A stretch of 64,000 nucleotides of DNA from an uncultured Pseudobdellovibrionaceae bacterium (GTDB lineage: Bacteria; Bdellovibrionota; FAC87; UBA2466). This document shows positions 1 to 64,000 of the stretch, piece by piece. Position numbers and translations under genes: made by a program. How positions within the stretch are numbered: the stretch's first letter is position 1; each line of letters opens with the position of its first letter. The notes below the pieces were generated by a model, which saw nothing but the letters and a program-made list of their open reading frames with translations, had not been told where the DNA came from and searched no databases. The stretch is from contig CAZFMF010000011.1 of assembly GCA_964519985.1 (NCBI GenBank), positions 6,695 to 70,694 on the forward strand. Reading direction: 5' to 3'.

Positions 1-515
1 GCGGTACGTCCGAAACCTATGCATCCTGTTGTGAACCTTACCTCGAAGGGAAAGCCCTACCCGACTCGGCGGAAAAACTCATGCGCTCCCGGTACACCGC
101 CTTCGCCAAGAATGAGATCGAGTATGTGAAAAAGACCCTGGCACCGGAGTCGCGCAAGGGCTTCGATGTCCAAGAAACGAAACGTTCGGCGAAGGAAGTC
201 AAATGGAAGCGATTGGAGATCTTGCGAACCGAACAGGGCGGTCCCCAGGAAGATGAAGGGATAGTGGAGTTCAAGGCCATCTATGAACTAAAAGGTGAAA
301 ACATCGAACACCACGAGGTTTCGACCTTCCGAAAGGACGAAGAGGGCCGCTGGCTCTTCGTGGATGGCGATGCCCACACGCACAAAGAAGGCGAAGGCCA
401 TCACCATCATCACGAACCGATTGAAACGGTTGTGCGAGAGTCACCTAAAGTCGGTCGTAATGATCCGTGTTCTTGCGGCAGCGGAAAAAAGTATAAAAAG
501 TGCTGCGCCGCTTAA
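1..515 (+). CDS. ychJ: YchJ-family (UPF0225) SEC-C motif protein. The 5' end is truncated by the window edge; the in-frame translation before the M at 81 continues the family N-terminus (..[27 protein letters not shown])
   Basis: C-terminal SEC-C metal-binding motif [16 protein letters not shown]. The N-terminal CC..PY..G......LMRSRY.AF pattern matches E. coli YchJ. The frame is open to position 1. Confidence 0.75.
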
Positions 516-516
516 T

Positions 517-2406
517 TCAGTATTCGACCATATCCCCTTGTTGCATCAACAAAACCAATCCCGCGGTGTGGAGGCGGTAGCGCCGAATGCGGCCCAAGCG
601 TTGGATGGCTTCCCGCGCCGCCCCCGCGAGCTTTTTCTCCCGCTGGGAGTCGATGCGGTCGAGGCAATCTCGAAAGTGGTTGAGCGCCGACCCGGGCAGG
701 CCAGCATCGGCATCGATGCGGCCAAGATAATAGTGAGCGAGACGCCGATAATGGTCGTCGGCCGAATTGAGTAGCCCCTTGAGCAACTGGGCCGCGGTGC
801 CGTTGGCTTTCGCCTTCAACGCCAACATTCCGCCCATAAACCGGTAGAGCGGGTTTACCGGATCGGACGCAATGGCATTTTGGATAAAGCCAAGCGCTTT
901 GCCCGCGTCCGATTCACTCTCAAAAGCCACCTTCGCCCGAATAAAGTGTTGCTCCGCCTGCATCTCCTTGGGAAAAAGCGCCCCGTAGTTGACATTGGAG
1001 TAACTGACCGTCGGAAAGACGCCAAAGACGGCTGGATCCGCGCGCTCAATCAGCGGAAGTTCGACGAAGTTAGAAATAGAAACCGGAGCGCGACCACTTC
1101 CCACGAGGATAGATCCGGAATCCGGTTTCACCACCACGCTAGTCATCGTTGTGTGATTCGCCACCGTGTTGCCCACGCCGCGCACCTTGCCATAGATCGG
1201 ATCAAATTTGTCCGCCAAGATGGCCATGGCTTCCCGATCGGTTAGCGTACCGGCGCTGTCGCGTAACATGCGTTCCACGCGATTGAAACGGCCCACCGTA
1301 TCGTCGTCGACGGAAACATTGACGTGCAAATAGTCCGGCGAGCGCTCGGGGGTGCGGAAGTGGTTGGTCTGAACGTGGTACTTGCCGCGGGCCGGCAGTA
1401 CCGTCATGCCGCCGTAGGAAAGTTCGAGACTCGCCACCTTCTTCTCACGGGTGCTTACCAAAAGATAAGTCCAACCCGCCGCGGTCTTAACCTTGGAGAA
1501 AAGTGCGACGGCCTCATCGAAGGTCTTCGCTTGGCGCAGCACCTCTTGGGCAAACATGAACGCGGGCACGCCGGACGTGGATACGTTCGACGATGGAATC
1601 GTGTGCACGCCGAGGTACAGACCGGATTCATTGAGTCCCACCACGCCGGCGGTGTGAAGGCCGGATGAAGTAATGGCGAGAACTTTCTGGGCCCCGTCCG
1701 TTGGCTCGTAGTAAATCGCGGCCGGGAACCGATCGAAGGTGCCGTTGAGCCCGTAATCCGTATTGCGGCCAATGAGCATCTCCCCATCCGCGGTCATATC
1801 GCCCCAAGCGGCGAAGGCGGAACACTGCGAACTCGGAGCCGCGACCGCACCGAGGAGCGAGGACTTCCCTAAGCGTTCGCCGATCATCGTTTGGAGGGAT
1901 TCCGGGCCCACCAACCCATTGAGCAGTTCGGAAACGGGTAGCCCCGCACCTTCGGACAGCCCATACGCTTCGAGCAGGATTCCATCCGGCGCGAGCTCCG
2001 GGTGTCGCATCATCGTTTCGAGGATGGTGTCCGGGTACTTTCGCTTGAAACGATTGATCACGATCGCACTGAGCACCGGCATCTGGGGGATTCCGTTCGT
2101 AACGGTCTTTTCAAAGAGCCTCGCCGCCGCCGGAAGCGCGCCTTCAACGACTTGATCCTTCAAGAGCCGTCCGTGCTGGAAGGCCATTTCAAACCGGTCG
2201 CCCTTTAAAAAGAGAACGTTCACACCGCCGCGCTCAAATTTGCGCGCTCGGTGAAACGAGACCGAACCATCCGCCTCGACCTTGGGCGTAAGAGAGTAGA
2301 GGTAGGCGTACTGCTTGCGCACCTTCGCGGGAACGCGCGTTGGAATCTCGGCTTGCAGCGAAACACTAATAAGACAGGCGGCGAGCAACAGTTTGCCGTA
2401 ACTCAT
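517..2406 (-). CDS. Secreted C45-like (acyl-CoA:6-aminopenicillanic-acid acyltransferase / choloylglycine-hydrolase-like Ntn) family protein with a C-terminal TPR-like region
   Basis: N-terminal signal peptide MSYGKLLLAACLISVSLQA. SSQCSAFAAWGDMTADGEMLIGRNTDYG resembles the Cys-nucleophile region of the C45 family. The C-terminus has TPR-like repeats. Confidence 0.45.
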   Translation of the reverse strand: MSYGKLLLAACLISVSLQAEIPTRVPAKVRKQYAYLYSLTPKVEADGSVSFHRARKFERGGVNVLFLKGDRFEMAFQHGRLLKDQVVEGALPAAARLFEKTVTNGIPQMPVLSAIVINRFKRKYPDTILETMMRHPELAPDGILLEAYGLSEGAGLPVSELLNGLVGPESLQTMIGERLGKSSLLGAVAAPSSQCSAFAAWGDMTADGEMLIGRNTDYGLNGTFDRFPAAIYYEPTDGAQKVLAITSSGLHTAGVVGLNESGLYLGVHTIPSSNVSTSGVPAFMFAQEVLRQAKTFDEAVALFSKVKTAAGWTYLLVSTREKKVASLELSYGGMTVLPARGKYHVQTNHFRTPERSPDYLHVNVSVDDDTVGRFNRVERMLRDSAGTLTDREAMAILADKFDPIYGKVRGVGNTVANHTTMTSVVVKPDSGSILVGSGRAPVSISNFVELPLIERADPAVFGVFPTVSYSNVNYGALFPKEMQAEQHFIRAKVAFESESDAGKALGFIQNAIASDPVNPLYRFMGGMLALKAKANGTAAQLLKGLLNSADDHYRRLAHYYLGRIDADAGLPGSALNHFRDCLDRIDSQREKKLAGAAREAIQRLGRIRRYRLHTAGLVLLMQQGDMVEY

Positions 2407-2419
2407 TTAATCCTCCCGT

Positions 2420-3841
2420 TTAGGTGTATAGACGCCCCAGTTTAAAAAGACGGCGAATCCTAGAAAGTTTGGCATCGGAATAAGGCGGATAGCGCAACGC
2501 TGTATCAAAGAAATGCGACTTCTTTAGAATGCTCTTGCGGTGCGAAAAAGTTCGAAAGCCGCTCTCACCGTGATAAGCACCAAGGCCACTCGTACCCGTA
2601 CCGCCGAACGGTAAATGTGCGCTGCTTAGGTGTAGTACCGTGTCGTTGATGCAACCGCCGCCAAAAGAATACCGCTTTAAAAAACGATCCTGATTGTGGC
2701 GGTCGGTTGAAAAAAAGTAAGCGGCGAGTGGCTTTTCCCGAAGGGTGAGCTGATTCAACACGATATCGAGATCGGTAAACTCCAAGACCGGTAGAACCGG
2801 CCCGAAAATTTCGTCCTGCATTGCCGGGTGATTCCAATCCACATCCCGTAGGACAGTAGGCGCCAAGTAGCGCGCCCCGCGATCGGCCTGACCGCCAAAT
2901 ACGATCCGGTCTTTTCCGACGAGCATTTGCAATCGATCGAAATGAGATTCGTTTACGATCCGGCCGTAACTACCGCTCGTGCGCGCGTCGGCCCCGAAAA
3001 ATCCCTCCACGGTTTGTTGCAACGCCCGTAGAAGGGGTTCCCTCACCGACTGGTGCACGTAAACATAGTCAGGGGCGACACAGGTTTGACCGGCATTGAG
3101 GAACTTTCCCCAAGCAATGCGCCGGGCCGCCAGCGCGATATCGGCGTCCGCGCAAACGATGGCCGGACTCTTTCCCCCGAGTTCCAAAGTCACCGGCGTG
3201 AGGTGTTTCGCGGCCGCTTGATAGACGATGCGTCCCACGCGGGTACTGCCGGTAAAGAAGATGTGATCGAAACGTTCTTCCAGTAGCTGGGAGGTTTCTT
3301 CCACTCCGCCGGTCACGAGACTGACGTATTGCTTGGGAAAGGTCTTGATGATGATACGCTCTAGAACCTCGGAAACGGCCGGGGTGAGCTCGGAAGGTTT
3401 TAATACCGCGCAGCACCCGGCGGCGATCGCGGCGATCAACGGACCGATAATGAGTTGTACCGGGTAGTTCCAGGGCCCGATGATCAGCGTGAGCCCCACC
3501 GGTTCGGAAAGAATGCGGCTCTTCGCCGGCCAAAGAAAAAGCGGCGTCCGCACGCGCCGTGGCCGCATCCAGTTTCTGAGATGCTTGCGGCAATAATGGA
3601 TCTCTTCGAGCAGGACCGCCAATTCGGTGGTAAACGCCTCCGTCCGCGACTTGCCGAGGCTCACTTTCAGCGCATCGAACAACGCTTCTTGGTGCTCAAG
3701 CAACGCTTTTTCCAAGCGATCGAGTTGCTCCAATCGGAACGCGAGGGGGCGAGTGGCACCCCCATTGAAGTAGGCCCTTTGCGTTTGGAGCAGTGCGCCG
3801 TAGGAGGTGCCGGTTGCGCGAGGTGTTGTTTGCATTGGCAC
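2420..3841 (-). CDS. NAD(P)+-dependent aldehyde dehydrogenase (ALDH3/fatty-aldehyde dehydrogenase-like)
   Basis: ALDH motifs ELGGKSP (catalytic Glu), FFTGSTRVGRIV and GQTCVAPDYVYV (catalytic Cys), about 470 aa. Confidence 0.9.
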   Translation of the reverse strand: MPMQTTPRATGTSYGALLQTQRAYFNGGATRPLAFRLEQLDRLEKALLEHQEALFDALKVSLGKSRTEAFTTELAVLLEEIHYCRKHLRNWMRPRRVRTPLFLWPAKSRILSEPVGLTLIIGPWNYPVQLIIGPLIAAIAAGCCAVLKPSELTPAVSEVLERIIIKTFPKQYVSLVTGGVEETSQLLEERFDHIFFTGSTRVGRIVYQAAAKHLTPVTLELGGKSPAIVCADADIALAARRIAWGKFLNAGQTCVAPDYVYVHQSVREPLLRALQQTVEGFFGADARTSGSYGRIVNESHFDRLQMLVGKDRIVFGGQADRGARYLAPTVLRDVDWNHPAMQDEIFGPVLPVLEFTDLDIVLNQLTLREKPLAAYFFSTDRHNQDRFLKRYSFGGGCINDTVLHLSSAHLPFGGTGTSGLGAYHGESGFRTFSHRKSILKKSHFFDTALRYPPYSDAKLSRIRRLFKLGRLYT

Positions 3842-3886
3842 TCCCTAGTACGCTCTCCGTTAGAGGGAAGCTGAACTCAAGATTCC

Positions 3887-4969
3887 ATGTCCTTTATATT
3901 ATTTCTCTTTTCCTTGAGTGACAACTGTCCCCGGGGCATGGCCGCAATTGGCGATCTCTGCCGTTATGAGACCGCTTACCTTGACTCGGTGCCCCTGACC
4001 GGGGCCCAGAAACCCTTTGATTTGAAACCGGCAACATTGTCCCCTCGGCTTATCGATTTGGGGCGCTATCTCTTCTTCGATCCGATTCTATCCGGGGATG
4101 GAAAGCTCGCTTGTGCCAGTTGCCACCAACCCGAAAAAAGTTTTACCGACGGAAGATCGCGAGCGATCGGCATGGGCGAGCAAATGGGTTCGCGCTCCAC
4201 GCCGACGCTCTGGAATGTGGCTTTTTCGGATACTTTCTTTTGGGACGGCCGCAGCCCTTCGTTGGAAGACCAAGCCCAGGGTCCCCTGTTCTCGCCGCAA
4301 GAAATGGGGGCCACGCGCGCCGGTCTAGAAAAAGCGTTGAACGCCAATGAAGTATACCGGCGCCTTTTTCAGATCGCCTACGGTGACCCCAAGCCGCGTC
4401 GGATCACCCTCCAACGCATCACGCGCGCTTTGGCGGAGTTCGAACGCTCGCTCGTGTCCTTGCGCAGCCGCTACGATGATTATGTTTTCGGCAAAGAAAA
4501 CGCGTTGAGCGAATCGGAGATTCGCGGGTTACAGGTCTTTCGATCCTTCGTCACCCGCTGCACCGAATGTCACACGCCTCCGCTTTTCACCAATTTCCAA
4601 GCGGCGATTATTGGCGCCCCCGAACCAGACGGATTGCCCCCCGACCCCGGAATGGCGAAAACTCAGGGATCCCCGGAAATGCGCGGGGCATTTAAAATAC
4701 CCTCGTTGCGCAATATCGCGCGAACCGCGCCTTACATGCACTCGGGGGCCTTGGTGTCGCTCACGGAGGTGGTTGACTTTTACAATCAGGGTGGGGGACG
4801 GCGAAAGCCGGTATACGATAGTCCCTACTTGCACTGGCATATCCGCGAAATGGGTTTGACGGCGACCGAGCGACGCGACTTAGTCGCTTTCCTCGGCAGC
4901 TTAACCGACGAAAGTACATTGCCGGAACGACCAGCGCGCCTGCCTTCGGAGATAGGAAAGATTCCATGA
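3887..4969 (+). CDS. Di-haem cytochrome c peroxidase (CCP/MauG family)
   Basis: Two CxxCH haem motifs (CASCHQ and CTECHT). The conserved stretch GRSRAIGMGEQMGSRSTPTLWNVAFSDTFFWDGR is typical of bacterial CCP. Confidence 0.85.
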   Translation: MSFILFLFSLSDNCPRGMAAIGDLCRYETAYLDSVPLTGAQKPFDLKPATLSPRLIDLGRYLFFDPILSGDGKLACASCHQPEKSFTDGRSRAIGMGEQMGSRSTPTLWNVAFSDTFFWDGRSPSLEDQAQGPLFSPQEMGATRAGLEKALNANEVYRRLFQIAYGDPKPRRITLQRITRALAEFERSLVSLRSRYDDYVFGKENALSESEIRGLQVFRSFVTRCTECHTPPLFTNFQAAIIGAPEPDGLPPDPGMAKTQGSPEMRGAFKIPSLRNIARTAPYMHSGALVSLTEVVDFYNQGGGRRKPVYDSPYLHWHIREMGLTATERRDLVAFLGSLTDESTLPERPARLPSEIGKIP

Positions 4970-6351
4970 TCCACTACTTTGCATTCGGCCTAATCCTCGT
5001 AGCGGGGGCAGCGCACGGGAAAACCACGGTCGTGCGCGCGGGCGCTTCCATCCAGGCCGCGCTAAAAGCCGCGCAACCCGGCGATACGATTGAAGTCGAA
5101 CCCGGCACTTACCGGGAAAGTCTGGTCGTCGACAAAACCAAAATTCGACTGATGGGAAAACCCAAACGGGGGCAATGGCCGATACTCGATGGCGAGGGAA
5201 AACTAAACGATGGGGTGATCGCCATCGGCTCCGGTTTCGAAATGGCGTATTTTCATTTGCGCAAATACAAGGGCAACGGGGTCACCACCCAAGCCGCCGA
5301 CGATGTTTACCTGCACCACCTGCGCGTCGAAGATGCGGGGATTTACGGCATTTATCCTACCCGTGGCAATCGCGTGCGCGTGGAAGACACCGTAACCTCC
5401 GGCATCGCCGATGCCGGCGTTTATATCGGAATGTGCAATGGGGTGGATGTTCGTCGCAACCAGGTGTTCCAAAGTGTGGCGGGCATCGAAATCGAAAATT
5501 CCCACGGCGCTTTGGTCGAGGACAATACGGTCTACGATAATACCGCCGGAATTCTCGTCTTCACCTTGCCCGGTTTGCCGGTAAAATCGGGTGAGAACGT
5601 CATCGTTCGGCGCAATATGGTGTACGAGAACAATCACGCAAACTTTGGCGCGGAAGGATCCATCGTTTCCAACGTGCCGTCGGGCACTGGCATGATTGTG
5701 ATGGCCGCCGACAAAGTGCGCCTGGAGCACAATGTCGTGCGCGGAAATAAAACGGCGGGGTTGATTCTCTCGGACACGGAATACATCGCCGATGCGAGTG
5801 CGCCGGATCCGGCGATCGATCCGCAGTTCGATGACAACCAGATCTTGGAAAACTTTTTTTACGATAATGGCCAAGCGCCCGTGGGAAAAATCAAACTGCT
5901 CTTGGCCGTGAAACACTTTACGCTGTCCGGAGCCGACATCGTTGCGTACGGCAAAGGCCGGCGAAACTGTCGGGCGGCAAATCTGCAAGCTAAGTTTCTC
6001 GGCGAGAAGCAGTTTACCCTTTGCCCTTCCGGGGCCACGACCCAATCGGTGGTGAGCATGCTCCAAGATCCAAAGGCCAATACTTTGTCTGCCGGCGCAC
6101 CCGCCCCGAAGCCGGGAGAGATGCTATTTAACGCCATTTGCGCGGGTTGCCACGGATTGGGCGTAAGGGTGATCGGGCCGCCGATCGAAGAAATACAGAC
6201 CAAGTATCGCGCGAACGCCAAAGGGATTGCGGATTTCGCCCTGGCGCCGAAGAAAGTGCGCTCCGACTATCCGGAGATGCCGGCCCAAAGCCACCTGGGA
6301 CGAGACAAGCTCATGGCCATTGCCGAGTACTTACTCAAACTGAAACAGTAA
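4966..6351 (+). CDS. Periplasmic right-handed parallel beta-helix (NosD/pectate-lyase-like) repeat protein with a C-terminal mono-haem cytochrome c domain
   Basis: Signal peptide. Repetitive beta-helix segments (NGVDVRRNQV.., NSHGALVEDNTVYDN.., NVIVRRNMVYEN..). C-terminal CAGCHG haem site. ATGA 4-nt overlap with the upstream CCP gene. Confidence 0.55.
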   Translation: MIHYFAFGLILVAGAAHGKTTVVRAGASIQAALKAAQPGDTIEVEPGTYRESLVVDKTKIRLMGKPKRGQWPILDGEGKLNDGVIAIGSGFEMAYFHLRKYKGNGVTTQAADDVYLHHLRVEDAGIYGIYPTRGNRVRVEDTVTSGIADAGVYIGMCNGVDVRRNQVFQSVAGIEIENSHGALVEDNTVYDNTAGILVFTLPGLPVKSGENVIVRRNMVYENNHANFGAEGSIVSNVPSGTGMIVMAADKVRLEHNVVRGNKTAGLILSDTEYIADASAPDPAIDPQFDDNQILENFFYDNGQAPVGKIKLLLAVKHFTLSGADIVAYGKGRRNCRAANLQAKFLGEKQFTLCPSGATTQSVVSMLQDPKANTLSAGAPAPKPGEMLFNAICAGCHGLGVRVIGPPIEEIQTKYRANAKGIADFALAPKKVRSDYPEMPAQSHLGRDKLMAIAEYLLKLKQ

Positions 6352-6447
6352 CGGTCATTAGCGAGGCGAAGCCGAAGCAATCTGGTCCGCGAATCCGTTT
6401 GACCACTGAAACCCCTATCGCTATAGCTGCCCGATGGAGGGGCAGTC

Positions 6448-7779
6448 ATGTTCTTGAAATCTCGGTTCGGGCTTGCTGGCATTATTCTGATCGCAACGGG
6501 GGCTCAGGGTAGCCCATTGAGCTTGCCATCGAGCTCGCTGATTCGTTCCCAAACCTTTGAACTATCCGGAAACTGCACGGACGGAACCGACGTCCTGCTC
6601 TCGGCGCCCGCTGGGCTAACGACCCCATCTTCCGTTCCCTGCCACGAGGGGCAATTTCGCTTTGCGGCTCGCGCCGACAAGAATGGGAAATATGATCTCG
6701 TCGCCAAACAAGAGACGGCGAACGGCCTGCTTTCCGCGACGCAAAACTATCATGTTTTAGAATTGAAACGGGTTGCGTCGATTCCGCTCGCCGGCGCCTT
6801 TGTGAACTTCGTGCGGGTTTACGGGGACTATCTCTTCGTCAGCAATCGCATCAAACGCGCTTGGCCGAAGAACCCAGGGGAGCGTTTTGATGTTTGGAAT
6901 ATTTCCGATCCCAAAGCCCCGAGAAAAGTTTTCTCCCTCAGCAATGAAGACGAAAACATTTCGACGCTCATCCCGGCCGGAAGATACCTTTATAAGATCG
7001 CCCAAGTCCCCAAAGTGTCTAGCTCCAACGAGGCAAAGCTGACGGTGCACGATCTCGAAAACTCGGGGCAAATCGTGAACGAGATGCCCTTTGGCGACGC
7101 CTGCGCCGGAGGGCACTGTCAGGTGCTCAAATTTCCAGAATCGATCCTCGTCGATGGGAACGTTTTGACCGTATTTCTCGACTGGATGTTCGGGATTGAA
7201 ACGGTGGACACCTCCGATCCGTTGCGACCCGATTTCTCTCCCTCCACGACGTTCCAGGGCTCCGTGGGCATCCCCCACGGTTTGAGAGGAATCGGCGACC
7301 TGGCTTTTACGACCTGGGGCTTGAGCCCGAACGAGATCTTGATTTCTAGGCGGGACACGGCAAACCGGCGGCGATACCTTCCCGTCGCGACATTGCCTTG
7401 CAACGGTGACCCCAAATCTCCTCTGTACGGTACGCGTTTCGATGGAAATACGTTCTTCGCCGTCACCCACGACGGGATCCTGCCGTTCGATATTTCCGAA
7501 CCCGCGAATCCGAAATCACTCCATTTCCGAAAGCTCAAGAACTCGACTTCGTTTGGCTATGCGCATGGCCTGTATTTCCATACGCCGCACTACGAGGCCG
7601 GACTTCGATACGACGTGTTTCGGGACGGAACCGATCCACTCGCCTCTCCCGAACCCCTGGCGAACGTAGGCACCAAAACAAACTATATCGGTTTCACGCC
7701 AATCAAAGGGCATATCATCGCCGTGGGCGAAAGAGCGACGTATCACAATCTCGATATCGACTTCTACGCGCTGGAATAG
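6448..7779 (+). CDS. Secreted hypothetical protein (probable beta-propeller fold)
   Basis: Signal peptide MFLKSRFGLAGIILIATGAQG. Long ORF with repeated hydrophobic and aromatic blades. No recognisable catalytic motif. Confidence 0.4.
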   Translation: MFLKSRFGLAGIILIATGAQGSPLSLPSSSLIRSQTFELSGNCTDGTDVLLSAPAGLTTPSSVPCHEGQFRFAARADKNGKYDLVAKQETANGLLSATQNYHVLELKRVASIPLAGAFVNFVRVYGDYLFVSNRIKRAWPKNPGERFDVWNISDPKAPRKVFSLSNEDENISTLIPAGRYLYKIAQVPKVSSSNEAKLTVHDLENSGQIVNEMPFGDACAGGHCQVLKFPESILVDGNVLTVFLDWMFGIETVDTSDPLRPDFSPSTTFQGSVGIPHGLRGIGDLAFTTWGLSPNEILISRRDTANRRRYLPVATLPCNGDPKSPLYGTRFDGNTFFAVTHDGILPFDISEPANPKSLHFRKLKNSTSFGYAHGLYFHTPHYEAGLRYDVFRDGTDPLASPEPLANVGTKTNYIGFTPIKGHIIAVGERATYHNLDIDFYALE

Positions 7780-7791
7780 CGGCGTCGGCGT

Positions 7792-8346
7792 TTAAAACTC
7801 CTGCGCCGCCAGGCTTTGCAGAGCTTTTCCCGATTGCTGATAGATCGTCCACTCGGTCTTCGGCTTGCTCCCCAGCTTTTCGTAAAAACGAATCGCGGGT
7901 TCATTCCACGTCAAAACCGACCACTCGAATCGCCCGCAACCGCGCTCCAACGCGAGGCGAGCCAGAAAAATAAAAACACTCTTACCGATACCGCGACTGC
8001 GGTACTCGGGTTCTACGTAAACATCTTCCAAGTAGATTCCGGGCGCGGCTAAAAACGTTGAGTAGTTTTGAAAAAACAGCGCAAACCCGACGGACTTGCC
8101 ATCGACCTCCAGGATCAAAACTTCAGCGCACGGCTTCTCCCCAAAAAGCGTTTGAGACACCGCAGCTTGGGTCGCCGTGACCTCCGCTAAACGTTTTTCG
8201 TACTCCGCGAGCTTGCGAATGAAATCTAAAACCAGTCCCGCGTCCGCGGGCTGCGCAAACCGGATGCCCAGTCCCGGAACCGCCGTCGATCGCACGATCA
8301 AATCCATCATGCTCGGAAAACTGACATACCGGCTTGACCCGATCAA
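7792..8346 (-). CDS. GNAT family N-acetyltransferase
   Basis: Acetyl-CoA binding motif region VYVEPEYRSRGIGKSVFIFLARLALERG. 184 aa. Confidence 0.85.
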   Translation of the reverse strand: MIGSSRYVSFPSMMDLIVRSTAVPGLGIRFAQPADAGLVLDFIRKLAEYEKRLAEVTATQAAVSQTLFGEKPCAEVLILEVDGKSVGFALFFQNYSTFLAAPGIYLEDVYVEPEYRSRGIGKSVFIFLARLALERGCGRFEWSVLTWNEPAIRFYEKLGSKPKTEWTIYQQSGKALQSLAAQEF

Positions 8347-8385
8347 TCCCCCAAACGCATACTTTCGCTGAAATGGGGGGTTCCG

Positions 8386-9531
8386 ATGGGGTTCTGGCGC
8401 GCTTTCCTTCTGGCTTTGGTTCTGGCCCTTCCCGGATGGGGAGCCGGTCTAGAGTTGGTACTCACGTTGCCGGTCGAAACCCAGCTTAAAAGCTTTTCCA
8501 TTCCGGCTACCGCCGACACCTGGCTGGAGTTGATCCGAACCGCTGCGGATCGAAATGACTCGATCGATATCGAACAGTTTTACATCAGCACCGCAAAGGG
8601 AGAACCGATGGAACCGGTCATTGCCGCCCTGCACGATGCGGCAAAAAAAGGCGTGCCCGTACGCGTGATCGTGGACAAGACGTTTCTCGCCAAGGAGGAC
8701 GGTGGCATCAAGGCCTTCCTCGGCGCAGACGGAATTGAAGTTCGTACCTTAGATTACGGCAAGATTGCCGATGGGGTGCAGCATTCGAAATTCCTGATCG
8801 TAAATCGGAAGCAAGCTTACTTAGGGAGCGCCAACTTCGATTGGCGGGCGCTTAAACATATTCACGAAACGGGATTGCGCATCACCGATACCCACATCGT
8901 GACCTCGCTCCAAGCGGTTTTCGATCGCGATTGGGATCGGGCAACTCCACAAGGGAGTTTCCAATTCCCGTCCACTCCGGTTACGCCGGTGACGGTCCCC
9001 CCGGCGGGTACCCACCGTTTTACCGCCTCACCCACGGGGGATATTCCCGCAAACGTTCCCTCCACGATTGATTCCTTCCTAAGGTTGATCGGCGGCGCGA
9101 AGCAATCGATCCGGCTCCAAACCATGGAATACTCCGAGAATGTTTTCGGTAAGAAGAAGGAAAAATGGACCGTGCTTCAGCAGGCGCTGATCGCGGCCGC
9201 CAAAAAAGTTTCCGTCCAGCTCTTGGTGGACGACAGCAAAAGCAAGGATGCCGCTTTGCGCGCCCTGGCCGAGGCGGGAGTCGAAGTGAAGGCGGTCAAA
9301 CTTCCCGAGCATTCCTCGGGCCCCATTCCTTTCGCGCGCTTGATTCACAGCAAGTTCATGGTGGTCGACGAAAAAGAATTTTGGCTCGGGACCGACAATT
9401 TTTCGAAAAGCTATTTCTACAATTCGCGCGGCGTAGGCGTGGTTTCCACCGATGCGAAAATCGCGAGTCAGCTGGGCGATCTCTTCCGCGATCTTTGGGA
9501 CAGTCGGTACAGCAAATCCATTGCCCACTAA
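8386..9531 (+). CDS. Secreted phospholipase D-like (HKD superfamily) hydrolase
   Basis: Signal peptide. Two HxKxxxxD motifs (HSKFLIVNRKQAYLGSANF and HSKFMVVDEKEFWLGTDNF). Confidence 0.85.
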   Translation: MGFWRAFLLALVLALPGWGAGLELVLTLPVETQLKSFSIPATADTWLELIRTAADRNDSIDIEQFYISTAKGEPMEPVIAALHDAAKKGVPVRVIVDKTFLAKEDGGIKAFLGADGIEVRTLDYGKIADGVQHSKFLIVNRKQAYLGSANFDWRALKHIHETGLRITDTHIVTSLQAVFDRDWDRATPQGSFQFPSTPVTPVTVPPAGTHRFTASPTGDIPANVPSTIDSFLRLIGGAKQSIRLQTMEYSENVFGKKKEKWTVLQQALIAAAKKVSVQLLVDDSKSKDAALRALAEAGVEVKAVKLPEHSSGPIPFARLIHSKFMVVDEKEFWLGTDNFSKSYFYNSRGVGVVSTDAKIASQLGDLFRDLWDSRYSKSIAH

Positions 9532-9597
9532 GTTTTAATAGCTGAGCTTGCCACCCTTCGCTTGAGGGAGCCTACCGCGTTCGGATAAAATCGCGGA

Positions 9598-9990
9598 ATG
9601 AATCAGCTTTGGATTGAGCCCGTTGGCAATATCATCATCGCGCGAATGCGCGGGATCCCCACCGAGGACCTTCTGCGGGAATGCCAAGAACGCCTTTTAC
9701 TTCTGGTGAAGGAGACCGGCAATGGCCGCATCCTGCACGATGTTTTAGAGATGGGCGTTCCGCCGGTTGAAGTTCCCCTTTTCCAGTGGCGACTCGACCA
9801 GCAATGCCCGCCCGTACCTTTGCGCCGGGCGATTGTCGTTCCCAACACCACGCTGGCGTACCTCGCTCGGCTGGCCTTTGGCGAAGGGGACTACCGGGTT
9901 TTTTATAATGACATGACCTCGGCGGTGAGCTGGTTGGGCCAAGAAGGGTTCCCGCAAGTCCACCCGCCCGCAGTGCTTCGAAGTCATTAA
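9598..9990 (+). CDS. Hypothetical protein
   Basis: 130-aa ORF in a gap otherwise free of genes. No recognisable motif. Confidence 0.3.
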   Translation: MNQLWIEPVGNIIIARMRGIPTEDLLRECQERLLLLVKETGNGRILHDVLEMGVPPVEVPLFQWRLDQQCPPVPLRRAIVVPNTTLAYLARLAFGEGDYRVFYNDMTSAVSWLGQEGFPQVHPPAVLRSH

Positions 9991-10023
9991 CGGCGCCGGC
10001 ACGAGTGCGGCTATAATGCTTCG

Positions 10024-11172
10024 ATGGGGCCACCTATGGTTCGCTTCTTCACCATCATTACGCTGCTTTTTCTCTATACGGGTTACAAGGCCAATCAACT
10101 CTGGCCTTCGCGCCGCGTCCTGACCGCATCTTTGACGTTGCTTCTATTCATCCTAATGTTGGGGGGAACGTTTTTTTACCGCACGAATCCGCAGGTGTTC
10201 AATGCGGCTTGGTTCCGCGTCATTGTCTGGTCCGGCGCCATCACGATGGGGTTTTGGGCCACCTTCGTTTTGTTGTCTTTGCCCTTTGACCTGATGCACC
10301 TAATGATGAACGCGTACCACCGCGTCGTGGACGGCAAGGCTTTCGATCCGGATCGACGCACTTTCTTTCGGGGTCTGTCCCTATCGGTCTTCGGCCTGTC
10401 CGGCGGGTTCGCCGCGGTGGGGCTCTTTCAAGCGTACCGGGGGCCGGACGTGAAACGCATCTCGGTTTCCGGTAAGAAAAAACACCCATCCTTAGTCGGC
10501 CTTAAAATCGCCCAGATCAGCGACCTTCACATCGGCCCGACATTGCGACAAGGCTACGTGGCAGAAGTCGTGCGGCGCACCAATGCATTGAATGTGGATC
10601 TGATCTTCATCACGGGCGATGTGGCCGATGCCCATGCGACTTCGCTGGCCGAACATCTGGAACCACTTCGAAGCCTCCAAGCCCGTTACGGCACGTACTA
10701 CGTGACCGGCAATCACGAATACTATTGGGGCGCCGCCGATCTCGTTACCGCGATGGCTGATCTCGGCATCATCCCGCTGATGAATGAAAACCGCGTCTTA
10801 AAAATAGGCGAAGCAAAAGTGCTCATCGCCGGAGTCACCGATCCCACCGGCGAGCGGGTGCCGGGTCATGCGCCGGATTTAAAGAAGGCACTGCACTCCC
10901 TCGACCCCGTCGACTATAAAATTCTTCTCGCCCATCGACCGCACACGGGCATCGAAGCGGAAAAACTGGGCGCCGATCTCCAGTTTTCGGGACATACTCA
11001 CTCCGGACAATTCTTTCCGTTCAGTCTACTGATTGACCTTGCCCACCGGTATTCGGCGGGACTGTACCAACGCGGCGAACTCTCAATTTACGTAAACCGC
11101 GGCACCGGTTACTGGGGGCCCGCTAACCGCTTTGGCGTCCCTTCGGAGATTTCCGAACTCACTGTGGTATAA
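10024..11172 (+). CDS. Membrane-anchored calcineurin-like metallophosphoesterase (YkuE-like)
   Basis: Three N-terminal transmembrane helices, then phosphoesterase motifs DLHIG, GDVADAH and GNHEYY. Confidence 0.85.
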   Translation: MGPPMVRFFTIITLLFLYTGYKANQLWPSRRVLTASLTLLLFILMLGGTFFYRTNPQVFNAAWFRVIVWSGAITMGFWATFVLLSLPFDLMHLMMNAYHRVVDGKAFDPDRRTFFRGLSLSVFGLSGGFAAVGLFQAYRGPDVKRISVSGKKKHPSLVGLKIAQISDLHIGPTLRQGYVAEVVRRTNALNVDLIFITGDVADAHATSLAEHLEPLRSLQARYGTYYVTGNHEYYWGAADLVTAMADLGIIPLMNENRVLKIGEAKVLIAGVTDPTGERVPGHAPDLKKALHSLDPVDYKILLAHRPHTGIEAEKLGADLQFSGHTHSGQFFPFSLLIDLAHRYSAGLYQRGELSIYVNRGTGYWGPANRFGVPSEISELTVV

Positions 11173-11182
11173 AGCCCGCCCC

Positions 11183-11446
11183 ATGGAAGAAAAGTCCGAC
11201 CTCATCGAAGTCCCCTACGAGCAGCTGGCCAGCGAAACGCTGCATGCGGTGATCGAAGCGTTCGTGCTGCGGGAGGGGACCAACTACGGCGCACCCGATG
11301 TTTCGCTCGAAACCCAAATCGAACAGGTGCGGGCGCAGTTGCGAGACCGGTCCGTGATCTTGGTCTTTGACCCTGACTCCGAGTCGTGCAGTCTCATCAC
11401 GCAACGCCAATTTCGTGACCGCAAGCTTCCGACGCCCGGAGCTTGA
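11183..11446 (+). CDS. yheU: YheU family (UPF0270) protein
   Basis: MEEKSDLIEVPYEQLASETLHAVIEAFVLREGTNYG matches the YheU pattern (..L..E.L..LIE.FVLREGTDYG). The track ORF begins 17 codons earlier at 11132; the internal ATG is preferred. Confidence 0.65.
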   Translation: MEEKSDLIEVPYEQLASETLHAVIEAFVLREGTNYGAPDVSLETQIEQVRAQLRDRSVILVFDPDSESCSLITQRQFRDRKLPTPGA

Positions 11447-11491
11447 AGGCGAGGCCCGACTCCCCTAGACTCTTGAGCTGGGGAGGGGATC

Positions 11492-12145
11492 GTGAATTTT
11501 TTTCAAATCGCACTAGTGCTCGGCGCGCTGGTTTCCACCGCCAATGGGAACTGGACCAAAATCGACGAGAATGAATACCAGGTAGGAAAACCGCCGGTCA
11601 CCGGTTCGGCGCAGCACCAGCAGGAACTGAAACTGCTTCATGATCACGAATCGACGCGAACAAAAACGGATTGCTCGCTCGCGGCAAAACAAACCTTTCC
11701 CACCTTCGATGCGTTTTTTGGCCCGGAAATGGGCCTGCTAACCAAGCAAGAAGCGCGGAAGGTGAAGCCTTTCATTTCCCGCGTCATGCGCTACACTGAG
11801 AAGATCACGACCAAATTCAAAAATATTTATCTGCGGCCCCGTCCGTACCGATCGGATCCCACCCTCAAACCGTGCGCCGTGAAACCTACGGGGAGCAAGT
11901 CATACCCGAGTTCTCACGCCTCAGCCGCCACCGCCGGTGCCTGCATCTTGGCCGAACTCTTTCCCGCCCAGACCCAAGCCCTCACCGCCCACGGCACGCG
12001 CTTAGGAGAGTTGCGGGTCATCTCGGGAGTGCATCACCCCAGCGACGTGGCCAGCGGTCAAGACCTGGCCGAGCAGATCTGCGAGCGGCTTTTGAAAGAA
12101 AAAGATTTCCGCGAAGAACTCGACGACGTTCGCGCCGAACTCTGA
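11492..12145 (+). CDS. Secreted PAP2 class A non-specific acid phosphatase
   Basis: Signal peptide. PAP2 motifs KIYLRPRP (KxxxxxxRP), PSSHAS (PSGH) and SGVHHPSDVASG (SRxxxxxHxxxD). Confidence 0.8.
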   Translation: MNFFQIALVLGALVSTANGNWTKIDENEYQVGKPPVTGSAQHQQELKLLHDHESTRTKTDCSLAAKQTFPTFDAFFGPEMGLLTKQEARKVKPFISRVMRYTEKITTKFKNIYLRPRPYRSDPTLKPCAVKPTGSKSYPSSHASAATAGACILAELFPAQTQALTAHGTRLGELRVISGVHHPSDVASGQDLAEQICERLLKEKDFREELDDVRAEL

Positions 12146-12183
12146 CGGTCGATCTCGCGCCAGAGAGACGCGAAATAAAAAAG

Positions 12184-12747
12184 CTATTGTTTGATACCCA
12201 GTAGCGGAACCTTGCGCGTCGTCTCGTCTTTCTCGAGGTCCGCCGCGAACTTATCAAAACACGCTTCCAGGAATTTGCCGTTCTCCGCATCCGGCGTCGT
12301 CACTTCCGTGTCTCCTCGCTGGGACAGCCGCAAAATGACCGAGTAGCCATTTTCCTGCATGCGAAAATCGCTATGGCAGGTCGTTTCCACATCCCCAATC
12401 TTGCCGTCCATGACCGAGCGGGGACCGACGGCGTTTTGCAAGAGGAAGGAACTCTCACTCGCCTGCAACACACTGGCCGGACCAATGATTCGAATTCCGT
12501 CCTCATCCTTGATCTCGAAACTTTGTTCAATCTGAATGATCGCGAGTCCCGGTCGGGTCACAATGCCGCTGCTCGATAGACCCAGCGCTTTTTCGGGCCG
12601 AACGACTTCCTTTTTTGCCTCTTTGGGCAATGCCGGATAAGTGCGTTCTACCACCACGAGGTTTCCGAGAAGGGCATTCTTGACTTCGCCGGATGCCGTC
12701 ACCGTCGCGAACATCACAAGACCCAAGACCAATGCACCGTGATTCAT
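12184..12747 (-). CDS. Secreted hypothetical protein
   Basis: Start placed at the internal ATG (MNHGALVLGLVMFATVTASG, a signal peptide), preceded by a GGAGG ribosome-binding site. The track ORF extends to 12981, probably read-through. Confidence 0.45.
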   Translation of the reverse strand: MNHGALVLGLVMFATVTASGEVKNALLGNLVVVERTYPALPKEAKKEVVRPEKALGLSSSGIVTRPGLAIIQIEQSFEIKDEDGIRIIGPASVLQASESSFLLQNAVGPRSVMDGKIGDVETTCHSDFRMQENGYSVILRLSQRGDTEVTTPDAENGKFLEACFDKFAADLEKDETTRKVPLLGIKQ

Positions 12748-12889
12748 AGCAACCTCCAATTTTCGGCGCGGAAGGTACCAAAACGACCGAAAACAATCTA
12801 GGGACAATAATCGGCACAGCTCGGCTGATTTTTTCACCCCCTCCTTCCGGTGAGAGTGGTATGACGGCGCCTGTTTTTGAGGGACCGAT

Positions 12890-13834
12890 ATGATTATCGC
12901 GGTAAGAAAACTGCTCTTAGGGATCGCAATTGCCTTAGCCGGGACTGCCGACGCGGTCGTTCCGGGGACGAGTTTCCCCATCGCATGGACCAGCGAACCG
13001 GGTCAATACGGCCAGGTCTACAAGCCCTGGGGAGGCGGCCCCCTTCGACTCTCCCCTCCCGGCTTTTCTCTACGCGGTTTGACCGGAATTTCTTTTCCTC
13101 TAACCGACGAGGGTCAGGAAATTTTGACCGAAGTCCTTGATGCCCGCAGTGATGAACCGCGTAAAGACTACCTTGTCCCGCTGACTGATGTTTCGTTCAG
13201 CGAAGCCGAAACCGCCGGATGGCTGCAACCGGCCTCCTTTACCGGGCGCACGCGCGCCGTCGAAAAACCGGAAGGTTACTCGGTTGAAATTCAACTGGAA
13301 GTTTCCGTGGTACAGGCGGGATTGTTCCCCGCCTATCTGAAATCCGATGGCGGAAAACCCGACCAATTTGCCTATCACTATCGACGCTCGTATGTCTGGC
13401 AAGACGTGAACGAGATTCGCCGGCTAGGCCACCCGAAGTTAGTCGCCTGGCGCCTCGCGGCTTCCTATCCCACCGCCGCTATCGAACTCGCGCACGACTC
13501 GGACGGATACACTTATTTGATTCCGGAACAATTGGTTCAACGACCGGACCGCGATATTCCGATTCTAAAACTCCCAAAGGTGGCATTGGTTTTCCCCGAA
13601 AGTGAGTCGGTTTTTCAAAACCTCCTGTTATCCCCGACCCGCGGCCAAATACTCCCCACTCGAATTCAGGCCTATTCTAAATTCATCATTGCCTCTTTCT
13701 CCCCGAGCAGCACCGAACGCACACAAATCATCGAACAAGCCGTTCACGTTTTGAAAAAGACTGCTCAAGTCATCCGCTCGTCGCACTGTCCTTTTTTACT
13801 CACTCAGCCCTATATCGATCGGCACCTTGAATAG
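12890..13834 (+). CDS. Secreted hypothetical protein
   Basis: Signal peptide MIIAVRKLLLGIAIALAGTADA. 314 aa. No known motif. Confidence 0.4.
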   Translation: MIIAVRKLLLGIAIALAGTADAVVPGTSFPIAWTSEPGQYGQVYKPWGGGPLRLSPPGFSLRGLTGISFPLTDEGQEILTEVLDARSDEPRKDYLVPLTDVSFSEAETAGWLQPASFTGRTRAVEKPEGYSVEIQLEVSVVQAGLFPAYLKSDGGKPDQFAYHYRRSYVWQDVNEIRRLGHPKLVAWRLAASYPTAAIELAHDSDGYTYLIPEQLVQRPDRDIPILKLPKVALVFPESESVFQNLLLSPTRGQILPTRIQAYSKFIIASFSPSSTERTQIIEQAVHVLKKTAQVIRSSHCPFLLTQPYIDRHLE

Positions 13835-13844
13835 CCGACACCGA

Positions 13845-14334
13845 ATGCCCGATATTTCCCTAATCATTATCTCAGGTGGCCAAACCGGAGTCGATCGAGC
13901 GGCGCTCGACGTAGCTGGAAATGGCGATCCCTTGTGGAGGGTGGTGCCCCCGGGGACGTCGAACCGAAGACGGACCGCTCGATCCGAAGTACCCACTAAA
14001 AGAGACACCCAGTGCGGAGTACGCTCAACGCACGCAATGGAATGTGCGGGATTCCGACGGTTCTCTCATTCTTACTCGTGGGAGGGTCTATGGTGGAACG
14101 GACCTGGCCGTCACTTCCGCGTCGGAGTATTCCCGGCCGATCTTGATCATCGATCTCAATCAACCGCCGGGCGAGACCACTATTCTTCGCTGGCTAGAAC
14201 GGGAAAAGATCCGAAGCCTTGGGATCGGCGGGCCGCGAGAAGAATCGGAACCCGGAATTTACCAAGAATCCGTCGTCTTCTTGAGAAAGCTTTTCACCGC
14301 TTTTCTGGAACATCTTCCGAAAGATGTTCGCTAG
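13845..14334 (+). pseudogene. Molybdenum-cofactor-carrier-like (YpsA/SLOG, PF12694-like) protein gene, apparently frameshifted near 13915-13925
   Basis: The N-terminus in frame 0 (MPDISLIIISGGQTGVDRAALDVAGN) continues in frame +1 (..IPCGGWCPRGRRTEDGPLDPKYPLKETPSAEYAQRTQWNVRDSDGSLIL), matching the family consensus ..GGQTG.DRAALD.A...GIP.GGWCP.GR..EDG. The two halves are separate track ORFs (13827.. and 13921..). Confidence 0.55.
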
Positions 14335-14454
14335 TTGGGTCATGGAGCGATCAATGCCGATTTCCATTGGCTCGGATGGATCAGCTTTCTAAATAGAGCT
14401 TCGTCATCCGTGAAGTGGAACTGTCGGTTAGTCCCCGCGTGATGCGCAGCCGCC

Positions 14455-14470
14455 ACTCCGGCGCCGGAGT
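14455..14470. repeat. REP-like 16-bp perfect palindrome ACTCCGGCGCCGGAGT (copy 1), between convergent genes
   Basis: Exact 16-mer, with flank CGCC..; one of five copies in the window. Confidence 0.8.
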
Positions 14471-14485
14471 TAACACGGTGAACGG

Positions 14486-15439
14486 CTAACGACCGTTCAA
14501 CCGCGCCCGATTGTCCAACTGACGCACCCGTAAGGCGGCCGCGGAGATTTCCTGGTCCTGAAAGAATTTCAGCCCTAAGTGATTTGCCACGTCGATACCA
14601 TCGCCGGTGAGGGTCAAACCGTCGTTGACGATATACCGAACATACTCTCCGTAACGCTCACCGGTTTGGGGATTGAAGGCAATGTGCGCGCGCAGTGAAA
14701 GGCTTTCCTCCGGATCGAACGCCTTGCCATTCGACCAACGCGTCGTTACCGGCCGACCATTCGAGAGGCGCGCAGACGTCGACAAAAACACGCCCAGCGA
14801 GGTCTTCTCATTTGAGCCGTCCAGCGCCAGGAGCTCGTACGTCTCGCTACCCAAAGAATGATCGAAGCAAGTCAATCGGTACGGTCGCCGATCCAGTTTT
14901 AATATCAGAGCAGTGTCTTCCAGGACTGAACCCCGCAGCTGCTCCTGCAGCACGGCCAAGTATTCCTTAATCAACGCCTGCGATTTTTCCCGTTTTCTCG
15001 GTTCCAGATTTCTAGCACCGGTGAGAGCCGAAGCGATTTGGTCCCGCAACGGCTCGAGTTGCAACCGGGAGATATCGTAAGCCCGTTGAACCTCCGATTG
15101 GAGTAGGAATAGATCCTTCTGCTCCGGCGCGTGAGCGAGTCGAGCACGCACTCGCCACACAAAGCCCCAAGCATCAATCACCTGCTCGGGGTCTTTTAAC
15201 AACTCGCCGACGCGATATCGTCTTTCACTATCTTGGTCGTTTTCGTATTTTCGCAGCAGCGGAAGCGCCTGTTCTCCCAAATCGAAAAGGCGCTGCGAGG
15301 CACTCGCTCGTTCCTCATAGGATTCGTCGCCTAGTTTCTCAATCAGGAGTTTGATATCGGTTTCTGAAACCGGCGGATCCGCGAAAAGCGGCGGCGTGAA
15401 GCCCAATACGAGGAGCGGCAGAACCCGAAATAGACTCAT
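14486..15439 (-). CDS. Secreted hypothetical protein (HEAT/PBS-lyase-like N-terminal repeats)
   Basis: Signal peptide MSLFRVLPLLVLGFTPPLFA. 317 aa. Confidence 0.4.
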   Translation of the reverse strand: MSLFRVLPLLVLGFTPPLFADPPVSETDIKLLIEKLGDESYEERASASQRLFDLGEQALPLLRKYENDQDSERRYRVGELLKDPEQVIDAWGFVWRVRARLAHAPEQKDLFLLQSEVQRAYDISRLQLEPLRDQIASALTGARNLEPRKREKSQALIKEYLAVLQEQLRGSVLEDTALILKLDRRPYRLTCFDHSLGSETYELLALDGSNEKTSLGVFLSTSARLSNGRPVTTRWSNGKAFDPEESLSLRAHIAFNPQTGERYGEYVRYIVNDGLTLTGDGIDVANHLGLKFFQDQEISAAALRVRQLDNRARLNGR

Positions 15440-15474
15440 GGCGGCACCCTACCACAAGTGCCCACGATTTTGCC

Positions 15475-16902
15475 CTAGCGTATCCCGCTGAAACCATCGG
15501 GCGTTTTGCAGCGTGAACTTTCCAAATGGAATCCCGCCATCTCCGGGTGGTAGAACTGGCCTTCCACCTTAAAATGCCCGGGGGGAATGAGGCACACATG
15601 GGAAATCTCGATCATCTGCAATTCGAGCTCGCAATTTCGTCCCTCCTGGTTGCCTTTCTTAAAGCAGGGCGACCCCTCTAACTGAATCTCCCCCTGCAGG
15701 GCTTTTTTCATTTTCTCGGGATCGTAAGTCGTCTTGAGCAGTTTTTTCAACGTATCGCTCTTGACGAAATCCTCCAAACCCTCAACTTTCCGCGGCGCGG
15801 GTCGCGTCACCGTTTTGGGCTTTTCAAGTTCCCAGTAGTATTTTCTATCAATCGTTTTTTTGAGCTTGCGCCGGGTTCCGTCCGGAAAATCGTGAAACGA
15901 TCTTTTTGAGGTTCGAAAAGCAACATCACTTTCCAATTTTGTAATCAGAGTGGGATCGATAATGTCCTCGCTATATACCTCGGAGTTAAAGGTCTCCGGT
16001 TTGCCGCTGACAAACGAATCGTAGGCGAGGGTCCAACGGGCCGATGCCGAAACCTCTTTCTCCGTACCGCCGTCCCTTTCGCACTCCGCACGCAAATTCT
16101 TTTGTGCCCGCTCTTTACAACGTTCGTCACCGCAGCCGGCATATCGCTCCGAAACAAATTCTTCTTTTTGCCCTGTCGATCGGATGTGATCGTCGAGCTC
16201 TTGCGCATCGAGTTTCCCATCCCCGTTGCGATCGGCGCTCCGCCAACGTTTACAGTCGCCGGAGTGGGCATCACACATGAGCTTGGCAATTTCATGAAAA
16301 GCGAAGAGCTTATTGTGGGCTACCTGATGAGCCTTACACTCACCTCCTATACAAGTGGATTTATCGAGCAACGAGCAAATCCCCGCGTGGCACGTGCCGA
16401 GCCAGAACTTTGATTTTTTTGCGACCGATACAGCTTCCTGCACCCACCGATCCCCATCAAAAAACTTCAAGGGCGAGTTTTCCGAGCCCACCTGATACCG
16501 AGAGGGACTTTCGTACCCTGGACTGCCGTGCGCATTGAGCAGGCCGAGATCATTGGGGCCCATGCGCTCGCTTTTGAGAACATCGGCAACCTGACCGAGG
16601 GGGACATCGTCGTGGTGCTTGACCTCAATCCCGCACGCTTTGAAGGGATCCAGATACGAGTTCACTTGCACGGCCCGATCTCGCGTTGTCTTCGTTGTCT
16701 CGACTTCAACCGTACTGTAACCGGACCGAATGACTTCGGTCTTTACCGTAACCTGTTCCTTTCGCCCGTAAGAGAACACCACGACCTTCGGAGCGGTGCG
16801 TATCCGACGACTCTCTTCCAATGTCTCGTGAAGTGGCTTTTTGATGTCTCGGGCTATGAGGTCCGCCGCGAAAAGCAGAAGGAGAAGCAAGAGATTGCGC
16901 AT
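15475..16902 (-). CDS. Secreted hypothetical protein with an EF-hand-like calcium-binding motif
   Basis: Signal peptide MRNLLLLLLLFAADLIA. DRNGDGKLDAQELDDH matches the EF-hand loop. Cys-rich central region. Confidence 0.45.
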   Translation of the reverse strand: MRNLLLLLLLFAADLIARDIKKPLHETLEESRRIRTAPKVVVFSYGRKEQVTVKTEVIRSGYSTVEVETTKTTRDRAVQVNSYLDPFKACGIEVKHHDDVPLGQVADVLKSERMGPNDLGLLNAHGSPGYESPSRYQVGSENSPLKFFDGDRWVQEAVSVAKKSKFWLGTCHAGICSLLDKSTCIGGECKAHQVAHNKLFAFHEIAKLMCDAHSGDCKRWRSADRNGDGKLDAQELDDHIRSTGQKEEFVSERYAGCGDERCKERAQKNLRAECERDGGTEKEVSASARWTLAYDSFVSGKPETFNSEVYSEDIIDPTLITKLESDVAFRTSKRSFHDFPDGTRRKLKKTIDRKYYWELEKPKTVTRPAPRKVEGLEDFVKSDTLKKLLKTTYDPEKMKKALQGEIQLEGSPCFKKGNQEGRNCELELQMIEISHVCLIPPGHFKVEGQFYHPEMAGFHLESSRCKTPDGFSGIR

Positions 16903-17050
16903 GAAAAGAATTTTACCATAGCCGGCAATTTGGCCGGTTTGCCAACCCGACCCTCCGCCGGATCAACTTCTTGACCTGCGTGAGGCGGCCCACCCGTGCC
17001 GGCCAGACGGTAAAGGCGTATATGCGTGGTATATACATCCCTGCCTTGCA

Positions 17051-17066
17051 ACTCCGGCGCCGGAGT
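17051..17066. repeat. REP-like palindrome ACTCCGGCGCCGGAGT (copy 2), between divergent genes
   Basis: Exact 16-mer. Confidence 0.8.
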
Positions 17067-17134
17067 CGATTCCAATTGGCCTTGTGTGGAATCAGATCGG
17101 CTGCTAAAAGCCCCGCTGAATTCCGGAGAGAGCG

Positions 17135-17941
17135 ATGCGGGCATGCGTACCGATTTTTGTTTGGGTCCTTTCAATCAGTGGCCTGGCGCGGGCGGGCGAA
17201 AGCTCATTGCCCGCCGGAATCACTCGGGTCAATTGTGTCGTCCGACTCTTGCCGAAGGGGCTCGACTCCTACCTTCTCTCGGCAAAACTGACTGGCACAA
17301 AAGGAGAGGGAAAATTTGAAGGAACCCACCCTAGGAAATTCCGAGTTGGCTCCGCAGGAACCTTACGGCTGGAGTTGGAGGGGTTCGTGGTCGTCCGCTA
17401 CACCGATCCCGAAAATGGAAACCAACCACTGACGGTGGCAGTGGAAAGTGTGGGCGATCCCCGCCGTCGAGCCGAGCAATCGCATCCCATCGAAACCGTT
17501 TCCTTCGAGCATAGGGCGATGACTCTTCTTACGACGGAAATTGCCGTTGGCTATTCTCTAGAGTTTTCTGAACACATGAATGCCTTGCGGGAGAGCTTAG
17601 CTCGGGCTTTTGGGTATCCGAACGTCGCCGTGCCCGCCGACTTTCTGCGAGTCGATGAATCCGAAGCCACCTTCACATCACGAATGCGACCTTTGAAGAA
17701 GCTTCCCCTCCCGCGTATGGGAATTGAAGCCTACCTCGCTCGCGCACGCGACTCCGAAGCGGCCAACCAGACCCGAGGAATTCTGAGCCATTTCGCGCGG
17801 TTTTTCGCGTCGGCGGCGGATAGTGAAGTCAAATCGACGCTTTTCTACGGTATCGATGACACCATGCAGGGCAGGATTTACTTAGAGTTTCACGATGTGG
17901 GCAGCCAGAGCACGTATCAGACTTACATAGAAGTTCGCTAG
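17135..17941 (+). CDS. Secreted hypothetical protein
   Basis: Signal peptide MRACVPIFVWVLSISGLARA. 268 aa. Confidence 0.4.
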   Translation: MRACVPIFVWVLSISGLARAGESSLPAGITRVNCVVRLLPKGLDSYLLSAKLTGTKGEGKFEGTHPRKFRVGSAGTLRLELEGFVVVRYTDPENGNQPLTVAVESVGDPRRRAEQSHPIETVSFEHRAMTLLTTEIAVGYSLEFSEHMNALRESLARAFGYPNVAVPADFLRVDESEATFTSRMRPLKKLPLPRMGIEAYLARARDSEAANQTRGILSHFARFFASAADSEVKSTLFYGIDDTMQGRIYLEFHDVGSQSTYQTYIEVR

Positions 17942-17971
17942 GGGGGCGTCGGCCATCCCCGTCCAACGGCA

Positions 17972-17989
17972 GATATCGGATATCCGATC
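17972..17989. repeat. GATATCGGATATCCGATC palindromic repeat, second copy, after the gene ending at 17941
   Basis: Shares GATATCGGATATCCGAT with the tRNA-adjacent hairpin. Confidence 0.6.
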
Positions 17990-18039
17990 TCTAACCGTGA
18001 TCTACTTTCCCCTGAAAGTCCTACAGCTTAACGACTTTT

Positions 18040-21000
18040 TTGCCGATACGGAGGCAGACGGGGGCCTCTTTGTCGGCAGTTCCGAAAATCAAAACCGAGT
18101 CGCTTCCCAGCGGCCTTGAGCTGCTAGAAGCGGTTGGCTCGGGGACTTCGAGCCTGGTGTACCGCGCGCGGCGGGACGGGAAGATCTACGCCGTCAAGAT
18201 GTCGAAAACGGCGGATCCGGATGGGCGTTTGCTCAAGGGCTTTCGAACGGAAGCGACGATTCTGGCGCAGATCAATCACCCGGCGCTCGTTCAAACCCAA
18301 GAAGTCGGTAGCCACCACGGTCATCCGTACATTGTGATGGAGTACCTCGAGGGTGAGCTGCTTTCTTCGCGGTTGAAGCGGGGCAAATTGCCCGGCGATG
18401 AAATCTATACCATCGCACTGAAACTCGCCGATGTTCTGCACAGCGTTCATAGCCACGGCGTCATCCACCAAGATTTGAAGCCCGAGAATATCTACTGGAA
18501 CCCGAAAACGGGTGTTCTCAAGCTATTCGACTTTGGGCTCGTGGGAACCCAAGGGCGAAATACCGCGGGACAGTCGATCGGCACGCTCGACTACATGTCA
18601 CCGGAGCAGTTGGGGATTCTCGATCGGCCCATTGATGCCCGTTCCGATTTGTATTCCCTGGGCGTCACCTTGCTCGAGTGCGTGGCCGAGCGAATGAATG
18701 TTCCGCAGATAGCCGGTCGCTCGGTCGAAGCGCAATTTCAGTACGAACCCACCGACATTCTCCGCCTCAACGAAGAGATCAAATACGAGTTTGCCAAGAT
18801 TCTTTGCACCCTACTGAAAAAAGATCCCGACGATCGGTTTGCATCGGCGGATGAACTTTTCACCGCCATCAACCGGAAAGTTTTTCACCGGCAGGATACC
18901 CTTTCCAAGCAGGAACACCTCGTCGGAAGAGAAAGTGAAAAAGAGCTTCTCTATAAGCATTGGGAGGACTGCCTTTCCGGTCGAGGCAGTTCCATCCTCG
19001 TAGAAGGAGAAGCAGGAGCGGGCAAAAGCGCACTGGTTTCGGATCTCGTGCGGCGCGCGCAATCGGACAACACCATCTCGCTTCGGGGCAAGTGCACGCA
19101 ACGCCTTCCCTTTGCCCCGCTGCGACGCTTTTTTGCCGAAATTCAAAAGACGATCTCCCACGGGCACCCGGCGTACAGCAAACTGGGTTCGAATTTCGTG
19201 GATAAGAGCGCGAGCATCCGTCGCATTAGCCCGGCGCTTGCCGATCATTTCGGACTCGGTGAGGGAGACATCGGCGGCAACCAAGATCGATTCTTTGAAG
19301 AGATAGCCGACGTCTTCGTCATTCTCTCGAGATACCTTCCCGTCATTTTGTTCATCGACGATATTCAATGGATCGATGCCGAGACCATGCGCACCCTTGA
19401 TTGCCTGTCGCCGAAACTGGCGGAGAACCGCATTCTGCTGGTCATGACCTCCCGAAGTAGCTTCGAATATCTCGACAGTCTTCAACTTTTTGAGGAACGA
19501 TTCAAAGTTTCTCGGAAAATTAGCTTGGGCTCTCTCACGCCGCAGGAAACAAATCTCCTCGTTCAAGCTTACTCCGGCAACCAAAGCATCGAAGAACGTT
19601 TTCTCACGCATGTCCATACCAGCACGGGTGGGCTGCCCTTCTCCGTTGGCGAGCTACTACGCAATATCAGTCTGAACGGTGTCCTCGCTCCGAACTGGGG
19701 AAAGCTCGAGGTCCAATGGGATCAGCTTTACAACTTGGACTTACCCTCGGATGTCATCGAGCTCGTTCGACGCCGTATTTCGAGTCTTTCGGAAACCACG
19801 CGCGAGGTACTGTGCACGGCTTCGATTGTGGGTGTTTCTTTCAACGTTGCCTTGTTGTCGAAGGTGACCGGAAAAAAAGAGTCGGTCGTCCTCGACGCCC
19901 TCACCCAGGGCCACCTCCAGTTTCTCGTGGAGCCGACGACCGAGGGCGAATACAAGTTCATACATGACCGAGTTCATGAAGCGTTTCGGGCGCAGCTAGA
20001 GGGATCCCGAAAGCGCGAGCTACATCAAAAGATCGCGCTCACACTGCTGGAGACCCGACCCACCGCGGCCCATGAAGTGTTTTCGATGGCGGATCACTTC
20101 TGGGATGGCTACCCGGAACAAAACACCAAGGAAGCTTACGAAATAAGCGTCGCGGCGGGGAAACTCGCGAGCGAGAGCCATGCGCTGGAAAAGGCCTACG
20201 AGTATTTCCTACGGGCCGAAGGCCTGGCCGCGAAGGCGGGACTGGACCCCGTCGACCCCGAATTGATCGGCGCTATCTGCACAAAGATTGGGAAGAAAGC
20301 GGAAGCCATTGAACGCTACCAAGCGGCGATTGATCGCACCTCCTCCAAGTGGTTGCGCGCCCGCATCTTGGGAAAAATGGCGGAAACTTACGTTACAAAT
20401 CTGGAGACGGCCGAAGGGCTCAAACTCATTGAACGGGCGTTCGCGGAAATCGATCTCGTTCCCCCTCACCCCGTCCGAACGATCGTTTCGATTGTTTGGG
20501 GGGTCGTAAGAGGGCTCTTTGGTTACTGGACCGGGATCGGTTATGGCAACGCGACCGGGGAAAAACGAGAACAGCTTAAGATCATCGTCAATCTGCATGC
20601 GCAATTCGGCTTCGTGAAGTTCTTCGACCTCCAGCCGCTTTACATGGTTTACTCGGGCCTAAGAAACTTGCACAACGTCAACCGAATCGGAGACAGCGCC
20701 GAATTGGTTAATCTCTACTGCAACCTCTATCTGGCGTTCGGGATTCTTAAGATTCGCCCGTTCTACGATAGCTTTTATCGCAGAGCTCGACTCGTTGCCG
20801 AACGGCTCGCCGATCCGCAACTTATCGCCCACGTCGAAGCGTACTATGCTTTCGCCATTGTCTATGCGGGAAAGGAAGTCCAGGCCGAGAACCGCGTCCG
20901 TCAGCTTCTCCATGACTATAAAAATTCCCTGATTACCGAGGACTACGTCTATCTATGCGGTGTTTACATGTCGAGCCTCGTGGTTCGAGGGTTCCCCGAA

Positions 21001-23037
21001 AAGGCTTTGAAATGTGCGCTGAGTGGGATTGAGCACCTGTCTGCCGGTTCGCAAGGATCGGAAGAACTACGTTCTCACTACATGACCTGGTGCCAATCTT
21101 ACGCGGTGGCGAGCCTCGTCATGATGGGTCGGAGCAGCGAGGCGCAGTACTACTTAGATGTCTTGAACGCCTACTTCCGAGAACACCCGAACGATAAATA
21201 CCATCTCGGAATTCACCTCAATAATCTCATTCAGGCTCACTTGGAGCAGGGAGAATACTCGGACGCGCCGGAACGAGAATTTTCCCGGCACAACGGACTC
21301 ATTCGAGTCTTCATCCCCTTGCTCCTGCTGCACTTGCGCCATTTTTACATCGCCAAGGCCTACCTTCGCTTTAACCAAATGCATTTTGCTCGCCGCGAAA
21401 ATACGCGCGAAAAAGAAAAGGCCTTTAAGAAGGCGCTGTGGGAATTGAAACTGGCTTGCGATAACCCCATGTTTAGCTCCCACTACTACACGCTGCGAGG
21501 GGCCTACCTGGCCTATAAGGGGAAGAATCGGCGAGCGCTGCGCTCCTTGAACAAAGCCGAGCGACTGGCCTTCATCTGCAATAATTCGACGGCACTGTAT
21601 TTTCAGCAGCTGACCAAGGCGCGGATGGAGAAGAAACAAGGAGGCGGTTCCGCAACTTCCATCGCCCAAACCGTCTACGCATTTTGCAAAAACCACGGCT
21701 GGGCGGGACGGCAATGGGAAATCGAAAAAGAGTTTGCCGATGTGCGCCTCGGCACAGGCACCGGCACGGAACCGGCGCAGCAAAGGGGCCGCCCTTCCGA
21801 CGAGGTCAATCAGTCTCAAGTCCAGGAAATGGATGCGTTGCTTACGATCAACCTCGCCTTGGCGAGTGCCCGTAATGATTCCGAGCGAGGGCAACTCGTT
21901 TTGGATAAAGTGATGCATGCCATTGGGGCGGAACGCGGAGCGTTCTTTCTCTGGGACGACGCCTCCAATCGCCTAAGCTTCTCGCTCGGCCAATCCAGCG
22001 ATGGAAAGTCATTCAATGAACTCAAGGGCTACAGCAGTACCGTGGTCGATAAAGTCTTCCGCACGCAACAACCCATTATCGTCAGTGGTACCGAAGAAGG
22101 CGAAGCGATGGGCAGCGCCAGCATCACGCTCTTCGACCTCCGAAGTATTATTGCCGCCCCCGTTAGCGTGAACGAGAAGCGTTTCGGAGTCATTTATCTG
22201 GATAGCCGTTTCGCCAAAGGAATTTTCAACGCCCGGGATCTCGATTTCCTGCGCGCCGTCGGTATCCAGATCGCCATTGGGATTGATAGCAATCGCAGCG
22301 CGCGCATCTCGGTGGAGAAAGTCCGCATCGAGAAAGAACTCGAATTGACCGGAGCCGTGCAACGGCTCTTAATTCCCAAATCCACCGATCTAGAAACCGA
22401 CCGCTTCCACCTGAGTTACTTTTTCCAAACCGCGAGCCAATCGGGCGGCGACTGGATCTGGTACCAGTCCGAAGAAAACGGAGACCTCACCATTCTGTTG
22501 GGGGATGTCGTGGGGCACGGTCCGGCCGCCGCCATGATCACGGCCATCGTTTCCGGTACGTACCACGCCCTCCGCGAGACCGCCGACACACCGGTGATCC
22601 TGGAGCGGATCGATCAAGTCCTAAAGGACATGATGAAGGGCGAATACTGGATTTCCCTACTCGTGGTCCGCGTGCTTAAGGACAAAATTGAAGTTTACAA
22701 CGCCGGCATGCCCTACTTCTCTTTCTTAAAGAAAGGCAAAGCGGTCGAGCAGATTGGCATTCCGTCCTGTGGGCCTCTGGGCCTGGATGTGAAGCCGGTC
22801 AAGAAAACCGAAATCCCGTTCGCAAAAGGCGACCGCTTCATGGTCTGCACCGACGGCGCCTTCGAATTCGCTCACAAAAACGGTATTTTTGGCGAACGCC
22901 GCCTCAACAAGCTCTTCTCATCGACCGCTGGTCTAGTACTGCCCGAGGCCCGGAACAAAATTGCCCAAACCGTCCTCTCCGAAATCGCGGGCCCCGTCCC
23001 TGATGACGTGGCGCTGGCGATCGTGGAAAAGAAGTAA
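18040..23037 (+). CDS. Giant multidomain Ser/Thr protein kinase (PknK-like): Hanks kinase, AAA_16/STAND ATPase, TPR/MalT-like region, GAF domain and C-terminal SpoIIE/PP2C phosphatase domain
   Basis: Kinase motifs GSGTSSLVY (Gly loop), AVK, HRDLKPEN-like HQDLKPENIY and DFGL. Walker A GEAGAGKS after the kinase. Long helical/TPR region. GAF-like segment near aa 1280-1430. PP2C/SpoIIE motifs GDVVGHGPAAAM and CTDGAFE at the C-terminus. The TTG start from the track is uncertain. Confidence 0.85.
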   Translation: MPIRRQTGASLSAVPKIKTESLPSGLELLEAVGSGTSSLVYRARRDGKIYAVKMSKTADPDGRLLKGFRTEATILAQINHPALVQTQEVGSHHGHPYIVMEYLEGELLSSRLKRGKLPGDEIYTIALKLADVLHSVHSHGVIHQDLKPENIYWNPKTGVLKLFDFGLVGTQGRNTAGQSIGTLDYMSPEQLGILDRPIDARSDLYSLGVTLLECVAERMNVPQIAGRSVEAQFQYEPTDILRLNEEIKYEFAKILCTLLKKDPDDRFASADELFTAINRKVFHRQDTLSKQEHLVGRESEKELLYKHWEDCLSGRGSSILVEGEAGAGKSALVSDLVRRAQSDNTISLRGKCTQRLPFAPLRRFFAEIQKTISHGHPAYSKLGSNFVDKSASIRRISPALADHFGLGEGDIGGNQDRFFEEIADVFVILSRYLPVILFIDDIQWIDAETMRTLDCLSPKLAENRILLVMTSRSSFEYLDSLQLFEERFKVSRKISLGSLTPQETNLLVQAYSGNQSIEERFLTHVHTSTGGLPFSVGELLRNISLNGVLAPNWGKLEVQWDQLYNLDLPSDVIELVRRRISSLSETTREVLCTASIVGVSFNVALLSKVTGKKESVVLDALTQGHLQFLVEPTTEGEYKFIHDRVHEAFRAQLEGSRKRELHQKIALTLLETRPTAAHEVFSMADHFWDGYPEQNTKEAYEISVAAGKLASESHALEKAYEYFLRAEGLAAKAGLDPVDPELIGAICTKIGKKAEAIERYQAAIDRTSSKWLRARILGKMAETYVTNLETAEGLKLIERAFAEIDLVPPHPVRTIVSIVWGVVRGLFGYWTGIGYGNATGEKREQLKIIVNLHAQFGFVKFFDLQPLYMVYSGLRNLHNVNRIGDSAELVNLYCNLYLAFGILKIRPFYDSFYRRARLVAERLADPQLIAHVEAYYAFAIVYAGKEVQAENRVRQLLHDYKNSLITEDYVYLCGVYMSSLVVRGFPEKALKCALSGIEHLSAGSQGSEELRSHYMTWCQSYAVASLVMMGRSSEAQYYLDVLNAYFREHPNDKYHLGIHLNNLIQAHLEQGEYSDAPEREFSRHNGLIRVFIPLLLLHLRHFYIAKAYLRFNQMHFARRENTREKEKAFKKALWELKLACDNPMFSSHYYTLRGAYLAYKGKNRRALRSLNKAERLAFICNNSTALYFQQLTKARMEKKQGGGSATSIAQTVYAFCKNHGWAGRQWEIEKEFADVRLGTGTGTEPAQQRGRPSDEVNQSQVQEMDALLTINLALASARNDSERGQLVLDKVMHAIGAERGAFFLWDDASNRLSFSLGQSSDGKSFNELKGYSSTVVDKVFRTQQPIIVSGTEEGEAMGSASITLFDLRSIIAAPVSVNEKRFGVIYLDSRFAKGIFNARDLDFLRAVGIQIAIGIDSNRSARISVEKVRIEKELELTGAVQRLLIPKSTDLETDRFHLSYFFQTASQSGGDWIWYQSEENGDLTILLGDVVGHGPAAAMITAIVSGTYHALRETADTPVILERIDQVLKDMMKGEYWISLLVVRVLKDKIEVYNAGMPYFSFLKKGKAVEQIGIPSCGPLGLDVKPVKKTEIPFAKGDRFMVCTDGAFEFAHKNGIFGERRLNKLFSSTAGLVLPEARNKIAQTVLSEIAGPVPDDVALAIVEKK

Positions 23038-23060
23038 CCGGCGTTTGAATATCGCCCTTC

Positions 23061-23076
23061 ACTCCGGCGCCGGAGT
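23061..23076. repeat. REP-like palindrome ACTCCGGCGCCGGAGT (copy 3), 24 nt after the giant kinase stop
   Basis: Exact 16-mer. Confidence 0.8.
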
Positions 23077-23139
23077 AGAGCCTATTTCTCACCGACGAGA
23101 CGTTCCAATTCGGGCCTACTCAATTTCACCGCTAGAGCG

Positions 23140-23185
23140 AACTTGTCTTTGCCTTCCATTTTGAAATGGGTCATAATTGGGTCAT
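23140..23185 (+). promoter_or_regulatory. Candidate vapBC operator/promoter region with a direct repeat GGGTCAT(A/G)A x2
   Basis: AAATGGGTCATAATTGGGTCATGAAAAGG lies immediately upstream of the antitoxin start. Type II antitoxins usually autoregulate via such repeats. Confidence 0.3.
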
Positions 23186-23462
23186 GAAAAGGTCACATTC
23201 TGGCGGTGGCGAAAAAGTGAGCATTGCAAACCTCAAAGCCAAACTTGCTTACTATCTCCGCAAAGTCCGCTTGGGAGAGGAAGTCATCGTCACCGAGCAT
23301 AAGCGACCCGTCGCCAAAATAGTTCAGCTGGAGCCCGAAGGGCTAGATATCATTCGAGCCAAAGGTTCCTTCGCGGAAGTTGCGGATACAAAACTGGAAC
23401 CTCTTGACCACGAAAAAGTAGACTCCCTATCGCACCTATTGAAGGAGCGAGGTAATCGTTAA
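23184..23462 (+). CDS. vapB: Type II antitoxin, Phd/YefM family (VapB-like)
   Basis: VSIANLKAKLAYYLRKVRLGEEVIVTEHKRPVAKIV is typical of Phd/YefM. The stop overlaps the ATG of the downstream PIN gene (TAATG). Confidence 0.7.
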   Translation: MKRSHSGGGEKVSIANLKAKLAYYLRKVRLGEEVIVTEHKRPVAKIVQLEPEGLDIIRAKGSFAEVADTKLEPLDHEKVDSLSHLLKERGNR

Positions 23463-23875
23463 TGATCGCCTACATCGACTCTTCGGTGCTACTTCGAGTT
23501 ATTTTTTCTGAGTCCAACTCGCTCAAGGAGTTTAAGAAGATCAAGGCGGCAGTATCGAGCGAACTGCTACGAGTGGAGTGCATGCGCACTATCGATCGTG
23601 TCCGCGTCACTAATAAGTTTTCCGATGAAGTTTATCTAGAGTATGTCCGACGCTTCTTTCTCTTCTTGGAAAAAATCGATCTCATTCCAATTCAACGAGA
23701 AATCCTGAATCGAGCCGCACAGCCTTTTTCCACCATCTTAGGTTCCTTAGACGCCATCCACCTCGCTTCCGCGATTTTGTACCGCGAAAGATATTCCTCC
23801 CGGCTTGTTCTTACGACCCACGATAAACAGCTATTTGGAGCTGCCCTCGCGTCTGGCTTCGAGGTGCTTGGTTAA
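23462..23875 (+). CDS. vapC: Type II toxin, PIN-domain ribonuclease VapC
   Basis: PIN signature: N-terminal IAYIDSSVLL (Asp), then conserved acidic residues. 137 aa, immediately downstream of the antitoxin. Confidence 0.8.
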   Translation: MIAYIDSSVLLRVIFSESNSLKEFKKIKAAVSSELLRVECMRTIDRVRVTNKFSDEVYLEYVRRFFLFLEKIDLIPIQREILNRAAQPFSTILGSLDAIHLASAILYRERYSSRLVLTTHDKQLFGAALASGFEVLG

Positions 23876-23972
23876 CATCTTGTGATCTAAAGCTAATTTC
23901 GCGCCTAAAAACTTGTCTTCTCGGCCTCGGATTGTGGTAGGAACTCGCCCACCTAAGTCCTGGAGTTCGTGT

Positions 23973-25655
23973 ATGCGATTTCTGACCTCAATCTTCCTAT
24001 TGGTAACCCTGAGTGGGGCCGCGTCCGCCTTAGCACTGCGCCCACTCACGAATGAAATGGTCTTGGAAGATCTCAACCAGCTCGTGAAAAACGTTCAGGC
24101 TTACTATGGGCCACTGGAGTACAAGTCCTCTAAGCTTGGATTCAAGCTGGACGACGCGGTGACGCTGGCGGAGAAGCAGATCCGAGCCGCCAAGTCGGAA
24201 GCGGAAGCGATTTCGGCGCTGGCGAAGTTCCTGGGGAAACTAGGCGACGGGCATGTGAGCATCCAGTTTCCCAATTACACCAGCAATACGTCTCAATACT
24301 CCATCCCGATCTTCGTCACTCCCGTGGAAGGCAAAGCGATTGTTGCGACGGTGGATCCTTCAATCACAAACCTGGGAATCGAAGTCGGTGACGAGCTTGT
24401 ATCCGTGGATGGCGAACCGACGATGACTTTCGCCGATAAGGTGAGTGCCTACCGTAGTTTCGGAAATCCGAAGAGCAATGCTCATCTCATCTACCAAGCG
24501 CTACGCCGCGATAGTTACATGGTGGAGCTCACTCCCAAACGTGCCGAGGCGACGCTCATCGTCGCTAAGGCCAATGGCAAAAAGTTAACCGTGAATGCAG
24601 TGTGGAGACCCCGCGCCCTCCACGATGCCGATGTAAAATTTGTGGCGTCTAAGGATCCTTCCGCGAGCTACTTGTTTCGGGGCGTCCGAGATTTTAACGA
24701 CGCCGCGGGGGCCGCTTCGCTTCAGGCAATGGGCGCCTCGGAGCCATTCTACTATACCGCTCAAGCGCGGGAGAAGTTCCGCATTACCCGAATCCACGCG
24801 AACGCCGACTTTTTGGCGAAGTTCAAAGTCGATCCCTTGAAAGTCCCGGACGTCTTTGCGGCGATGTTGAAATACGAAAACAAGAACATCCTCGTTCTGC
24901 GCATGCCCACGTACAGCCTCCCGGAAGGACAGTGGCAACCTTACATCCAGTTGTACAAGGCGATCTTGAACCAGTACGAACCCTTCGCCGATGTTCTCGT
25001 CGTCGATCAAACCCACAATCCCGGCGGTAACTCCAACTACCTCGAAGCCTTTTTGCAGCTTTTCATCAAAGAACGCGCGGCCAGCGTCGTTCAATTTATG
25101 CGGGCGGACCGAAAATGGATTCGGCACTACGAAGCAATGGCGGCGCAGGCCGACCCGAAGCTTGAATCCGAGCGTTCTCGACAGCTCATGCTGAGGGCTC
25201 GCATGATCGAAACGTCGCAGGACAAAGGTGAGTTTCTCACTAAGGAGCCTATTCCTTTGAACTGGGACTCCGAGCTCGATCCGAACCAAGATTACACCTG
25301 GAAAAAACCCATGCTGGTTCTCATCGATGAACTGGCCGGATCGTGTGGCGATATCTTTCCCATGGTGATCAAGCGGAACAACATCGCAAAACTTTTCGGG
25401 GAAGCAACCATGGGACTGGGGGGCAACGTGGAACCCATCGGAGAGCTCACCCATACCGGTGCCAGCGTCAATCTGACCCGCGGACTTTTTGCCGTCTATC
25501 GCGCCGACGGCAAATACGCGGACGCCGATCTTGCCGAAAACAACGGCCAGAAACCAGACTACCCCCACTCCATCTCATTGAACGATTTTCGAGCCGGTCT
25601 GGTCGGCTACGTCGAGGCCTTTGCCAAAGCGGCCGTTGAGCAACTGCCTAAGTGA
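23973..25655 (+). CDS. Secreted S41-like (C-terminal processing/tail-specific protease-like) peptidase with a PDZ-like segment
   Basis: Start moved to the internal ATG (MRFLTSIFLLVTLSGAASALA signal peptide) with a GGAG 8 nt upstream. PDZ-like GIEVGDELVSVDG. LVLIDELAGSCGDIFP resembles the S41 catalytic region. Confidence 0.5.
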   Translation: MRFLTSIFLLVTLSGAASALALRPLTNEMVLEDLNQLVKNVQAYYGPLEYKSSKLGFKLDDAVTLAEKQIRAAKSEAEAISALAKFLGKLGDGHVSIQFPNYTSNTSQYSIPIFVTPVEGKAIVATVDPSITNLGIEVGDELVSVDGEPTMTFADKVSAYRSFGNPKSNAHLIYQALRRDSYMVELTPKRAEATLIVAKANGKKLTVNAVWRPRALHDADVKFVASKDPSASYLFRGVRDFNDAAGAASLQAMGASEPFYYTAQAREKFRITRIHANADFLAKFKVDPLKVPDVFAAMLKYENKNILVLRMPTYSLPEGQWQPYIQLYKAILNQYEPFADVLVVDQTHNPGGNSNYLEAFLQLFIKERAASVVQFMRADRKWIRHYEAMAAQADPKLESERSRQLMLRARMIETSQDKGEFLTKEPIPLNWDSELDPNQDYTWKKPMLVLIDELAGSCGDIFPMVIKRNNIAKLFGEATMGLGGNVEPIGELTHTGASVNLTRGLFAVYRADGKYADADLAENNGQKPDYPHSISLNDFRAGLVGYVEAFAKAAVEQLPK

Positions 25656-25680
25656 CAGTCCTAACTTCATCCGAGGCTCT

Positions 25681-25696
25681 ACTCCGGCGCCGGAGT
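25681..25696. repeat. REP-like palindrome ACTCCGGCGCCGGAGT (copy 4), 26 nt after the peptidase stop
   Basis: Exact 16-mer. Confidence 0.8.
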
Positions 25697-25866
25697 CCGA
25701 CATGGCGGTACCGAGTTCGCAGGCGCGCAAAAACCCGCCATCTAGCTATGACCGGAATATCCAGAACTAAAACCGGTTGTTCCCATTTCCTATTCATGCT
25801 ATCAACTCCTCCCCCGCAAAGCGCACCTACGGTTCTTCACTCAGTTCGGGGTTGAGGAGAGTCGGC

Positions 25867-26646
25867 ATGGTCCTAACCATATTAAGCCATCTTGCCATTC
25901 CCATTTTGGCCTTCCTTTTCGTCAATCAGTCGGCACTTGCAACGGACAAAATTGGAAAGATTGGGAGATGCACGAAACAACTGCAGAAGATGTTAGAGGA
26001 ACGTTCTGCGGATCCCCGAATGATAGAAATTCTACTCGATCTGGATCGAAGAATAGGGCGCCTGGAATCGGAGAGAGGAGATCGGACGTTGCGGCGAACA
26101 CCTCGCGGCACTCTCCCGGCCGCCCACCCGATCTATCTTGTTGAATTACTAAAAACAATGGACCCGGAAGTTCTCAAGGCCAGGATACTTGCTTATCGAA
26201 AGCCCCGAAACAGCAAGCGAGTACCGAATAATGCGCCGAGCCTGTCCCCAATAATAAATATTCGAGATCGGACAGGAGCTATCCTTCGTTTGAGCTGGCT
26301 TACCGGAGAGTGGGGTGGCGATGCCACCATAGGTGAGCAACCACTGGGATCTTTGCTCGTAGGAATCGTGAATTTTGTAGGCGAAGAGTCGAAGAACTTC
26401 GATCCCGACCTTTGGGGCACTTACGTTGGCAAAGTCGTTCTCCAACGCCACGAGGAGATGGTTTATCGCCCTATCCGACTTGGCCACGAACTCCACGAGC
26501 GCGTCGAAACGATGGCGAAAGAGCTATTGGGCGGACAGCCAGGAAGCACGCAGGAAGTGATTATCGCCTCGATTCATTTGATTTGCGATGCCTTTGGAGC
26601 GCCCCCCGCCGACGAGCTCGAGCTAGTCTCGGCTGAGGAGCCCTAA
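25867..26646 (+). CDS. Secreted hypothetical protein
   Basis: Internal ATG with GGAGA ribosome-binding site and signal-like MVLTILSHLAIPILAFLFVNQSALA. The track ORF starts at 25777. Confidence 0.35.
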   Translation: MVLTILSHLAIPILAFLFVNQSALATDKIGKIGRCTKQLQKMLEERSADPRMIEILLDLDRRIGRLESERGDRTLRRTPRGTLPAAHPIYLVELLKTMDPEVLKARILAYRKPRNSKRVPNNAPSLSPIINIRDRTGAILRLSWLTGEWGGDATIGEQPLGSLLVGIVNFVGEESKNFDPDLWGTYVGKVVLQRHEEMVYRPIRLGHELHERVETMAKELLGGQPGSTQEVIIASIHLICDAFGAPPADELELVSAEEP

Positions 26647-26671
26647 GATAAAACCGGTTCCGGCATTCGGA

Positions 26672-26712
26672 TCTGATATCGGATATCCGATATCGAGCCA
26701 TCCGATATCAGA
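26672..26712. repeat. Hairpin/palindromic repeat TCTGATATCGGA-TATCCGATATCGAGCCA-TCCGATATCAGA immediately 3' of tRNA-Gly
   Basis: 12-bp perfect inverted arms. The loop itself contains a GATATC-based palindrome. A related copy lies at 17972-17989. Confidence 0.7.
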
Positions 26713-26718
26713 CTGAGT

Positions 26719-26794
26719 TGGAGCGGGTGAAGGGGTTCGAACCCTCGGCCCTCAGCTTGGGAAGCTGATGCTCTACCAACTGAGCTACACCCGC
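26719..26794 (-). tRNA. tRNA-Gly (anticodon CCC)
   Basis: The reverse complement reads GCGGGTGTAGCTCAGTTGGTAGAGCATCAGCTTCCCAAGCTGAGGGCCGAGGGTTCGAACCCCTTCACCCGCTCCA. It folds as a cloverleaf with a 7-bp acceptor stem, D-loop AGTTGGTA, anticodon loop TTCCCAA, T-loop TTCGAAC, discriminator U and an encoded CCA. Confidence 0.85.
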
Positions 26795-26889
26795 ATAATA
26801 AATAAAAGAACTGTTACTACGGATACTTAGCACGGCTTTCCAAAATCCGTCTACCGCGATTTTCTCGTCCATGGAACATTCGTGGAACA

Positions 26890-27102
26890 TTAATGAAATA
26901 GCCGGATTACCTGCTCCACCCCTTCGAGGTTGGAACCTCGATGATGGATGTAGCGCTCCGTAACCTTACTACCGCTGTGAGCGAAGAGCTGTCGGATATC
27001 GTCCCGAGTCGCTCCGTGAGAAAGGCACAACGCAGAAGTTGAGTGGCGAAGGCCATGAGTTCCGATCACAGGAATCTCAAGTTCCTTGCAGTATCGCCGC
27101 AA
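26890..27102 (-). pseudogene. Truncated tyrosine recombinase (phage-type integrase) C-terminal fragment
   Basis: HGLRHSTSALCLSHGATRDDIRQLFAHSGSKVTERYIH contains the integrase catalytic HxxR...Y box, but only about 70 aa remain. It lies next to tRNA-Gly. Confidence 0.7.
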
Positions 27103-27730
27103 CTTTCACGAATACCATTCATACGAGAGCATTCCGCCGACTGGCGAAGTCGCAACGAAAACACTCGAGACTCGTCCACTCTCGGCTCGCAGAACTTGCC
27201 AAGCTCGCCGGGTCAACCTTGGCTCTACTCTATTGGACCGGGGCCCCCCGAAGGAATCACGCTTCCCAAACGGTCTGGCGGAAATCAACCGGGGCGGGTA
27301 TCCTCTGTCCGTGAACTCCCTACAGGCGATCATCTTCCTCTCACTCCTACTTGCACCGGAGATTCTCTTGGGTCGCCGCCTACTCCGCTACGAACCGGCG
27401 ATCGTAGAGTGTCGCGGCAGGCTGCGGCTTGTCTATTTTCCGGGGTCGCCCAACTACCAGTCCATTAAAGATGGTGACAAACGTGAAGGAGTTTACATTT
27501 TGGAACTCGAAGAACCTTTCGATATAGCTGCTGCCAACGACCCCAATAAGCCACTTAATGATTCCGAGGGGTGGGGTAAAAACGTGCAACGCATCCAGCT
27601 CATTAGTGATGGAACTCTAGAAAAACGCGTTGGGAAAAAAGTTACCGTGAGGGGAATGTTGTTTGAAGCCATCTTTGGCCGCCATCACACCAGCGTGCTG
27701 ATGGAAGTGCTGAAAGTGACCGGGAAGTAA
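27086..27730 (+). CDS. DUF4431-like hypothetical protein (conserved HHT motif); true start probably internal (e.g. GTG near 27311, giving MNSLQAIIFLSLLLAPEILLG..)
   Basis: The C-terminal GMLFEAIFGRHHTSVLMEV fits the HHT signature of DUF4431. The first part of the track ORF overlaps the integrase fragment. Confidence 0.4.
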   Translation: MQYRRNFHEYHSYESIPPTGEVATKTLETRPLSARRTCQARRVNLGSTLLDRGPPKESRFPNGLAEINRGGYPLSVNSLQAIIFLSLLLAPEILLGRRLLRYEPAIVECRGRLRLVYFPGSPNYQSIKDGDKREGVYILELEEPFDIAAANDPNKPLNDSEGWGKNVQRIQLISDGTLEKRVGKKVTVRGMLFEAIFGRHHTSVLMEVLKVTGK

Positions 27731-27740
27731 ATGTATTCCC

Positions 27741-28397
27741 GTGCCATCAAAGGTGGTCGGCAGCGCCGTTATCTACATCGATGGCAAGGACCGTCTTGTA
27801 AAAATAGGCGGTGACCCGGCTTGGCGGAACAACAACCCGGGGAACCTTAAGAGCGGTGCCCACACGCGCATTCATGGCTCGATCGGAGTCGTGAACGGAT
27901 TTGCTGTGTTTCCGACCGAGGAGATCGGGACGGAAGCGAGGATTCGGCTGTTGAAGGGAAGCAAGTATCGAAACAAGACGATCATCGAGGCAGTGAAATC
28001 TTATGCGCCGAAGAGCGACGGCAATAATCCCGAGCGGTACGCGCGGCAGATCGAGTCGATTGCTGGCTTGAAGCGCAATCGAGTGTTGAAGGATCTTTCC
28101 GATGGCGAGTTTACGGCACTCGTCGCGGCCATGAAGCAAATCGAAGGAAATCGACCGGGACGAGAGGAAAAGTTTCGGGTTAAGGAGATAATAGATATTC
28201 GGGTAAACGAACGGAACGCTATTGTCGCCTACAACATTGAGGACTACGGTTGGTTGTCGAAGGCGGAGACGATCGCGCTCATCGAGCAGGGGCGTATCGA
28301 TGCTGTCGTGGTAACGGAGAAGGGGCGAACTTATGTTAGAACGCGGCCCGATCACGCGACATCAAACAATCTGTATGAGATGAAACCGCAAAAGTGA
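27741..28397 (+). CDS. Hypothetical protein (AWRNNNPGNL motif), function unknown
   Basis: 218-aa ORF 10 nt downstream of the DUF4431-like gene, same strand. No family recognised with confidence. Confidence 0.4.
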   Translation: MPSKVVGSAVIYIDGKDRLVKIGGDPAWRNNNPGNLKSGAHTRIHGSIGVVNGFAVFPTEEIGTEARIRLLKGSKYRNKTIIEAVKSYAPKSDGNNPERYARQIESIAGLKRNRVLKDLSDGEFTALVAAMKQIEGNRPGREEKFRVKEIIDIRVNERNAIVAYNIEDYGWLSKAETIALIEQGRIDAVVVTEKGRTYVRTRPDHATSNNLYEMKPQK

Positions 28398-28465
28398 AGA
28401 TCGGATCGGCTCAGAATGTCGCGTCTCGCAAATCGAAGCACAAAATAAACCAATCAAGGTCTGGA

Positions 28466-29314
28466 TTAGCTCCGATCGAGTTCGGCGAGAATCTCCAGTA
28501 GCGCCTTCCACTGATCATCGAATGACGGAGGGTCTTCTCCTAATTCTACACTCGGCCACGCGCCTCGCAGTATCGAAAGGTCAAATCTCTTGGCTTCCGA
28601 CAAAAAATATCTAGGCACTTCCGTATTCCTCCTCTCGAATGTCATTCGTATAGCGTTGAGCAGCGATGTTCTGTCCTGGCACCGTGCAAAGAGAAGCACG
28701 AGATCATAAACATCGCGGGAGCGAGAGTTGGCCGATCCGCGTCGGTAGAGAGTCTGCAATTTTTCCGCAAACATGCTCTCCAGTGGATACACTCGCCACG
28801 ACACCGATTGACCCCGCCCCAGTATGGATTCCATAGTCTGCGACTTTGGCTTAGCTGGGAGCGCATCACCAAATCCAATATCCATCTGTATCCGAGATAG
28901 TTTTTTGACCTTACTGGCTGAAGGTTCTTCGCCGATCTGAAAGGCGACGCTGAAGCGAATTCCTTCGTAATCACCCTGGTGCTCCAGCGGTTCATTTTTC
29001 AGGTCACCGTACCAAAGTCCATCATCCAAATTTTTTGAAAGTGCCGACTCCATCAGGGCCGGAATCTTTTGCGCTGATAGCTCGTGGGCGAGGGCGTCAA
29101 CATCGCGGGTAAATCTGGGACTATCAATAAGCTTGAATAGAACAAACCCGCCTTTGAACACCAAGTGCTTGAAGAGAATGGGATGCGCTTCGATGCGGGC
29201 GATCGCCCGTTCAAGGGCAACAATGATTCTCAGCTCATTGATATCTCGAGAGGAATCCGCATCCGCAATTTTCTTGAGGGCGCTCATGACAGCCCGGCCC
29301 CTTTCCACGTTCAT
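28466..29314 (-). CDS. abiEii: Type IV toxin-antitoxin/abortive-infection toxin AbiEii-like nucleotidyltransferase (DUF1814)
   Basis: About 280 aa with the HLVFKGGFVLFKL..RFTRDVDAL region (a nucleotidyltransferase GG/DxD-like fold). The 4-nt overlap with the upstream AbiEi-like gene is the canonical abiE arrangement. Confidence 0.65.
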   Translation of the reverse strand: MNVERGRAVMSALKKIADADSSRDINELRIIVALERAIARIEAHPILFKHLVFKGGFVLFKLIDSPRFTRDVDALAHELSAQKIPALMESALSKNLDDGLWYGDLKNEPLEHQGDYEGIRFSVAFQIGEEPSASKVKKLSRIQMDIGFGDALPAKPKSQTMESILGRGQSVSWRVYPLESMFAEKLQTLYRRGSANSRSRDVYDLVLLFARCQDRTSLLNAIRMTFERRNTEVPRYFLSEAKRFDLSILRGAWPSVELGEDPPSFDDQWKALLEILAELDRS

Positions 29315-29880
29315 GCGAGGGCCTCGAGATAGGGTTGGACTCGATGGTAGACGTCTAACTCTTTCGCTACATCGGCAATACGCCCGAGATTTACGGAGCC
29401 TTTGATAGCTCTTCGTAAGGCTTCCATCGCGATATTAGTGCCGATCAGATTTCGGAACAGGATGGCATCTACCAGAGTGCGTTCGATAGAGGTTATCCAA
29501 TACTGTTTCTTTTTTTCGATTCCAATCTTCCATTGAGGGTTTCGCGTTCGCAACAGTCGAATATTGCGATGCTGTGTGCGTTTGGCAGCTTCGACCATCA
29601 GCCAAACTTTTTTCGGAATCGCGTCGGTTAAGTGGTAATGCGCTAACGCGGATACGAGGCACACGGCATTGGGACGCCCAATCTGCGCCGAGGCTGCGGC
29701 AAAGGACTCTTCTTCCGAATAATCGGCGTCGCCTGTCTGATAGAGTCCTCGGCCGACCTTACGCAGCGTTCCGTCCGTCACCATCTTCTTGAGGCAATAG
29801 AAGGTAATGCCAGCTTTTGCCGCTTCCTGGGTCGAAAATGGCCGGTTCTTGAAAGACCTTGGAATTTTTGCCTGGCCCAT
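29311..29880 (-). CDS. abiEi: AbiEi-family antitoxin/transcriptional regulator (winged-helix N-terminus plus C-terminal AbiEi_4-like domain)
   Basis: 189 aa. QEAAKAGITFYCLKKMVTDGTLRKVGRGLY is typical of the AbiEi N-terminal winged helix. It overlaps the AbiEii-like gene. Confidence 0.65.
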   Translation of the reverse strand: MGQAKIPRSFKNRPFSTQEAAKAGITFYCLKKMVTDGTLRKVGRGLYQTGDADYSEEESFAAASAQIGRPNAVCLVSALAHYHLTDAIPKKVWLMVEAAKRTQHRNIRLLRTRNPQWKIGIEKKKQYWITSIERTLVDAILFRNLIGTNIAMEALRRAIKGSVNLGRIADVAKELDVYHRVQPYLEALA

Positions 29881-29990
29881 TTAAATAAAATGACACGATT
29901 TCAATTTTGTGTCAATTTACATAATTTTTCAAGAGAGCGCCAAACCCCAATTGGCCTGTTATGAGACGGATCGGCGGGTGACCGGAGGGA

Positions 29991-30701
29991 CTAGTCCTCC
30001 AGTACCTCCGTCAGAGCCTTGGCCTTTTGCGCAATTGCGTTCTTGTGTTCCTGCGCCGTCAGCGCCCGCTCCAGCGCCGCCGTCGTTTCGTCGATTGCGG
30101 CAAACCGGGACGGGTCCTCGTTCGTATCGACCAGCGCGGTTTTGAGCCAATGCGCCAGATCCGCAAACTGCGTATCGACCGACTTCTTGGTCTGCTCCAA
30201 ATCCTCGCCCGTCAAAACGCTTTTCGGGATCAGTTCGTGTAGCGACATGAGCTGTTTTTCATGGGTTTCCTCGTAGAGCCGCGAGACCTCCGGCGCAAAC
30301 AGCTCCTGATTGTGCAATCGCCAGCACGTCAGATCCCGAATATCCGAGAGCAAACCGCTCAGCGCCACCGCCGTATCGTACCCCAGGTAGTGGAATGTAC
30401 CGGGCGCAGAGGCCTTCACCTGCTCCTTCGACGACGTCAGCGCAAGTTTTAGCTCATCCTGAAACCCGACCTCGTGGCGACGGATTTCGGCCACGATCCA
30501 ATCCTGCGCCAAAGTCGAAAGGGTGCCCGGGTTGAAAATCGCATCACCATCCACTTCAAAATACCGAGCCAAAACGGGAAATAGTTTCTTGTCCATTTCG
30601 GCCGGATCCATCCGCGGCGGCTCATAGTAGCCAACGGATTTGCGCGGCCCGCGGTTGAAATCACTTGGATCTTCGGCATCGATGTAGAAATCACTCCGCA
30701 A
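29991..30701 (-). CDS. Hypothetical protein
   Basis: 236-aa acidic ORF with a TTG start in the track and no clear ribosome-binding site. It may be spurious or start downstream. Confidence 0.3.
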   Translation of the reverse strand: MRSDFYIDAEDPSDFNRGPRKSVGYYEPPRMDPAEMDKKLFPVLARYFEVDGDAIFNPGTLSTLAQDWIVAEIRRHEVGFQDELKLALTSSKEQVKASAPGTFHYLGYDTAVALSGLLSDIRDLTCWRLHNQELFAPEVSRLYEETHEKQLMSLHELIPKSVLTGEDLEQTKKSVDTQFADLAHWLKTALVDTNEDPSRFAAIDETTAALERALTAQEHKNAIAQKAKALTEVLED

Positions 30702-31093
30702 ATCGAATCGAATTTTGGGGTGAGAGATGACGCTCGTCTTTACCGTTCCTTCAAAATCCGATGCACTCAGACGCAGAGCAAGACCGGGCTTGTAGTAAAA
30801 GATCCCATTCTTTCGGGATCGCGTGTTCGAAAGCGTATCTTCGCTCCAGTGGGTATCCAGCTCAGTGGCATATTGGATGGGCCGCAGACCCGAGTTTTTT
30901 CGGATGAAACTCAGCAGCCGAAGTTCCGGGCCTCGCGTGGTGTCTCAAATTCGAAGGGTTTGCGTCTCAACCAAGAGACTTCCTTCAAAGGTGAGAAACG
31001 ACTAGCCGATGAGTCCGCTACGAACGCTGTCCCACAGGCTATTGAATCCCAAGGGTTCTTGCCGTCTATACAAAAATAAGACATACCCAACGC

Positions 31094-31309
31094 ATGGGAA
31101 CAACGAGGAGGAAGGCTGGGCGTCCGAAGCGCGTTCTTCCCATGAAAATGGTTGGAATTCGACTTCAAGAATCTCTCATTGAGAGACTTAGAAGACTCGC
31201 ATCTCAGGAAGGCCTCCCGTACCAAACTTACCTCCGAAAAGTAGTCTGGGATCACGCTTTTAAGCGCGAAACTTTGATCGGCGAAACGGGCAATGGAACA
31301 AAGGCCTAA
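31094..31309 (+). CDS. CopG/ribbon-helix-helix DNA-binding protein, BrnA-antitoxin-like
   Basis: GRPKRVLPMKMVGIRLQESLIERLRRLASQEGLPYQTYLRKVV matches the BrnA (COG3514) pattern GRP...........IRLD.D.L..FK......GYQT.IN..LR. No BrnT partner was detected upstream. Confidence 0.45.
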   Translation: MGTTRRKAGRPKRVLPMKMVGIRLQESLIERLRRLASQEGLPYQTYLRKVVWDHAFKRETLIGETGNGTKA

Positions 31310-34300
31310 CCGCAATAAGCCAAGCACTAGCCCTGGCGAAAGACTCCTTTACTGGCATCTGGGAAAATATCCAAAAGCAGTCCAGTGGGCTGTCCCGTCG
31401 CTTCTTGTCATAGGAGCCCTTGTTACCCAGCATTTTCTCCGACCGGTAATTGGAGAGCGCAGTTTTCTTCTCCTCTATCCGACCGTCTTTTTTAGCGCTT
31501 TGATCAGCGGCAGCCTCGGGCCTGGCGTTCTTGCAAGTTTCATTGCGACCATCGGCGCTTGGTACTTCTTTGTTCCCACTATTTACTCGTTCACTATCAC
31601 CCGGGTGGGCGATTTATTTGGCCTCGTCACGTTTGCATTCACCGGACTTAGCTTCAGTCTGATTAGCGGAAAGCTTCGTTCCATTCAAGGCGCGGAAAGT
31701 GAAGTTGCACAGCTCAGTGCCATCATTACCTCGAGCGATGATGCTATTATCAGTAAGACTCTGAATGGAACGATTCTGACCTGGAATCCGGGAGCAGAAA
31801 AAATATTCGGGTACTCTGCAGATGAGATGCAAGGGAAAAGCATCTTCTCAATTATCCCTGCAGATAAGCATGAAGAAGAGCGCAGAATATTGGATAGGCT
31901 GTCGCGAGGAAGCAGTCTCGTGCAATACGAGACCACTCGGATTCGAAAAGACGGCACGCTGGTCGAAATCGCTTCCACGATTTCTCCGATCAAAGACGAG
32001 AAAGGGAACGTCATTGGTGCCTGCAAAATCGGCAGGGACGTCACGGAAAAAAAAGCAACCGAAAGAAATATTCAGGAGCTTCTGAATACCACCTCCGTGA
32101 TCAACGAGGTCTACGCAAGAATGCGCGGAGAACCAACTACCAAGGAGCTCGCCGAAAATGTCCTCACCTACCTGGCCCATTCCCTAAAGGCTCATGTCGG
32201 GGCGTTTTATCGAGTAAATGAAGAGCGCCTGATACGCCTGGCTGGATTTGCCCTTCCCCATGAAACGAATATTCCATTTCCAGAAATGTTTCACAGGGGG
32301 CAAGGGCTTCTTGGACAGGCAGTAAAATCCGGGGAGCCCTTTATCCTTGCGACGATCCCTGAGAATTACCTCACCATCCGATCCGCACTCGGAGAAACAA
32401 AGCCAGCCTCTTTGCTATTCGTCCCCATTCAGCACGAAGGGAAGGTAATCGCGGCAATTGAGTTTGGGACGCTTAGTGGGTTCGCGGAAGAGCATCGGGT
32501 TCTTGTCAAGAATATCTCGGAGATTATCGGGGTTGGGCTTTTCTCGGCCGACACCCGGGAACAGCTAAAGCAGCTTTTAGAGGAAACGCGCGCTCAGCAA
32601 GATGAACTTCAGGCATCGAACGAGGAATTGGAAAATACAACCAACGAGCTACAAACCCAGCAAGAGGAACTAAAGCAGGCCAACGAAGAGCTGCAAGAGC
32701 AGAGGACGGCTCTCGAGGAACAAAAGGAATCTCTGGAGAAAACAAATCGCAAAGCGGAGGAAGCCCGCTCTGAGGTGCAACGAAAGGCCGAAGCTCTGGA
32801 GACGGCCGGCAAATACAAATCTGAGTTTCTCGCAAATATGTCGCATGAGCTCAGGACCCCATTAAACAGCATTCTCCTTCTTTCCAAAGCCATGTCCGAA
32901 AATTTGGAAGGGAATTTGAATTCCAATCAATTGGAATCAGCGCACACCATTCACTCTTCCGGAACGGATCTACTGAACCTGATTAACGATATCTTAGACC
33001 TTTCCAAGGTCGAAGCGGGTAAGCTTGAAATCAGAATTTCGGACGTCGAAATCTCGGAGCTGGTCGTGGCCCTCAAGAACCAATTCCGTGCCCAGATGGA
33101 GGCTAAGGATCTTTCCTTCGAGATCGAAATCGCCGAGCTCTGTCCCGAAGAAATTACTACGGATCGATTGCGGCTCGAGCAGATCCTGAAGAATTTTCTT
33201 TCTAACGCAATTAAGTTCACGGAAAAAGGCTTCGTCAAAGTCATTTTCCATGCGGTTCCTCATGACAATTCCTCAATTGCTATCACGGTCAAAGATACCG
33301 GAATCGGCATTCCGGAAGCACAAAGATCGCTCATTTTTGAAGCTTTCGAACAAGGCGACAACTCAATCAGTCGAAGATATGGAGGTACGGGATTGGGGTT
33401 GACGATCGCAAGGGAGCTCGGCGGTCTCCTGGGCGGAGAAATACAAGTCCATAGCGAGGAAGGCAAAGGGAGTGAGTTTACGCTCGTACTCCCCATTCAC
33501 TTCGATGAAGGCAGGACCGTGACCGCCATTAGTTCGCGGGCGCCTTCTGTGGACGTGACGCCTAGTGAACCCGCTCCCGCTGCCAAGGTTCGCAAAAATG
33601 GTTCGGAACGAGTGGATGATCGACGAAAGATTGATAAGGGTGACCGAGTCCTCCTTATCATTGAGGACGATCCTCATTTTGCCAAGATTCTCCTGGGACT
33701 TTGTCGAGGTCGCGGATTTAAATGCTTGCTCGCCACGAATGGTGAAGCGGGACTAACCGATGCCGATGAGTTCCAACCCGATGCTATCATTTTGGATTTG
33801 AGACTTCCCGCCATGAGCGGGATGACGGTTCTGGGAAGGCTTAAGAAAAATCTTCGGACCAGGCATATCCCAGTACATGTTATGTCGGTCGAAGAGAAAC
33901 GTAACGAGGTCCTCCAAATGGGAGCCGTGGGGTTTCTTTCAAAACCCGCCGATAAAGAACGACTCGAGGACGCTCTAAAGCGTATCGAAACAACGATTAG
34001 CACCAAAGCGAGGAGTGTTCTTGTCGTCGAAGATCGTAAAGTTGAGCGAGAGGCCATTCTCAAGCTTATCGGTAACGGAGACGTCACTTCCGTCGGTGCC
34101 GAGACTGGAGAAGAAGCGCTTCAATTACTCAGGACCAGAGTCTTCGACTGCATGATTCTCGATATAAAGCTCCCCGATTTTTCGGGGTTCGATCTATTGG
34201 ATAAAATGGAGAAGGACGAGACTCTTTCTCGGCCCGCCGTCATCATCTATACGGGACGAGATCTCACCAAAGATGAAATTGTGCGCTTAAATAAGTTTTC

Positions 34301-34817
34301 ACAGACCATTATTATAAAGGGCGTGAAATCAGAAGATCGCCTCTTCGACGAAGTCGCTCTCTTCCTTCATCGTGTCGTAGCGGACCTGCCCGAATCGAAA
34401 CAGCGTACCTTAGAACGTGTTCGACACCGCGAAGGGCTCTTCGAGGGAAAGAAAATATTGGTAGTCGATGATGACATGCGAAATGTCTTTGCGCTCCGAA
34501 GCCTTCTGCAAGGCAGAGGCTTTGAAATCTTTGCCGCTAAGACGGGTAAGGAAGCGCTGCGACACCTGGACGAACACTCGGACGTCGATATTGTCCTCAT
34601 GGATATCATGATGCCCGAAATGGACGGTTTTGAGGCCATGCGAAAAATAAGGGCCCAGGAAAAATTCATGAAACTCCCGATTATTGCCCTCACCGCGAAG
34701 GCAATGGTTGGAGACCGGGATAAATGCTTAGAGGCGGGAGCCAATGACTATCTCTCGAAGCCCATCGACGGCGAAAGTTTGCTCTCTTTGTTAAGAGTTT
34801 GGTTAACCAGAGCGTAA
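31293..34817 (+). CDS. Hybrid sensor histidine kinase: N-terminal membrane sensor domain (DUF4118/KdpD-like), PAS, GAF, long Glu/Gln-rich coiled coil, HisKA, HATPase_c and three C-terminal receiver domains
   Basis: H-box ANMSHELRTPLN. N/G boxes GTGLGLTIARELGGLLGGEI. Three REC signatures (LLIIEDDP...DAIILDLRLP, VLVVEDRK...DCMILDIKLPDFSG, ILVVDDDM...DIVLMDIMMPEMDG). Confidence 0.9.
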   Translation: MEQRPNRNKPSTSPGERLLYWHLGKYPKAVQWAVPSLLVIGALVTQHFLRPVIGERSFLLLYPTVFFSALISGSLGPGVLASFIATIGAWYFFVPTIYSFTITRVGDLFGLVTFAFTGLSFSLISGKLRSIQGAESEVAQLSAIITSSDDAIISKTLNGTILTWNPGAEKIFGYSADEMQGKSIFSIIPADKHEEERRILDRLSRGSSLVQYETTRIRKDGTLVEIASTISPIKDEKGNVIGACKIGRDVTEKKATERNIQELLNTTSVINEVYARMRGEPTTKELAENVLTYLAHSLKAHVGAFYRVNEERLIRLAGFALPHETNIPFPEMFHRGQGLLGQAVKSGEPFILATIPENYLTIRSALGETKPASLLFVPIQHEGKVIAAIEFGTLSGFAEEHRVLVKNISEIIGVGLFSADTREQLKQLLEETRAQQDELQASNEELENTTNELQTQQEELKQANEELQEQRTALEEQKESLEKTNRKAEEARSEVQRKAEALETAGKYKSEFLANMSHELRTPLNSILLLSKAMSENLEGNLNSNQLESAHTIHSSGTDLLNLINDILDLSKVEAGKLEIRISDVEISELVVALKNQFRAQMEAKDLSFEIEIAELCPEEITTDRLRLEQILKNFLSNAIKFTEKGFVKVIFHAVPHDNSSIAITVKDTGIGIPEAQRSLIFEAFEQGDNSISRRYGGTGLGLTIARELGGLLGGEIQVHSEEGKGSEFTLVLPIHFDEGRTVTAISSRAPSVDVTPSEPAPAAKVRKNGSERVDDRRKIDKGDRVLLIIEDDPHFAKILLGLCRGRGFKCLLATNGEAGLTDADEFQPDAIILDLRLPAMSGMTVLGRLKKNLRTRHIPVHVMSVEEKRNEVLQMGAVGFLSKPADKERLEDALKRIETTISTKARSVLVVEDRKVEREAILKLIGNGDVTSVGAETGEEALQLLRTRVFDCMILDIKLPDFSGFDLLDKMEKDETLSRPAVIIYTGRDLTKDEIVRLNKFSQTIIIKGVKSEDRLFDEVALFLHRVVADLPESKQRTLERVRHREGLFEGKKILVVDDDMRNVFALRSLLQGRGFEIFAAKTGKEALRHLDEHSDVDIVLMDIMMPEMDGFEAMRKIRAQEKFMKLPIIALTAKAMVGDRDKCLEAGANDYLSKPIDGESLLSLLRVWLTRA

Positions 34818-34822
34818 ACTCC

Positions 34823-35662
34823 ATGAGCTTAAAAGCCATTCAAGCGACGGATTACGAAAACCTTGAAATGAAACTTCTGATTGATGCCGTATACCAAAAG
34901 TACGGCTATGACTTTCGCAACTACGCGCACGCGAGCTTTAAGCGAAGGCTCGTAAAGGCCCGAATCAAACATGACTGCAAGAATATTGCGGAGATTCTTT
35001 ACCGAACGTTAACCGAACCCGATTTTTTTTCCGTTCTTATTAACGATCTCACCGTCACCGTAACTGAGTTATTTCGAGATCCTTCCGTTTACCGTGCCGT
35101 CCGGGAAGAGATTGTGCCACATTTAAAAACCTATCCCGAGATAAAGGTTTGGTGCGCAGGCTGCGCTGCGGGGGAAGAGGTTTTCTCATTAGCCATTCTT
35201 CTTGAAGAAGAAGGACTGTACAACCACTCGATCCTCTACGGAACCGATATCAATCCTTTGGCTTTGGAGTGTGCTCGTGACGGGATTGTATCGCTCGCCA
35301 AGATTAAAGACGGCACGAAGAACTATTTTGAAGCGGGCGGTAAGCAATCTCTCACTAGTTATTACACAGCGGAATACGATGCGGCTCTTCTAAGATCCGA
35401 ATTAAGAGAAAACCTTGTCTTCTCCGATCATAATTTGGCTACGGATGGGGTTTTTGGAGAAATGCAGCTGATCTTCTGCAGAAACACGCTCATCTACTTC
35501 AATCGAGATCTTCAGGACCGGGCGATCGGCTTGTTTCGAGAAAGTCTTTGCCCGGGTGGTTTCCTGTGTTTGGGAGCGAAAGAGAGCCTGAGCCTATCGA
35601 AGTATAGACGGGACTTTGAGGAAATTGGGCCTTCAAAAAAAATTTATCGAAAGAAATGGTGA
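34823..35662 (+). CDS. cheR: Chemotaxis protein methyltransferase CheR
   Basis: CheR SAM-binding region VWCAGCAAGEEVFSLAILLEE..YGTDINPLALECARDG and C-terminal LIFCRNTLIYFNRDLQ. Start placed at the ATG just after the kinase stop; the track ORF begins at 34799. Confidence 0.9.
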   Translation: MSLKAIQATDYENLEMKLLIDAVYQKYGYDFRNYAHASFKRRLVKARIKHDCKNIAEILYRTLTEPDFFSVLINDLTVTVTELFRDPSVYRAVREEIVPHLKTYPEIKVWCAGCAAGEEVFSLAILLEEEGLYNHSILYGTDINPLALECARDGIVSLAKIKDGTKNYFEAGGKQSLTSYYTAEYDAALLRSELRENLVFSDHNLATDGVFGEMQLIFCRNTLIYFNRDLQDRAIGLFRESLCPGGFLCLGAKESLSLSKYRRDFEEIGPSKKIYRKKW

Positions 35663-35666
35663 TTCC

Positions 35667-36257
35667 ATGGGGGAGAAAAATTACCAGGCAATCACTGTCG
35701 GCACTTCTCTCGGTGGCTTTCGTGCTTTGGAAGTCATTCTGCTGGGACTGCCGCGCGGATTTGGGGTTCCTATCCTTATCGTCCAGCACTTAGATCCAAA
35801 TTCCGACGGATTAGTTCCTTCGCTCCTGTCCGAAAAATGCGCTATTCGGATCAAGGAAGCGGATGACAAAGAGGCGATTGAGTCAGGAACTGTCTACGTT
35901 GCTCCGCCCAATTACCACCTTCTGGTTGAGCCCGATAGGACGCTATCGCTTTCCATCGATGAAAAGGAAAACTATTCTAGACCCTCCATTGACGTTCTCT
36001 TTGAATCCGCCGCGGAGGCCTATAAGGGGTCCCTAATCGGGATTGTCCTGACCGGCGCCAGTCACGACGGCGCCCGGGGGCTCGAGAAAATTAAGGCGAT
36101 GGGAGGACTCACGATCGTTCAGGATCCGGAAACCGCCGAAAGCAGGATTATGCCGGTAGCCGCGATTCGACAGGCAAAGGCAGACTATATTCTGCCGCTA
36201 CCAGAAATCACGGATTTCATAGTGCGTTGTTGTGAGGGAGAGGGAACAATCGTATGA
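35667..36257 (+). CDS. cheB: Chemotaxis protein-glutamate methylesterase CheB, catalytic domain only (no receiver domain)
   Basis: CheB_methylest motifs TVGTSLGGFRAL (Ser), VQHLDPN (His) and GIVLTGASHDGARGL (Asp). About 197 aa. The stop overlaps the next gene's start (ATGA). Confidence 0.85.
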   Translation: MGEKNYQAITVGTSLGGFRALEVILLGLPRGFGVPILIVQHLDPNSDGLVPSLLSEKCAIRIKEADDKEAIESGTVYVAPPNYHLLVEPDRTLSLSIDEKENYSRPSIDVLFESAAEAYKGSLIGIVLTGASHDGARGLEKIKAMGGLTIVQDPETAESRIMPVAAIRQAKADYILPLPEITDFIVRCCEGEGTIV

Positions 36258-37831
36258 AAGAGATCGTCAACGTTCTTGCTGTAGATGACAAGCCATCAAA
36301 TCTTCTGGCTCTCGAAAACACTCTTCAAGGACATAAAATCAATTTTGTTAAAGCTGGCACCGGTAATGAAGCTTTAGCCAGGCTCTTAGAAATGGAGTTC
36401 GCGTGTGTTTTGCTTGATGTAAAGCTCCCCGATATCGACGGATTTGAACTTGCCCGAATTATTCGCGGCGACGAGAAGACAAAATATCTCCCGATAATTT
36501 TCGTAAGTGGCCATCGGATTGGGCAAGATGACATTTTCACGGGCTACGAGATCGGAGCCTTTGACTACCTCCTCAAGCCGATCGACCCCACGATCGTCAG
36601 GAGCAAGGTAAATATATTTGCCGAGATGTATCGAAAAGAGACCGAGCGTAAACTCACACAACGAGCTCTCGAGGCAAGTGAAAAACACACACGCATGATT
36701 ATCGAGAACGCTACCGATGCTTTTGTGGCGATTGATGCCCAAGGAGTCATAACCGCCTGGAACCAATCCGCGGAACTTACATTCGGTTGGAGTAAGGACG
36801 AGATTGTTGGAAAACCGGTGGCCGAAACACTCATCCCCTCGCGCTATCGACCCGCCCACCAGAAAGGATTGGATCATTACTTCAAGACGGGAGAGGGTGC
36901 GGTCTTGAATAAACGTCTCGAGCTCTCGGCTCTGCACAAGGACGGCAGGGAGTTTCCCATTGAAATTTCCATCTCGGACGCTGCGGTAAAAGATGGAATC
37001 GCGTTCTTTGCCTTCATTCATGACATCTCGGAGCGCAAACGTGCCGAAAATGCAATCCGCAAAGCAAAAGAAGATCTGGAAGGACGCGTAAAAGAGAGAA
37101 CAATGGAACTAACGCTGCAAACGGAGGAGCTGAAGCGATCCAACGAAGAGTTGGCAAGATTCGCCTATATCTCTTCTCACGACCTCAAAGAGCCCCTCCG
37201 GATGATTTCGATGTATACCCAGATCCTGGAGGCAAGACATGCCGGACAGCTGAGTCAGGAGGCCAGGGACTGTATGGATATCGTAGTCGAGGGAGCTTCG
37301 AGAATGCGCACCCTCATTGACGATCTTCTTACGTATGCCCGGGTGGGACGAGGAGAAGAGAATTTTATAATGGTCGATACGAGCAAGGTCGTGGATAAGG
37401 TTATTGGCAATCTCAAGGCGTTAACCACCGAGACTGGCGCCGAGATCGATTGCGGGCGACTTCCGTCACTTGAAGCTCAAGAGGCTCAGATTACCCAGGT
37501 GTTTCAAAACCTGATCAGTAACGCGATTAAGTTTCGTGGGGCGGCGGCGCCCAAGATCAAGATCGAAGCCAAGGAAGTGGATGGATTTTATCAATTTTCA
37601 GTTCGAGACTTCGGTATCGGAATTCGTCCGGAATACCACGCCAAGTTGTTTAAGATTTTCCAAAGGCTCCATACCAAGGAAAAGTATCCAGGAACCGGGA
37701 TCGGTCTCTCCGTGTGCAAAAAGATAGTTGAGATTCACGGAGGCAAGATTTGGGTGGAGTCCGAAGAAGAAAAAGGGGCGACGTTTCATTTTACACTCCC
37801 CAAGACACAACCGACGGGAGTTAGACTTTAG
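36254..37831 (+). CDS. Response-regulator/sensor histidine kinase hybrid (REC-PAS-HisKA-HATPase_c), HWE/bacteriophytochrome-type H-box
   Basis: N-terminal REC (LAVDDKPSN...VLLDVKLPDIDG). PAS domain. H-box SSHDLKEPLRMI. ATP-binding GTGIGLSVCKKIVEIHGG. Confidence 0.9.
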   Translation: MKEIVNVLAVDDKPSNLLALENTLQGHKINFVKAGTGNEALARLLEMEFACVLLDVKLPDIDGFELARIIRGDEKTKYLPIIFVSGHRIGQDDIFTGYEIGAFDYLLKPIDPTIVRSKVNIFAEMYRKETERKLTQRALEASEKHTRMIIENATDAFVAIDAQGVITAWNQSAELTFGWSKDEIVGKPVAETLIPSRYRPAHQKGLDHYFKTGEGAVLNKRLELSALHKDGREFPIEISISDAAVKDGIAFFAFIHDISERKRAENAIRKAKEDLEGRVKERTMELTLQTEELKRSNEELARFAYISSHDLKEPLRMISMYTQILEARHAGQLSQEARDCMDIVVEGASRMRTLIDDLLTYARVGRGEENFIMVDTSKVVDKVIGNLKALTTETGAEIDCGRLPSLEAQEAQITQVFQNLISNAIKFRGAAAPKIKIEAKEVDGFYQFSVRDFGIGIRPEYHAKLFKIFQRLHTKEKYPGTGIGLSVCKKIVEIHGGKIWVESEEEKGATFHFTLPKTQPTGVRL

Positions 37832-37838
37832 GCGGCTT

Positions 37839-38294
37839 ATGAAGGTCAGCAACGAAATATTGGTCGTCGACGATAATAATGCGGATGTGAAGATCCTAAG
37901 AGACTTCTGGCCGGCGGAACTGGGAGCCTACCATTTCGTCGTAGCGGAAGACGGTGAGCAGGCACTTAACTACATTCACAAACGAGGAAGGTATTCGGGA
38001 CGAACAGCACCCTGCATCGTGTTCTTGGATCTTAACCTACCGAGAAAAAGCGGCACCGAAGTCCTGACCGAGATCAAAAAGCACCCCGAGTTCAAAAACG
38101 TCACCGTTATCGTCTTATCGGGTTCGGATGATCCAAGAGACAAAGCGCAGTGTCTCGCGCTGGGGGCCGAGCGGTTCTTCACCAAACCAAGTAATTTGGA
38201 AGGTCTCGGGGCCTTTTTTTCCGTAATGAAATCTTATCTCCGCAAGGATTGTGGAAACGAATCTGCGGGTGAGATAGGAGGAGACAAGGAATGA
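37839..38294 (+). CDS. Single-domain response regulator (CheY-like receiver)
   Basis: ILVVDDNNAD...IVFLDLNLPRKSG...VIVLSGSDDP receiver signature. Start placed at the internal ATG (MKVSNEILVVDD); the track ORF begins at 37728 and overlaps the upstream gene. Confidence 0.8.
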   Translation: MKVSNEILVVDDNNADVKILRDFWPAELGAYHFVVAEDGEQALNYIHKRGRYSGRTAPCIVFLDLNLPRKSGTEVLTEIKKHPEFKNVTVIVLSGSDDPRDKAQCLALGAERFFTKPSNLEGLGAFFSVMKSYLRKDCGNESAGEIGGDKE

Positions 38295-40228
38295 GTATCG
38301 CTAAATCATATGTTCTCTGTGTGGACGATGATCCCAGAAACCTCCTGGCTTTGAAGGCCGTACTCGCCAATGTGGGGGCCAATCTCGTCATGGCCCGTTC
38401 CGGAGCCGAGGCGCTTGAAGCAGCCGGGGAACGTGAGTTTGCGGTGATTCTCCTCGACGTCATGATGCCCGACATGGACGGGATCGAGACGGCAAAACGG
38501 CTTCGCGAACTGGAAAACGCGAAGCATAGCCCGATCGTATTCGTTACCGCCTACCCATTGGATGAGATGCGAACCTTTCGCGGTTATGCCTTGGGCGCCG
38601 TAGATTACATCCACAAACCAATTGGTACGGAAATTCTACAGTCTAAAGTTCGGGCATTCGTTCAACTCTTCGAGCTCCGTGAGCAGGTTAAAGAGCAGGC
38701 GATCAATGAGATGCGGCAACGTTGGGAAACGATGCGCCTTCGGGAAGAGTTTGAACGTGAGGCGTTACTTCATCTTTTCGTCGATAATGTAAAAGATTAC
38801 GGCGTTTTTTTTATCGATCCTGAAGGAGGCATCCACAACTGGAACCCGGCGTGCGAAAGTATCTTTGGATATCAGGAATCGGAAATTCTGGGGCGGGATT
38901 TTTCGACTATCTTCGTACCCGAAGATGTGAATAAGAGGGTGCACCTTTTGGAGCTTGAAAAAGCGAAAGAAAAAGGTCGAGCGGAGGATGAGCGATGGCA
39001 TCTGCGGAAAGACGGCACACGTTTTTGGGCGGACGGAGTGGTGACCCCGCTAAGAGACAAGAATGGAGAGCTACGAGGATTTTGTAAGCTGGTGCGTGAC
39101 AATACTCGGCGGAAAGAGTGGGAGGAGACACTTAAAAGAAGTGAAGATCGCTTTAGAATGGCGGTCGACTCCGCGCGATTAGGCACGTGGGACTACGATC
39201 CGAAGACGGGTAGCCTCGAGTGGTCCGATCGGGCGAAAGAGCTAGCCGGCCTCCCCGAGAATTCCACGGTAACTTACGAAACCTTTCTAGCTTCACTACA
39301 CCCTGAAGATCGCCCTCGCGTCGAGCAAAGAATAGCAGAAGCCCTGAGCGGAAAAGCCGACGGGCAATACGCGATTGAGTACCGAACGGTGGGTTTAGTC
39401 GATAAGATCATGCGGTGGCTCTATGTAAGGGGGAAAGTTTACACGGACGAGCAAGGCCTACCCACTCGTTTCATTGGAACGGTGATGGACATTACCGATG
39501 AAAAAAGAGCGGAAGAAGAACGAACGGCACTGATCGATAGCCTTAAGGGCTCGAATCGAGAGCTGGAAAGTTTTGCTTCTACGGCCTCGCATGATCTCCA
39601 GGAGCCACTCCGAATGATCTCTATGTATCTTTCGCTTCTCGAACGTCGCTTTCAAGGAAGATTGGGAGAAGACGAAAAAGAATACATGCATTCGGTTGTG
39701 AATGCCTCAGATAGAATGAAGCGTCTCACAACGGATCTACTTAGTTATTCGAGGCTATTCGGTGAGAAAATCGACTCAGGGCCAGTAGACCTGAACTCCG
39801 CGCTGGAGAAGGCTCTGGAGAATCTAAGTCTGGCGATTGAGGAAAGTGGCGCCAGAATTACGCGAGACCGACTCCCAATGATTCGCGGGAACGGCACGCA
39901 GTTAGTCCAGCTTTTCCAAAATCTTATCTCGAACGCAATCAAGTACCAAACGAGAAAATCCCTTCCGGAAATTTCTATATCGGCAATGCGACAAGACCAA
40001 CAATGGATAATTGCAGTTAAAGACAATGGTATAGGTTTCGATATGGAGCACTCCGGGAAGATTTTTGACGTCTTTCAACGTCTTCATTCCCGCACGGAAT
40101 ATGCTGGATCAGGACTTGGTCTCTCCACTTGTAGAAAAATCGTGGAGCATCATCAGGGAAGAATCTGGGCGGAGTCAGCGCCAGCCGATGGCTCGACATT
40201 TTACGTTGCCCTTCCCGTTTCCGAGTGA
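38291..40228 (+). CDS. Response-regulator/sensor histidine kinase hybrid (REC-PAS-PAS-HisKA-HATPase_c)
   Basis: REC (VLCVDDDPRN..ILLDVMMPDMDG). Two PAS blocks. H-box ASHDLQEPLRMI. ATP-binding GSGLGLSTCRKIVEHHQG. Confidence 0.9.
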   Translation: MSIAKSYVLCVDDDPRNLLALKAVLANVGANLVMARSGAEALEAAGEREFAVILLDVMMPDMDGIETAKRLRELENAKHSPIVFVTAYPLDEMRTFRGYALGAVDYIHKPIGTEILQSKVRAFVQLFELREQVKEQAINEMRQRWETMRLREEFEREALLHLFVDNVKDYGVFFIDPEGGIHNWNPACESIFGYQESEILGRDFSTIFVPEDVNKRVHLLELEKAKEKGRAEDERWHLRKDGTRFWADGVVTPLRDKNGELRGFCKLVRDNTRRKEWEETLKRSEDRFRMAVDSARLGTWDYDPKTGSLEWSDRAKELAGLPENSTVTYETFLASLHPEDRPRVEQRIAEALSGKADGQYAIEYRTVGLVDKIMRWLYVRGKVYTDEQGLPTRFIGTVMDITDEKRAEEERTALIDSLKGSNRELESFASTASHDLQEPLRMISMYLSLLERRFQGRLGEDEKEYMHSVVNASDRMKRLTTDLLSYSRLFGEKIDSGPVDLNSALEKALENLSLAIEESGARITRDRLPMIRGNGTQLVQLFQNLISNAIKYQTRKSLPEISISAMRQDQQWIIAVKDNGIGFDMEHSGKIFDVFQRLHSRTEYAGSGLGLSTCRKIVEHHQGRIWAESAPADGSTFYVALPVSE

Positions 40229-40274
40229 CGGCACGGGACCGAATCTTCCCATTGCTTTCGAACGAGGTAGTAAG

Positions 40275-40298
40275 CGCCACTCCGGCGCCGGAGTGGCG
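40275..40298. repeat. REP-like palindrome, extended 24-bp form CGCCACTCCGGCGCCGGAGTGGCG (copy 5), after the histidine kinase stop and before ung
   Basis: Exact 16-mer core with a 4-bp perfectly complementary extension on each side. Confidence 0.8.
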
Positions 40299-40368
40299 AT
40301 TCGGCAGGGTGCCGCGCCGCGATTCCTTCGCTTGTCGGGTCACCATCCACGGCGCTATACCGGAATTC

Positions 40369-41079
40369 ATGAATGAAACGTCCGGCACCGCGCGATTTCC
40401 CCAGAACCTTCCGCCCCAATGGCGTAGCCACCTCTCGGCGGAGGCGGAAAAGGACTACTTCACCGGGCTAACCCGATTCCTGCGTTCGGAATACCAGAGC
40501 GGAAAGAAGATCTTTCCATCGCGCGATCACATTTTGCGGGCGCTGCAGGCAATTGATTACGATCGGGTGAAGGTCGTCATCCTGGGACAGGATCCCTATC
40601 ACGGCGATGGTCAGGCGATTGGCCTTTGTTTCGCCGTTCCAAATTCCTTAAAGCCCAAGCCACCGAGCCTGATGAACATCTTCAAGGAGATTACTTCCGA
40701 TCTCGGCAAGCCGGTAAACCCGCAAGAGTCGGAACTTTCCCACTGGGTGGATCAAGGGGTTTTGCTCCTCAATACCGTGCTTTCCGTTCGCCAGGGACAA
40801 GCGCACTCGCACAAGGAAAAAGGTTGGGAGTGCTTTACCGACCGAGTCATCACCCTGCTCAACGAACGCGAAAAGCCCTTGGTCTTTATCCTTTGGGGCT
40901 CGCCGGCTCGGAAGAAAAAAGCCCTGATCACCAATCCCAAGCACCGCATCTTGGAATCGGCTCACCCTTCTCCCCTTTCGGCTTACGCGGGCTTCTTCGG
41001 TAGCCGTCCCTTTTCCCGCGCCAATGCGATTCTGGAAAGCTGGGGCGAGACGCCGATCGACTGGGAAATCACGCGCTAA
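40369..41079 (+). CDS. ung: Uracil-DNA glycosylase, family 1 (Ung)
   Basis: Catalytic water-activating motif VVILGQDPYHGDGQAIGLCFAV. HPSPLSA motif. N-terminal W..L..E..YF..L. Start placed at 40369 (MNETSG..). The track ORF starts at a GTG at 40225, but that extension contains the intergenic palindrome at 40279-40294. Confidence 0.9.
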   Translation: MNETSGTARFPQNLPPQWRSHLSAEAEKDYFTGLTRFLRSEYQSGKKIFPSRDHILRALQAIDYDRVKVVILGQDPYHGDGQAIGLCFAVPNSLKPKPPSLMNIFKEITSDLGKPVNPQESELSHWVDQGVLLLNTVLSVRQGQAHSHKEKGWECFTDRVITLLNEREKPLVFILWGSPARKKKALITNPKHRILESAHPSPLSAYAGFFGSRPFSRANAILESWGETPIDWEITR

Positions 41080-41188
41080 CGGTCCCCTTCTGACACCGCC
41101 CCTCGGCAAAAGATCCCAACTCGCCACCACCCTTCGTGCCTGAAGTCGGTGGCAAGTCTTTTGCTCTACCACCCCTCGGGGAGGGCCA

Positions 41189-42058
41189 ATGCCTAAGAAC
41201 AAAAGTTCACGGTTTGGGTTCGAGTTTGGATTTGAGTTTGGGAAAGTCGCACTATTGGGACTTCACTTGGTGGGGACGGCGCAACTGCTGGCGGAAGTCG
41301 CGGGGACGTCGTCCGCGGAAGTGACCGCACCGACGAGTAAAGCGGTAGCGGGCGTCGATATTCGCCCGTCGTGGGATCCGGCAACGGGGGTGCTGCGCTC
41401 AGAAGACTCGGTGGAGTTGGGGTACCAGTTTCGTCCGGGACGGCAGGTGACTTACGTTCAGGCGTTCAATACCCATTTAACGACTCCGGGGTCGGAACAA
41501 CGCTTCGGTTCCAAGCTAGACCGCGGCTATATCCGAACGTCGCTCAGCAAGCTTGCCGAGGACGCATCGTTGGGACTGAGTCTCAGTTACCAAAACCGAA
41601 TTTATCTGCCGACCGCCGACTATGATCAGGCGGCCGGCATGATCACCTTGGTACGTAACTACGTTACGCTTACCAAGGTGATTTCGGATCGGGTCTCGGT
41701 TTCGCTCGTGGAAATGCCTATTCTGCAAGCGTATAGCCGCGCGGGCACGGTAGGGGCGACGGGAGCGTCGGCAAACTCGATCTTCGAAAACCGGGTTTAT
41801 CTCATCGGATATTTCAAACTCAGTTCGAAGTTCTCGCTCTCGGTACCGCTGATGTTCCACCAAACCCGCTACGCGGATTTTCAGGCGGGGGCGAAGAACA
41901 ATGCGGCGTGGACGCTGTTTCTGTGGACGTATCCAGAACTCACCTACAGCCTCACCGACACCACTTCGCTAGGGCTTGCCTATTACAGCGGAGACTTGCT
42001 GAAGGCGGAGGGGTGGAAAACGGGGACGTTCCAGTTTGCCGTGACCGCCTATCTTTAA
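41189..42058 (+). CDS. Hypothetical exported/outer-membrane protein (C-terminal aromatic residue, beta-strand-rich)
   Basis: 289 aa ending FQFAVTAYL, consistent with a beta-barrel terminal signature. The N-terminus has an FGFEFGFEFG tandem repeat, so the start is uncertain. Confidence 0.35.
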   Translation: MPKNKSSRFGFEFGFEFGKVALLGLHLVGTAQLLAEVAGTSSAEVTAPTSKAVAGVDIRPSWDPATGVLRSEDSVELGYQFRPGRQVTYVQAFNTHLTTPGSEQRFGSKLDRGYIRTSLSKLAEDASLGLSLSYQNRIYLPTADYDQAAGMITLVRNYVTLTKVISDRVSVSLVEMPILQAYSRAGTVGATGASANSIFENRVYLIGYFKLSSKFSLSVPLMFHQTRYADFQAGAKNNAAWTLFLWTYPELTYSLTDTTSLGLAYYSGDLLKAEGWKTGTFQFAVTAYL

Positions 42059-42107
42059 AGACTTAAGGGGGACGATGACCACGCTGGGCGCCTCTTGCCC
42101 GGCGTGG

Positions 42108-43604
42108 TTATTTGACTGGAACGTAATAGCATTTCCCGGTGGCTTTGTTGCAAACTCTTCGGGTCGCCCGAGTGGGGACCGGGGCTCCGACTTGCGGAAC
42201 CCGACATCCCGCACCACTACAAGCGGGAACGGCGACCTGCGGAACGCCACAAGCCCCGCCTTGGCAAACAGGTTGGACGGTCGTCGAATGGCTTTGGGCG
42301 GATTTCTGGACGGACTGCTCTTCGAGCCGTTTCTGATAATAGCTTTCCGTGCCGGGCTCACTGAGAATTTGCCCCAGCCCAATCGCCGGGGACTGACTCG
42401 AGAGGGACCAACCATCGGGCGCGCTCGCCGTCGGTGATTTTGTCACCGTGGCGCTCATATAGACCGTACCCGAATCACCGCTTACCCGCGCAATCTCCTG
42501 CCGGTAGAAAGCCGAATAGTCTTTGCCCCTTTCCGTATTGGCCAATTTGGACTCCGCATGCCTAAAGAAATCCTCCACCTCGCGCACATCCCGAAACTGA
42601 AGTGGAACCCCATCCTTGCCCGTGAAGTATTTCGAGGGGATGGAATGCAGCTGGGACATTGCGGAAGGCGGGCCGGCCACCGTCATCACCGCGGATGGGT
42701 TACGCGCACTCACCGCCCAGTTGCCCCAGGACGTCGGCCTCCCAAATTTTTCTACCATTTTTGGATCGTTGGGAGCCCCAGCCCTGACCCAATCATTGAA
42801 TTGCTTCATGTGCGGTAAAGAAGTGCCCTCCCAATGCTCACCGAAAGCTCGAGTAAACGCGTCATTGGGAAGGAGACGGGCTTGAAGGTTTTTCGTGAAC
42901 AGCGCCTTCTCTTTGGTCGCCGCTTTTTCAAAATATTCGGAAAGCGCGTAGCTGCCCGCTTTCGTCTTCAATGTCGTGGCGAGTTCTTGGCGATCGCGTA
43001 GCGTGGACATCAGCTCCGACATCGCGCGGCCGGCCCCAGCGGGGTCCGCTTTAAGGAGATTTTGAATTTTCTGTAGTCGCAACGCCGCCGCATCGGCGCT
43101 CTCCCCCGTGCGCGCCGCAATTTCTTTGGCGGCGAGTCCGTGCTGCCGGGTGTTTCCTTGAATCAATTCCTCGGTTCCCTTGGGAAGATTCCCGGCTTTG
43201 ATCGCCTTGATGTTTTCCTTAAAAAACCTACCGAAGTCTTTTTGGTAGGTATAGATATTCGACAACGCTTTCGCGTCACTCCCGACAAGTTTTTGCACCT
43301 CATCGAGTTTTCCGCTCTCGAGCGCTTGCTTCAGATCGGGGTGCTCCTCCAAACCGCTCAAGTCCCCCTTAGGATCCGCGATGGTTTTTTTCGCCCATTC
43401 GGCCGATTTCCGCTTCAGCGCTTCAAGCTTCTGACGCTCCACTTCTTCGGCTGAAGGCGCCGCATTACGGTCGACCGTGGTGGTGTTTGGGCCGGTGGGC
43501 TCGCTCCCATAGTTCGCTTCGGGTTCAGCGTGCTTCTTTTCATCGGCCGTCGCGCTTAGCGCAATGCATAAAAAAAAGGCAAAGAAGATTGGAACGGATC
43601 TCAT
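42108..43604 (-). CDS. Secreted hypothetical protein with a Cys-rich C-terminus
   Basis: Signal peptide MRSVPIFFAFFLCIALSATA. Lys/Glu-rich helical body. C-terminal CQGGACGVPQVAVPACSGAGCRVPQV..CNKATGKCYYVPVK. Confidence 0.45.
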   Translation of the reverse strand: MRSVPIFFAFFLCIALSATADEKKHAEPEANYGSEPTGPNTTTVDRNAAPSAEEVERQKLEALKRKSAEWAKKTIADPKGDLSGLEEHPDLKQALESGKLDEVQKLVGSDAKALSNIYTYQKDFGRFFKENIKAIKAGNLPKGTEELIQGNTRQHGLAAKEIAARTGESADAAALRLQKIQNLLKADPAGAGRAMSELMSTLRDRQELATTLKTKAGSYALSEYFEKAATKEKALFTKNLQARLLPNDAFTRAFGEHWEGTSLPHMKQFNDWVRAGAPNDPKMVEKFGRPTSWGNWAVSARNPSAVMTVAGPPSAMSQLHSIPSKYFTGKDGVPLQFRDVREVEDFFRHAESKLANTERGKDYSAFYRQEIARVSGDSGTVYMSATVTKSPTASAPDGWSLSSQSPAIGLGQILSEPGTESYYQKRLEEQSVQKSAQSHSTTVQPVCQGGACGVPQVAVPACSGAGCRVPQVGAPVPTRATRRVCNKATGKCYYVPVK

Positions 43605-43635
43605 TCCCGCATTGTAACACCCGCCACGAAGCGGT

Positions 43636-44514
43636 TCAGCGATCCCATCGCGTTTGGACGAGCAGGCTCACCGACCGCGAGAGCGGAACGCCGCGAGACG
43701 GCAAAAGCGTCGCATCCGAATAGAGCGCCCCCACGGAAAGCGTTTCGGCGGCGAGATAGGAAAGCTGGGCGGTAATGGGAGCGGAAAACTGGCTCGAACT
43801 CGCGGCCGTGATCAAACCCGTAGTCCGCACCGGCCCTTCGAAAACCGCCGAGAGCATTAAACCAAACCGAAAATCCTCGTAGCTCCATCCCCCGCCGAAC
43901 GAAACCGAGGCCCCAAGCGCCGGCGCCAGGTGCAGTGTACCGGCCGACGTTTCCCAATCGCGCGCGATCGGCTGATGCGCTTCACCCAGCAAAACCGCAT
44001 CCCAGCTTCCCCAGGTTTTTTGCGCCAGCGCCCCGAGTGTGAGTGTCCAGTAGCCGCGACCGAGAGCATCGACTTGGTAGAGCGAAGCGGAATGAAAGGG
44101 GGCGCGCCCAGTGGGCAGCGTGACGCTCGCGAAAGCCACCACCTTTGGTTTCCAGCGCGAATAACTCCAGAGCGGAACGGCTTCATAACCCACCATCAAA
44201 CCCGCATCGCCGAGACCGAGCGCTTCGGCCGAGGAACCATTGCGCGATCGCGCCCGCCGCGCGACGGGAACGCTCACCCCCAGTTGCCAACGATCGGAAA
44301 TCAACGTCGCAAAATCCAGCCGCAAAGTTTGGCGCGTTTCCGAATCACCGGCGCCGCGGGGAACAAAAGCGCCTACGTCGGAAGCTTCGCCCACTACGCT
44401 TGCCAATAGCGTGGTGGCGGTGAGCTGCATCCGCTCATCGCCCGAGATCAGCGCCGGAAAAAGATTACCGGACCCGCAGCAGGCGGCGGCTAATAGCAGC
44501 CGGGGAGCCGTCAT
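43636..44514 (-). CDS. Putative outer-membrane beta-barrel protein
   Basis: Start moved to MTAPRLLLAAACCGS (signal-like). The first ~34 codons of the track ORF (to 44616) are translated from a dispersed MITE-like repeat copy and are probably not coding. Confidence 0.35.
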   Translation of the reverse strand: MTAPRLLLAAACCGSGNLFPALISGDERMQLTATTLLASVVGEASDVGAFVPRGAGDSETRQTLRLDFATLISDRWQLGVSVPVARRARSRNGSSAEALGLGDAGLMVGYEAVPLWSYSRWKPKVVAFASVTLPTGRAPFHSASLYQVDALGRGYWTLTLGALAQKTWGSWDAVLLGEAHQPIARDWETSAGTLHLAPALGASVSFGGGWSYEDFRFGLMLSAVFEGPVRTTGLITAASSSQFSAPITAQLSYLAAETLSVGALYSDATLLPSRGVPLSRSVSLLVQTRWDR

Positions 44515-44555
44515 GGCCAGCCCTATCGCAACGGCGACCGCGCGGCTTCGCCGTG

Positions 44556-44612
44556 TGGGATTGCTTCGGGCCTGAAGGCGCTCGCAATGACGGAAAGCTC
44601 GCAAAGACTGTT
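44556..44612. repeat. MITE-like dispersed repeat, partial copy C (TTGCTTCGGGCCTG..GCGCTCGCAATGACGG)
   Basis: Matches the right arm of copy A. Lies in the gap between the lipoprotein gene and the outer-membrane protein gene. Confidence 0.6.
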
Positions 44613-45107
44613 TCACTGGACCACGAGATCGATGGAGCTGCGATCCGCGGCGGGACCTTTGCCCAATTGGATATAAAGGATGTACTCACCCGGAGCCAGG
44701 CGAATATCCTCCGCCCGATAGGCCCCACCGATTTCCCGTAAGTCGAGATTGGTGACCGTTTTACAACACTTCATCACGACGAATGCCTGTGGCGGAGCGT
44801 GAGGGGCCACGGCAGTGCGGGTCGCATCCGCTTTCGGCCAGAATCGGACTTCAAACGCGGCCGGTTGATCCGCCGTAATCGGCGCATCCCATTGGATATC
44901 GCCCGAGAGCGCAGCCACCTTAAAACTCAAGTCGGGTGCACGATAGGCCGGCGTCGCGCCTTCGACGACCTTCGGCGCCCCGGCTTCCGTCGAGACCGGC
45001 GCCGGAGCGACCGGAAAATCGATGCTATCGCGATGAGCGATTTTCTCCCCCCCGCAACCTAAGAACAGCAAAAGTCCGAGGACAAAAAACGAGATAGGCC
45101 GCTTCAT
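44613..45107 (-). CDS. Lipoprotein, function unknown
   Basis: Start at MKRPISFFVLGLLLFLGCGG (lipobox LFLGC) with a GGAGA ribosome-binding site. The track ORF begins at 45188. Confidence 0.45.
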   Translation of the reverse strand: MKRPISFFVLGLLLFLGCGGEKIAHRDSIDFPVAPAPVSTEAGAPKVVEGATPAYRAPDLSFKVAALSGDIQWDAPITADQPAAFEVRFWPKADATRTAVAPHAPPQAFVVMKCCKTVTNLDLREIGGAYRAEDIRLAPGEYILYIQLGKGPAADRSSIDLVVQ

Positions 45108-45108
45108 C

Positions 45109-45624
45109 TTATCTCCTAATCGCGCAACCCACCGCGCGCGCTTCCGCTTTGGCGACTTTACGGCCGGCCAGTACATCGCCCAAGGCATCCCGCAAATAGT
45201 GCCGATTAGCCCGCTCTACGTCACGACTATCATCTACACCGCCGCGATAGACAACCTCGCCTTGGGCGATCACGAAAGCGTGGGGCGTGTTCAATGCGTC
45301 AAACGCATCGGCCCAGGCGTGCTCCCTTTCGGCGATCACCGGAAAGGGCAAACTGCCGTTGCGAAAATGCGCCGGCGCATCGGGCGCGTCGCCCGACACC
45401 ACGCCCAAAAAGCGCACCCTCGGATTTTGCTGGGCCAAAGTGGCCAACGCCGACTCGTGACCACGAGAACAGGGGCAAGACGGGGATAAAAAAACGACCA
45501 CGCTGGGTCCGGCCTGCGCGCTCCAACTCAGCGCTTTTCCGTTGCGCAGGTCGATGCCGCTAAAATCCAACGGCACCGCGTGCGCGGACAGCACCGTGGT
45601 GATCGCGAGCAGCAGAAGTCTCAT
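45109..45624 (-). CDS. Thioredoxin-fold (redoxin/TlpA-like) periplasmic protein
   Basis: Signal peptide MRLLLLAITTVLSAHA. Redox-cysteine region VVFLSPSCPCSRGHESAL. The start ATG overlaps the stop of the upstream epimerase gene (ATGA). Confidence 0.5.
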   Translation of the reverse strand: MRLLLLAITTVLSAHAVPLDFSGIDLRNGKALSWSAQAGPSVVVFLSPSCPCSRGHESALATLAQQNPRVRFLGVVSGDAPDAPAHFRNGSLPFPVIAEREHAWADAFDALNTPHAFVIAQGEVVYRGGVDDSRDVERANRHYLRDALGDVLAGRKVAKAEARAVGCAIRR

Positions 45625-46526
45625 CCCCCGGTTTCCTCGAGCCATTGCACGTAGTCCTTCACCGCGGCGGTAAAGCCCCACTGGGCTTCAAACCCTAACC
45701 GCGCTTTGGCTAATGCGATATCCGCGTGGGTATTGCCCTGGTACGTCGCGGTGTCATAGGGCATCGGAAAATATTCGGGCTTCAGCGAACGCCCCATCGC
45801 TTCGCTCAGCGCCGCGACGAGCTCATTAAACGTCGTCGCCACTCCGGAACCGACGTTGTAAACGCCGCTGGGTGCCGTCAGTGCCGCCAGATTCGCGCGC
45901 ACGACATCTTTGACGTAGATGAAGTCGCGCTTTTGCTCGCCCCACTCAAAGATTCGAGGGGGCTTTCCGGCTTTCACTTGCCGGTACAGGTGGTAAACCA
46001 TCGAAGCCGCCCGCCCCTTCGCGGCTTCCCGTGGGCCGAAAACATTGAAATACCGCAATCCGATGACGTCCGCTTCACGGCCGTAACGCAACGCAATTTC
46101 GTCCATCTGCCATTTCGATCTTCCGTAAGCGGTCAGCAGATGCTTTTCCTGGTCTTCGCGCATCGGCGTCGGACCGTTGCCGTACAGACCCGCGGTGGAA
46201 GCGTAAACGAGCCGGCACTTTGCCTTCAAACTGATATCGAGCAGGCGCTGAAACCCCGCGACATTTTTTTCGAGGACTTCGGCGTCATTCGGGTGGCGGG
46301 GATCGGTGATGTCACCATGGTGAAAGACCGCATCCCAAGGCCCTTCGGCGGCAAAAGCTTGGGTCACATCGGCCTCGATCAGACGGCCGCGAAAGCCGGC
46401 CAGGTTTGCCCGCGACCCCGTCTTAAAGGAGTCGACGGCCACCACTTCCGCGCCCTGCGCTTCGAGCTCCAAAACCAGATTCGAGCCGATGAAACCCGAA
46501 CCGCCGGAAACCAAATATCTGGGCAT
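45621..46526 (-). CDS. hldD: NAD-dependent epimerase/dehydratase, ADP-L-glycero-D-manno-heptose-6-epimerase-like
   Basis: Rossmann motif VSGGSGFIGSNL. Catalytic YxxxK region (YGRSKWQMDE). About 300 aa, typical of HldD/RfaD. The exact specificity is inferred. Confidence 0.7.
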   Translation of the reverse strand: MPRYLVSGGSGFIGSNLVLELEAQGAEVVAVDSFKTGSRANLAGFRGRLIEADVTQAFAAEGPWDAVFHHGDITDPRHPNDAEVLEKNVAGFQRLLDISLKAKCRLVYASTAGLYGNGPTPMREDQEKHLLTAYGRSKWQMDEIALRYGREADVIGLRYFNVFGPREAAKGRAASMVYHLYRQVKAGKPPRIFEWGEQKRDFIYVKDVVRANLAALTAPSGVYNVGSGVATTFNELVAALSEAMGRSLKPEYFPMPYDTATYQGNTHADIALAKARLGFEAQWGFTAAVKDYVQWLEETGG

Positions 46527-46729
46527 AACCCTCTGCTATCACATCGAAATCCCGATGCAAAGGCCATCGCCGACGGGTGTCCACTGCCTGTACACGCTAA
46601 CCCATTGAAAACAGGGCCGTTGCCCCTCGCGCGGAAAAACCCCCGTGAGCGGGCAGTCAAAAAGCCATTCAACACCCTGCGTAAACCGCAGGCCTCTGAC
46701 TTGCAAAATAGCGAGGTAGGGAGACACCA

Positions 46730-46990
46730 ATGAAACTCAACCAGGCTTTCTACTTCGTGACGCTTCTCACCTTGGCGACGCTTCCTGTGCTCGCGGAGCA
46801 AAAGGAAAACAAGCAAGCGAACTGCGAACTGCGGCTAGTTAGCAGCGCCGGAGCCGGCGAGATTTTCATGTCGATCTTCACCCGCAACGAAGAGGAATGC
46901 CTCTCGAAATCGGACCAAACCGTGGAAGCCAAATTCCATAAACGCAGCAATCTCGTTATCAAGCGCGGCGGCGCTGGTCCCCAGCAGTAA
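46730..46990 (+). CDS. Small secreted hypothetical protein
   Basis: Signal peptide MKLNQAFYFVTLLTLATLPVLA. 86 aa. Ends just before a MITE-like repeat. Confidence 0.3.
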   Translation: MKLNQAFYFVTLLTLATLPVLAEQKENKQANCELRLVSSAGAGEIFMSIFTRNEEECLSKSDQTVEAKFHKRSNLVIKRGGAGPQQ

Positions 46991-46992
46991 CT

Positions 46993-47129
46993 GTGTTGCT
47001 GCGAGCGTAGCTTGGCAGCCCCGCATCGCTTCGTCATTCCGAGCGTAGCGAAGGAATCCCGCATCGCTTCGCGATGCGAGGTTGCTTCGGGCCTGGCGGC
47101 CCTCGCAATGACGGCCCTCGCAATGACGG
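46993..47129. repeat. MITE-like dispersed repeat (GTCATTCCGAGCGTAGCGAAGGAATCCCGCATCGC core, with two terminal CCTCGCAATGACGG units), copy A
   Basis: Shares motifs of more than 25 nt with the copy at 63688-63800 and partially with 44560-44612. Contains the internal palindrome GCATCGCTTCGCGATGC. Confidence 0.75.
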
Positions 47130-47167
47130 AACTTGCCCTAAATCCGAGCAAAAGCTAATCTCCGGGC

Positions 47168-47611
47168 ATGCCTCGCCAGGAAGAAGAAGCTGCGCATTTT
47201 AAGCGCCTTTTAGATGCCAAGGGCCTCAAGCTCACCCACGAGCGCCAGCAGCTCCTGGAAGAGATTCTCAAAATCAAACACCACTTCGATGCCGATGGGC
47301 TCTACGAGCTTCTTAAGGAAAAGGGCTTACGGATTTCGCGCGACACCGTCTACCGCACCCTTCCCCTTTTTCTGGAGTGCGGCGTCGTGCAAAAAAGCGT
47401 GGGCGATGGCCGGCGCGAATACTTCGAGCGCATCGGCTCCAAAGGCCATCACGATCATATGATCTGCATTCAGTGCAGCCGAATTATCGAATTCAAGTCC
47501 GATGAAATCGAACGCATTCAGGATCAAGTCTGCAAAGACCACGGCTTTCGTCTCATCTTTCACGACCACCGCTTATTCGGCTATTGCCGTGATTGCCAAT
47601 CTCGGAGCTAG
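47168..47611 (+). CDS. fur: Fur-family metalloregulator (Fur/Zur/PerR)
   Basis: DNA-binding helix region. Metal sites HHDHMICIQC, CKDHGF and HRLFGYCRDCQ (two CxxC pairs). Confidence 0.85.
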   Translation: MPRQEEEAAHFKRLLDAKGLKLTHERQQLLEEILKIKHHFDADGLYELLKEKGLRISRDTVYRTLPLFLECGVVQKSVGDGRREYFERIGSKGHHDHMICIQCSRIIEFKSDEIERIQDQVCKDHGFRLIFHDHRLFGYCRDCQSRS

Positions 47612-47614
47612 AAA

Positions 47615-48163
47615 TTGGAAACGCTCTACTCTTGGGACTTGGGAGTTTACCGCTTCATCAATACGCATCTCACTGCGACTTGGTTAGATCCGACGATCTC
47701 CCTGCTCTCGTCCACCCTCTTCTGGACGGTCCTAATGGCACTCGCGTTCGGCGTGGCCGCGACGTTGCGCAAAACGCGCGCACTCAAACTGCTTGCCGCC
47801 ATCGCCGTGGCGATTGCGATCAGCGATGCGACGACGACCTACCTTTTGAAACCAAAGTTCAATCGCGTGCGCCCCTGCCACTACCTCGAAGGAGCGCGGC
47901 GGGTGGGAAACATTTGCGGCAGCCGCGAAGGCATGCCTTCCAATCACGCGGCCAACGGAATGGCCGCCGCGATCTTGGTCGGGATCTTTGCGTCTCAAAG
48001 CTGGTTTGTACTGGCCCTCTTCTTCGCTTTGATCGTAGGCTTCACCCGTATTTACCTGGGGGTGCACTACCCTACCGATATTCTGGTGGGCTACCTCTTC
48101 GGGACGGGCTTTGGCGCCCTGGTCGCCCTTTTCTTTAGGCCATTATTGGGGAGAAAAACATGA
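47615..48163 (+). CDS. Membrane PAP2-family phosphatase
   Basis: PAP2 motifs KPKFNRVRP, PSNHA and LGVHYPTDILVG within a multi-TM protein. Confidence 0.8.
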   Translation: METLYSWDLGVYRFINTHLTATWLDPTISLLSSTLFWTVLMALAFGVAATLRKTRALKLLAAIAVAIAISDATTTYLLKPKFNRVRPCHYLEGARRVGNICGSREGMPSNHAANGMAAAILVGIFASQSWFVLALFFALIVGFTRIYLGVHYPTDILVGYLFGTGFGALVALFFRPLLGRKT

Positions 48164-48477
48164 GTTGGGAAATCACACCGCGGGAGCTGAAAGAACGCCT
48201 GGACCAAGGCGACGCCCTACAGGTGGTCGATGTGCGCGATGCGGAAGAATTGAAAATCGCCAGTCTCGGCGCGATCCACATCCCGCTGACTGACCTGGTG
48301 ATGCGCTATCGCGAACTCGATCCGGAGCGAGAGACCGTATTGGTCTGCCACCACGGCATCCGCAGCGCGCAGGCGACACTCTTGCTCTCGCAACTGGGGT
48401 TCGACAAAGTGAAGAACCTTTCGGGTGGCATTGATCGCTGGTCGACCGACGTCGACCCCTTGGTGCCGAAATACTGA
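48160..48477 (+). CDS. Rhodanese-like sulfurtransferase domain protein
   Basis: Active-site loop VLVCHHGIRSAQA (CxxGxR). VVDVRDAEE. 105 aa. Confidence 0.85.
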   Translation: MSWEITPRELKERLDQGDALQVVDVRDAEELKIASLGAIHIPLTDLVMRYRELDPERETVLVCHHGIRSAQATLLLSQLGFDKVKNLSGGIDRWSTDVDPLVPKY

Positions 48478-48765
48478 TTAGCGTGCGGCGTAGTCGCAGA
48501 ATAAGAAGATAAAGCCGATCGCCAGGCCCACCAGACCACTGCAGATCGTAATCCAGATCATCTTAGAAGCTTCCCGCACGTGCATGAAGATCCAGACGAC
48601 TAAGACGGCCTTGAACGTCGCGATGCCCATCGCGATGACGTTCGCGGCCGCGCCGAAGTCGTGGTACGCGACCCAGACCGTCGCCACCAACCCCAACATC
48701 AAAATGGCATAGACCACGTAGTACGCGAAGGTGGAATGCCCATGTTCGTGAGTGTGCGCTGCCAT
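48478..48765 (-). CDS. coxD: Cytochrome c oxidase subunit IV (prokaryotic caa3-type)
   Basis: 95 aa with two transmembrane helices. Sits directly downstream of coxIII. The N-terminus ([23 protein letters not shown]) is typical of bacterial subunit IV. Confidence 0.65.
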   Translation of the reverse strand: MAAHTHEHGHSTFAYYVVYAILMLGLVATVWVAYHDFGAAANVIAMGIATFKAVLVVWIFMHVREASKMIWITICSGLVGLAIGFIFLFCDYAAR

Positions 48766-49406
48766 CAGTATCGTCCTATGAGATAGAAAAGCGGGAACAC
48801 GTAGATCCAGATCAAGTCCACAAAGTGCCAGTAAAGGCCGACCATCTCCACGCGCTGGTAGCGTTCCTTCGGATACGCGCCGCGCGCCGCTTGGACCGTG
48901 AACCAGGCCAAGATCCCCACCCCAATCAAAACGTGAAACCCGTGCAATCCCGTTGCGCCAAAGTACAGGCTGTAGAAAAGCTGGGCTTCGTTGCCGTACG
49001 GGGTGTCGAAGTGCCAGAGTTTTCCCGGCACGGAGCCCACGTGGAATTTGTGGGCATACTCGAAATACTTAATAACCAAGAAGGCGATTCCGGCTGACAT
49101 CGTGACGCCCAACAAAAAGGTCAGGCGTTTTTTGAGTCCGCGCTGGGCCGCGTTCACCGCCAACGCCATGGTCAAACTGCTCGTGAGCAGAATGCCGGTG
49201 TTCAGTGTCCCGAGCTGCACATCCAGGTGGTGGCTCATGTCGTGGAACATCTGCGGGTGCAAGTACCGGTAAATCGTGTACGAGAAAAAGATCCCGCCGA
49301 AGAACATGATTTCGGTCAGCAGAAACACCCACATCCCCAGACTGACGGATTCCCGTTGCTGGACGATGTCGTCGAAATGGTGCGCTAGATACGGGTTCGC
49401 GCTCAT
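48765..49406 (-). CDS. coxC: Cytochrome c oxidase subunit III
   Basis: Start at [13 protein letters not shown]... overlapping the coxI stop (ATGA). Conserved HHFD..QQ...LGMW, FFGG.F..Y and HGFH motifs. Confidence 0.9.
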
Positions 49407-51016
49407 GTACTGGCCCTCACTGGGTACGCGTAGGCATCTTCCGTCACCACCACGGGGGAAGTGAAGTTTTCCGTGGGCGGCGGCGAGGGAATCTGCCATT
49501 CCAGCCCCTTCGCGCCCCACGGATTCGCCGGTGACTTTTCGCCCTTAAACAAAGAGTACATCAAGTAGATCACCGGCAAGACGTACCCGATCCCCAGCAC
49601 GGTCGACCCGAGTGTCGACATCACGTGGTAGATCTGAAACTCCGGCGGATAGTAATGATACCGGCGCGGATTGCCGAGATAGCCCACGATAAACTGCGGG
49701 AAGAAGGTAAAGTTGAAGCCTACGAAGACCAGGATCGCAGCAATCTTCGCCCAGAACTCGTTGTAAAGGCGCCCGGTCATCTTCGGCCACCAGAAGTGCA
49801 GGCCACCCAGATAACCCATCAGCGCACCGCCCACCATGATGTAGTGGAAGTGCGCGACCACGAAGTAAGTGTCATGCAAGTGCACGTCGGTCGCGAGCGT
49901 CGACAAGAAGATTCCCGTCAAACCGCCGATGACAAACAACCCAATGAAGCCCAACGCGAAGAGCATCGGCGAATCGAGCGAAATAGAGCCCTTGTAGAGC
50001 GTCGCGGTATAGTTGAACGTCTTAATCGCGGACGGAACCGCCACCAAGAAACTGATCAGCGAGAAGACAACGCCGAGGTACGGCGATTGGCTACTCACAA
50101 ACATATGGTGGCCCCAGACCAGGAAACCCAAAACCGCGATCGCGATACTCGAAAACGCCACAAACCGGTAACCGAACATACGTTTGCGGGCAAAGGCCGT
50201 GACCAATTCCGCGATGACGCCGAGTGAGGGCAGAATCATGATGTAAACCGCGGGGTGCGAATAGAACCAGAAAAGATGTTGGAACAGCACCGGATCGCCA
50301 CCCTTGGCCGGATCGAAGATGCCAAAACCAAGCAGACGCTCAAGTGTCGCCAAGAAGAGCGTCACCGCGAGCACCGGCGTCGCCAGCACCATGATCAAGG
50401 ACGTCGCGTACTGCGCCCAAATAAAGAGCGGCATCCGGAACCACGTCATGCCCGGCGCGCGCATCTTGTGGATCGTGACGATGAAATTGAAACCGGTAAA
50501 AATCGACGAGAAACCCGCAATGAAAGCCCCGATCAGGGTCATTGCCACATGGCTCTTCGCAAACGCCGTGCTGTACGGGGTGTAGAAGGTCCAGCCCGTG
50601 TCGACACCGCCGGCGAGGATCGCGTACAGGATGCAGGCGCCGCCCGCCATGTACAAGTACCAGCTCAAAAGGTTGATCTTCGGAAAGGCCAAATCCCGCG
50701 CGCCCACCATTATGGGCACCAGAAAGTTTCCGAGCGTCGCCGGAATGGATGGCACCAAAAAGGCGAAGACCATGATCACGCCGTGCATGGTAAAAAGACG
50801 ATTGTAAGTATCCGACTGCAACAAGTCGCCCTGCGGGGTCAGCAGATCCAAACGGAAAATGAACGCCGCCAAACCGCCCAAGAAAAAGAAAAAGGAAATC
50901 GACACGAGGTACAAGATCGCGATGCGCTTGTGATCCACGGTCAGCAGCCACGACCGAATCGTGTGGCCGTTGTTCAGATAATTCTTAGGCTCTTCCGCCG
51001 AATACACCGCACTCAT
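49403..51016 (-). CDS. coxA: Cytochrome c oxidase subunit I (haem-copper oxidase catalytic subunit)
   Basis: Canonical subunit I sequence (GHPEVYILILP-like [22 protein letters not shown]). 12 transmembrane helices. Confidence 0.95.
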
Positions 51017-52023
51017 TTATGACTCCCAGAGGTCGACTTAATGTAGTCGATGACCTGCTTGATCTCGTCTTCCTTAATCACGCCCTGGTAGGGCGGCATC
51101 ACGGGGTTGTACCCCTTCACTACTTTCGCCGTGGACATCAAGATGGATTCTCGGATGTAGTTTTCGTCGACCGTCACGGACGCACCATTGGCCAAAGCCA
51201 CTTTGGTGCCGAAAATACCTTCTAGCTGCGGGGCCAATGTCGTGTTGCCGATCTGGTGGCACGCCCGGCACCCCTGCGACTCCAGCACCGCTTTGCCGGC
51301 GGCGCCCGGATCATTCGAAGAGACCACCACGGCCGCCGTGCCGCCCGCCGCGTTCACGGGCGTCCCGTCCCGATTCGGCCCGCCCTCGATCACCGGGCTC
51401 GCGAGCCAAGCTTCATAGTCCGCCACCGACATCACGATCACCTTGCCGACCATGCGGGAGTGCTCGGTGCCGCAGTATTCCGCGCAGAAAAGATGGTAAA
51501 CACCGGCTTTCGTCGGTTCGAACCAGGTCGAACTGTAGCGCATGGGCAAAACATCCTGCTTAATACGGAAGGCCGGGACGTAGAAACTGTGGATCACGTC
51601 CTGGGAAATCATCGTCATCTTCACCGCCTTGCCCACCGGCAAGTGCAGCTCGTTGATTTCACGACGGCCATCGGGATGCTGGAATTTCCACATCCACTGC
51701 TTGCCGACGGCGAAGATCTCCATCGTGCCGGTCGGGGGCGGATGATAGATGCCCAAGAAAAGTTTGGCGCCCCAAGCAAACAAAACCAATCCGATGAAAA
51801 GTGGGATGAGCGACCAGCCGACTTCCATCAAATGGTGTTCATGCACTTCCTGCGCAACCTCATTGCCCGGACGGCGGCGATACTTGATGGCGAAGATCAC
51901 GATCAGAGCGGAAATGACGACGACAAAGAACAGGCTCACCGCGATGAGCGCGAAGTAAAGCAAGTCAATATGGGGAGCGAGTTTAGACGCCTGCTCCGGG
52001 AAAAAACTAAACTTTCCGTACAC
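51013..52023 (-). CDS. coxB: Cytochrome c oxidase subunit II fused to a C-terminal cytochrome c domain (caa3-type)
   Basis: CuA site HSFYVPAF...[13 protein letters not shown]-terminal CRACHQ haem site. Confidence 0.9.
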
Positions 52024-52852
52024 TGTCTTCCTCTTCGCGTTTGCGTTGCTTTCGCTCGCGGCGCAGCATCGCCCAGATAAAGCCGCCGAGCGCCGTCACC
52101 GTCAGGCCGCTGAGACCGCGGACTACGCTCATGATGACAAAACCGTACTTCCCCTGCGTGGGATCGTATTTGTAGCAATACAGTAGAAGGTGATCCGCCA
52201 GCGTCCCGATCTTGTTCTCGCTCGCTTCCACCATCCCCAAGCGCAAATCGTTCGGGTTGTAATGAATCCCGTAGAGATAGCGCGAGATTTTACCTTTGGG
52301 CGTTGCGATCAAGATCCCGCTCGGATGAACGTATTCGCCCGTGCTGGGATCGTAGCGGTAAGTAAACCCGATGCTATCCGCCACTTTCTTGATCTGGCTT
52401 TCCTCGCCGGTCAGAAAGAAAGTGCCCGACTCGAGGTCGGGGCGATTGTAGGTATGCAGATAGGTTTTGCGCTTCTTCGCGGCCGCCTCCGGCGTTTCCG
52501 CCGGATCGATGCTGATAAAAACAACCCGGTAGGCTTCCGGAACATTGAAGCGCACGCGGGAAAGCGCTTGGAAAGTTTCACGGTAAATCACCGTGCACAT
52601 ATTCGGGCATCGGGCGTAAGCCATGGCGAGCACGACCGGGCCCTTGCCAAAGACTTCCCCCAGCTTCATTTCCTTGCCGTCACTATTGGTGAAAACGGCA
52701 TCCATCGGAAGCTGCGCGTTCAGCTTTTGGTCAAAGGCCAGCCCTTGAATAATCGTCTGGGTGGTATTGTACGCCCCACCGGTCGGGCGAAACCCGCCCT
52801 CGGCGAATCCGAGACTCGAAGCCAAGAGCAGAATGGGAAACACGGCCCTCAC
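52007..52852 (-). CDS. SCO1/SenC family copper chaperone
   Basis: Signal/anchor. CxxxC motif MAYARCPNMCT. Conserved downstream His region. Thioredoxin fold. Positioned next to the oxidase genes. Confidence 0.85.
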   Translation of the reverse strand: MRAVFPILLLASSLGFAEGGFRPTGGAYNTTQTIIQGLAFDQKLNAQLPMDAVFTNSDGKEMKLGEVFGKGPVVLAMAYARCPNMCTVIYRETFQALSRVRFNVPEAYRVVFISIDPAETPEAAAKKRKTYLHTYNRPDLESGTFFLTGEESQIKKVADSIGFTYRYDPSTGEYVHPSGILIATPKGKISRYLYGIHYNPNDLRLGMVEASENKIGTLADHLLLYCYKYDPTQGKYGFVIMSVVRGLSGLTVTALGGFIWAMLRRERKQRKREEEDSVRKV

Positions 52853-53217
52853 TTCGAGCCCCCTCGAGCCGGAAGGCCTTTGTCGATAACGAGATTCATC
52901 GCGCGCTGGATCGGAATGCGCACCACTCCCTGCGGTCGGTTCACCCAGCCGTACGTCGACAGATGCTCGAGCTGAGCCTTCTTAAAGGCGGCCATTTCGT
53001 CCTGCGGCCGCGATTGGAGCGGAGGAAACGTCATGGGCCGCTTCAAAACCAATTCCGGATCCGGGTGCATATGCGGCGTACCGTAAACATAGAAAACGAA
53101 CGCACAGGTGGCGCCGATCATCGCAAAAAGCCCAATGGCCCACAGGAACAGCCCCTTAAGCGGCAGGTCCTTTTCGTAGTAATCGATCGTCGTCGAAGTT
53201 TCGGAGTGTTTTTGCAT
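52849..53217 (-). CDS. Small single-TM membrane protein of unknown function between actF and SCO1 (possibly an accessory ACIII/oxidase subunit)
   Basis: Start at MQKHSETSTTIDYYEK.. (ATG overlaps the actF stop, TAATG). One transmembrane helix LFLWAIGLFAMIGATCAFVFYVYG. The track ORF extends to 53580 by read-through. Confidence 0.4.
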   Translation of the reverse strand: MQKHSETSTTIDYYEKDLPLKGLFLWAIGLFAMIGATCAFVFYVYGTPHMHPDPELVLKRPMTFPPLQSRPQDEMAAFKKAQLEHLSTYGWVNRPQGVVRIPIQRAMNLVIDKGLPARGGSK

Positions 53218-54422
53218 TAGTGCTTCTTCTCCGTATGGGGTTTGTCTTGCGGACCCCCGTGCGACCCACCATGCGGATGGTGCGCCAGTGCGTGAGCGGG
53301 ATCGGGAATGCCCGCGCTTCTCCCCAAGAAAGCAAAGTAAAGGGCAGCCCAGAGACTGCCTAATGCCACTGGGGCCACGACGTCCATCCACTGGACGGGG
53401 AACGTGCCGATACGCACGCCCGGGGCGATGAGCCAGATCTGCTCGAACGCCCGGCCGAAGAGCAGGAAGAAAGCCACGCAAACGAGGAAGCGCGGATTCT
53501 TCTTGGCCCGAGCCGAGAGCAGTAGGCAGAACGGGATGGCCCATTGCAGCAGCGGCAGGATCGTACTCATCACCGGCCAACCGCCGATGCTACGCTCGTA
53601 GTACCAGAACGTTTCTTCCGGCAAGTTCCCCGACCAGATGATGAGGAACTGGGAAAGACTCATGTAGCCCCAGAGCATGATGCACATGAAAAGGAACTTG
53701 CCCAAGTCATGCAGATTCTTTTCATTCAACCAGGGGTTCGGAGTGGTCTTCGCCATCGCCACGAGACTGATGACAGAAATCGAAAAGGCGGACATCGCGC
53801 AGCCCACTAGCGTAATGGCACCGAAGATACTCGAAAACCAGTGCGGCTCGACCGACATCACCCAATCAATGGCGGCAAAACTGACCGTGAGGACGAAGAG
53901 CAAAAGACCGCCCGCGCTCAGGCGCTGCACGCGATGCACTTTGGACCAATCCGTGCTCCCCGGATTCGGAATCAGCCACCGGCGCAACCACCAGGCGAGA
54001 ATAATCCAGAACACGAAATAACCCGCCGAGCGGATCATCCACCAATGAGCATTGAGATAAATCGCTTTACTCTGTAGCGCGGCGTCGTGGGCCACCAGTT
54101 CGTGATTGGTCCACGGGTAGATCACGTTCATTCCTACCGCGATGGGCAGAAACAAGATCGCCATCGCCGGTAACGTGCACATCCCCGCTTCGAGGAATGG
54201 GCGAATGGTCCAACCCCAGCGTCCGCCGGACAGGTTGTGCACCATGGTCAACCCAAGGCAACCCAGTGGAATCGCGATCGCAAAGGCATAGCCTTGCAAA
54301 TACGAAAGAAAAAACTGCGGCCGATTCATCAGGAAACCGAAGACCAGCAGTCCGGCGCCGATCACGGCCGGCAGTACCATCATGCGCTTATAGGAAGCCG
54401 CGCCTGAAAACGCCAAACTCAT
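53217..54422 (-). CDS. actF: Alternative complex III subunit ActF (NrfD-like polytopic membrane protein)
   Basis: About 400-aa multi-TM protein homologous in layout to ActC. Position after actE in an actABCDEF-ordered cluster. Confidence 0.7.
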   Translation of the reverse strand: MSLAFSGAASYKRMMVLPAVIGAGLLVFGFLMNRPQFFLSYLQGYAFAIAIPLGCLGLTMVHNLSGGRWGWTIRPFLEAGMCTLPAMAILFLPIAVGMNVIYPWTNHELVAHDAALQSKAIYLNAHWWMIRSAGYFVFWIILAWWLRRWLIPNPGSTDWSKVHRVQRLSAGGLLLFVLTVSFAAIDWVMSVEPHWFSSIFGAITLVGCAMSAFSISVISLVAMAKTTPNPWLNEKNLHDLGKFLFMCIMLWGYMSLSQFLIIWSGNLPEETFWYYERSIGGWPVMSTILPLLQWAIPFCLLLSARAKKNPRFLVCVAFFLLFGRAFEQIWLIAPGVRIGTFPVQWMDVVAPVALGSLWAALYFAFLGRSAGIPDPAHALAHHPHGGSHGGPQDKPHTEKKH

Positions 54423-55012
54423 TTCATCGCCTCCAGCTTCGCGCGCTCTTCAGACGGAACGTCGGAAATCCGCGCGTCCTGGCTCAGTTGGAGCGCCCGA
54501 ACGTACGCGATGATCGCCCAGCGATCCTCCGCCTTCACCTGCGCGCCGTAGCCCGACATCATTCCGATGCCATTGGTAATCACGTTAAAGAAGTGGCTGA
54601 CCGGAGCGGCTTTGAGCCGCGCTTCGGTGAACGCCGGTGGGCGTTTGAAACCACGCTGAACCACCATGCCCCAACCGTCGCCGGTGCGACTGTGGCAGGG
54701 AGAGCAGTAAATATTGTAACGGTTCATCCCGCGCTCGATTTCCTTGCGGGTAATGGGAAACGGAAAGTCCGTCACCGGCTTGCCGTCGACGATCCCCAGA
54801 TTCAAATGGTCGTCTTGATGGTGGTGGGGCACCGTTCCCGGCACCAACGGTCGAGACTCGCGCTTATCATCGAAGAAGTCCGATTTCCCAAAGGGACGGG
54901 ACTTCTCCTGCTTGTACATCGCTTGCCGGCGCGAACAGGCTCCCAGCCCGATCACGACAATCAGCGCCAAGGCGCCGGCGAAAATGCGAGTCTGCTTAGG
55001 GCTGCACTTCAT
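54419..55012 (-). CDS. actE: Alternative complex III subunit ActE (membrane-anchored mono-haem cytochrome c)
   Basis: Single CxxCH (CSPCHS). Signal/lipo-like N-terminus (LGACS). About 197 aa. Confidence 0.7.
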   Translation of the reverse strand: MKCSPKQTRIFAGALALIVVIGLGACSRRQAMYKQEKSRPFGKSDFFDDKRESRPLVPGTVPHHHQDDHLNLGIVDGKPVTDFPFPITRKEIERGMNRYNIYCSPCHSRTGDGWGMVVQRGFKRPPAFTEARLKAAPVSHFFNVITNGIGMMSGYGAQVKAEDRWAIIAYVRALQLSQDARISDVPSEERAKLEAMK

Positions 55013-55541
55013 GGACGCCTCGCGGATTCAAACTCTTCAGAAATGCTTTGGTCTGACTCAAATCAAACTTCGGATCCGTTGCTTCAATGCCGATGAAGAA
55101 CGCGTCCTTCGAAGCGCGCGCAAATTCGGGGACATTGAAAAGTGGGTGGTAGTGTCGCGGCAACCCGTTTAAACCAATCATGCCAAATACGGCCGTGAAG
55201 CCCGAGAGCAAAACGGTGAGCTCAAACATGATCGGAAAATACATCGGCCAGCTGAAAAGCGGGCGACCGCCCACGTTGATCGGATAATCAATGGCCGAAA
55301 TCCAAAACATCATGGCAAACGCCGTCAGCAAACCGGTGATTCCGCCCCCGAGAATGAGAAAGCCAATCCTCGAATGGTGCTTGCCCAACGCTTCAATGAG
55401 CCCTTCCACGGGAAAGGGCGAATAAGCGTCGGTCTTGGAATACCCCGCGGCGTGGACCTTACCCGCGGCTTCGATCAAGCTTTCCACCGTCGGGAATTCG
55501 GCGATGAGGCCGAAAGTCGTCGGCTCCTTTGCCTTATCCAT
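54996..55541 (-). CDS. actD: Alternative complex III subunit ActD (DUF3341 membrane protein)
   Basis: About 181 aa with two transmembrane helices. Conserved position between actC and actE. Confidence 0.65.
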   Translation of the reverse strand: MDKAKEPTTFGLIAEFPTVESLIEAAGKVHAAGYSKTDAYSPFPVEGLIEALGKHHSRIGFLILGGGITGLLTAFAMMFWISAIDYPINVGGRPLFSWPMYFPIMFELTVLLSGFTAVFGMIGLNGLPRHYHPLFNVPEFARASKDAFFIGIEATDPKFDLSQTKAFLKSLNPRGVHEVQP

Positions 55542-56913
55542 GATGGGCTCCCTTTTTCTTATGATCCTCTTCCGTCACGAGCACCCGCATTTCGAAGACC
55601 GAAATCAGCGGCAAGACCCGGATGAAAATAAAGAGCAAGCTAAAGAAGAGTCCAATCGTTCCGAGGAACATCGACCAGTCAAAGGCCGTCGGGTAGTACA
55701 TGCCCCAGTTGGCCGGCAGAAAATCGGCGGACAAGCTGACCACGATAATCACAAAGCGCTCCAGCCACATCCCGGTATTGACCACTAAGGACATGAGGAA
55801 CAGGAAGGGAATATTGCGCCGCAAGCGACGGAACCAGAGCAGCTGCGGAATCGCCACATTGCACGCGAGCAATGCGTAGTACAGGTATTTGTAGGGCCCG
55901 ATGAAACGATTGAGCAGCATGTATTTTTCGTATTCGCTGCCGCTATACCACCCGATGAACCCTTCGATCAGGTAGCCGTAGGCCACGATCAAACCGGTGA
56001 GCAACATGACTTTCGCCATATTGTTCAAGTGGCGCATCGTGATGAAGTCTTGGAGTTTGAAGATAGCGCGCGTCGGGATCATCAACGTCAAAACCATTGC
56101 GAACCCGGAATAAATCGCACCGGCCACAAAGTACGGCGGGAAAATCGTCGTGTGCCAACCCGGCACGATGCCCACCGCGAAGTCGAAGCTCACGATCGTA
56201 TGGACCGAAAGCACGAGCGGCGTGGCCAACCCGGCCAGGATCAAATAAATGGTTTCGTAGCGGTTCCAATGGACGGCCGAACCGCGCCACCCGATGGCCA
56301 GCACGCCGTAGATCATGCGCTGCCATTTATGCGGCGAATGATCGCGCAGGGTGGCGAAGTCGGGAATCAAACCGACCAACCAAAACAGCAATGACGTCAG
56401 CCCGTACGTCGAAATCGCAAAAACGTCCCACATTAGGGGGCTGCGAAACTGCGGCCAAATCGACATCACATTGGGATACGGCAGCACCCAGTAGGCTCCG
56501 ACTTCCGGACGACCCATGTGCAAGATGGGAAAGAGCGCGGCGCAAGCCACCGCGAAGAGCGTCATCGCTTCGGCGAAACGGTTAATCGACGTGCGCCAGT
56601 CTTGACGGAACAAAAGCAAAATCGCCGAAATCAAAGTTCCGGCGTGGCCGATCCCGATCCACCAAACGAAATTGATGATGTCGAAACCCCAACCGACCGG
56701 GATGTTGATCCCCCAGATCCCGACGCAATATTTAAAGAGCATGCCGACGGTATAGAGCATGCCCATTAAGAGCGTGAAGGCGATCGAGAAACCAAAGAGC
56801 CAACCCGGACGGATCTTTTCCTTAACGACGATGTCGTTGATCTTGTCGGTAACCGTAGCCAGCGTCTGGCGACCGCCCAATACGGATTCAGGAGCTAGCT
56901 TGGATTGACTCAT
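55534..56913 (-). CDS. actC: Alternative complex III subunit ActC (NrfD/PsrC-like quinol-interacting membrane subunit)
   Basis: 459-aa polytopic protein with NrfD-like helices, immediately downstream of the molybdopterin/FeS subunit. Confidence 0.8.
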   Translation of the reverse strand: MSQSKLAPESVLGGRQTLATVTDKINDIVVKEKIRPGWLFGFSIAFTLLMGMLYTVGMLFKYCVGIWGINIPVGWGFDIINFVWWIGIGHAGTLISAILLLFRQDWRTSINRFAEAMTLFAVACAALFPILHMGRPEVGAYWVLPYPNVMSIWPQFRSPLMWDVFAISTYGLTSLLFWLVGLIPDFATLRDHSPHKWQRMIYGVLAIGWRGSAVHWNRYETIYLILAGLATPLVLSVHTIVSFDFAVGIVPGWHTTIFPPYFVAGAIYSGFAMVLTLMIPTRAIFKLQDFITMRHLNNMAKVMLLTGLIVAYGYLIEGFIGWYSGSEYEKYMLLNRFIGPYKYLYYALLACNVAIPQLLWFRRLRRNIPFLFLMSLVVNTGMWLERFVIIVVSLSADFLPANWGMYYPTAFDWSMFLGTIGLFFSLLFIFIRVLPLISVFEMRVLVTEEDHKKKGAHHG

Positions 56914-59852
56914 GCGGGCTTCTCCGATTCGAGCGCCGGGTTCGGATTCGTCACCTTGCCTAAATATGTGGTTCGCGGCTTGGTATTGAGCTCACCCAGA
57001 AGCGAGTAATTCTGCTCCGCCGCCTTTAGCTTCGAAACCAGACTGCCCGCATCGGAGATATCGCCGAACGTGATCGACTTGGTTGGGCAGGCCGCCTGGC
57101 ACGCCGTAACCACTTCCCCGTCCCGAATTTTGCGGTTCTCGTTCTTGGCGGTGATGCGCGCTTCGCTGATGCGCTGCACGCAGTACGTGCATTTTTCCAT
57201 CACCCCGCGACTGCGAACCGTCACATCGGGGTTTTGCACCATCTTCGTCGTGGGCGTGATGGTGTTGGTGTATTCGTAGAAATTGAAGTGCCGTACTTTG
57301 TACGGGCAGTTGTTGGAGCAGTACTTTGTGCCCACGCAACGGTTGTAGACCATGTTGTTCAGGCCTTCGTTGTCGTGAACGGTCGCGCCAACCGGACAAA
57401 CGATTTCGCACGGCGCCGTTTCGCAATGCACGCAAGCCACGGGCTGTTGCAGCGTCTTGGGATTTTCCGGATCACCCTCGTAGTAGCGGTCAATGCGCAA
57501 CCACTGCATTTCACGACCGCGCGACGCTTCGATTTTGCCCACCACCGGAATATTGTTCTCGGCCTGACAAGCGACGACGCACGCATTGCAACCATTGCAG
57601 GTCGTCAGATCGATCGCCATGCCCCACTGGTGATCCGCGGGTCCCACCGGCGCAATCGGTCCGCCGGCGGTGCCGACGTCCTTGCCTTCAAGGGCCTTGG
57701 GACCATGCATGTGAATCTGCGCCCAATGCGGGTGGTGTTTATGGGTTTCGAGGGTTGCCGTGCGCACAATCGCCCGGCCTTCCATCGAGCCGTGGTTCTG
57801 GGTGCAGGCAATCTTGTAATACCGATCCGTCTTTTGGACTTCCACGCCCTGGTAGTGCCAGGTGGAGCCGGAGAGCCGGAACGGGAACGCGTTAAAACCA
57901 ATTCCGGTCCCGAGTTTGCCGGCATGCGTTCGGCCGTAGCCAAAGTTCATCGTAACGGTGTTGTCGGCCTGACCAGGAGTGATCCATGTCGCCGCGTCGA
58001 CGGCCTTTTCACCCCAAACGATCCGGGCCATGTGCTCCGACTTCAGGCCCAAACGCCCCGCCGCCGCCGGCGCCACATACGCGGCGTTGTCCCAAACGAC
58101 TTTGGTCATCGGCTTGGGCAACTCCTGCAGCCAACCGTTATTGGCGAAGCGCCCATCAAAAATCGTCGGATCCGGACGGAAGATCACTTCAATGGCTTGC
58201 GCGCTGGCGGGGCGACCGACCTTGGCCCAATCGGATCCCTTCACGGCCACGCGTTTGTCCGCCGCGGCCGAACCGGCAATAAAGCCCTGATTCAACGCCT
58301 TCTTCCACCAGACTTCGAAATCCCCACTCGCCTTGCCCTTCCAGTAGGCCCGCACGATATCGTAGCCCGTGGAAGTCGTATCGCCCATCAGCGCCGCTAG
58401 GACTTCGTGGTGCGACTTGCCGTTGTAAAGCGGCGCAATCAGTGGCTGCACAATTCCGACCGTGCCATCGAACGCCTTCGCATCACTCCATTGCTCAAGG
58501 TAATGCGCTTCCGGAATATGGTAATTGCAACGGGAACCGGTTTCGTCGACATACAGGCCGCAGTGGATGCGGTTCTTCACCTTTTCCATCGCCGCTACGA
58601 ATTCGAGATCGGTGGGCGCGTTGTACGCGGGATTGCCGCCTAAGATAATGAGCGTGTCGACCTTGCCGGAACGCATGTCCAACGCGAGCGATTTGATCGA
58701 ATCGTTTTGAGCAACCGAATTCACCATCACCGGCGCGGTGTAGCGCACCGTCTTGCCCACATTGCCCAGCCGAGCATTGATCGCATGCGCCAACGCGTGC
58801 ACCAGCGGTGACTGCCAAAGCCCCGCCGCCACGACACCCGCTCCGCCGTTCGCCTTAAGATCGGCCGCCGCCGCTTTCACCCACGCCTGGTGCACCGGCG
58901 ACAGTTCCACTTTACCGGAAACGGAAACGCCGCATTCTTGCGCCAGTGCCGCCGCGATAAACTCGATATCGGACGCGCGCGCGACAATTTTATGATCCGC
59001 GCTGCCCCCGGTAACCGAGGGCGTCGGCTCTACCGCGTAAAGACGATTCATTTCTTTGCGGCCGCCGGTGAGTCGACGGGCGTTGGCAAAGTCATGGGCA
59101 TAGCGCGGGGTCGCCGGCTCGGTCATGAAATCACTATCGAGCGCCACGACCACCTTGGCTTTGTCGAAGGCGTAAATCGTCGCGACGTCTTCACCGAAGG
59201 CTAAGATCGCGCCTTGGCGTTCGGTATCCCGGTGCACAGGCTCAAACTGATGCCACTGCGCCGACGGATATTTTTTTAGGAAATCTTGGATCTGCGCGGC
59301 CAGCGTCGGCGAAATCACCGGCTGGGTGAGGATGCGCATCCCTTCGCCTTTTTTGGCGGCATGGCTTGCGGCAATATTGCTGAGGTTCGCGGCGTACCCG
59401 GCCCAAAAAGCCAAATTGCCCTGTGACGAAAGGCTCTGCGAGCGATCCGGATCATAGATATCGAGCACCGAGGCTTGCGCGTAGGCGTCGGTCGTTCCCA
59501 GACTCGCCGGGTGATCGGGATTGCCCTCAACCTTGGTCGGACGGCCCATATGGCTTTCCACCAAAAGGCCAATCGCGCGTCCGTTCAAAGCCATCGACGT
59601 GGCGAAAAACATCGGTTTACCCGGAATCATCTGCTCCGGGGACTTCACGTAGGGAACGATTTTTTGTTGGGGCATGCGCGTGCACGCCGAAGCGCCCAGC
59701 ACGGCCACCATTCCGCTCGTCCACTCCATGAACTCACGACGGCTCAAAAAATCATTGTTAAACGGGTTGAAACGCTCGGGCGCCTTGGGGCCCGAGGTCC
59801 GCTCTTCCAGACTGCGCCACTGTTTCTTGTCTTGCTCGCTCATCGATGACAC
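56910..59852 (-). CDS. actB: Alternative complex III subunit ActB (TAT-exported molybdopterin-oxidoreductase-like domain fused to a 4Fe-4S ferredoxin domain)
   Basis: TAT motif SRREFMEWTSGMVAVLGASA. Multiple CxxCxxCxxxCP ferredoxin clusters in the C-terminal third (CNGCNACVVAC, CVHCETAPCEIVCP, CSNNCPYKVRHF). 980 aa. Confidence 0.9.
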   Translation of the reverse strand: MSSMSEQDKKQWRSLEERTSGPKAPERFNPFNNDFLSRREFMEWTSGMVAVLGASACTRMPQQKIVPYVKSPEQMIPGKPMFFATSMALNGRAIGLLVESHMGRPTKVEGNPDHPASLGTTDAYAQASVLDIYDPDRSQSLSSQGNLAFWAGYAANLSNIAASHAAKKGEGMRILTQPVISPTLAAQIQDFLKKYPSAQWHQFEPVHRDTERQGAILAFGEDVATIYAFDKAKVVVALDSDFMTEPATPRYAHDFANARRLTGGRKEMNRLYAVEPTPSVTGGSADHKIVARASDIEFIAAALAQECGVSVSGKVELSPVHQAWVKAAAADLKANGGAGVVAAGLWQSPLVHALAHAINARLGNVGKTVRYTAPVMVNSVAQNDSIKSLALDMRSGKVDTLIILGGNPAYNAPTDLEFVAAMEKVKNRIHCGLYVDETGSRCNYHIPEAHYLEQWSDAKAFDGTVGIVQPLIAPLYNGKSHHEVLAALMGDTTSTGYDIVRAYWKGKASGDFEVWWKKALNQGFIAGSAAADKRVAVKGSDWAKVGRPASAQAIEVIFRPDPTIFDGRFANNGWLQELPKPMTKVVWDNAAYVAPAAAGRLGLKSEHMARIVWGEKAVDAATWITPGQADNTVTMNFGYGRTHAGKLGTGIGFNAFPFRLSGSTWHYQGVEVQKTDRYYKIACTQNHGSMEGRAIVRTATLETHKHHPHWAQIHMHGPKALEGKDVGTAGGPIAPVGPADHQWGMAIDLTTCNGCNACVVACQAENNIPVVGKIEASRGREMQWLRIDRYYEGDPENPKTLQQPVACVHCETAPCEIVCPVGATVHDNEGLNNMVYNRCVGTKYCSNNCPYKVRHFNFYEYTNTITPTTKMVQNPDVTVRSRGVMEKCTYCVQRISEARITAKNENRKIRDGEVVTACQAACPTKSITFGDISDAGSLVSKLKAAEQNYSLLGELNTKPRTTYLGKVTNPNPALESEKPA

Positions 59853-60508
59853 ACCGCGCAGTTAGTTAGCTGGAGAACCTGCATGGATTTCTTCTCCGGA
59901 ATTCCGTAATGCGCCAACTTGTTCGTTTTTTTCCACTCTTCATCCGGATGCCAATCCATGTCCGTGATGTTTTCTTGCGGACGCAAATTCGGTCCCGGAT
60001 TGCGATGGCACTCCAAGCACCATCCCATATAAAGCGTGTTTTCTTTGCGCATCAGCGGCATCTCGTCCACGCGGCCGTGGCAGGCCTGACAGGAGACGCC
60101 GTTGTTCACGTGCGCACTGTGATTGAAATAAGCAAATTCCGGAAGCATGTGAACCCGGTTCCACTCAAACGGCTTGCCGTCTTTGAAGGCATCGCGCACC
60201 GGCTTGAGCATTGATTGATCGCCCCAAACCATTTTGTGGCAGTTCATGCAGGTCGAAACCGGGGGGATGCCCGCCGTGTTCGAAACTTCCACGGAGGTGT
60301 GGCAGTAGCGGCAATCGATGCCGAGACCTTGCACGTGGTGTTGGTGACTGAAAGGCACATCCTGTTGGATGAAGTTATTTACCTGCGTCACATAGTAGGA
60401 ACTCTGAACGACATATAGAGTCGCTACGGCCGTACCGCCCAGTAGGAGCAAGACGGCGATGCTCAGTAGTGCCAGGGTGTTCGCGCTGCGACCAAAAAGC
60501 TGCGGCAT
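59840..60508 (-). CDS. actA: Alternative complex III subunit ActA (penta-haem cytochrome c, NrfB/NapC-like)
   Basis: Five CxxCH motifs (CRYCHT, CMNCHK, CQACHG, CLECHR, CAVCHR). N-terminal membrane anchor. Confidence 0.85.
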   Translation of the reverse strand: MPQLFGRSANTLALLSIAVLLLLGGTAVATLYVVQSSYYVTQVNNFIQQDVPFSHQHHVQGLGIDCRYCHTSVEVSNTAGIPPVSTCMNCHKMVWGDQSMLKPVRDAFKDGKPFEWNRVHMLPEFAYFNHSAHVNNGVSCQACHGRVDEMPLMRKENTLYMGWCLECHRNPGPNLRPQENITDMDWHPDEEWKKTNKLAHYGIPEKKSMQVLQLTNCAVCHR

Positions 60509-60591
60509 GAATTCGCTTTCGACTCTCGTTCGTCAAATCAAAGTTGAATGGTCAAATTTGTGCCTATTATTCGGGACGATAAGCCGATCCG

Positions 60592-61875
60592 TCAATTTGA
60601 AATATGCGGCAAAAACCAAAATGCCGTCATCGCAACGGCGGTGGGAATCAGTGCCCCTAATAAAAGTCCGAGTGGACTGACACCTTCTTTTCCGAACGAT
60701 CGCTGAAGAACCGAATAACCAGCGGGATTCGGAGCATTGGCGATCACCGTAAGCCCTCCGCCCACCACCGCGCCGGCGACGAGTGCATACTTCATTGAAT
60801 CAGACACGGTCTGAACTTGTGAACCCAAATACGTCAACGCCGCATTATCCGTTACCGCGGTGAGGGCCGTCGCTCCCAGATAAAGCGAGAGATCAGAAAA
60901 AGAAGTGAGCAGCGGCTCCAACCACCACTCCTGCGGACGACCGAGCACCACGAGCCCGCCGAGGAACGCTGCCACGAGCAAGCTCTCCTTCAGTTTCAAC
61001 GGGGATTGGTATTCACGGGTCACATCGGCGACCCCCAGGAAGAACAGAAAAATCCCGAAAAAAACGGGCAAATGGTGGGCGGATAGTACGACGCCAGCGA
61101 GCACCGCCATATGGACGAGACTCAACCATGCCGGGCCGACTTTCACTCGCAAAGGTGTCGTCTTTTTGGCTTTGGCCAACGCTTTTCCGCCCAATGCCAC
61201 CAAGAGCGCGGCGTTCGCAATCACCGCCACGACGGCTTTGTAGCCGAAGTGGGTCATCATAAAGTGCACATCCCAGTTCCACGTCTTTGCCACCATCAAA
61301 ACCGGGGGTGCCGCGTACGGGGTCAATACGCCGCCGATCGAGACATTCACGAACAAAACGCCCAACGCCAAATATTTCACGCGGCGTTCAATCGCGGGAT
61401 TATCGAAAAGCCGATCCTTGAGGATGAGCGCGGTGACCGTCATCGCCGCCGGCTCCGTAATCAGACTGCCGAGCAACGGGCCCACGACCAAGGCGGTAAA
61501 AAGAAAGGCCGATTCTCCGGGGAGCGGCAGTAGGCGGCCCATGACCGCGATCAATCCGTTGGCGGCCTCAATTACCGGGCGCGTAGCCGCGATCGCCATC
61601 ACCACGAAAACAAAAGCCGGTTCGGTGAAGTCCAACGTCTCAATGTAGATAACGGTTTCCTTCGCGCCCAGGAGCCAGAGCATCGCCACGAGCAATAGCC
61701 CCGCCCAGAACGCGAAAACAACTTCCACTTCCGCCAGCAGATGGAAAACGTTTTCGCCGACACTCCCCGATTTCAAGTTCTCGGCGATATGCGCGAAGCG
61801 CTTCACGCAGAATGTGTGGAGGACGGCTAGCGCAAAAAGGATGGTTGCCGCGAGTTCAATCGGAGTTGGATGCAT
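60592..61875 (-). CDS. Polytopic membrane permease (ion-transporter superfamily, ArsB/NhaD-like)
   Basis: 427 aa with about 11-12 hydrophobic helices and a duplicated internal architecture. No ATP-binding motif. Family assignment is tentative. Confidence 0.45.
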   Translation of the reverse strand: MHPTPIELAATILFALAVLHTFCVKRFAHIAENLKSGSVGENVFHLLAEVEVVFAFWAGLLLVAMLWLLGAKETVIYIETLDFTEPAFVFVVMAIAATRPVIEAANGLIAVMGRLLPLPGESAFLFTALVVGPLLGSLITEPAAMTVTALILKDRLFDNPAIERRVKYLALGVLFVNVSIGGVLTPYAAPPVLMVAKTWNWDVHFMMTHFGYKAVVAVIANAALLVALGGKALAKAKKTTPLRVKVGPAWLSLVHMAVLAGVVLSAHHLPVFFGIFLFFLGVADVTREYQSPLKLKESLLVAAFLGGLVVLGRPQEWWLEPLLTSFSDLSLYLGATALTAVTDNAALTYLGSQVQTVSDSMKYALVAGAVVGGGLTVIANAPNPAGYSVLQRSFGKEGVSPLGLLLGALIPTAVAMTAFWFLPHISN

Positions 61876-61894
61876 GGTTGAAGTCTCCCGCCGA

Positions 61895-63664
61895 CTATTC
61901 TCGTTGAGAATCGCCGGAGTTGGAACGAGGAAATCGGCAAAAGAACGTACTGCCCGCGCCCGGAGAACTTTCTACCCAAACCGCGCCTTCGTGGCGCTGC
62001 ATGATGTGTTTCACGATCGCCAGCCCCAGCCCGGTGCCGCCCTGTTCGCGGCTACGCGCTTTGTCGACGCGGTAAAACCGTTCAAAAAGTCGCGAATGGT
62101 GTTCGACCGGAATTCCCGGCCCCGAATCGCGCACGCGAAGCACGGTTGCACCGGCGTCGTTGGCCCACCCGATGCTCACCTTTCCGCCGGCCGGCGTGTA
62201 CTTGTTCGCATTCGAAAGCAAATTCACCAAAACCTGTTCGAGCCGAGGCATATCCGCTACGACGGTCTTTTCCTCGTAGCTGGTCTCAATCGTCTGCGCT
62301 TTGGTGTCGAAGGCGCCCTTTAACTGCTTCAAGATCCGCTGCGTGACTTCCTCGGTGCTGAGCGGGTCCTTCTGGATAATACTGTCCGACTCCAATGAGG
62401 AGAGATCCAAAAGGTCGTTCATCAAATTCATCAGCCGATCGCTGTTGCGAGCAATGCTATTGAGATGTTCCAGCCCTTCGACGTCTTTCTTTTTGAAATC
62501 TTCAATGAGCGTGTCCGCGTACCCTTTGATCACGGTGAGCGGCGTGCGCAACTCATGCGAAACGTTGGCCACAAAATCGATGCGCATTTGTTCAGCGGCT
62601 TTCAATTCCGTCACGTCGTGGAAAATTCCCAACGCGCCGTAGATCGCGCCGTCCTGCCGGCGTAGCGGAGAAACGGAAAGGGTGAAGTAACGGCGCGGTC
62701 CCTGCTTCTGGTCGAGCGGAATCGCCTTAGTCGCGCCGGTCCGCCCTTCCTTCAACGCGGCTTCGAAGGTGCTGAGAATGTCCGGATCCCGGAATATCCC
62801 CCAGAGTTTGATATTGCGCTTGCGCAAGCCCTCGTTGCCAAAAACCATTTCGAAGCGACTATTGAAGAAGAGCGGCCCGCCTTCGGGATCCACCGCCAAG
62901 ATCGCATCGGAAATGGATCCCATCAGTGTGTCCAGCTCGACCTGTTCCATCGAAAGGCTCTGGGTCTTGGCGGCGAGGTCGCGCTTCAGGCGATCGATAT
63001 TGGATTCCAGGTCCGCCCACTCATCGAAGACTTCCTGGGTCAGATCGTCTTTAGAGACGACTTCGGGTTGTTGCGAGACCAGTCGCTGGGTCTTGAGGAT
63101 CAGCCGTCCCAAGGGGAACACCAGCCGGCGCGCCAACCAGATGGCCAAAATGCCGAGGATGAGCGCCACGACGGCCAACGCGATCCCGAACGAGGTGTCA
63201 AAGACACGCAAGGTTTCTACAAGCGCGGTCAACGGGATGGCGGCACGCAGCACCGGGCCACCTTCCGAAACGCGCAAGGCGGCAAAGAGGCGATCCGGTT
63301 CGCGTTCGTAGACGACCCGCCCCGCCGCCGCCCCCAGAAACTCCCGGCGCTGGCTCAAATCGCCGCTCTGCCCATCGGAGTCGCAAGCGATCGCGCCATT
63401 TGGGTGGATCCAAGTAAAGCGCAGGCCCGTGGCTTTTGCGTACTCGCGGCACCATTCGGAGGGCGCGGTGGGCCCCAATTTTAAAGAAGCCGAAATGAGG
63501 ACATCGTGCAGTCGCTCTTCAATCTGCACCACAAACTGCCGCTTCAGCAGCTCCCGCGCCACCAACCCCGAACTCGCCAACGCCACCAGGATAAAAAACG
63601 ACTGAAAAATAGCGACGCGGTAAAAAATCCGCCAAGGAAAAAGCTTTGGAGCCGCACCCGCCAT
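61895..63664 (-). CDS. Membrane sensor histidine kinase (periplasmic sensor, HAMP, PAS, HisKA, HATPase_c)
   Basis: Two transmembrane helices flank a periplasmic domain. H-box VSHELRTPLTVI. N box LLSNANKYT. G boxes RDSGPGIP and GGTGLGLAIVKHI. Confidence 0.85.
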   Translation of the reverse strand: MAGAAPKLFPWRIFYRVAIFQSFFILVALASSGLVARELLKRQFVVQIEERLHDVLISASLKLGPTAPSEWCREYAKATGLRFTWIHPNGAIACDSDGQSGDLSQRREFLGAAAGRVVYEREPDRLFAALRVSEGGPVLRAAIPLTALVETLRVFDTSFGIALAVVALILGILAIWLARRLVFPLGRLILKTQRLVSQQPEVVSKDDLTQEVFDEWADLESNIDRLKRDLAAKTQSLSMEQVELDTLMGSISDAILAVDPEGGPLFFNSRFEMVFGNEGLRKRNIKLWGIFRDPDILSTFEAALKEGRTGATKAIPLDQKQGPRRYFTLSVSPLRRQDGAIYGALGIFHDVTELKAAEQMRIDFVANVSHELRTPLTVIKGYADTLIEDFKKKDVEGLEHLNSIARNSDRLMNLMNDLLDLSSLESDSIIQKDPLSTEEVTQRILKQLKGAFDTKAQTIETSYEEKTVVADMPRLEQVLVNLLSNANKYTPAGGKVSIGWANDAGATVLRVRDSGPGIPVEHHSRLFERFYRVDKARSREQGGTGLGLAIVKHIMQRHEGAVWVESSPGAGSTFFCRFPRSNSGDSQRE

Positions 63665-63687
63665 CCGCCCACGTTACCTCGGGTTTT

Positions 63688-63800
63688 CGGTCATTGCGAG
63701 GCCTTCCGTCATTGCGAGGGCGCAGCCCGAAGCAACCTCGCATCGCCGTCATTCCGAGCGCAGCGAAGGAATCTCGCATCGCGTAGCGATGCGACCCCCG
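63688..63800. repeat. MITE-like dispersed repeat, copy B (two CCGTCATTGCGAGG units, then GTCATTCCGAGCGCAGCGAAGGAATCTCGCATCGC core)
   Basis: Same core as copy A. The terminal GTCATTGCGAGG units are in inverted orientation relative to copy A, implying terminal inverted repeats in the full element. Confidence 0.75.
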
Positions 63801-64000
63801 CCGCCCCGCTCGCCCGGGCCGAGTCTGCCCGGTCGGCGGGTCGAGAGCGTTGAGAGATTTTCTACGGGGCGACTCATCCCCGCCGATCTCCCATTCGCGC
63901 CGCCAAGGGTGTTTTTGAAAAACTGGTCCTGGACCACTTTTCATGGTCGTGCTGCATTCGATGGTGTTCCGAACATAGGGTCGTTAGCTTATCTACCGCA

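Follow-up and report, generated by a model that had tools for sequence, protein, structure and literature searches.

A dispersed REP-like hairpin of Bdellovibrionota genomes and its possible cognate protein, a DUF222-like/HNH nuclease

Five exact copies of one 16-bp perfect palindrome, ACTCCGGCGCCGGAGT, were located in the window, i.e. the whole 64-kb stretch of DNA analysed, and are proposed here to represent a dispersed REP-like hairpin, the cognate protein of which is most likely a multi-copy DUF222-like/HNH nuclease and not a RAYT; for this reading as a whole our confidence is about even. The palindrome recurs exactly, is restricted to intergenic DNA in the window, and is present in many related genomes. 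The window is from a Bdellovibrionota genome; the best named homologues of its proteins were from Bdellovibrionaceae, Oligoflexales and Bdellovibrio.

The copies were re-found at the positions given in the first-pass annotation (starts 14455, 17051, 23061, 25681 and 40279), and its claim of a recurrence beyond chance was confirmed, with a match to the 16-mer in 0 of 100 dinucleotide-preserving shuffles of the window. On a crude gene map, according to which about 91% of the window is coding, all five copies were intergenic, again as claimed, which would happen by chance with a probability of roughly 0.09^5 (about 6e-6). When up to three mismatches were allowed, just four further matches were found, all of them with three mismatches and of the chance type, and relatives with one or two mismatches were absent from the entire window. 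The nested 14-mer and 12-mer sub-palindromes, as well as the pattern ACTCCG-N4-CGGAGT, were in the window confined to the same five sites. The density of the 16-mer was about 1 per 13 kb, coding sequences being free of it, and the nearest pair of copies was 2.6 kb apart, all copies being singletons and none a REPIN doublet.

Copy 1 (14455–14470, no strand assigned) carries a CGCC extension on its left side (14451–14470) and lies between the convergent 3′-ends of the genes at 13827–14396 (+) and 14486–15439 (−). Copy 2 (17051–17066, no strand assigned) lies upstream of both of two divergent genes, 148 nt from the start of the gene at 15475–16902 (−) and 68 nt from the start of that at 17135–17941 (+); the 475-aa protein encoded by the former is on record with exactly this sequence, and no homologue besides itself was found. 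In copy 3 (23061–23083, + strand) the 16-mer is followed by a 7-nt tail, AGAGCCT, and this unit is located 23 nt past the stop codon of a 1665-aa Ser/Thr kinase gene and precedes the start of a phd antitoxin gene by 89 nt. Copy 4 (25674–25696, − strand) consists of AGGCTCT and the 16-mer, a unit that is identical to copy 3 over 23/23 nt when inverted, and is situated 25 nt past the stop of an S41 peptidase gene and 80 nt before the start of the gene at 25777–26646 (+). Copy 5, as had been noticed earlier, is widened to a perfect 24-bp palindrome, CGCCACTCCGGCGCCGGAGTGGCG (40275–40298, no strand assigned), in which the 16-mer is enclosed by CGCC and GGCG; it lies 50 nt past the stop of a hybrid histidine kinase gene (38291–40228), with the ung ATG at 40369 located 74 nt further downstream. 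The CGCC extension is common to copies 1 and 5. Apart from the 4–7 nt common within such sub-families, the flanks of the window copies were unconserved, and the flanking bases that are shared argue for copying and against independently evolved binding sites.

In the first-pass annotation, each copy was placed within tens of nucleotides of a stop codon and a terminator function at gene ends was suggested. The distance held for four of the five copies (15–58 nt after the stop) and not for copy 2, and the function found no support: copy 2 lies in a divergent promoter region, a T-tract was present at none of the copies, and none of the five was called in a terminator scan of the window. Selection at gene ends for transcription termination or 3′-end mRNA stabilisation as the main role of the copies is accordingly a decidedly improbable explanation, even though the stem is GC-rich and copy 5 has a 10-bp stem with a local fold of −26.2 kcal/mol (z = −2.55). 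The z-scores of the other copies were unremarkable, and the bare 16-mer hairpin has 6 bp and −7.8 kcal/mol. Moreover, the intergenic settings in the window and related genomes, pooled among the matches listed (about 4 convergent, 5 divergent and 9 tandem), had no 3′-end bias, and a terminator or stabiliser would leave unexplained the copy conserved within HNH coding sequence (see below). In annotation, these palindromes should therefore not be taken as terminators. The start of ung should be fixed at 40369, as was proposed earlier, since an ATG is found there and NCBIfam Ung profiles align from protein residue 13–14.

In a scan of 185,579 species genomes, the identical 16-mer was found in at least 25 copies in at least 10 other Bdellovibrionota MAGs (40–55% GC), scattered over many contigs of single MAGs. 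Among the matches listed, about 60% of these copies were intergenic by crude greedy ORF calls, and the matches in high-GC genomes were single and inside coding sequences, as expected of chance matches. The nearest relatives of the flanking genes were just about 51% identical in protein sequence, and neither of two relative loci (L107 and L108) contained the 16-mer. A phage origin was rejected, as a scan of IMG/VR gave nine singleton matches, which is the background level. The similar flanks of loci L048, L068, L094 and L072 (the last from Acidobacteriota), considered as a possible shared neighbour gene, proved to be an extended local form of the repeat; in L048 and L094 this form is located within the linker of an HNH gene. 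Rfam covariance models returned nothing but a tRNA-Gly from the window, including at relaxed thresholds over 14–41 kb, and no match, HNH-associated HEARO/omega RNA included, from ten HNH or mosaic loci. The literature searched contained no mention of the 16-mer and no link of HNH/DUF222 genes to dispersed palindromes.

Of the earlier proposal of a REP-like family acting possibly as RAYT target, the former part stood: the element is dispersed, extragenic and hairpin-forming, recurs in other Bdellovibrionota, and can form BIME-like mosaics there, one case being locus L097, where two hairpin types alternate with a 142-bp period. The role as RAYT target was left unsupported. No Y1 transposase was detected in the window, either by Pfam and NCBIfam searches for Y1_Tnp in nearly all of the larger ORFs or by tblastn of the whole window with E. 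coli RayT. Over 805 kb (the window and related loci), the same query produced a single match, at 5725–6141 of L097, in a gene with HFH and YxxxNPV motifs; no ACTCCG hairpin flanks this gene, the nearest copies being about 5 kb off. The repeats might instead be a classical REP/REPIN family that a RAYT (Y1/HUH) encoded elsewhere in the genome mobilises in trans, with the HNH-linker copies as tolerated insertions, which would agree with the dispersed, extragenic hairpins and with the presence of mosaic and RAYT-like gene in the same 8-kb locus. This explanation is nonetheless unlikely, given the unflanked and solitary RAYT-like gene, a repeat unit that starts with ACTC and is devoid of a GTAG/GTGG-type head, and the lack of REPIN doublets in the window. 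In addition, random tolerated insertion does not account for the recurrence, in many lineages, of differing hairpin sequences at one and the same HNH linker position.

Among the matches listed, 8 of 25 copies of the 16-mer were inside genes of a single family, whose proteins have an HNH domain at the C-terminus. These copies invariably lie 250–370 nt before the stop codon and are read in two frames, as TPAPE and as SGAGV. Among 120 listed homologues, 30 had TPAPE at this linker position and 25 more had variants that differ by one or two bases, TPTSE (encoded by ACTCCGACGTCGGAGT) among them; none of 120 control proteins had TPAPE. Conservation at this position is at the level of nucleotides and not of the peptide, with ACT used in 19/21 cases (background 0.28), CCG in 15/21 (0.31), and GAG in 20/21 (0.43). 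The site is located in a region predicted to be disordered (pLDDT <50 over residues 244–271). Of 62 linkers, 18 had a perfect stem of at least 8 bp; none of 62 N-terminal control windows did, and among shuffled linkers the mean number with such a stem was 1.2 (maximum 4). The stem itself varies by lineage (ACTCCG.., ACTTTCG.., CCCGCG.., GTTTCGACAC.., ACTTCATC..), both arms co-varying so that the pairing is kept while the sequence changes. A role of the copies as DNA uptake sequences in natural transformation, with which their exactness across copies and genomes would agree, is extremely unlikely in view of this lineage-specific change of the stem, the low density and the absence from coding sequences in the window; the tie to one gene family would also remain unexplained.

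The HNH domain of the candidate partner protein contains the catalytic D-H...N residues and CxxC zinc ligands. Of the 120 listed homologues, 6 have a precomputed DUF222 (PF02720) match, and E = 0.01 was not reached in three proteins scanned; the N-terminal domain has weak ParB/KorB-like similarity. The protein could not be assigned to any defence system, as its PADLOC and NCBIfam matches (IscB, type II REase) extend over no more than the generic HNH domain. The genes are multi-copy, with paralogues 40–64% identical and two of them (L199 and L200) syntenic, which indicates that the HNH gene itself is old and not recently mobile. An identical short sequence within the otherwise hypervariable linker between the two domains of multi-copy paralogues could also be a recombination or gene-conversion site that shuffles N- and C-terminal halves, the intergenic copies being by-products or secondary att-like sites. 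This is very unlikely, because neither the arrays upstream of HNH genes nor the five intergenic copies of the window, which has no HNH gene, are accounted for, and because no recombinase was consistently adjacent in the loci examined.

Hairpins outside the HNH gene always matched the hairpin inside the local gene: 3/3 in L173, 2/2 in L178, and likewise in L002, L198, L166, L170, L194 and the ERZ761609 contigs. In related genomes the HNH genes often had a second hairpin 60–400 nt upstream; in L198, one copy is located 118 nt upstream of the gene in addition to the linker copy, and in the ERZ761609 contigs tandem hairpin arrays are found 300–400 nt upstream. Several genomes (L199, L200 and L201) had the hairpin in the HNH linker and lacked dispersed copies in the 10 kb to each side, indicating that the gene-internal hairpin alone does not produce dispersal.

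Such upstream copies would also suit operator sites of a dimeric regulator, possibly the DUF222 protein itself, whose regulon includes HNH autoregulation and whose sites arose and are kept by selection in place and not by copying. Two 6-bp half-sites with a fixed 4-bp spacer, the position of 4/5 window copies 68–89 nt upstream of a start codon, and the ParB/KorB-like similarity of the N-terminal domain are in line with this. Copy 1 between two convergent 3′-ends is not, and neither is the identity of all 16 positions, as full identity without degenerate sites is unusual for operators. Flanking bases common to copies, tandem arrays and mosaics likewise disagree with operators, as do the functionally unrelated neighbour genes and the extension of the palindrome beyond its core by arbitrary sequence (at least 3 bp in 9 of 43 copies, when about 2% is expected). 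Operator function is on these grounds clearly unlikely.

The association of hairpin and HNH gene, on which the preferred reading of a REP-like element with an HNH nuclease partner depends, is purely correlative and drawn from sequence comparison. In the 64-kb window, tblastn for a DUF222-HNH gene returned nothing better than E = 0.1 and Pfam no HNH domain; the link to the source genome, which presumably encodes such a gene, is thus an extrapolation from other genomes. The genes downstream of copies 2 and 4 were tried as diverged DUF222 proteins and discarded (hhalign probability at most 0.1%).

In the preferred reading, the short stem-loop element ACTCCG-NNNN-CGGAGT is common to a set of Bdellovibrionota genomes and behaves as a REP-type repeat, copies of which build up just where they are harmless, i.e. 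in intergenic DNA and disordered protein linkers, and are kept sequence-exact. In related genomes, the HNH nuclease gene has the hairpin of its own lineage in the DNA for the disordered inter-domain linker. According to the mechanism proposed, the helical N-terminal domain of the protein may recognise, and thereby bind, the inverted repeat, and the HNH domain may nick at or near it, after which nick-initiated repair or copying would preserve the exact sequence and now and then seed new copies that bring along a few flanking bases. If copies at 3′-ends also terminate transcription or stabilise mRNA, this would be a secondary effect.

A wider and more tentative proposition, to which we give appreciably less than even confidence, is that DUF222-HNH nucleases, a large family including mycobacterial REP13E12, are the cognate enzymes of an unrecognised REP-like class, each paralogue having its own linker hairpin, which is maintained and in some lineages dispersed by nick-initiated copying, and that they would constitute a second, RAYT-independent system. 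Few non-coding features are as common in bacterial genomes as REP-type repeats, and to our knowledge the RAYT/HUH transposase is so far the sole established mechanism for making them. An HNH nuclease family co-evolving with its own dispersed hairpin would, if true, be a second route to REP-like repeats. DUF222-HNH genes are abundant in Bdellovibrionota and Actinobacteria, including M. tuberculosis REP13E12, and we know of no role assigned to them; the proposed pairing would give them a testable function and provide a set of naturally matched nucleases and short DNA hairpins for direct assays.

In comparison with known systems, the canonical parS site (TGTTNCACGTGAAACA) had no match in the window at up to 2 mismatches. 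Unlike the sites of ParB-parS and KorB-OB, the copies described here do not gather in one cluster near the origin but are spread over many contigs, a non-palindromic loop (CCAG) is possible, and a nuclease domain is part of the proposed partner protein. With HIP1 and the uptake sequences DUS/USS, the element shares an exact short sequence repeated genome-wide and common to related taxa. These are 8–12-mers that occur about once per kb and are abundant inside genes, whereas the repeats here are about tenfold sparser, no window copy lies in coding DNA, and the arms co-vary between lineages. In IS200/IS605, the TnpA nuclease gene is similarly accompanied by specific, co-varying short hairpins, which are subterminal; the fold and chemistry differ (HNH versus HUH), the element here is without defined ends, and the HNH genes are old, syntenic paralogues and not recently transposed copies.

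The likeness to the REP/REPIN-RAYT and BIME repeats of Enterobacteria and Pseudomonas includes short hairpin repeats limited to extragenic DNA at about 1 per 10–15 kb, a dominant exact master sequence, possible mosaics with other hairpins (here in L097), and one lineage-specific protein-coding gene paired with an adjacent cognate hairpin. REP/REPIN elements have a conserved GTAG/GTGG-type tetranucleotide head and an imperfect palindrome of 20–40 nt, unlike the perfect 16-bp palindrome found here as singletons, with no GTAG-type head and no REPIN doublets. The RAYT is a single-copy HUH/Y1 transposase bracketed by REPs; the gene associated here, in contrast, is a multi-copy DUF222-like/HNH (beta-beta-alpha-metal) nuclease with its cognate hairpin both upstream and within the gene, in the stretch that codes for the disordered linker. 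The REP13E12 (DUF222-HNH) genes of Mycobacterium tuberculosis are counted among the repetitive elements of that genome (PMC10589994). In the literature searched, they were not described as having a conserved linker hairpin or dispersed solo copies. Like the HNH family described here, the REP13E12 genes combine a DUF222-type N-terminal region with a C-terminal HNH domain and are present as several diverged paralogues per genome.

The palindrome ACTCCGGCGCCGGAGT was present in exactly five copies in the window, starting at 14455, 17051, 23061, 25681 and 40279 (copies 1 to 5), and gave no match across 100 dinucleotide-preserving shuffles of the window. All five copies were intergenic in a sequence that is about 91% coding on a crude gene map (chance probability ~6e-6), which bears out the first-pass annotation of five exact, exclusively intergenic copies beyond chance. 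Relatives with one or two mismatches were absent from the window, up to three mismatches added only four matches, all with three, and neither the inner 14-mer, the inner 12-mer nor ACTCCG-N4-CGGAGT occurred there beyond the five copies. The bare hairpin has a 6-bp stem and a GCGC loop (-7.8 kcal/mol), and folding was better than that of shuffled sequence only for copy 5, which indeed extends to a perfect 24-mer (40275-40298), as first noticed. The flanks of the copies were unrelated except in two pairs: copies 3 and 4 share seven extra bases in inverted orientation (23061-23083 versus 25674-25696, 23/23), and copies 1 and 5 have CGCC in common. The inverted 23-nt units of copies 3 and 4 bracket a 2.6 kb segment with a phd/PIN toxin-antitoxin pair (23166-23875) and an S41 peptidase gene (23913-25655).

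Copy 1 is located between two convergent 3' ends, and copies 3, 4 and 5 in tandem spacers, 23-50 nt past a stop codon and 74-89 nt ahead of the next start. Copy 2 is flanked on both sides by gene starts, those of the divergent 15475-16902(-) and 17135-17941(+), and is thus not at a gene end, so that the proposed location near gene ends applied to the other four copies only. The start of ung is placed at 40369, where an ATG is present, in agreement with the earlier suggestion. The genes beside the copies are functionally unrelated, i.e. a giant Ser/Thr kinase, phd/PIN toxin-antitoxin, S41 peptidase, hybrid histidine kinase, ung and several hypotheticals; the giant kinase gene (18040-23037) encodes a 1665-aa protein with Ser/Thr kinase, AAA_16, GAF and SpoIIE-type PP2C phosphatase domains. 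Four copies near 3' ends leave some probability to a role as terminators, as had been proposed; none of the five was called in a terminator scan, none has a T-tract, and the intergenic copies of the window and related MAGs pooled were about 4 convergent, 5 divergent and 9 tandem by crude ORF calls, so 3' ends are not preferred, which argues against that role. No parS was found in the window, and Rfam identified tRNA-Gly only.

Two other repeat families were observed in the window. The palindrome GATATCGGATATCCGAT(C/A)TC (17972-17991 and 26675-26694) follows just past the stops at 17941 and 26646, its second copy abutting tRNA-Gly(ccc) at 26719-26794(-), and it was absent from all other Bdellovibrionota loci examined. 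A composite family of about 50-100 nt (44538-44598, 46994-47131 and 63701-63794) comprises CGTCATTCCGAGCGYAGCGAAGGAATC, the hairpin CGCATCGC-TTC-GCGATGCG, and CCCTCGCAATGACGG, which is duplicated in tandem at 47100 and 47115. The region 26000-40300, which begins beside tRNA-Gly, has a lower GC content (0.48-0.53 versus 0.55-0.61 elsewhere in the window) and carries CheR, CheB and four hybrid histidine-kinase/response-regulator genes; on the basis of composition, tRNA edge and gene content it may be an acquired island.

The named proteins most similar to the window's S41 peptidase came from Bdellovibrionaceae, Oligoflexales and Bdellovibrio, the nearest only 51% identical. Scanning one genome per species for the 16-mer returned at least 104 stretches. 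Among the matches listed, genomes of at least 60% GC held single 16-mers, nearly all within long ORFs, as expected of chance matches. At least 25 copies were found in at least 10 Bdellovibrionota MAGs of 40-55% GC; among the matches listed, about 60% of these were intergenic by crude ORF calls, and several MAGs carried the motif on 3-5 contigs. The palindromes in MAGs were often lengthened by arbitrary complementary bases (by at least 3 bp in 9 of 43 copies, versus ~2% expected), and a pairing-preserving variant, ACTCCGACGTCGGAGT, as well as one odd-length variant, ACTCC-TCGAC-GGAGT, were identified. In L097, a Pseudobdellovibrionaceae MAG locus, the 16-mer element and CAGTTCCG-CTTC-GGAACTG alternate with a period of 142 bp, forming a BIME-like mosaic (614-930) that lies downstream of a gene, and in L068 the element forms part of 157-bp units. 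No copies were present in 19 kb and 15.6 kb of two relatives whose proteins are about 51% identical, and the family is therefore patchy. In an Acidobacteriota MAG locus (L072, position 2335), a sugar-transferase-like ORF contained the 16-mer together with 13 nt of the flanking sequence characteristic of JBIKLL01, a Pseudobdellovibrionaceae MAG; binning contamination and horizontal transfer are both possible explanations.

The five 16-mers of the window are accordingly assigned to a dispersed, REP-like family of hairpins in Bdellovibrionota. Exact copies, flank bases shared within sub-families, mosaics in relatives and confinement to insertion-tolerant DNA point to spread by copying. Operators or terminators that evolved independently fit less well with the exactness, shared flanks, mosaics and placement; an operator regulon keeps some probability, and so do uptake sequences.

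When all ORFs lying up to 1.5 kb from a MAG copy were clustered, only one multi-locus family was obtained, and its eight members were exactly the cases with the 16-mer inside a coding sequence. In these proteins a helical N-terminal region precedes an HNH domain at the C-terminus, and PF02720 (DUF222) is carried by 6 of the best 120 homologues. The 16-mer was always situated 250-370 nt ahead of the stop, in a hypervariable stretch, and was translated as TPAPE in some genes and SGAGV, in another frame, in others. TPAPE was present at the site in 30 of the best 120 homologues (0/120 in S41 control proteins), a further 25 had TPTSE, TPASE, TPTPE or TPSPE, and one had SDVGV, which corresponds to ACTCCGACGTCGGAGT in the other frame. 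Synonymous positions were fixed at the site, with ACT in 19/21 (background 0.28), CCG in 15/21 (0.31) and GAG in 20/21 genes (0.43), the last followed by T in 16/21; five of the 21 genes had been recovered by way of the 16-mer, and the 16 others show the trend as well. In an AlphaFold model (mean pLDDT 83.5), the site falls in the sole disordered segment, residues 244-271, the linker between the two domains. Two reading frames, fixed synonymous codons and a disordered site mean that the conserved unit is the nucleotide sequence rather than the peptide. A recombination site for domain shuffling, to which the position between two domains would be suited, has some probability; copies of the hairpin also stand outside the gene.

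Among 78 metagenomic loci encoding relatives of the HNH protein, with 62 full-length genes, a perfect stem of at least 8 bp was found 140-420 nt ahead of the stop in 18/62. A stretch of equal size in the N-terminal domain gave 0/62, and shuffled linkers averaged 1.2, with a maximum of 4. The stems group into lineage-specific types: ACTCCG-(GCGC, ACGT, ACGG or ACGC)-CGGAGT, ACTTTCG-CC(G/A)G-CGAAAGT, CCCGCG-CCAG-CGCGGG, GTTTCGACAC-(CG/TG)-GTGTCGAAAC, which includes a 38-bp perfect palindrome, ACTTCATC-(CG/TG)-GATGAAGT, and several further types with one example each. No conserved hairpin was longer than the 38-bp perfect palindrome AACGCAGGGTTTCGACACCGGTGTCGAAACCCTGCGTT in the linker-coding region of an HNH gene in L182 (1659-1696). 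Loops can be non-palindromic (CCAG), which is compatible with a hairpin formed by a single strand and also with a pair of half-sites around an uncontacted 4-bp spacer.

Wherever outside copies were present, they were of the type of the local HNH gene's hairpin. Dispersed copies of ACTCCGACGTCGGAGT, three in L173 and two in L178, lay between genes or within ORFs that are very short and doubtful, and among the matches listed MAG CAITVN01 had the GGCGCC type in the HNH gene and in five other places. In L198, which at 58% GC is near the composition of the window, the exact 16-mer was found 118 nt upstream of the HNH gene and again in its linker. On four ERZ761609 contigs, 2-3 CCCGCG-CCAG-CGCGGG hairpins with a spacing of ~45-100 bp precede each of four HNH paralogues by 300-400 nt (~9600-9710 in L154, L156 and L160; 1281-1443 in L159), and the same hairpin occurs 1-3 times per linker; L166, L170 and L194 have one copy each just upstream of the HNH gene. 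In three loci (L199, L200 and L201) the exact 16-mer was found in the linker and nowhere else in the 10 kb to each side; dispersal is thus not universal. The synteny of L199 and L200 indicates that the HNH gene is an old resident, not recently mobile.

On this consistent, lineage-matched association, the cognate protein of the hairpin is most likely the DUF222-like/HNH nuclease. The enzyme would recognise and nick the inverted repeat, nicking could drive sequence maintenance and occasional duplication, and the linker copy in its own gene may serve as a heritable master or autoregulatory site. Neither a Y1 transposase nor an HNH domain was detected in the window (Pfam or NCBIfam, nearly all larger ORFs), and neither E. 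coli RayT nor the HNH proteins had a tblastn match anywhere in the window; we infer that a DUF222-like/HNH gene is present elsewhere in the same genome.

The initial suggestion of RAYT/TnpA-REP targets was weakened by the searches. Against 805 kb (the window and all Bdellovibrionota loci collected), E. coli RayT gave one tblastn match, L097 5725-6141, to a protein with HFH and YLYHNPV motifs. The gene (5725-6357) is seemingly split by a stop codon and flanked by neither mosaic hairpin; its flanks contain no ACTCCG-type hairpin, the nearest copies being ~5 kb off. A RAYT acting in trans retains some probability, with that one RAYT-like gene in a locus that carries the mosaic. A REP-RAYT pair is defined by REPs that flank their own gene on both sides, an arrangement absent from the 805 kb searched, and REPs have a GTAG-type head, which the 16-mer motif lacks. 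In the literature searched, of incomplete coverage and hence absence of evidence only, neither the 16-mer nor a link of HNH/DUF222 genes to a linker hairpin or dispersed palindromes was found. HNH/DUF222 genes in M. tuberculosis are the REP13E12 repeated genes. What appears new here is a family of REP-like repeats for which the candidate partner is an enzyme other than RAYT.

Follow-up and report, generated by a model that had tools for sequence, protein, structure and literature searches.

The segment from 26719 to about 27290 of the window (the whole stretch of 64,000 nucleotides analysed here) is probably a fossil of the integrase-proximal junction (attR) left by a small integrative element, whose family occurs in Bdellovibrionota- or Deltaproteobacteria-like bacteria, with likely cargo to its right. 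The features listed by the first-pass annotation are all present, at or near where it had placed them (Table 1), and accessory DNA indeed lies on the integrase side of tRNA-Gly(CCC). That annotation had also pointed to the position of the integrase, on the 5' side of the tRNA, as unusual; this is a minority arrangement, but it is the normal polarity of the integrase's clade, whose attP carries a tRNA 5' half, and not an anomaly of decay.

Table 1. Features around the tRNA-Gly(CCC) gene, in window coordinates.
Feature	Position	Strand	Evidence or context
GATATC-rich hairpin	26668-26713		Directly 3' of tRNA-Gly(CCC) and of a convergent 259-aa gene
tRNA-Gly(CCC), complete, CCA encoded	26719-26794	-	ARAGORN; Rfam tRNA 72.8 bits
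P' arm of former attachment site	26795-26889	-	Collinear with region downstream of int in L017 and L018
Integrase pseudogene	26890-27219, possibly to 27291	-	Pfam, PHROG, tblastn/tblastx against full-length relatives
DUF4431 protein, ~139 aa, hydrophobic N-terminus	27311-27730, probable GTG start 27311	+	PF14485, 28-29 bits
218-aa protein, C-terminal DUF3892	27741-28397	+	Pfam, 42 bits
AbiEii nucleotidyltransferase toxin, apparently intact	28466-29314	-	PF08843 119 bits; PADLOC AbiEii 148.6 bits
AbiEi antitoxin/transcriptional regulator, apparently intact	29311-29880	-	PADLOC AbiEi 132.3 bits, whole model; PF13338 27.8 bits
Imperfect inverted repeat, 16-nt arms, 12-nt spacer	29881-29924		Directly upstream of abiEi; repeat search, 81% complementary arms
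Acidic hypothetical protein, 236-aa ORF	29991-30701	-	Gene callers: 206 aa, from 30611
Stretch without recognisable gene, 392 nt	30702-31093	.	ORFs inside match nothing
Ribbon-helix-helix protein, BrnA/CopG-antitoxin type	31094-31309	+	PF12441 28.3 bits (cutoff 28), marginal

The integrase pseudogene retains ~110-133 codons from the C-terminal end of what was a tyrosine integrase of 349 aa. In alignments with the full-length P0021 and P0032 it covers residues ~226/241-349, and it is 76-80% identical to four 349-aa integrases (P0021, P0032, P0019 and P0043); judging from these alignments it is a genuine truncated remnant of an integrative element, as had been proposed. The residual open reading frame (26890-27102, minus strand), described in the first-pass annotation as a 70-aa fragment with an intact HxxR..Y box, does keep HxxR, the second His and the Tyr, matches positions 114-169 of the 172 in the PF00589 profile (29.2 bits, cutoff 27.1) and also matches PHROG integrase families, but the homology does not end with it: it runs on upstream past an in-frame stop codon (TGA, 27106-27108) and reaches at least 27219. 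The description of the island as old goes too far: its age is not established, and the remnant keeps all the catalytic residues of its part and is only modestly decayed. Among characterised integrases the family has no close relative: even the best matches from phages and plasmids reach no more than 27% identity.

In alignment, the spacer between the integrase stop and the tRNA matches those of L017 and L018 block for block, tandem ATGTTCCA repeats included; in the window the P' arm has tandem arm-type repeats ATGTTCCAcgaATGTTCCA (26872-26890), followed by the conserved blocks GAAAATCGCGGTAGACGG and GTGCTAAGT. L017 (carrying P0021) and L018 (P0032) have the gene order FtsK/SpoIIIE, a 296-aa protein in which no Rep domain was recognised, an HTH_17 Xis and the 349-aa integrase, and elements with a full-length integrase are about 7 kb long; the hosts of related elements have Bdellovibrionota-, Bdellovibrionales- or Deltaproteobacteria-like names. 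In the window's clade (class A), whose integrases cluster together in a neighbour-joining tree, the integrase is followed by tandem ATGTTCCA repeats, ~75 nt and a co-oriented tRNA. A co-oriented tRNA follows the integrase after ~70-100 nt at 11 independent loci, six of which have a complete tRNA according to ARAGORN (Gly-CCC in the window and L010, Ala-TGC in L007, L008 and L019, and Pro-TGG in L015), the other five (L005, L006, L017, L018 and L020) being contigs cut inside the tRNA. The same family also shows the classical polarity, with the integrase followed by an antisense tRNA 3' half that ends at the anticodon loop (L009, L013, L014, L016 and L025) or, in L012, by a complete antisense tRNA-His. 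In L019, a single tRNA-Ala lies between two integrases, one of class A 5' of the gene and one of class B 3' of it.

Tandem direct repeats of 7-9 nt, with a period of 11-12 nt, adjoin the integrase stop at each locus. These putative arm-type sites are shared with lambda-type heterobivalent integrases, as is the further copy, a ATGTTCCATGG motif, on the far (left) arm of L017; unlike in those systems, the sites are predicted from sequence and the repeat varies by sub-lineage (TGTTCCA, CGTCCA, CGTACCC, ACGACGCA, GGGGACAAAA).

The right end of L017 stops 30 nt into a tRNA-Gly, and its left end opens with tRNA-Gly nucleotides 11-40 and then runs past the anticodon loop into non-tRNA DNA; ARAGORN found no tRNA across the joined ends. 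Because this attP-like junction has tRNA-Gly nucleotides 1-40 only, the tRNA-Gly(CCC) of the window would be a chimera, with nucleotides 1 to ~40 (26755-26794) derived from the element and the 3' part from the chromosome. The model draws on L017 as the one contig with both ends informative, a short-read unitig whose circularity or flanking repeat we infer from the behaviour of the de Bruijn graph; an empty attB was not encountered. A class A element would thus appear to carry the tRNA promoter together with the 5' half, which would be why the integrase stands 5' of the tRNA. If so, the P' arm must contain the promoter that now drives tRNA-Gly, an argument from geometry only, since a sigma-70 consensus scan of the arm gave no promoter match. 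On the other side of the tRNA, the strong GATATC hairpin claimed earlier was confirmed by folding (-26.9 kcal/mol, z = -3.85 vs. shuffles). The motif GATATCGGATATC has seven matches vs. 0.11 expected, at two sites only (this hairpin and 17972-17991). A consensus terminator scan did not call the hairpin, and a T-run is absent; it is probably a transcription stop common to tRNA-Gly and the 259-aa gene.

To the right of the integrase remnant, the DUF4431 gene, correctly recognised as such before, is the first of a two-gene module with the 218-aa gene. The latter had been called unknown, which no longer holds: besides its C-terminal DUF3892 it has an N-terminal domain (residues 28-141) resembling phage families (phrog_873, 52.9 bits, and phrog_2276, 46 bits, annotated as endolysin and tape-measure protein), and it falls into a 90%-identity cluster with five further members on other contigs. 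The module is 83-86% identical at the nucleotide level in L022, L023 and L024, all tRNA-Gly-adjacent islands, with the homology confined to 27368-28397 of the window (L023 and L024) or 27383-28414 (L022).

The overlapping AbiEi/AbiEii pair is likewise real: the end of abiEi and the beginning of abiEii share 4 nt, and each protein scores strongly against full-length models of PADLOC and Pfam. In characterised AbiE systems, AbiEi restrains the AbiEii nucleotidyltransferase toxin and also represses its own operon. The window shares with these the order abiEi then abiEii, the overlap and an inverted repeat upstream, which we regard as a candidate AbiEi operator, and by analogy the pair is expected to be functional as a type IV toxin-antitoxin and abortive-infection module; it differs in that both proteins, known here from sequence alone, are singletons at 90% identity clustering. 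That AbiE is island cargo agrees with related elements, in which AbiE-type cargo occurs in L019 (a class A element with AbiEi and a cut AbiEii) and L023, and a toxin-antitoxin-like pair in L017. The identity of the window AbiEi is 34% with that of L019 and 34-42% across the copies from related islands.

The acidic hypothetical protein is a near-orphan by sequence searches: its 236-aa frame is present as annotated, with no match in Pfam, PADLOC, NCBIfam, PHROGs or PDB, and a search of 1.84 billion representatives gave only two homologs, in each case the C-terminal end of a larger protein (1122 and 1151 aa). The BrnA-like ribbon-helix-helix gene matches PF12441 just above threshold, and BrnT (DUF497) is absent, as a gene or a remnant, from all ORFs upstream, in contrast to BrnTA type II toxin-antitoxin systems; moreover, the gene overlaps the start of a 1174-aa hybrid histidine kinase gene by 17 nt, so its product may be a lone regulator. 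It is the only orphan antitoxin-like gene, where several had been implied.

The right-hand limit of the island, previously set at 31.0-31.3 kb, is unproven, because no displaced tRNA fragment, compositional boundary or genome with matching flanks was found. A direct repeat of part of the tRNA, which might have been expected near 31.0-31.3 kb, is absent from the entire 64-kb window, as are a displaced tRNA-Gly 5' half and a second arm-repeat pair. GC content and codon usage do not set 27-31 kb apart from the adjacent signalling cluster, which had been taken as core and is the lowest-GC part of the window, and show no boundary at 31.3 kb; the search for a genome in which to compare the site turned up none with the flanking genes of the window. 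The gene-free stretch at 30702-31093, which contains no tRNA fragment or paired arm motif, is a possible island edge.

Several other readings of the locus have to be weighed. The integrase tail could mark an old integration, with 27.3-31.3 kb being a hot spot of a generic kind, for variable or defence genes, where the DUF4431/DUF3892 module, AbiE, the orphan protein and the ribbon-helix-helix gene gathered through separate events, a reading that we consider possible although the less likely one. The homology of the DUF4431/DUF3892 module ends exactly at its two genes, which suggests that it moves as a unit of its own; the contexts upstream of the integrase remnant differ wholly between the window, L005 and L010; the window AbiEi resembles the copies in related islands only distantly; and L001, a Logan contig of the same organism, corresponds to 27669-31032 and breaks at both points. 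However, complete class A and class B relatives have toxin-antitoxin or AbiE cargo in their integrase-distal part, ~4 kb suits a ~7-10-kb element minus a ~4-kb core, and separate arrival is compatible with the genes being cargo of the element, the two not being mutually exclusive. An acquired segment extending from the tRNA to ~40.2 kb, and thus including the hybrid kinase, CheR, CheB and response-regulator cluster, is improbable. The GC content is 0.48-0.53 at 28-40 kb vs. 0.55-0.61 on either side, the GC3 of the signalling genes (0.51-0.54) is below that of the AbiE region, and the REP-like palindrome ACTCCGGCGCCGGAGT (at 14455, 17051, 23061, 25681 and 40279) is absent between 25.7 and 40.2 kb; but with so few copies (five) this gap is not significant, gene function or expression level alone can give a low GC content, no tRNA fragment, integrase or arm motif was found near 40 kb, and the known relatives of the element are small (~7 kb).

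Two further readings concern the integrase tail. That its 70-100 residues are retained as a functional small protein or regulator tied to tRNA-Gly is very unlikely, even though dN/dS is very low over the last 70 codons (0.03 for the window vs. L005, with synonymous sites saturated, and 0.06 for L005 vs. L010, with pS 0.33 and pN 0.03), all three copies being truncated, and although the 100-codon frame of L005 is unbroken and preceded by a GGGGAGG ribosome-binding motif. Each fragment is as near to full-length integrases as to the other fragments (pN 0.08 to both for the window), L005 is nearer to the full-length L017 and L018 integrases (pN 0.03-0.04) than to the window copy, and the breakpoints all differ (~226-241 in the window; 249, 262-277, 281 and 305 elsewhere), from which it follows that the divergence arose in functional elements that then underwent independent recent deletions. 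The first catalytic Arg and the Lys are also missing from the window copy, which is interrupted by its TGA, has no ribosome-binding site ahead of the TTG start of its residual frame, and has a Cys where Tyr is nearly invariant. Least credible of all is a classical integration at the tRNA 3' end, with an island to the left and an integrase fragment unrelated to the tRNA: the majority rule is integration on that side, and a Phd/PIN toxin-antitoxin pair (23178-23875), an S41 peptidase gene and the orphan 259-aa gene lie there, but an integrase, an arm repeat and a tRNA 3' fragment are all absent to the left, the S41 gene has a core-like GC3 (0.67), and the integrase tail and spacer line up in order with those of class A elements, where the integrase always points to the tRNA 5' end.

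Two known types of element come close to the family. Actinomycete-type elements (AICEs) such as pSAM2 carry int, xis, rep and an FtsK/SpoIIIE-like transfer gene, and in pSAM2 it is the tRNA 3' end that is restored rather than the 5' half. L017 and L018 have a similarly compact order of FtsK/SpoIIIE ATPase, 296-aa protein, Xis, Int and tRNA attachment site, but differ in their hosts (Bdellovibrionales- or Deltaproteobacteria-like by name) and in the 296-aa protein without a recognised Rep domain, and the window itself keeps none of the genes for FtsK/SpoIIIE, the 296-aa protein and Xis. The other type is the islands with a 5' tDNA fragment in Islander (159 of 3919 islands; PMC4383910), in which a tyrosine integrase element splits the tRNA, restores it with its own 5' part and lies upstream, with the crossover at an anticodon-centred subsite. 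In contrast to these, the window keeps only the integrase-proximal junction and no displaced fragment, and its family, remote from phage and plasmid integrases, also uses the classical polarity, and both kinds can occupy one tRNA, as in L019.

Under the attR reading, active relatives of ~7 kb consist of cargo, the FtsK/SpoIIIE translocase, the 296-aa protein, Xis (HTH_17), the 349-aa integrase, the P' arm and a tRNA part, and would recombine with tRNA genes at their symmetric anticodon stem-loop. The class A attP would comprise the arm-type repeats ATGTTCCA-N4-ATGTTCCA, a ~75-nt spacer and tRNA nucleotides 1-40, and integration would place the element upstream of the tRNA, swapping in its own promoter and 5' half and pushing the original 5' half out to the element's far end. 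An internal deletion would then have taken xis, the genes for replication and transfer and the initial two thirds of int, and the far junction (attL) would have been lost too, so that the island could no longer excise. The DUF4431/DUF3892 module, the AbiE pair, the acidic protein and the lone ribbon-helix-helix gene most likely came as cargo or joined an insertion hot spot later, by analogy with relatives, since none of them is shared at high identity with any complete class A element. We conclude that the locus is an ordinary island remnant of a known minority kind, the kind with a 5' tDNA fragment; here the P' arm, and the integrase tail with it, would have been retained because losing them would silence tRNA-Gly(CCC).

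The integrase piece beside tRNA-Gly(CCC), already recognised in the first-pass annotation, is the tail of a tyrosine integrase. It matches PF00589 (29.2 bits, cutoff 27.1) and the integrase family phrog_216 (39.4 bits), and it is 76-80% identical to four 349-aa integrases (P0021, P0032, P0019 and P0043), the first two of which lie in the metagenome (Logan) contigs L017 and L018. Homology runs from 26890 to at least 27219, and perhaps 27291, across an in-frame TGA (27106-27108), and corresponds to residues ~226/241-349 of the 349-aa protein. About two thirds of the integrase has been deleted, including the first Arg box of the relatives (LGLRxGE). No unbroken frame of the window copy encodes the full catalytic set (Arg I, Lys, HxxR, His/Trp, Tyr), of which only HxxR, the second His and Tyr are left; elsewhere a Cys occupies a position at which Tyr is nearly invariant. 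The sole integrase gene of the proposed island is a truncated pseudogene, and its sequence similarity marks it as a genuine relic of a definable family of elements.

Features of the tRNA-Gly(CCC) locus and its surroundings (window positions unless a contig is named)
Feature	Position	Strand	Remarks
GATATC-rich hairpin	26668-26713		directly 3' of tRNA-Gly(CCC); fold -26.9 kcal/mol, z = -3.85
tRNA-Gly(CCC)	26719-26794	minus	intact, at one end of the proposed island
Residual integrase ORF, 70 codons	26890-27102	minus	same strand as the tRNA, 95 nt 5' of it; C-terminal end of phage-integrase domain
DUF4431 gene	27311-27730		right of the integrase remnant
DUF3892 protein, 218 aa	27741-28397		N-terminal domain common to phage endolysin and tape-measure families
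DUF4431/DUF3892 module	27311-28397; L022:9578-10666; L023:9572-10666; L024:1-924		window and three metagenome contigs
Signalling cluster	31293-40228		hybrid kinase, CheR, CheB, two PAS kinase-receiver proteins, receiver protein

A search with the 70-aa ORF alone returned only three short relatives; a family profile built from metagenome loci recovered more than 180 members, mostly full-length (about 350-400 aa), some of which carry source names that point to Deltaproteobacteria or Bdellovibrionales MAGs. Among phage and plasmid integrases of annotated collections, the nearest reach no more than 27% identity, and no relative was found among viral contigs (IMG/VR) scanned with the integrase profile. 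In L017 and L018, the gene order is FtsK/SpoIIIE ATPase, 296-aa protein, HTH_17 excisionase-like protein and integrase; the extra genes of L017 (an MqsA-like/DUF4258 pair and an HTH gene) are cargo. This translocase/296-aa/Xis set next to the integrase resembles that of FtsK-type small integrative (conjugative) elements but is absent from the window, in which tblastx detected no homologs of FtsK/SpoIIIE, the 296-aa gene or Xis.

The dN/dS of the last 70 codons is 0.03-0.07 among the three truncated copies at tRNA-Gly (window, L005 and L010), a low value that gave rise to the idea of a domesticated or conserved mini-integrase. We dropped this idea because full-length integrases are equally close and the breakpoints differ. 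The pN of the window fragment is 0.08 both to the other fragments and to the full-length integrases, and the L005 fragment is nearer to the full-length L017 and L018 integrases than to the window fragment. The 5' breakpoints of the truncated copies are all different (residues ~226-241, 249, 262-277, 281 and 305), and the stop codon and the Cys at the Tyr site in the window copy weaken the case for a mini-protein further. The simplest reading is that related functional elements each underwent an internal deletion of their own, fairly recently. The divergence between the L005 and L010 tails (pS 0.33, pN 0.03) is still slightly puzzling. These two tails (L005:4126-4335 and L010:101-310) have different breakpoints, differ by 17 synonymous and only 4 non-synonymous changes, and adjoin arm-type repeats that decayed in different ways; the pattern likely results from independent recent truncation. 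The integrase tail probably persists only because it adjoins the P' arm, the integrase-proximal attachment-site arm, which the tRNA now needs.

Comparison of the integrase loci shows two arrangements relative to the tRNA gene. In class B, the classical arrangement, an antisense tRNA begins within tens of nucleotides after the integrase stop codon; this tRNA is complete in L012 (tRNA-His) and is represented by its 3' half only, ending at the anticodon loop, in L009, L013, L014, L016 and L025. In class A, the integrase stop codon is followed by tandem repeats of the ATGTTCCA-N4-ATGTTCCA type, a spacer of ~75 nt and a tRNA on the same strand, which is Gly-CCC in the window and L010 (with partial tRNA-Gly in L005 and L017), Ala-TGC in L007, L008 and L019, and Pro-TGG in L015; partial tRNAs in L006, L018 and L020 were read by eye at cut contig ends. 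In a neighbour-joining tree, the class A integrases fall into a single clade. The window follows the class A pattern in its integrase-tRNA spacer of 95 nt (class range ~70-100 nt) and its TGTTCCA-type repeats at 26872-26890, and the spacer is collinear, block for block, with those behind the full-length L017 and L018 integrases. An integrase split by its own attP, as in SSV1 or Mx8, was ruled out, as full-length integrases are intact next to complete tRNAs (L007, L008 and L019). A short C-terminal tail failed as a marker of class A, since P0067 (in L025) belongs to class B.

The ends of L017, a contig of sequencing run SRR25375730, show which part of the tRNA a class A element carries. The right end stops 30 nt into tRNA-Gly, and the left end begins with nt 11-40 of tRNA-Gly followed by non-tRNA DNA, with another ATGTTCCATGG ~170 nt in and the cargo genes after it; no tRNA was detected across the joined ends. 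These ends match what a 40-nt repeat (tRNA nt 1-40) would give in a k = 31 assembly graph, from which we infer that the element either forms a circle with this attP or lies between direct copies of this repeat. In either case, it carries the tRNA 5' half to the anticodon loop together with upstream DNA, and not the 3' half. This attP or flanking repeat is seen in the relative L017, and the partner site in the window is gone. Under the canonical rule, attP holds the tRNA 3' half (PMC10865867). Islander contains 159 islands with a 5' tDNA fragment vs. 3760 with a 3' fragment (PMC4383910), so the 5'-fragment configuration is rare, not new. The position of the integrase on the 5' side of the tRNA, flagged as unusual in the first-pass annotation, is thus explained by a known minority integration polarity. 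As in an Islander tDNA island, an intact tRNA stands at one end of the window locus, but the displaced, directly oriented fragment of the same tRNA at the other end is missing.

Several further observations concern the tRNA genes and nested elements. The first 46 nt of the window tRNA are identical to those of L010:410-482; the T stems differ by compensatory changes, and CCA is encoded in the window copy and not in that of L010. L021, a short-read contig from the organism of the window, breaks 30 nt into these 46 nt. The ~50 nt directly 3' of the tRNAs are similar in L010:483-534 (Gly-CCC) and L015:348-398 (Pro-TGG), contigs from different metagenomes, and consist of TTTGTCAAAGTwTTCGAACCAAAAT followed by an A-rich run and a hairpin. 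One further copy of a palindrome akin to the window hairpin lies at 17972-17991, and a consensus promoter and terminator scan of 26500-27400 gave no match. In L019:4186-6562, a single tRNA-Ala(TGC) has an integrase of this family on each side: one of class A points at its 5' end, and one of class B, part of a conjugative element that carries FtsK, TrbI and TraC/TraG genes, abuts its 3' end; both halves of this tRNA would be element-derived if the 5'-half model holds. In L013:6005-6328, past the class B integrase and the antisense tRNA 3' half, CTGTTCCACGGATGTTCCATGG and then AATCACGGGGTACCGG resemble the end of a class A integrase with its P' arm, a trace that may reflect nested or tandem elements.

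The genes to the right of the remnant largely bear out the first-pass annotation. Its DUF4431-like gene was confirmed, whereas the 218-aa gene that it left as unknown encodes a DUF3892 protein, the structure of which, predicted from the single sequence, was unusable (mean pLDDT 44). The two genes form a conserved module with 83-86% nucleotide identity in L022-L024, where homology is confined to these two genes; each time, the module lies within ~1-2 kb of a tRNA-Gly gene (CCC, GCC or TCC) in otherwise unrelated contexts, and in L023 it adjoins a xis-int pair and a tRNA 3' fragment. The overlapping AbiEi/AbiEii pair is present and apparently intact (overlap 29311-29314), with PADLOC scores of 132.3 bits for AbiEi and 148.6 bits for AbiEii at near full-length model coverage. 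AbiE is a type IV toxin-antitoxin and abortive-infection module; the window pair shows its hallmarks, that is, AbiEi with a winged-helix N-terminal and a C-terminal domain, and AbiEii as a DUF1814 nucleotidyltransferase, encoded in an overlapping bicistron, and by analogy should act in the same way. Upstream of abiEi, an imperfect inverted repeat may serve as the AbiEi operator. AbiE genes are also cargo of the class A element in L019 and lie near an integrase in L023. The 236-aa acidic hypothetical protein (29991-30701) is, as described, present and a near-orphan: only two homologs were found among 1.84 billion representative proteins, both of them the C-terminal ~210 residues of proteins without recognised domains (1122 and 1151 aa). 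PDB sequence searches with the 218-aa and 236-aa proteins gave no meaningful match. The BrnA-like ribbon-helix-helix gene matches PF12441 marginally (28.3 bits vs. a cutoff of 28) and scores 17.4 bits against the NCBIfam RelB-like model (cutoff 50); unlike in a BrnTA type II toxin-antitoxin, no BrnT (DUF497) gene or remnant adjoins it, with no Pfam match at E <= 1 in any ORF of 30720-31327.

That the locus is a tRNA-Gly island remnant is upheld by these results, but the right boundary proposed at 31.3 kb is unproven, as neither a tRNA repeat nor a compositional break marks it. The direct repeat of the tRNA sought at 31.0-31.3 kb is absent there and from the rest of the 64-kb window, in which seed repeats, 16-mers with two mismatches and local alignment of each tRNA half revealed no displaced tRNA fragment beyond chance, and no second arm-site pair was found. 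Two candidates for attL, the far junction, both within coding DNA, were rejected as no better than chance: a 14/16 match (41848-41863) and a 12-nt repeat (27375/31005). By GC, GC3 and relative codon likelihood, 27-31 kb does not stand out from 31-40 kb. The 'core' status of the signalling cluster is itself not self-evident, given that its GC is the lowest of the window (0.48-0.51 vs. 0.55-0.61 on the flanks). The search for a related genome sharing these flanks came up empty: a scan of species representatives with the S41 peptidase gave only 26-32% matches, in Armatimonadota, and the 289-aa left-flank protein matched only itself among 5.8 billion proteins. Beyond the integrase remnant and beyond the tRNA, the contexts in L005 and L010 are wholly different from that of the window, and short-read contigs from the organism of the window break at 26778, 27669 and 31032. 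On the strength of these differing contexts and contig breaks, together with the AbiE cargo of relatives and the proximity of the DUF4431/DUF3892 module to tRNA-Gly, we consider 26795 to ~31093 most likely to be remnant plus cargo. Two alternatives are live, namely that the cargo accreted independently of the element, and that the acquired segment is larger than 26795 to ~31093.

Across the tRNA from the integrase remnant, immediately left of the S41 peptidase, is a toxin-antitoxin pair absent from the first-pass annotation (23178-23875), in which a Phd/YefM-type antitoxin is joined by a PIN-domain (VapC-like) toxin. The exact 16-nt palindrome ACTCCGGCGCCGGAGT occurs in five copies (14455, 17051, 23061, 25681 and 40279; 0.03 expected) and is a REP-like intergenic repeat of the genome; the stretch from 25.7 to 40.2 kb is free of it. 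The Phd/PIN pair and the S41 peptidase lie between two copies whose extended orientations are opposite, and the 23-nt perfect inverted repeat around these genes, considered as a transposon end, was rejected as two copies of this genome-wide palindrome.

Homology and collinearity give high confidence that the anticodon loop of tRNA-Gly(CCC) was the integration site of an ancestral class A element. Integration would place such an element upstream of the tRNA and, to judge from L017, would have replaced the promoter and 5' half of the gene, leaving the regenerated tRNA gene to be driven from element DNA and the original 5' half pushed to the far end of the element. Deletions, themselves evident, would then have taken integrase residues 1 to ~230, xis, the 296-aa gene, ftsK and attL, losses that immobilised the island. 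For the family as a whole, we lean slightly towards the view that one uncharacterised integrase family of Bdellovibrionota-/Deltaproteobacteria-like bacteria works in either polarity at the symmetric anticodon stem-loop, class A having flipped so that it delivers a promoter and tRNA 5' half.

The integration polarity of the window locus is already known, though in the minority, and the integrase family is uncharacterised. Together with its relatives, the locus offers a sequence-defined example of 5'-side tRNA integration (~4% of Islander islands), comprising an attP-like junction, candidate arm sites and an opposite-polarity sister clade. This set could be used for studying polarity switching at a symmetric core and the takeover of a host tRNA by an element-borne promoter, and for improving island finders that presume a 3'-side integrase. 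For the window, the analysis offers a rational account of where a small accessory block and an intact AbiE defence pair came from; it also cautions that the boundary at 31.3 kb is assumed, as is the 'core' status of the signalling cluster next to it. If the two-polarity reading is true, host tRNA transcription would depend on element DNA and the integrase-proximal arm would be locked in even once the element decays, which would explain the repeated fossils of integrase tail plus tRNA (window, L005 and L010); related elements could also occupy a single tRNA from both sides, as in L019, leaving little host-origin sequence beyond the anticodon loop.

Follow-up and report, generated by a model that had tools for sequence, protein, structure and literature searches.

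A hybrid histidine kinase as the probable methylation substrate of its own CheR/CheB pair in a widespread two-component cassette

Our analysis leads us to propose that HK1, the hybrid histidine kinase heading a six-gene cluster, is probably reversibly methylated by its own CheR/CheB pair, in place of a chemotaxis receptor. The cassette to which this cluster belongs is widespread, with representatives in at least 11 phyla. On comparative sequence grounds, we hold it somewhat better than an even prospect that this is a two-component cassette which has borrowed CheR and CheB, dispensed with MCP, CheA and CheW, and methylates a ladder of glutamate pairs in HK1. We found no paper in the literature that demonstrates methylation of a kinase.

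The six genes, HK1, CheR, CheB, HK2, a single REC and HK3, all lie on the + strand between 31293 and 40228 (Table 1), and ORF calls and Pfam bear out the positions and domains that an earlier note on this DNA had given them. Two junctions are equally as described there: the CheR ATG at 34823 lies 5 nt past the HK1 stop, and the CheB stop overlaps the HK2 start in an ATGA. The REC stop overlaps the HK3 start in the same manner. The CheB ATG (35667) follows the CheR end at 35662, and for the REC gene we picked the ATG 7 nt beyond the HK2 stop.

Table 1. Coordinates of the genes and of the HK1 features, numbered within the window
Feature	Position	Strand	Description	Basis or remark
HK1	31293..34817	+	hybrid histidine kinase, 1174 aa	ORF, Pfam
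HK1 sensor part	31389..32534	+	DUF4118, PAS, GAF	Pfam
HK1 coiled coil	32547..32807	+	aa 419-505, candidate methyl-accepting segment	alignment, AlphaFold2
Core repeat	32595..32699	+	aa 435-469, modules QQDELQASNEELE and LQTQQEELKQANEELQE	21 residues (three heptads) apart
His518 codon	32844..32846	+	predicted phospho-acceptor, H-box KYKSEFLANMSHELRTP	inside HisKA match aa 509-576
HK1 three receivers	33648..34793	+	~aa 786-1167	three Pfam Response_reg stretches
CheR	34823..35662	+	SAM-dependent protein-glutamate methyltransferase family, 279 aa	Pfam CheR_N + CheR
CheB	35667..36257	+	methylesterase/deamidase, catalytic domain alone, 196 aa	Pfam CheB_methylest
HK2	36254..37831	+	REC-PAS-HisKA-HATPase kinase, 525 aa	Pfam
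Single REC	37839..38294	+	single-domain response regulator, 151 aa from ATG 37839	Pfam Response_reg
HK3	38291..40228	+	REC-PAS-PAS-HisKA-HATPase kinase, 645 aa	Pfam

HK1 consists, in order, of a DUF4118 membrane module (aa 33-130), PAS (140-254), GAF (283-414), the coiled coil, HisKA (509-576), HATPase_c (624-735) and three REC domains, and is 41-52% identical across its length to the CheR-preceding kinases of three other organisms. The receiver aspartates D835, D957 and D1104 are invariant in the four-way kinase alignment. What varies in the family is everything N-terminal to GAF, where relatives replace DUF4118-PAS with CHASE3, 4HB_MCP/TarH, dCache_1 or HAMP arrays, modules typical of MCP sensors.

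The Glu/Gln-rich coiled coil quoted in the earlier note is present at aa 419-505, with a Leu every seven residues and an acidic pair before each (E430-E431, D437-E438-L439, E444-E445-L446, E458-E459-L460 and E465-E466-L467), so that the motif, NEEL or QQEEL, forms a ladder with one glutamate pair per heptad. Four phyla-spanning kinases share Q435, Q436, E438, L439, N443-E447, L453, Q454, Q456-L460, N464-L467 and E469 without change. Counted back from the phospho-His in an ungapped alignment of 79 kinases, conservation reaches 100% at L-51, 97% at E-52, 88% at E-53 and 84% at E-60; the last ~75 residues before this histidine are free of indels in all 79, fixing the distance of the ladder, and the H-box is identical in 79/79. 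E-53/E-52 carry 3.6-4.1 bits, against 4.3 for the Leu positions and 1.8-2.4 for neighbouring positions, and the glutamate pairs of the coiled coil are the most conserved polar residues in HK1-type kinases. Packing alone would not give near-invariant pairs amid varying neighbours, and this near-invariance, phased to the phospho-His, is one reason to regard the coiled coil as the likely substrate. As the earlier note had cautioned, the heptads fall outside the strict MCP methylation consensus: EExxA[ST] turns up in 9 of 79 coiled coils where shuffling predicts 8.4, and 0 of 79 contain the Alexander-Zhulin consensus. A single-sequence AlphaFold2 model, poor overall and of low confidence, draws one helix over aa 419-541, with pLDDT 77-91 at aa 420-499.

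The same note had proposed a comparison of gene neighbourhoods, which shows the cluster to be no oddity but part of a large cassette that already has names in Pseudomonas (PMC4951495, PMC8175716). It begins with a kinase made up of variable sensor, GAF, coiled coil, HisKA/HATPase and three receivers; CheR, a CheB devoid of a receiver and an output gene with a receiver follow. Taking only the coiled coil as query against 185,579 species genomes, we confirmed 433 loci and examined the best 80, of which 67 were informative. CheR adjoins the ladder kinase on the same strand in 60 of these 67, spanning at least 11 phyla, and both CheR and CheB are present in 54; neither CheR nor CheB lies within ~8 kb of seven kinases that have the motif, and six loci, five of them in Bacillaceae, have CheR without CheB. 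Conversely, nine of the ten CheR homologues looked up lie beside a ladder-bearing GAF-HisKA-HATPase-REC kinase. Such strict co-occurrence of ladder and CheR argues for a functional link and, from both directions, for the HK1 coiled coil as the likely substrate. The same reading is favoured by the close or overlapping gene junctions, by the MCP-type sensor modules of the kinase family, and by the tenth CheR homologue, where a canonical MCP takes the position of the kinase.

The two enzymes appear equipped for this role. CheR keeps the equivalents of E. coli R98, E129, D154 and Y235, as do 62-63 relatives; its best match among solved structures is B. subtilis CheR (5FTW, E=1.7e-24), and it is 23.5% identical to E. 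coli CheR, compared with 51-68% to homologues among the matches listed. The pentapeptide-binding R197 of E. coli CheR is not conserved. CheB can be aligned with the T. maritima CheB catalytic domain (3SFT), and neither it nor any of 54 relatives departs from the triad that corresponds to E. coli S164/H190/D286. Invariance of these SAM-binding and catalytic residues in 54-63 relatives from many phyla argues for a kept enzymatic function. The CheB of the cluster matches CheB_methylest alone and, as the earlier note had recognized, lacks the receiver that would place it under CheA control; the receiver is likewise missing in 54 of 54 loci with CheB, which again points to the coiled coil as substrate.

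CheR and CheB might nevertheless have their classical role in trans, acting on MCPs encoded elsewhere, with their proximity to the kinase reflecting co-expression alone. That no MCP, CheA or CheW lies nearby holds across the 64 kb window, the whole stretch of DNA analysed: none of its ORFs of at least 50 aa matched E. coli Tar, Tap, CheW or CheA in phmmer at E<0.01, and Pfam found no such domains on 38 of its ORFs, most of the longest included. This absence is established for that window of the genome, and the catalytic residues of CheR and CheB are those of MCP-modifying enzymes. Moreover, at the locus of the tenth CheR homologue (L091), which is 54% identical to ours, the kinase's slot directly upstream of CheR is filled by a canonical MCP whose methylation sites are of the textbook kind, so the CheR subfamily is not strictly kinase-specific and can presumably act on MCPs; a Pseudodesulfovibrio locus also has an MCP gene ~10 kb away. 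We nonetheless consider a role in trans unlikely, given the frequency of CheR beside ladder kinases, the missing CheB receiver, and the low identity to E. coli CheR with its lost arginine. An MCP-like ORF occurs in only three of the best 80 of the 433 motif-selected loci (67 informative), and CheW or CheA in none of these 80. To our knowledge, many host genera, such as Flavobacterium, Pedobacter and Chitinophaga, are non-flagellated gliders in which MCP, CheA and CheW are generally absent. In P. putida, a chemotaxis role of the CheR3/CheB pair of the cfc cluster, which is organised alike, was excluded, according to PMC4951495 (citing Garcia-Fontana 2013).

A different substrate within the two-component system, for instance a receiver of HK1, HK2, HK3 or the single REC, would reduce the coiled coil to a docking site at most. 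Such a precedent exists in Salmonella, where, according to PMC8546571, CheR methylates Glu/Asp and Arg residues of the response regulator PhoP, a two-component protein other than a chemoreceptor, although there the chemotaxis CheR takes a receiver/DNA-binding protein as a secondary target, with no dedicated operon or CheB and no helical ladder. Some CheR-subfamily members are fused to REC-GGDEF-EAL or REC-HisKA-HATPase (P0205, P0238), and the gene after CheB encodes a REC in 27 of 37 loci (REC-HisKA-HATPase in 18). That gene varies in type, however, and sometimes encodes no receiver protein, whereas the kinase partner is constant and has the glutamate pairs as its top-conserved polar residues; no conserved acidic ladder was seen before the H-box of the downstream kinases, and we regard this possibility, too, as improbable. 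The earlier note had offered HK1 or an HWE-type downstream kinase as the substrate. The comparative evidence on the coiled coil favours the former, while HK2 and HK3 are HisKA-type (PF00512, with SHDLxEPL H-boxes), so that their assignment as HWE-type is rejected, and the variability of the gene after CheB makes their class a poor candidate. The ladder could also be a mere structural signalling helix, with CheR and CheB as inactive relics or non-catalytic binders. Many histidine kinases have long helical linkers ahead of the H-box, HK2-type kinases whose H-box reads SHDLxEPL also contain a single NEEL-like module, and the cfcA phenotype is absent in P. putida cfcB and cfcC mutants (PMC4951495). 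Mutants in the cfc genes other than cfcA retained the cfcA-dependent phenotype in those authors' unpublished observation, which also counts against our main reading. The invariant enzyme residues, the near-invariant pairs and the co-occurrence over at least 11 phyla make this very improbable.

If HK1 is the substrate, it would sense through its membrane, PAS and GAF modules, and the signal would travel along one long helix from GAF to the helix bearing His518. With Leu assigned by us to position d and Asn to a, the glutamate pairs would face outward at b and c, where the dedicated CheR could methylate them. CheB, which should be constitutively active because the inhibitory receiver is absent, would strip the methyl groups and may deamidate adjacent glutamines. 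How far HK1 is methylated would determine the gain or set-point of its autophosphorylation, providing memory or adaptation. Phosphoryl groups may flow through HK1's three receivers and/or straight to the REC of HK2, the single REC and HK3, with HK2 the likely first acceptor and relay. Gene order, domains, intact catalytic residues, the conservation and phasing of the motif and the co-occurrence counts are observed; we infer that the ladder is methylated, how this affects the kinase, and the path taken by the phosphoryl groups.

Compared with chemotactic adaptation in E. coli and Salmonella, the cassette shares the CheR and CheB folds with their conserved catalytic residues, the MCP-type sensors of its kinase family, and Glu/Gln pairs at seven-residue spacing on a long helix, in the manner of Tar residues 295, 302 and 309. 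It differs in that an MCP signalling hairpin, CheA and CheW are missing from the window, CheB has no receiver, the pentapeptide-binding arginine of CheR is lost, the site motif reads [NQ]EEL rather than EExxA[ST], and the helix continues into the HisKA phospho-acceptor helix. Similarly, in Wsp-type systems (WspA MCP, WspC CheR, WspF CheB, WspE CheA, WspR REC-GGDEF) CheR and CheB tune a REC-enzyme output and not the flagellar motor, but MCP, CheW proteins, a CheA-type kinase and the CheB receiver, all absent here, are kept. Chemosensory systems with alternative cellular functions are described in general in PMC8846402.

The closest counterparts are cfcABCDE of P. putida (hybrid kinase CfcA, PP_3761; CfcB, which is CheR3, PP_3760; CheB CfcC; REC protein CfcD; PMC4951495) and the BmsA cluster of P. 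alkylphenolica, in which a GAF hybrid kinase is likewise followed by CheR, CheB and one more REC/kinase gene (PMC4951495, PMC8175716, PMC6410093); judging by these descriptions, both would be members of the same cassette. It is already known under Pseudomonas names, and our cluster adds another copy. No CheR/CheB substrate is assigned in the cfc or BmsA papers (PMC4951495, PMC8175716). Both designs feed a REC-containing output, which in P. putida is the diguanylate cyclase CfcR; here, in contrast, two REC-PAS kinases and a single REC form the output, the cluster encodes no GGDEF protein, and DUF4118-PAS stands in place of the CHASE3 of CfcA and BmsA. Several cassette relatives do have REC-GGDEF outputs.

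The top 150 CheR representatives include CheR-CheB, CheB-CheR, CheR-REC-GGDEF-EAL and CheR-REC-kinase fusions, none with a ladder in the same chain. Long CheB-CheR fusions of the KEGG K13924 type, which also have PAS and kinase domains, tie CheB/CheR to a histidine kinase and have NEEL-rich heptads beside the CheR domain. The single-REC gene order recurs in loci L005 and L094, the latter also having an HK3-like last gene.

Comparative genomics leads us to consider it moderately likely that HK1, the hybrid histidine kinase opening a six-gene cluster of the window, is itself the substrate of the CheR and CheB encoded behind it, with methylation tuning its kinase output. The earlier note had proposed the kinase as a possible methylation substrate, and this proposal now gains support, short of proof, from gene co-occurrence and from the conservation of a glutamate ladder in the HK1 coiled coil. 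Judged by gene order and domains, the cluster itself belongs to a widespread cassette that already has a name (the cfc/bms type) and is unremarkable within it. The novelty lies mainly in a sharpened, testable prediction of the modified residues. Full-text literature searching found no report of kinase methylation. It has long been recognised that some CheR/CheB pairs lie away from chemotaxis clusters, P. putida CheR3 being an example, and we know of no substrate for them.

All six co-directional genes lie where the earlier note had placed them, as judged from ORFs and Pfam matches, and the absence of a receiver from CheB likewise holds. Its HWE-type label for the downstream kinases HK2 and HK3 does not: both match HisKA (PF00512; E=2e-12 and 1e-11) and carry SHDLxEPL H-boxes, and neither gave a Pfam match to HWE_HK. 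Pfam also places in HK1 a core of GAF domain, long helix, HisKA, HATPase and C-terminal receivers; this core shares 41-52% identity with kinases from Pseudodesulfovibrio, Desulfofarcimen and a Bdellovibrionales MAG. Promoter and terminator scans across the cluster yielded nothing exceeding shuffled expectation.

Genes of the CheR/CheB–histidine kinase cluster in the window
Gene	Coordinates	Strand	Domains and features
HK1	31293-34817	+	DUF4118, PAS, GAF, HisKA, HATPase_c, three receiver domains (Pfam); 1174 aa
CheR	ATG 34823 to 35662	+	Start 5 nt past HK1 stop
CheB	from 35667	+	CheB_methylest only (Pfam); 196 aa; start 4 nt past CheR stop
HK2	36254-37831	+	REC-PAS-HisKA-HATPase (Pfam); start overlaps CheB stop
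Single receiver	ATG 37839-38294	+	Stop overlaps HK3 start
HK3	38291-40228	+	REC-PAS-PAS-HisKA-HATPase (Pfam)

The association of the ladder with the methylation enzymes emerges from scanning in both directions. Using the coiled coil alone, without kinase or GAF residues, as a query against 185,579 species-representative genomes, we confirmed 433 loci, the best 80 of which were examined and span at least 11 phyla, with representatives of Bdellovibrionota, Desulfobacterota, Gamma-, Alpha- and Betaproteobacteria and Bacteroidota as well as Bacillota, Acidobacteriota, Spirochaetota, Actinomycetota and Nitrospirota. Setting aside 13 of these 80 in which a contig end falls too near the kinase to be informative, a CheR homologue adjoins the kinase in 60 of 67 loci and CheR together with CheB, adjacent and on the same strand, in 54; by a rough estimate, not a computed value, CheR would adjoin an arbitrary gene by chance in about 1% of cases. 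The commonest order is kinase-CheR-CheB, with CheR-CheB-kinase in Leptospira and Chitinophagaceae/Bacteroidota MAG loci. Conversely, of ten CheR homologues whose neighbourhoods were inspected, nine have a GAF-HisKA-HATPase-REC hybrid kinase immediately before them or one gene away, and in every one of these kinases the ladder keeps its spacing from the histidine; a receiver-less CheB is next in all nine, followed in eight by a REC-GGDEF or REC-kinase gene. More generally, the gene after CheB has a REC domain in 27/37 loci, HK2 being this output gene in the window, and one related locus (L094) reproduces the complete six-gene order. The region N-terminal to the GAF domain is variable (CHASE3, 4HB_MCP/TarH, dCache_1, HAMP arrays or, in HK1, DUF4118-PAS), and these sensor modules are largely those typical of chemoreceptors.

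The remaining loci and some unusual layouts deserve mention. Seven of the best 80 loci have neither CheR nor CheB inside about 8 kb, and their ladder kinases might be served in trans. In six others, five from Bacillaceae (L011, L012, L038, L045 and L047) and one from a Pseudomonadota MAG (L041), the ladder kinase is accompanied by CheR while CheB is absent within about 8 kb, which suggests either that methylation there proceeds with no esterase of its own or that the esterase gene lies elsewhere. Another locus, L050 (7952-16226), has two tandem ladder-bearing hybrid kinases and a single CheR-CheB pair, which follows the second kinase after 1.6 kb and is 5.5 kb from the first, a layout compatible with several kinases sharing one pair of enzymes. 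In L053, a 442-aa HAMP-GAF protein (13234-14559) that ends in the ladder motif and has no kinase core stands directly before CheR; a full-length ladder kinase is also present further upstream.

Within the coiled coil, four kinases from different phyla have invariant modules between GAF and H-box that follow the pattern ELQxQQEEL(K/R)x(S/T/A)NEELE. An ungapped alignment of 79 kinases anchored on the H-box reveals a leucine at every seventh residue from -79 to -16 relative to the phospho-histidine, a glutamate pair in front of each leucine, and zero insertions or deletions over the final ~75 residues. The best-kept rungs, -53/-52 (Glu in 88% and 97%) and -60/-59 (84% and 76%), are about as conserved as the leucines, and the positions following each leucine are variable. 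In HK1 these two rungs correspond to E465-E466 (before L467 at -51) and E458-E459 (before L460 at -58), counted from the predicted phospho-acceptor H518; the other rungs are E444-E445, D437-E438 and E430-E431. Single-sequence AlphaFold2 modelling of HK1 aa 400-745 was poor overall (mean pLDDT 53.9), and only its long helix is usable, which spans aa 419-541 unbroken, His518 included, and reaches pLDDT 77-91 at aa 420-499. If NEEL is read as heptad positions a-b-c-d, which is our own assignment, the glutamates would point outward in a parallel dimer.

The earlier note had observed that the heptads depart from the strict MCP methylation consensus, and this is indeed the case: EExxA[ST] occurs in 9/79 coiled coils against 8.4 expected by shuffling and [ASTG]2-x2-[EQ]2-x2-[ASTG]2, the Alexander-Zhulin consensus, in 0/79 against 1.2, with neither in the HK1 coiled coil. 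Since the consensus is not enriched over shuffled sequence, we rejected the idea that the ladder is a disguised MCP methylation site. We likewise rejected the downstream kinases as a general substrate. HK2 has one look-alike module, TEELKRSNEEL (aa 288-299; window 37115-37150), about ten residues ahead of its SHDLKEPL H-box, of which the closest homologue (L007) has a variant form; the decision rests on the lack of conservation of this module among other post-CheB kinases.

Both enzymes appear catalytically intact. A word index lists over 5,000 homologues of CheR, and an exhaustive search matched it to 1,045 cluster representatives at E<=1e-30; it is 51-68% identical to the 120 homologues listed, from very different bacteria, and 23.5% identical to E. 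coli CheR. With residue roles taken from PMC5907407, equivalents of E. coli R98, E129, D154 and Y235 are kept in the window CheR and 62-63 relatives, and the equivalent of R197, the receptor-pentapeptide-binding arginine, is not conserved in the CheR set. The CheB triad S164/H190/D286 (E. coli numbering, assigned by alignment) is invariant in the window protein and 54/54 relatives, and a REC domain is absent from the window protein and found in 0/54 relatives. A CheB receiver domain occludes the active site until phosphorylated, and constitutive activity is therefore to be expected of a CheB without one; for precise adaptation, activity-dependent modification suffices, without phosphorylation feedback. 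Fusions in the CheR subfamily (representatives P0124, P0138, P0205 and P0238) comprise CheR-CheB, CheB-CheR, CheR-REC-GGDEF-EAL and CheR-REC-HisKA-HATPase, and none of those from the best 150 CheR representatives carries the ladder in the same chain.

That CheR and CheB instead act in trans on distant MCPs seems unlikely to us. No Tar/Tap-like, CheW or CheA ORF was detected in the 64 kb by phmmer with E. coli queries (ORFs >=50 aa, E<0.01), nor any MCPsignal, CheA or CheW domain in Pfam scans of 38 window ORFs, most of the longest included, so that the earlier note's impression of a cluster with no chemotaxis partners nearby stands for this window. Likewise, none of the best 80 of the 433 loci has a CheA or CheW match, and just 3/80 have an MCP-like ORF. 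Of five features defining a canonical chemosensory pathway, four (MCP, CheA/CheW, CheB receiver and site consensus) are missing here, and the fifth, conserved CheR and CheB catalytic residues, is present. A role on distant MCPs is contradicted by the co-occurrence statistics and by the receiver-less CheB, but derives support from L091 (4273-9743), where a canonical MCP with textbook methylation sites (TETQAASLEQTAAAMEQLTTTV) immediately precedes a CheR (54% identity to that of the window) and a receiver-less CheB, with REC, PAS and kinase-REC genes next and no CheA or CheW within 8 kb. This locus cuts both ways: the CheR subfamily is not kinase-exclusive, yet a known type of substrate fills the exact slot of the kinase.

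Methylation of a receiver domain, for which CheR methylation of PhoP (PMC8546571) is a precedent and the CheR-REC fusions also speak, strikes us as quite improbable given that the type of post-CheB gene varies. Even less plausible is a purely structural helix accompanied by inert enzymes, a view contradicted by the invariant catalytic residues. Against HK1 as the substrate we count the departure of the ladder from the MCP consensus, L091, the seven kinases without CheR/CheB, and the behaviour of mutants in Pseudomonas putida, where strains mutated in the other cfc genes retain the cfcA-dependent colony phenotype (authors' unpublished observation, PMC4951495).

The cfcABCDE cluster of P. putida encodes CfcA, a CHASE3/GAF hybrid kinase, CfcB, which is CheR3 (PP_3760), and CfcC, a CheB; a role in chemotaxis was ruled out (PMC4951495, PMC6849547, PMC6410093). 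Its gene order recurs in the bmsA cluster of P. alkylphenolica (PMC8175716). Neither cluster paper names a substrate of the methylation enzymes (PMC4951495, PMC8175716). The window cluster has all four testable sequence features of this cassette: hybrid-kinase core, adjoining CheR and receiver-less CheB, ladder, and REC output gene. Its membership in the cfc/bms type, and that of CfcA in the ladder family, are suggested by analogy, from published gene order and domain architecture.

If HK1 is the substrate, it would amount to a chemoreceptor-like sensor joined straight to a HisKA kinase. Starting from the anatomy, conservation and co-occurrence demonstrated above, we infer that exposed glutamates of its signalling helix may be methylated by CheR and demethylated by CheB, that the methylation level would set kinase output, and that phosphoryl groups could be relayed to receivers in HK1 itself, in HK2 and HK3 and in the single REC. 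We give even chances to the broader proposal of a large, phylum-spanning class of two-component sensor kinases that adapt by reversible glutamate methylation of their own signalling helix. In it, a CheR devoted to the kinase and a CheB with constitutive activity would modify an [NQ]EEL ladder held in register with the phospho-histidine, and chemoreceptor and kinase would be combined in one protein without CheA or CheW. Were this true, methylation-based sensory memory would be general to bacterial signalling rather than special to chemotaxis arrays, and covalent adaptation would reach ordinary two-component kinases controlling biofilm and c-di-GMP outputs. A vague annotation becomes directly testable biochemically, with specific residues now indicated, namely paired glutamates that occupy set heptad positions ahead of the phospho-histidine in a kinase family found at 433 or more loci among species-representative genomes. 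Taken alone, the window adds a single further case, in which DUF4118-PAS is the sensor and a multi-kinase relay the output.

The surroundings of the cluster offer a few further observations. GC content is 0.48-0.51 over the cassette (window 28000-40000) versus 0.55-0.61 to either side, GC skew is positive, and an AbiEii toxin-family ORF lies immediately upstream (28469-29434, minus strand); a horizontally acquired segment may hold the cassette. Beyond HK3, an ORF at 40225-41079 (+) contains a domain of the uracil-DNA glycosylase superfamily. This ORF may begin at a GTG that overlaps the stop of HK3 (GTGA), and it may thus be co-transcribed with the cluster; the domain starts only at aa 114, so that the real start may lie further downstream. 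Elsewhere in the window, 18016-23034 (+) encodes a 1673-aa signalling protein with Ser/Thr protein kinase, AAA_16 ATPase, GAF and SpoIIE/PP2C phosphatase domains, and 49400-59900 (-) is a respiratory block of cytochrome oxidase subunits I and II, SCO1/SenC, an NrfD-like membrane protein and a large 4Fe-4S protein, with genes for a Na+/H+ antiporter and a PAS-HisKA kinase beyond it at 60.6-63.7 kb.
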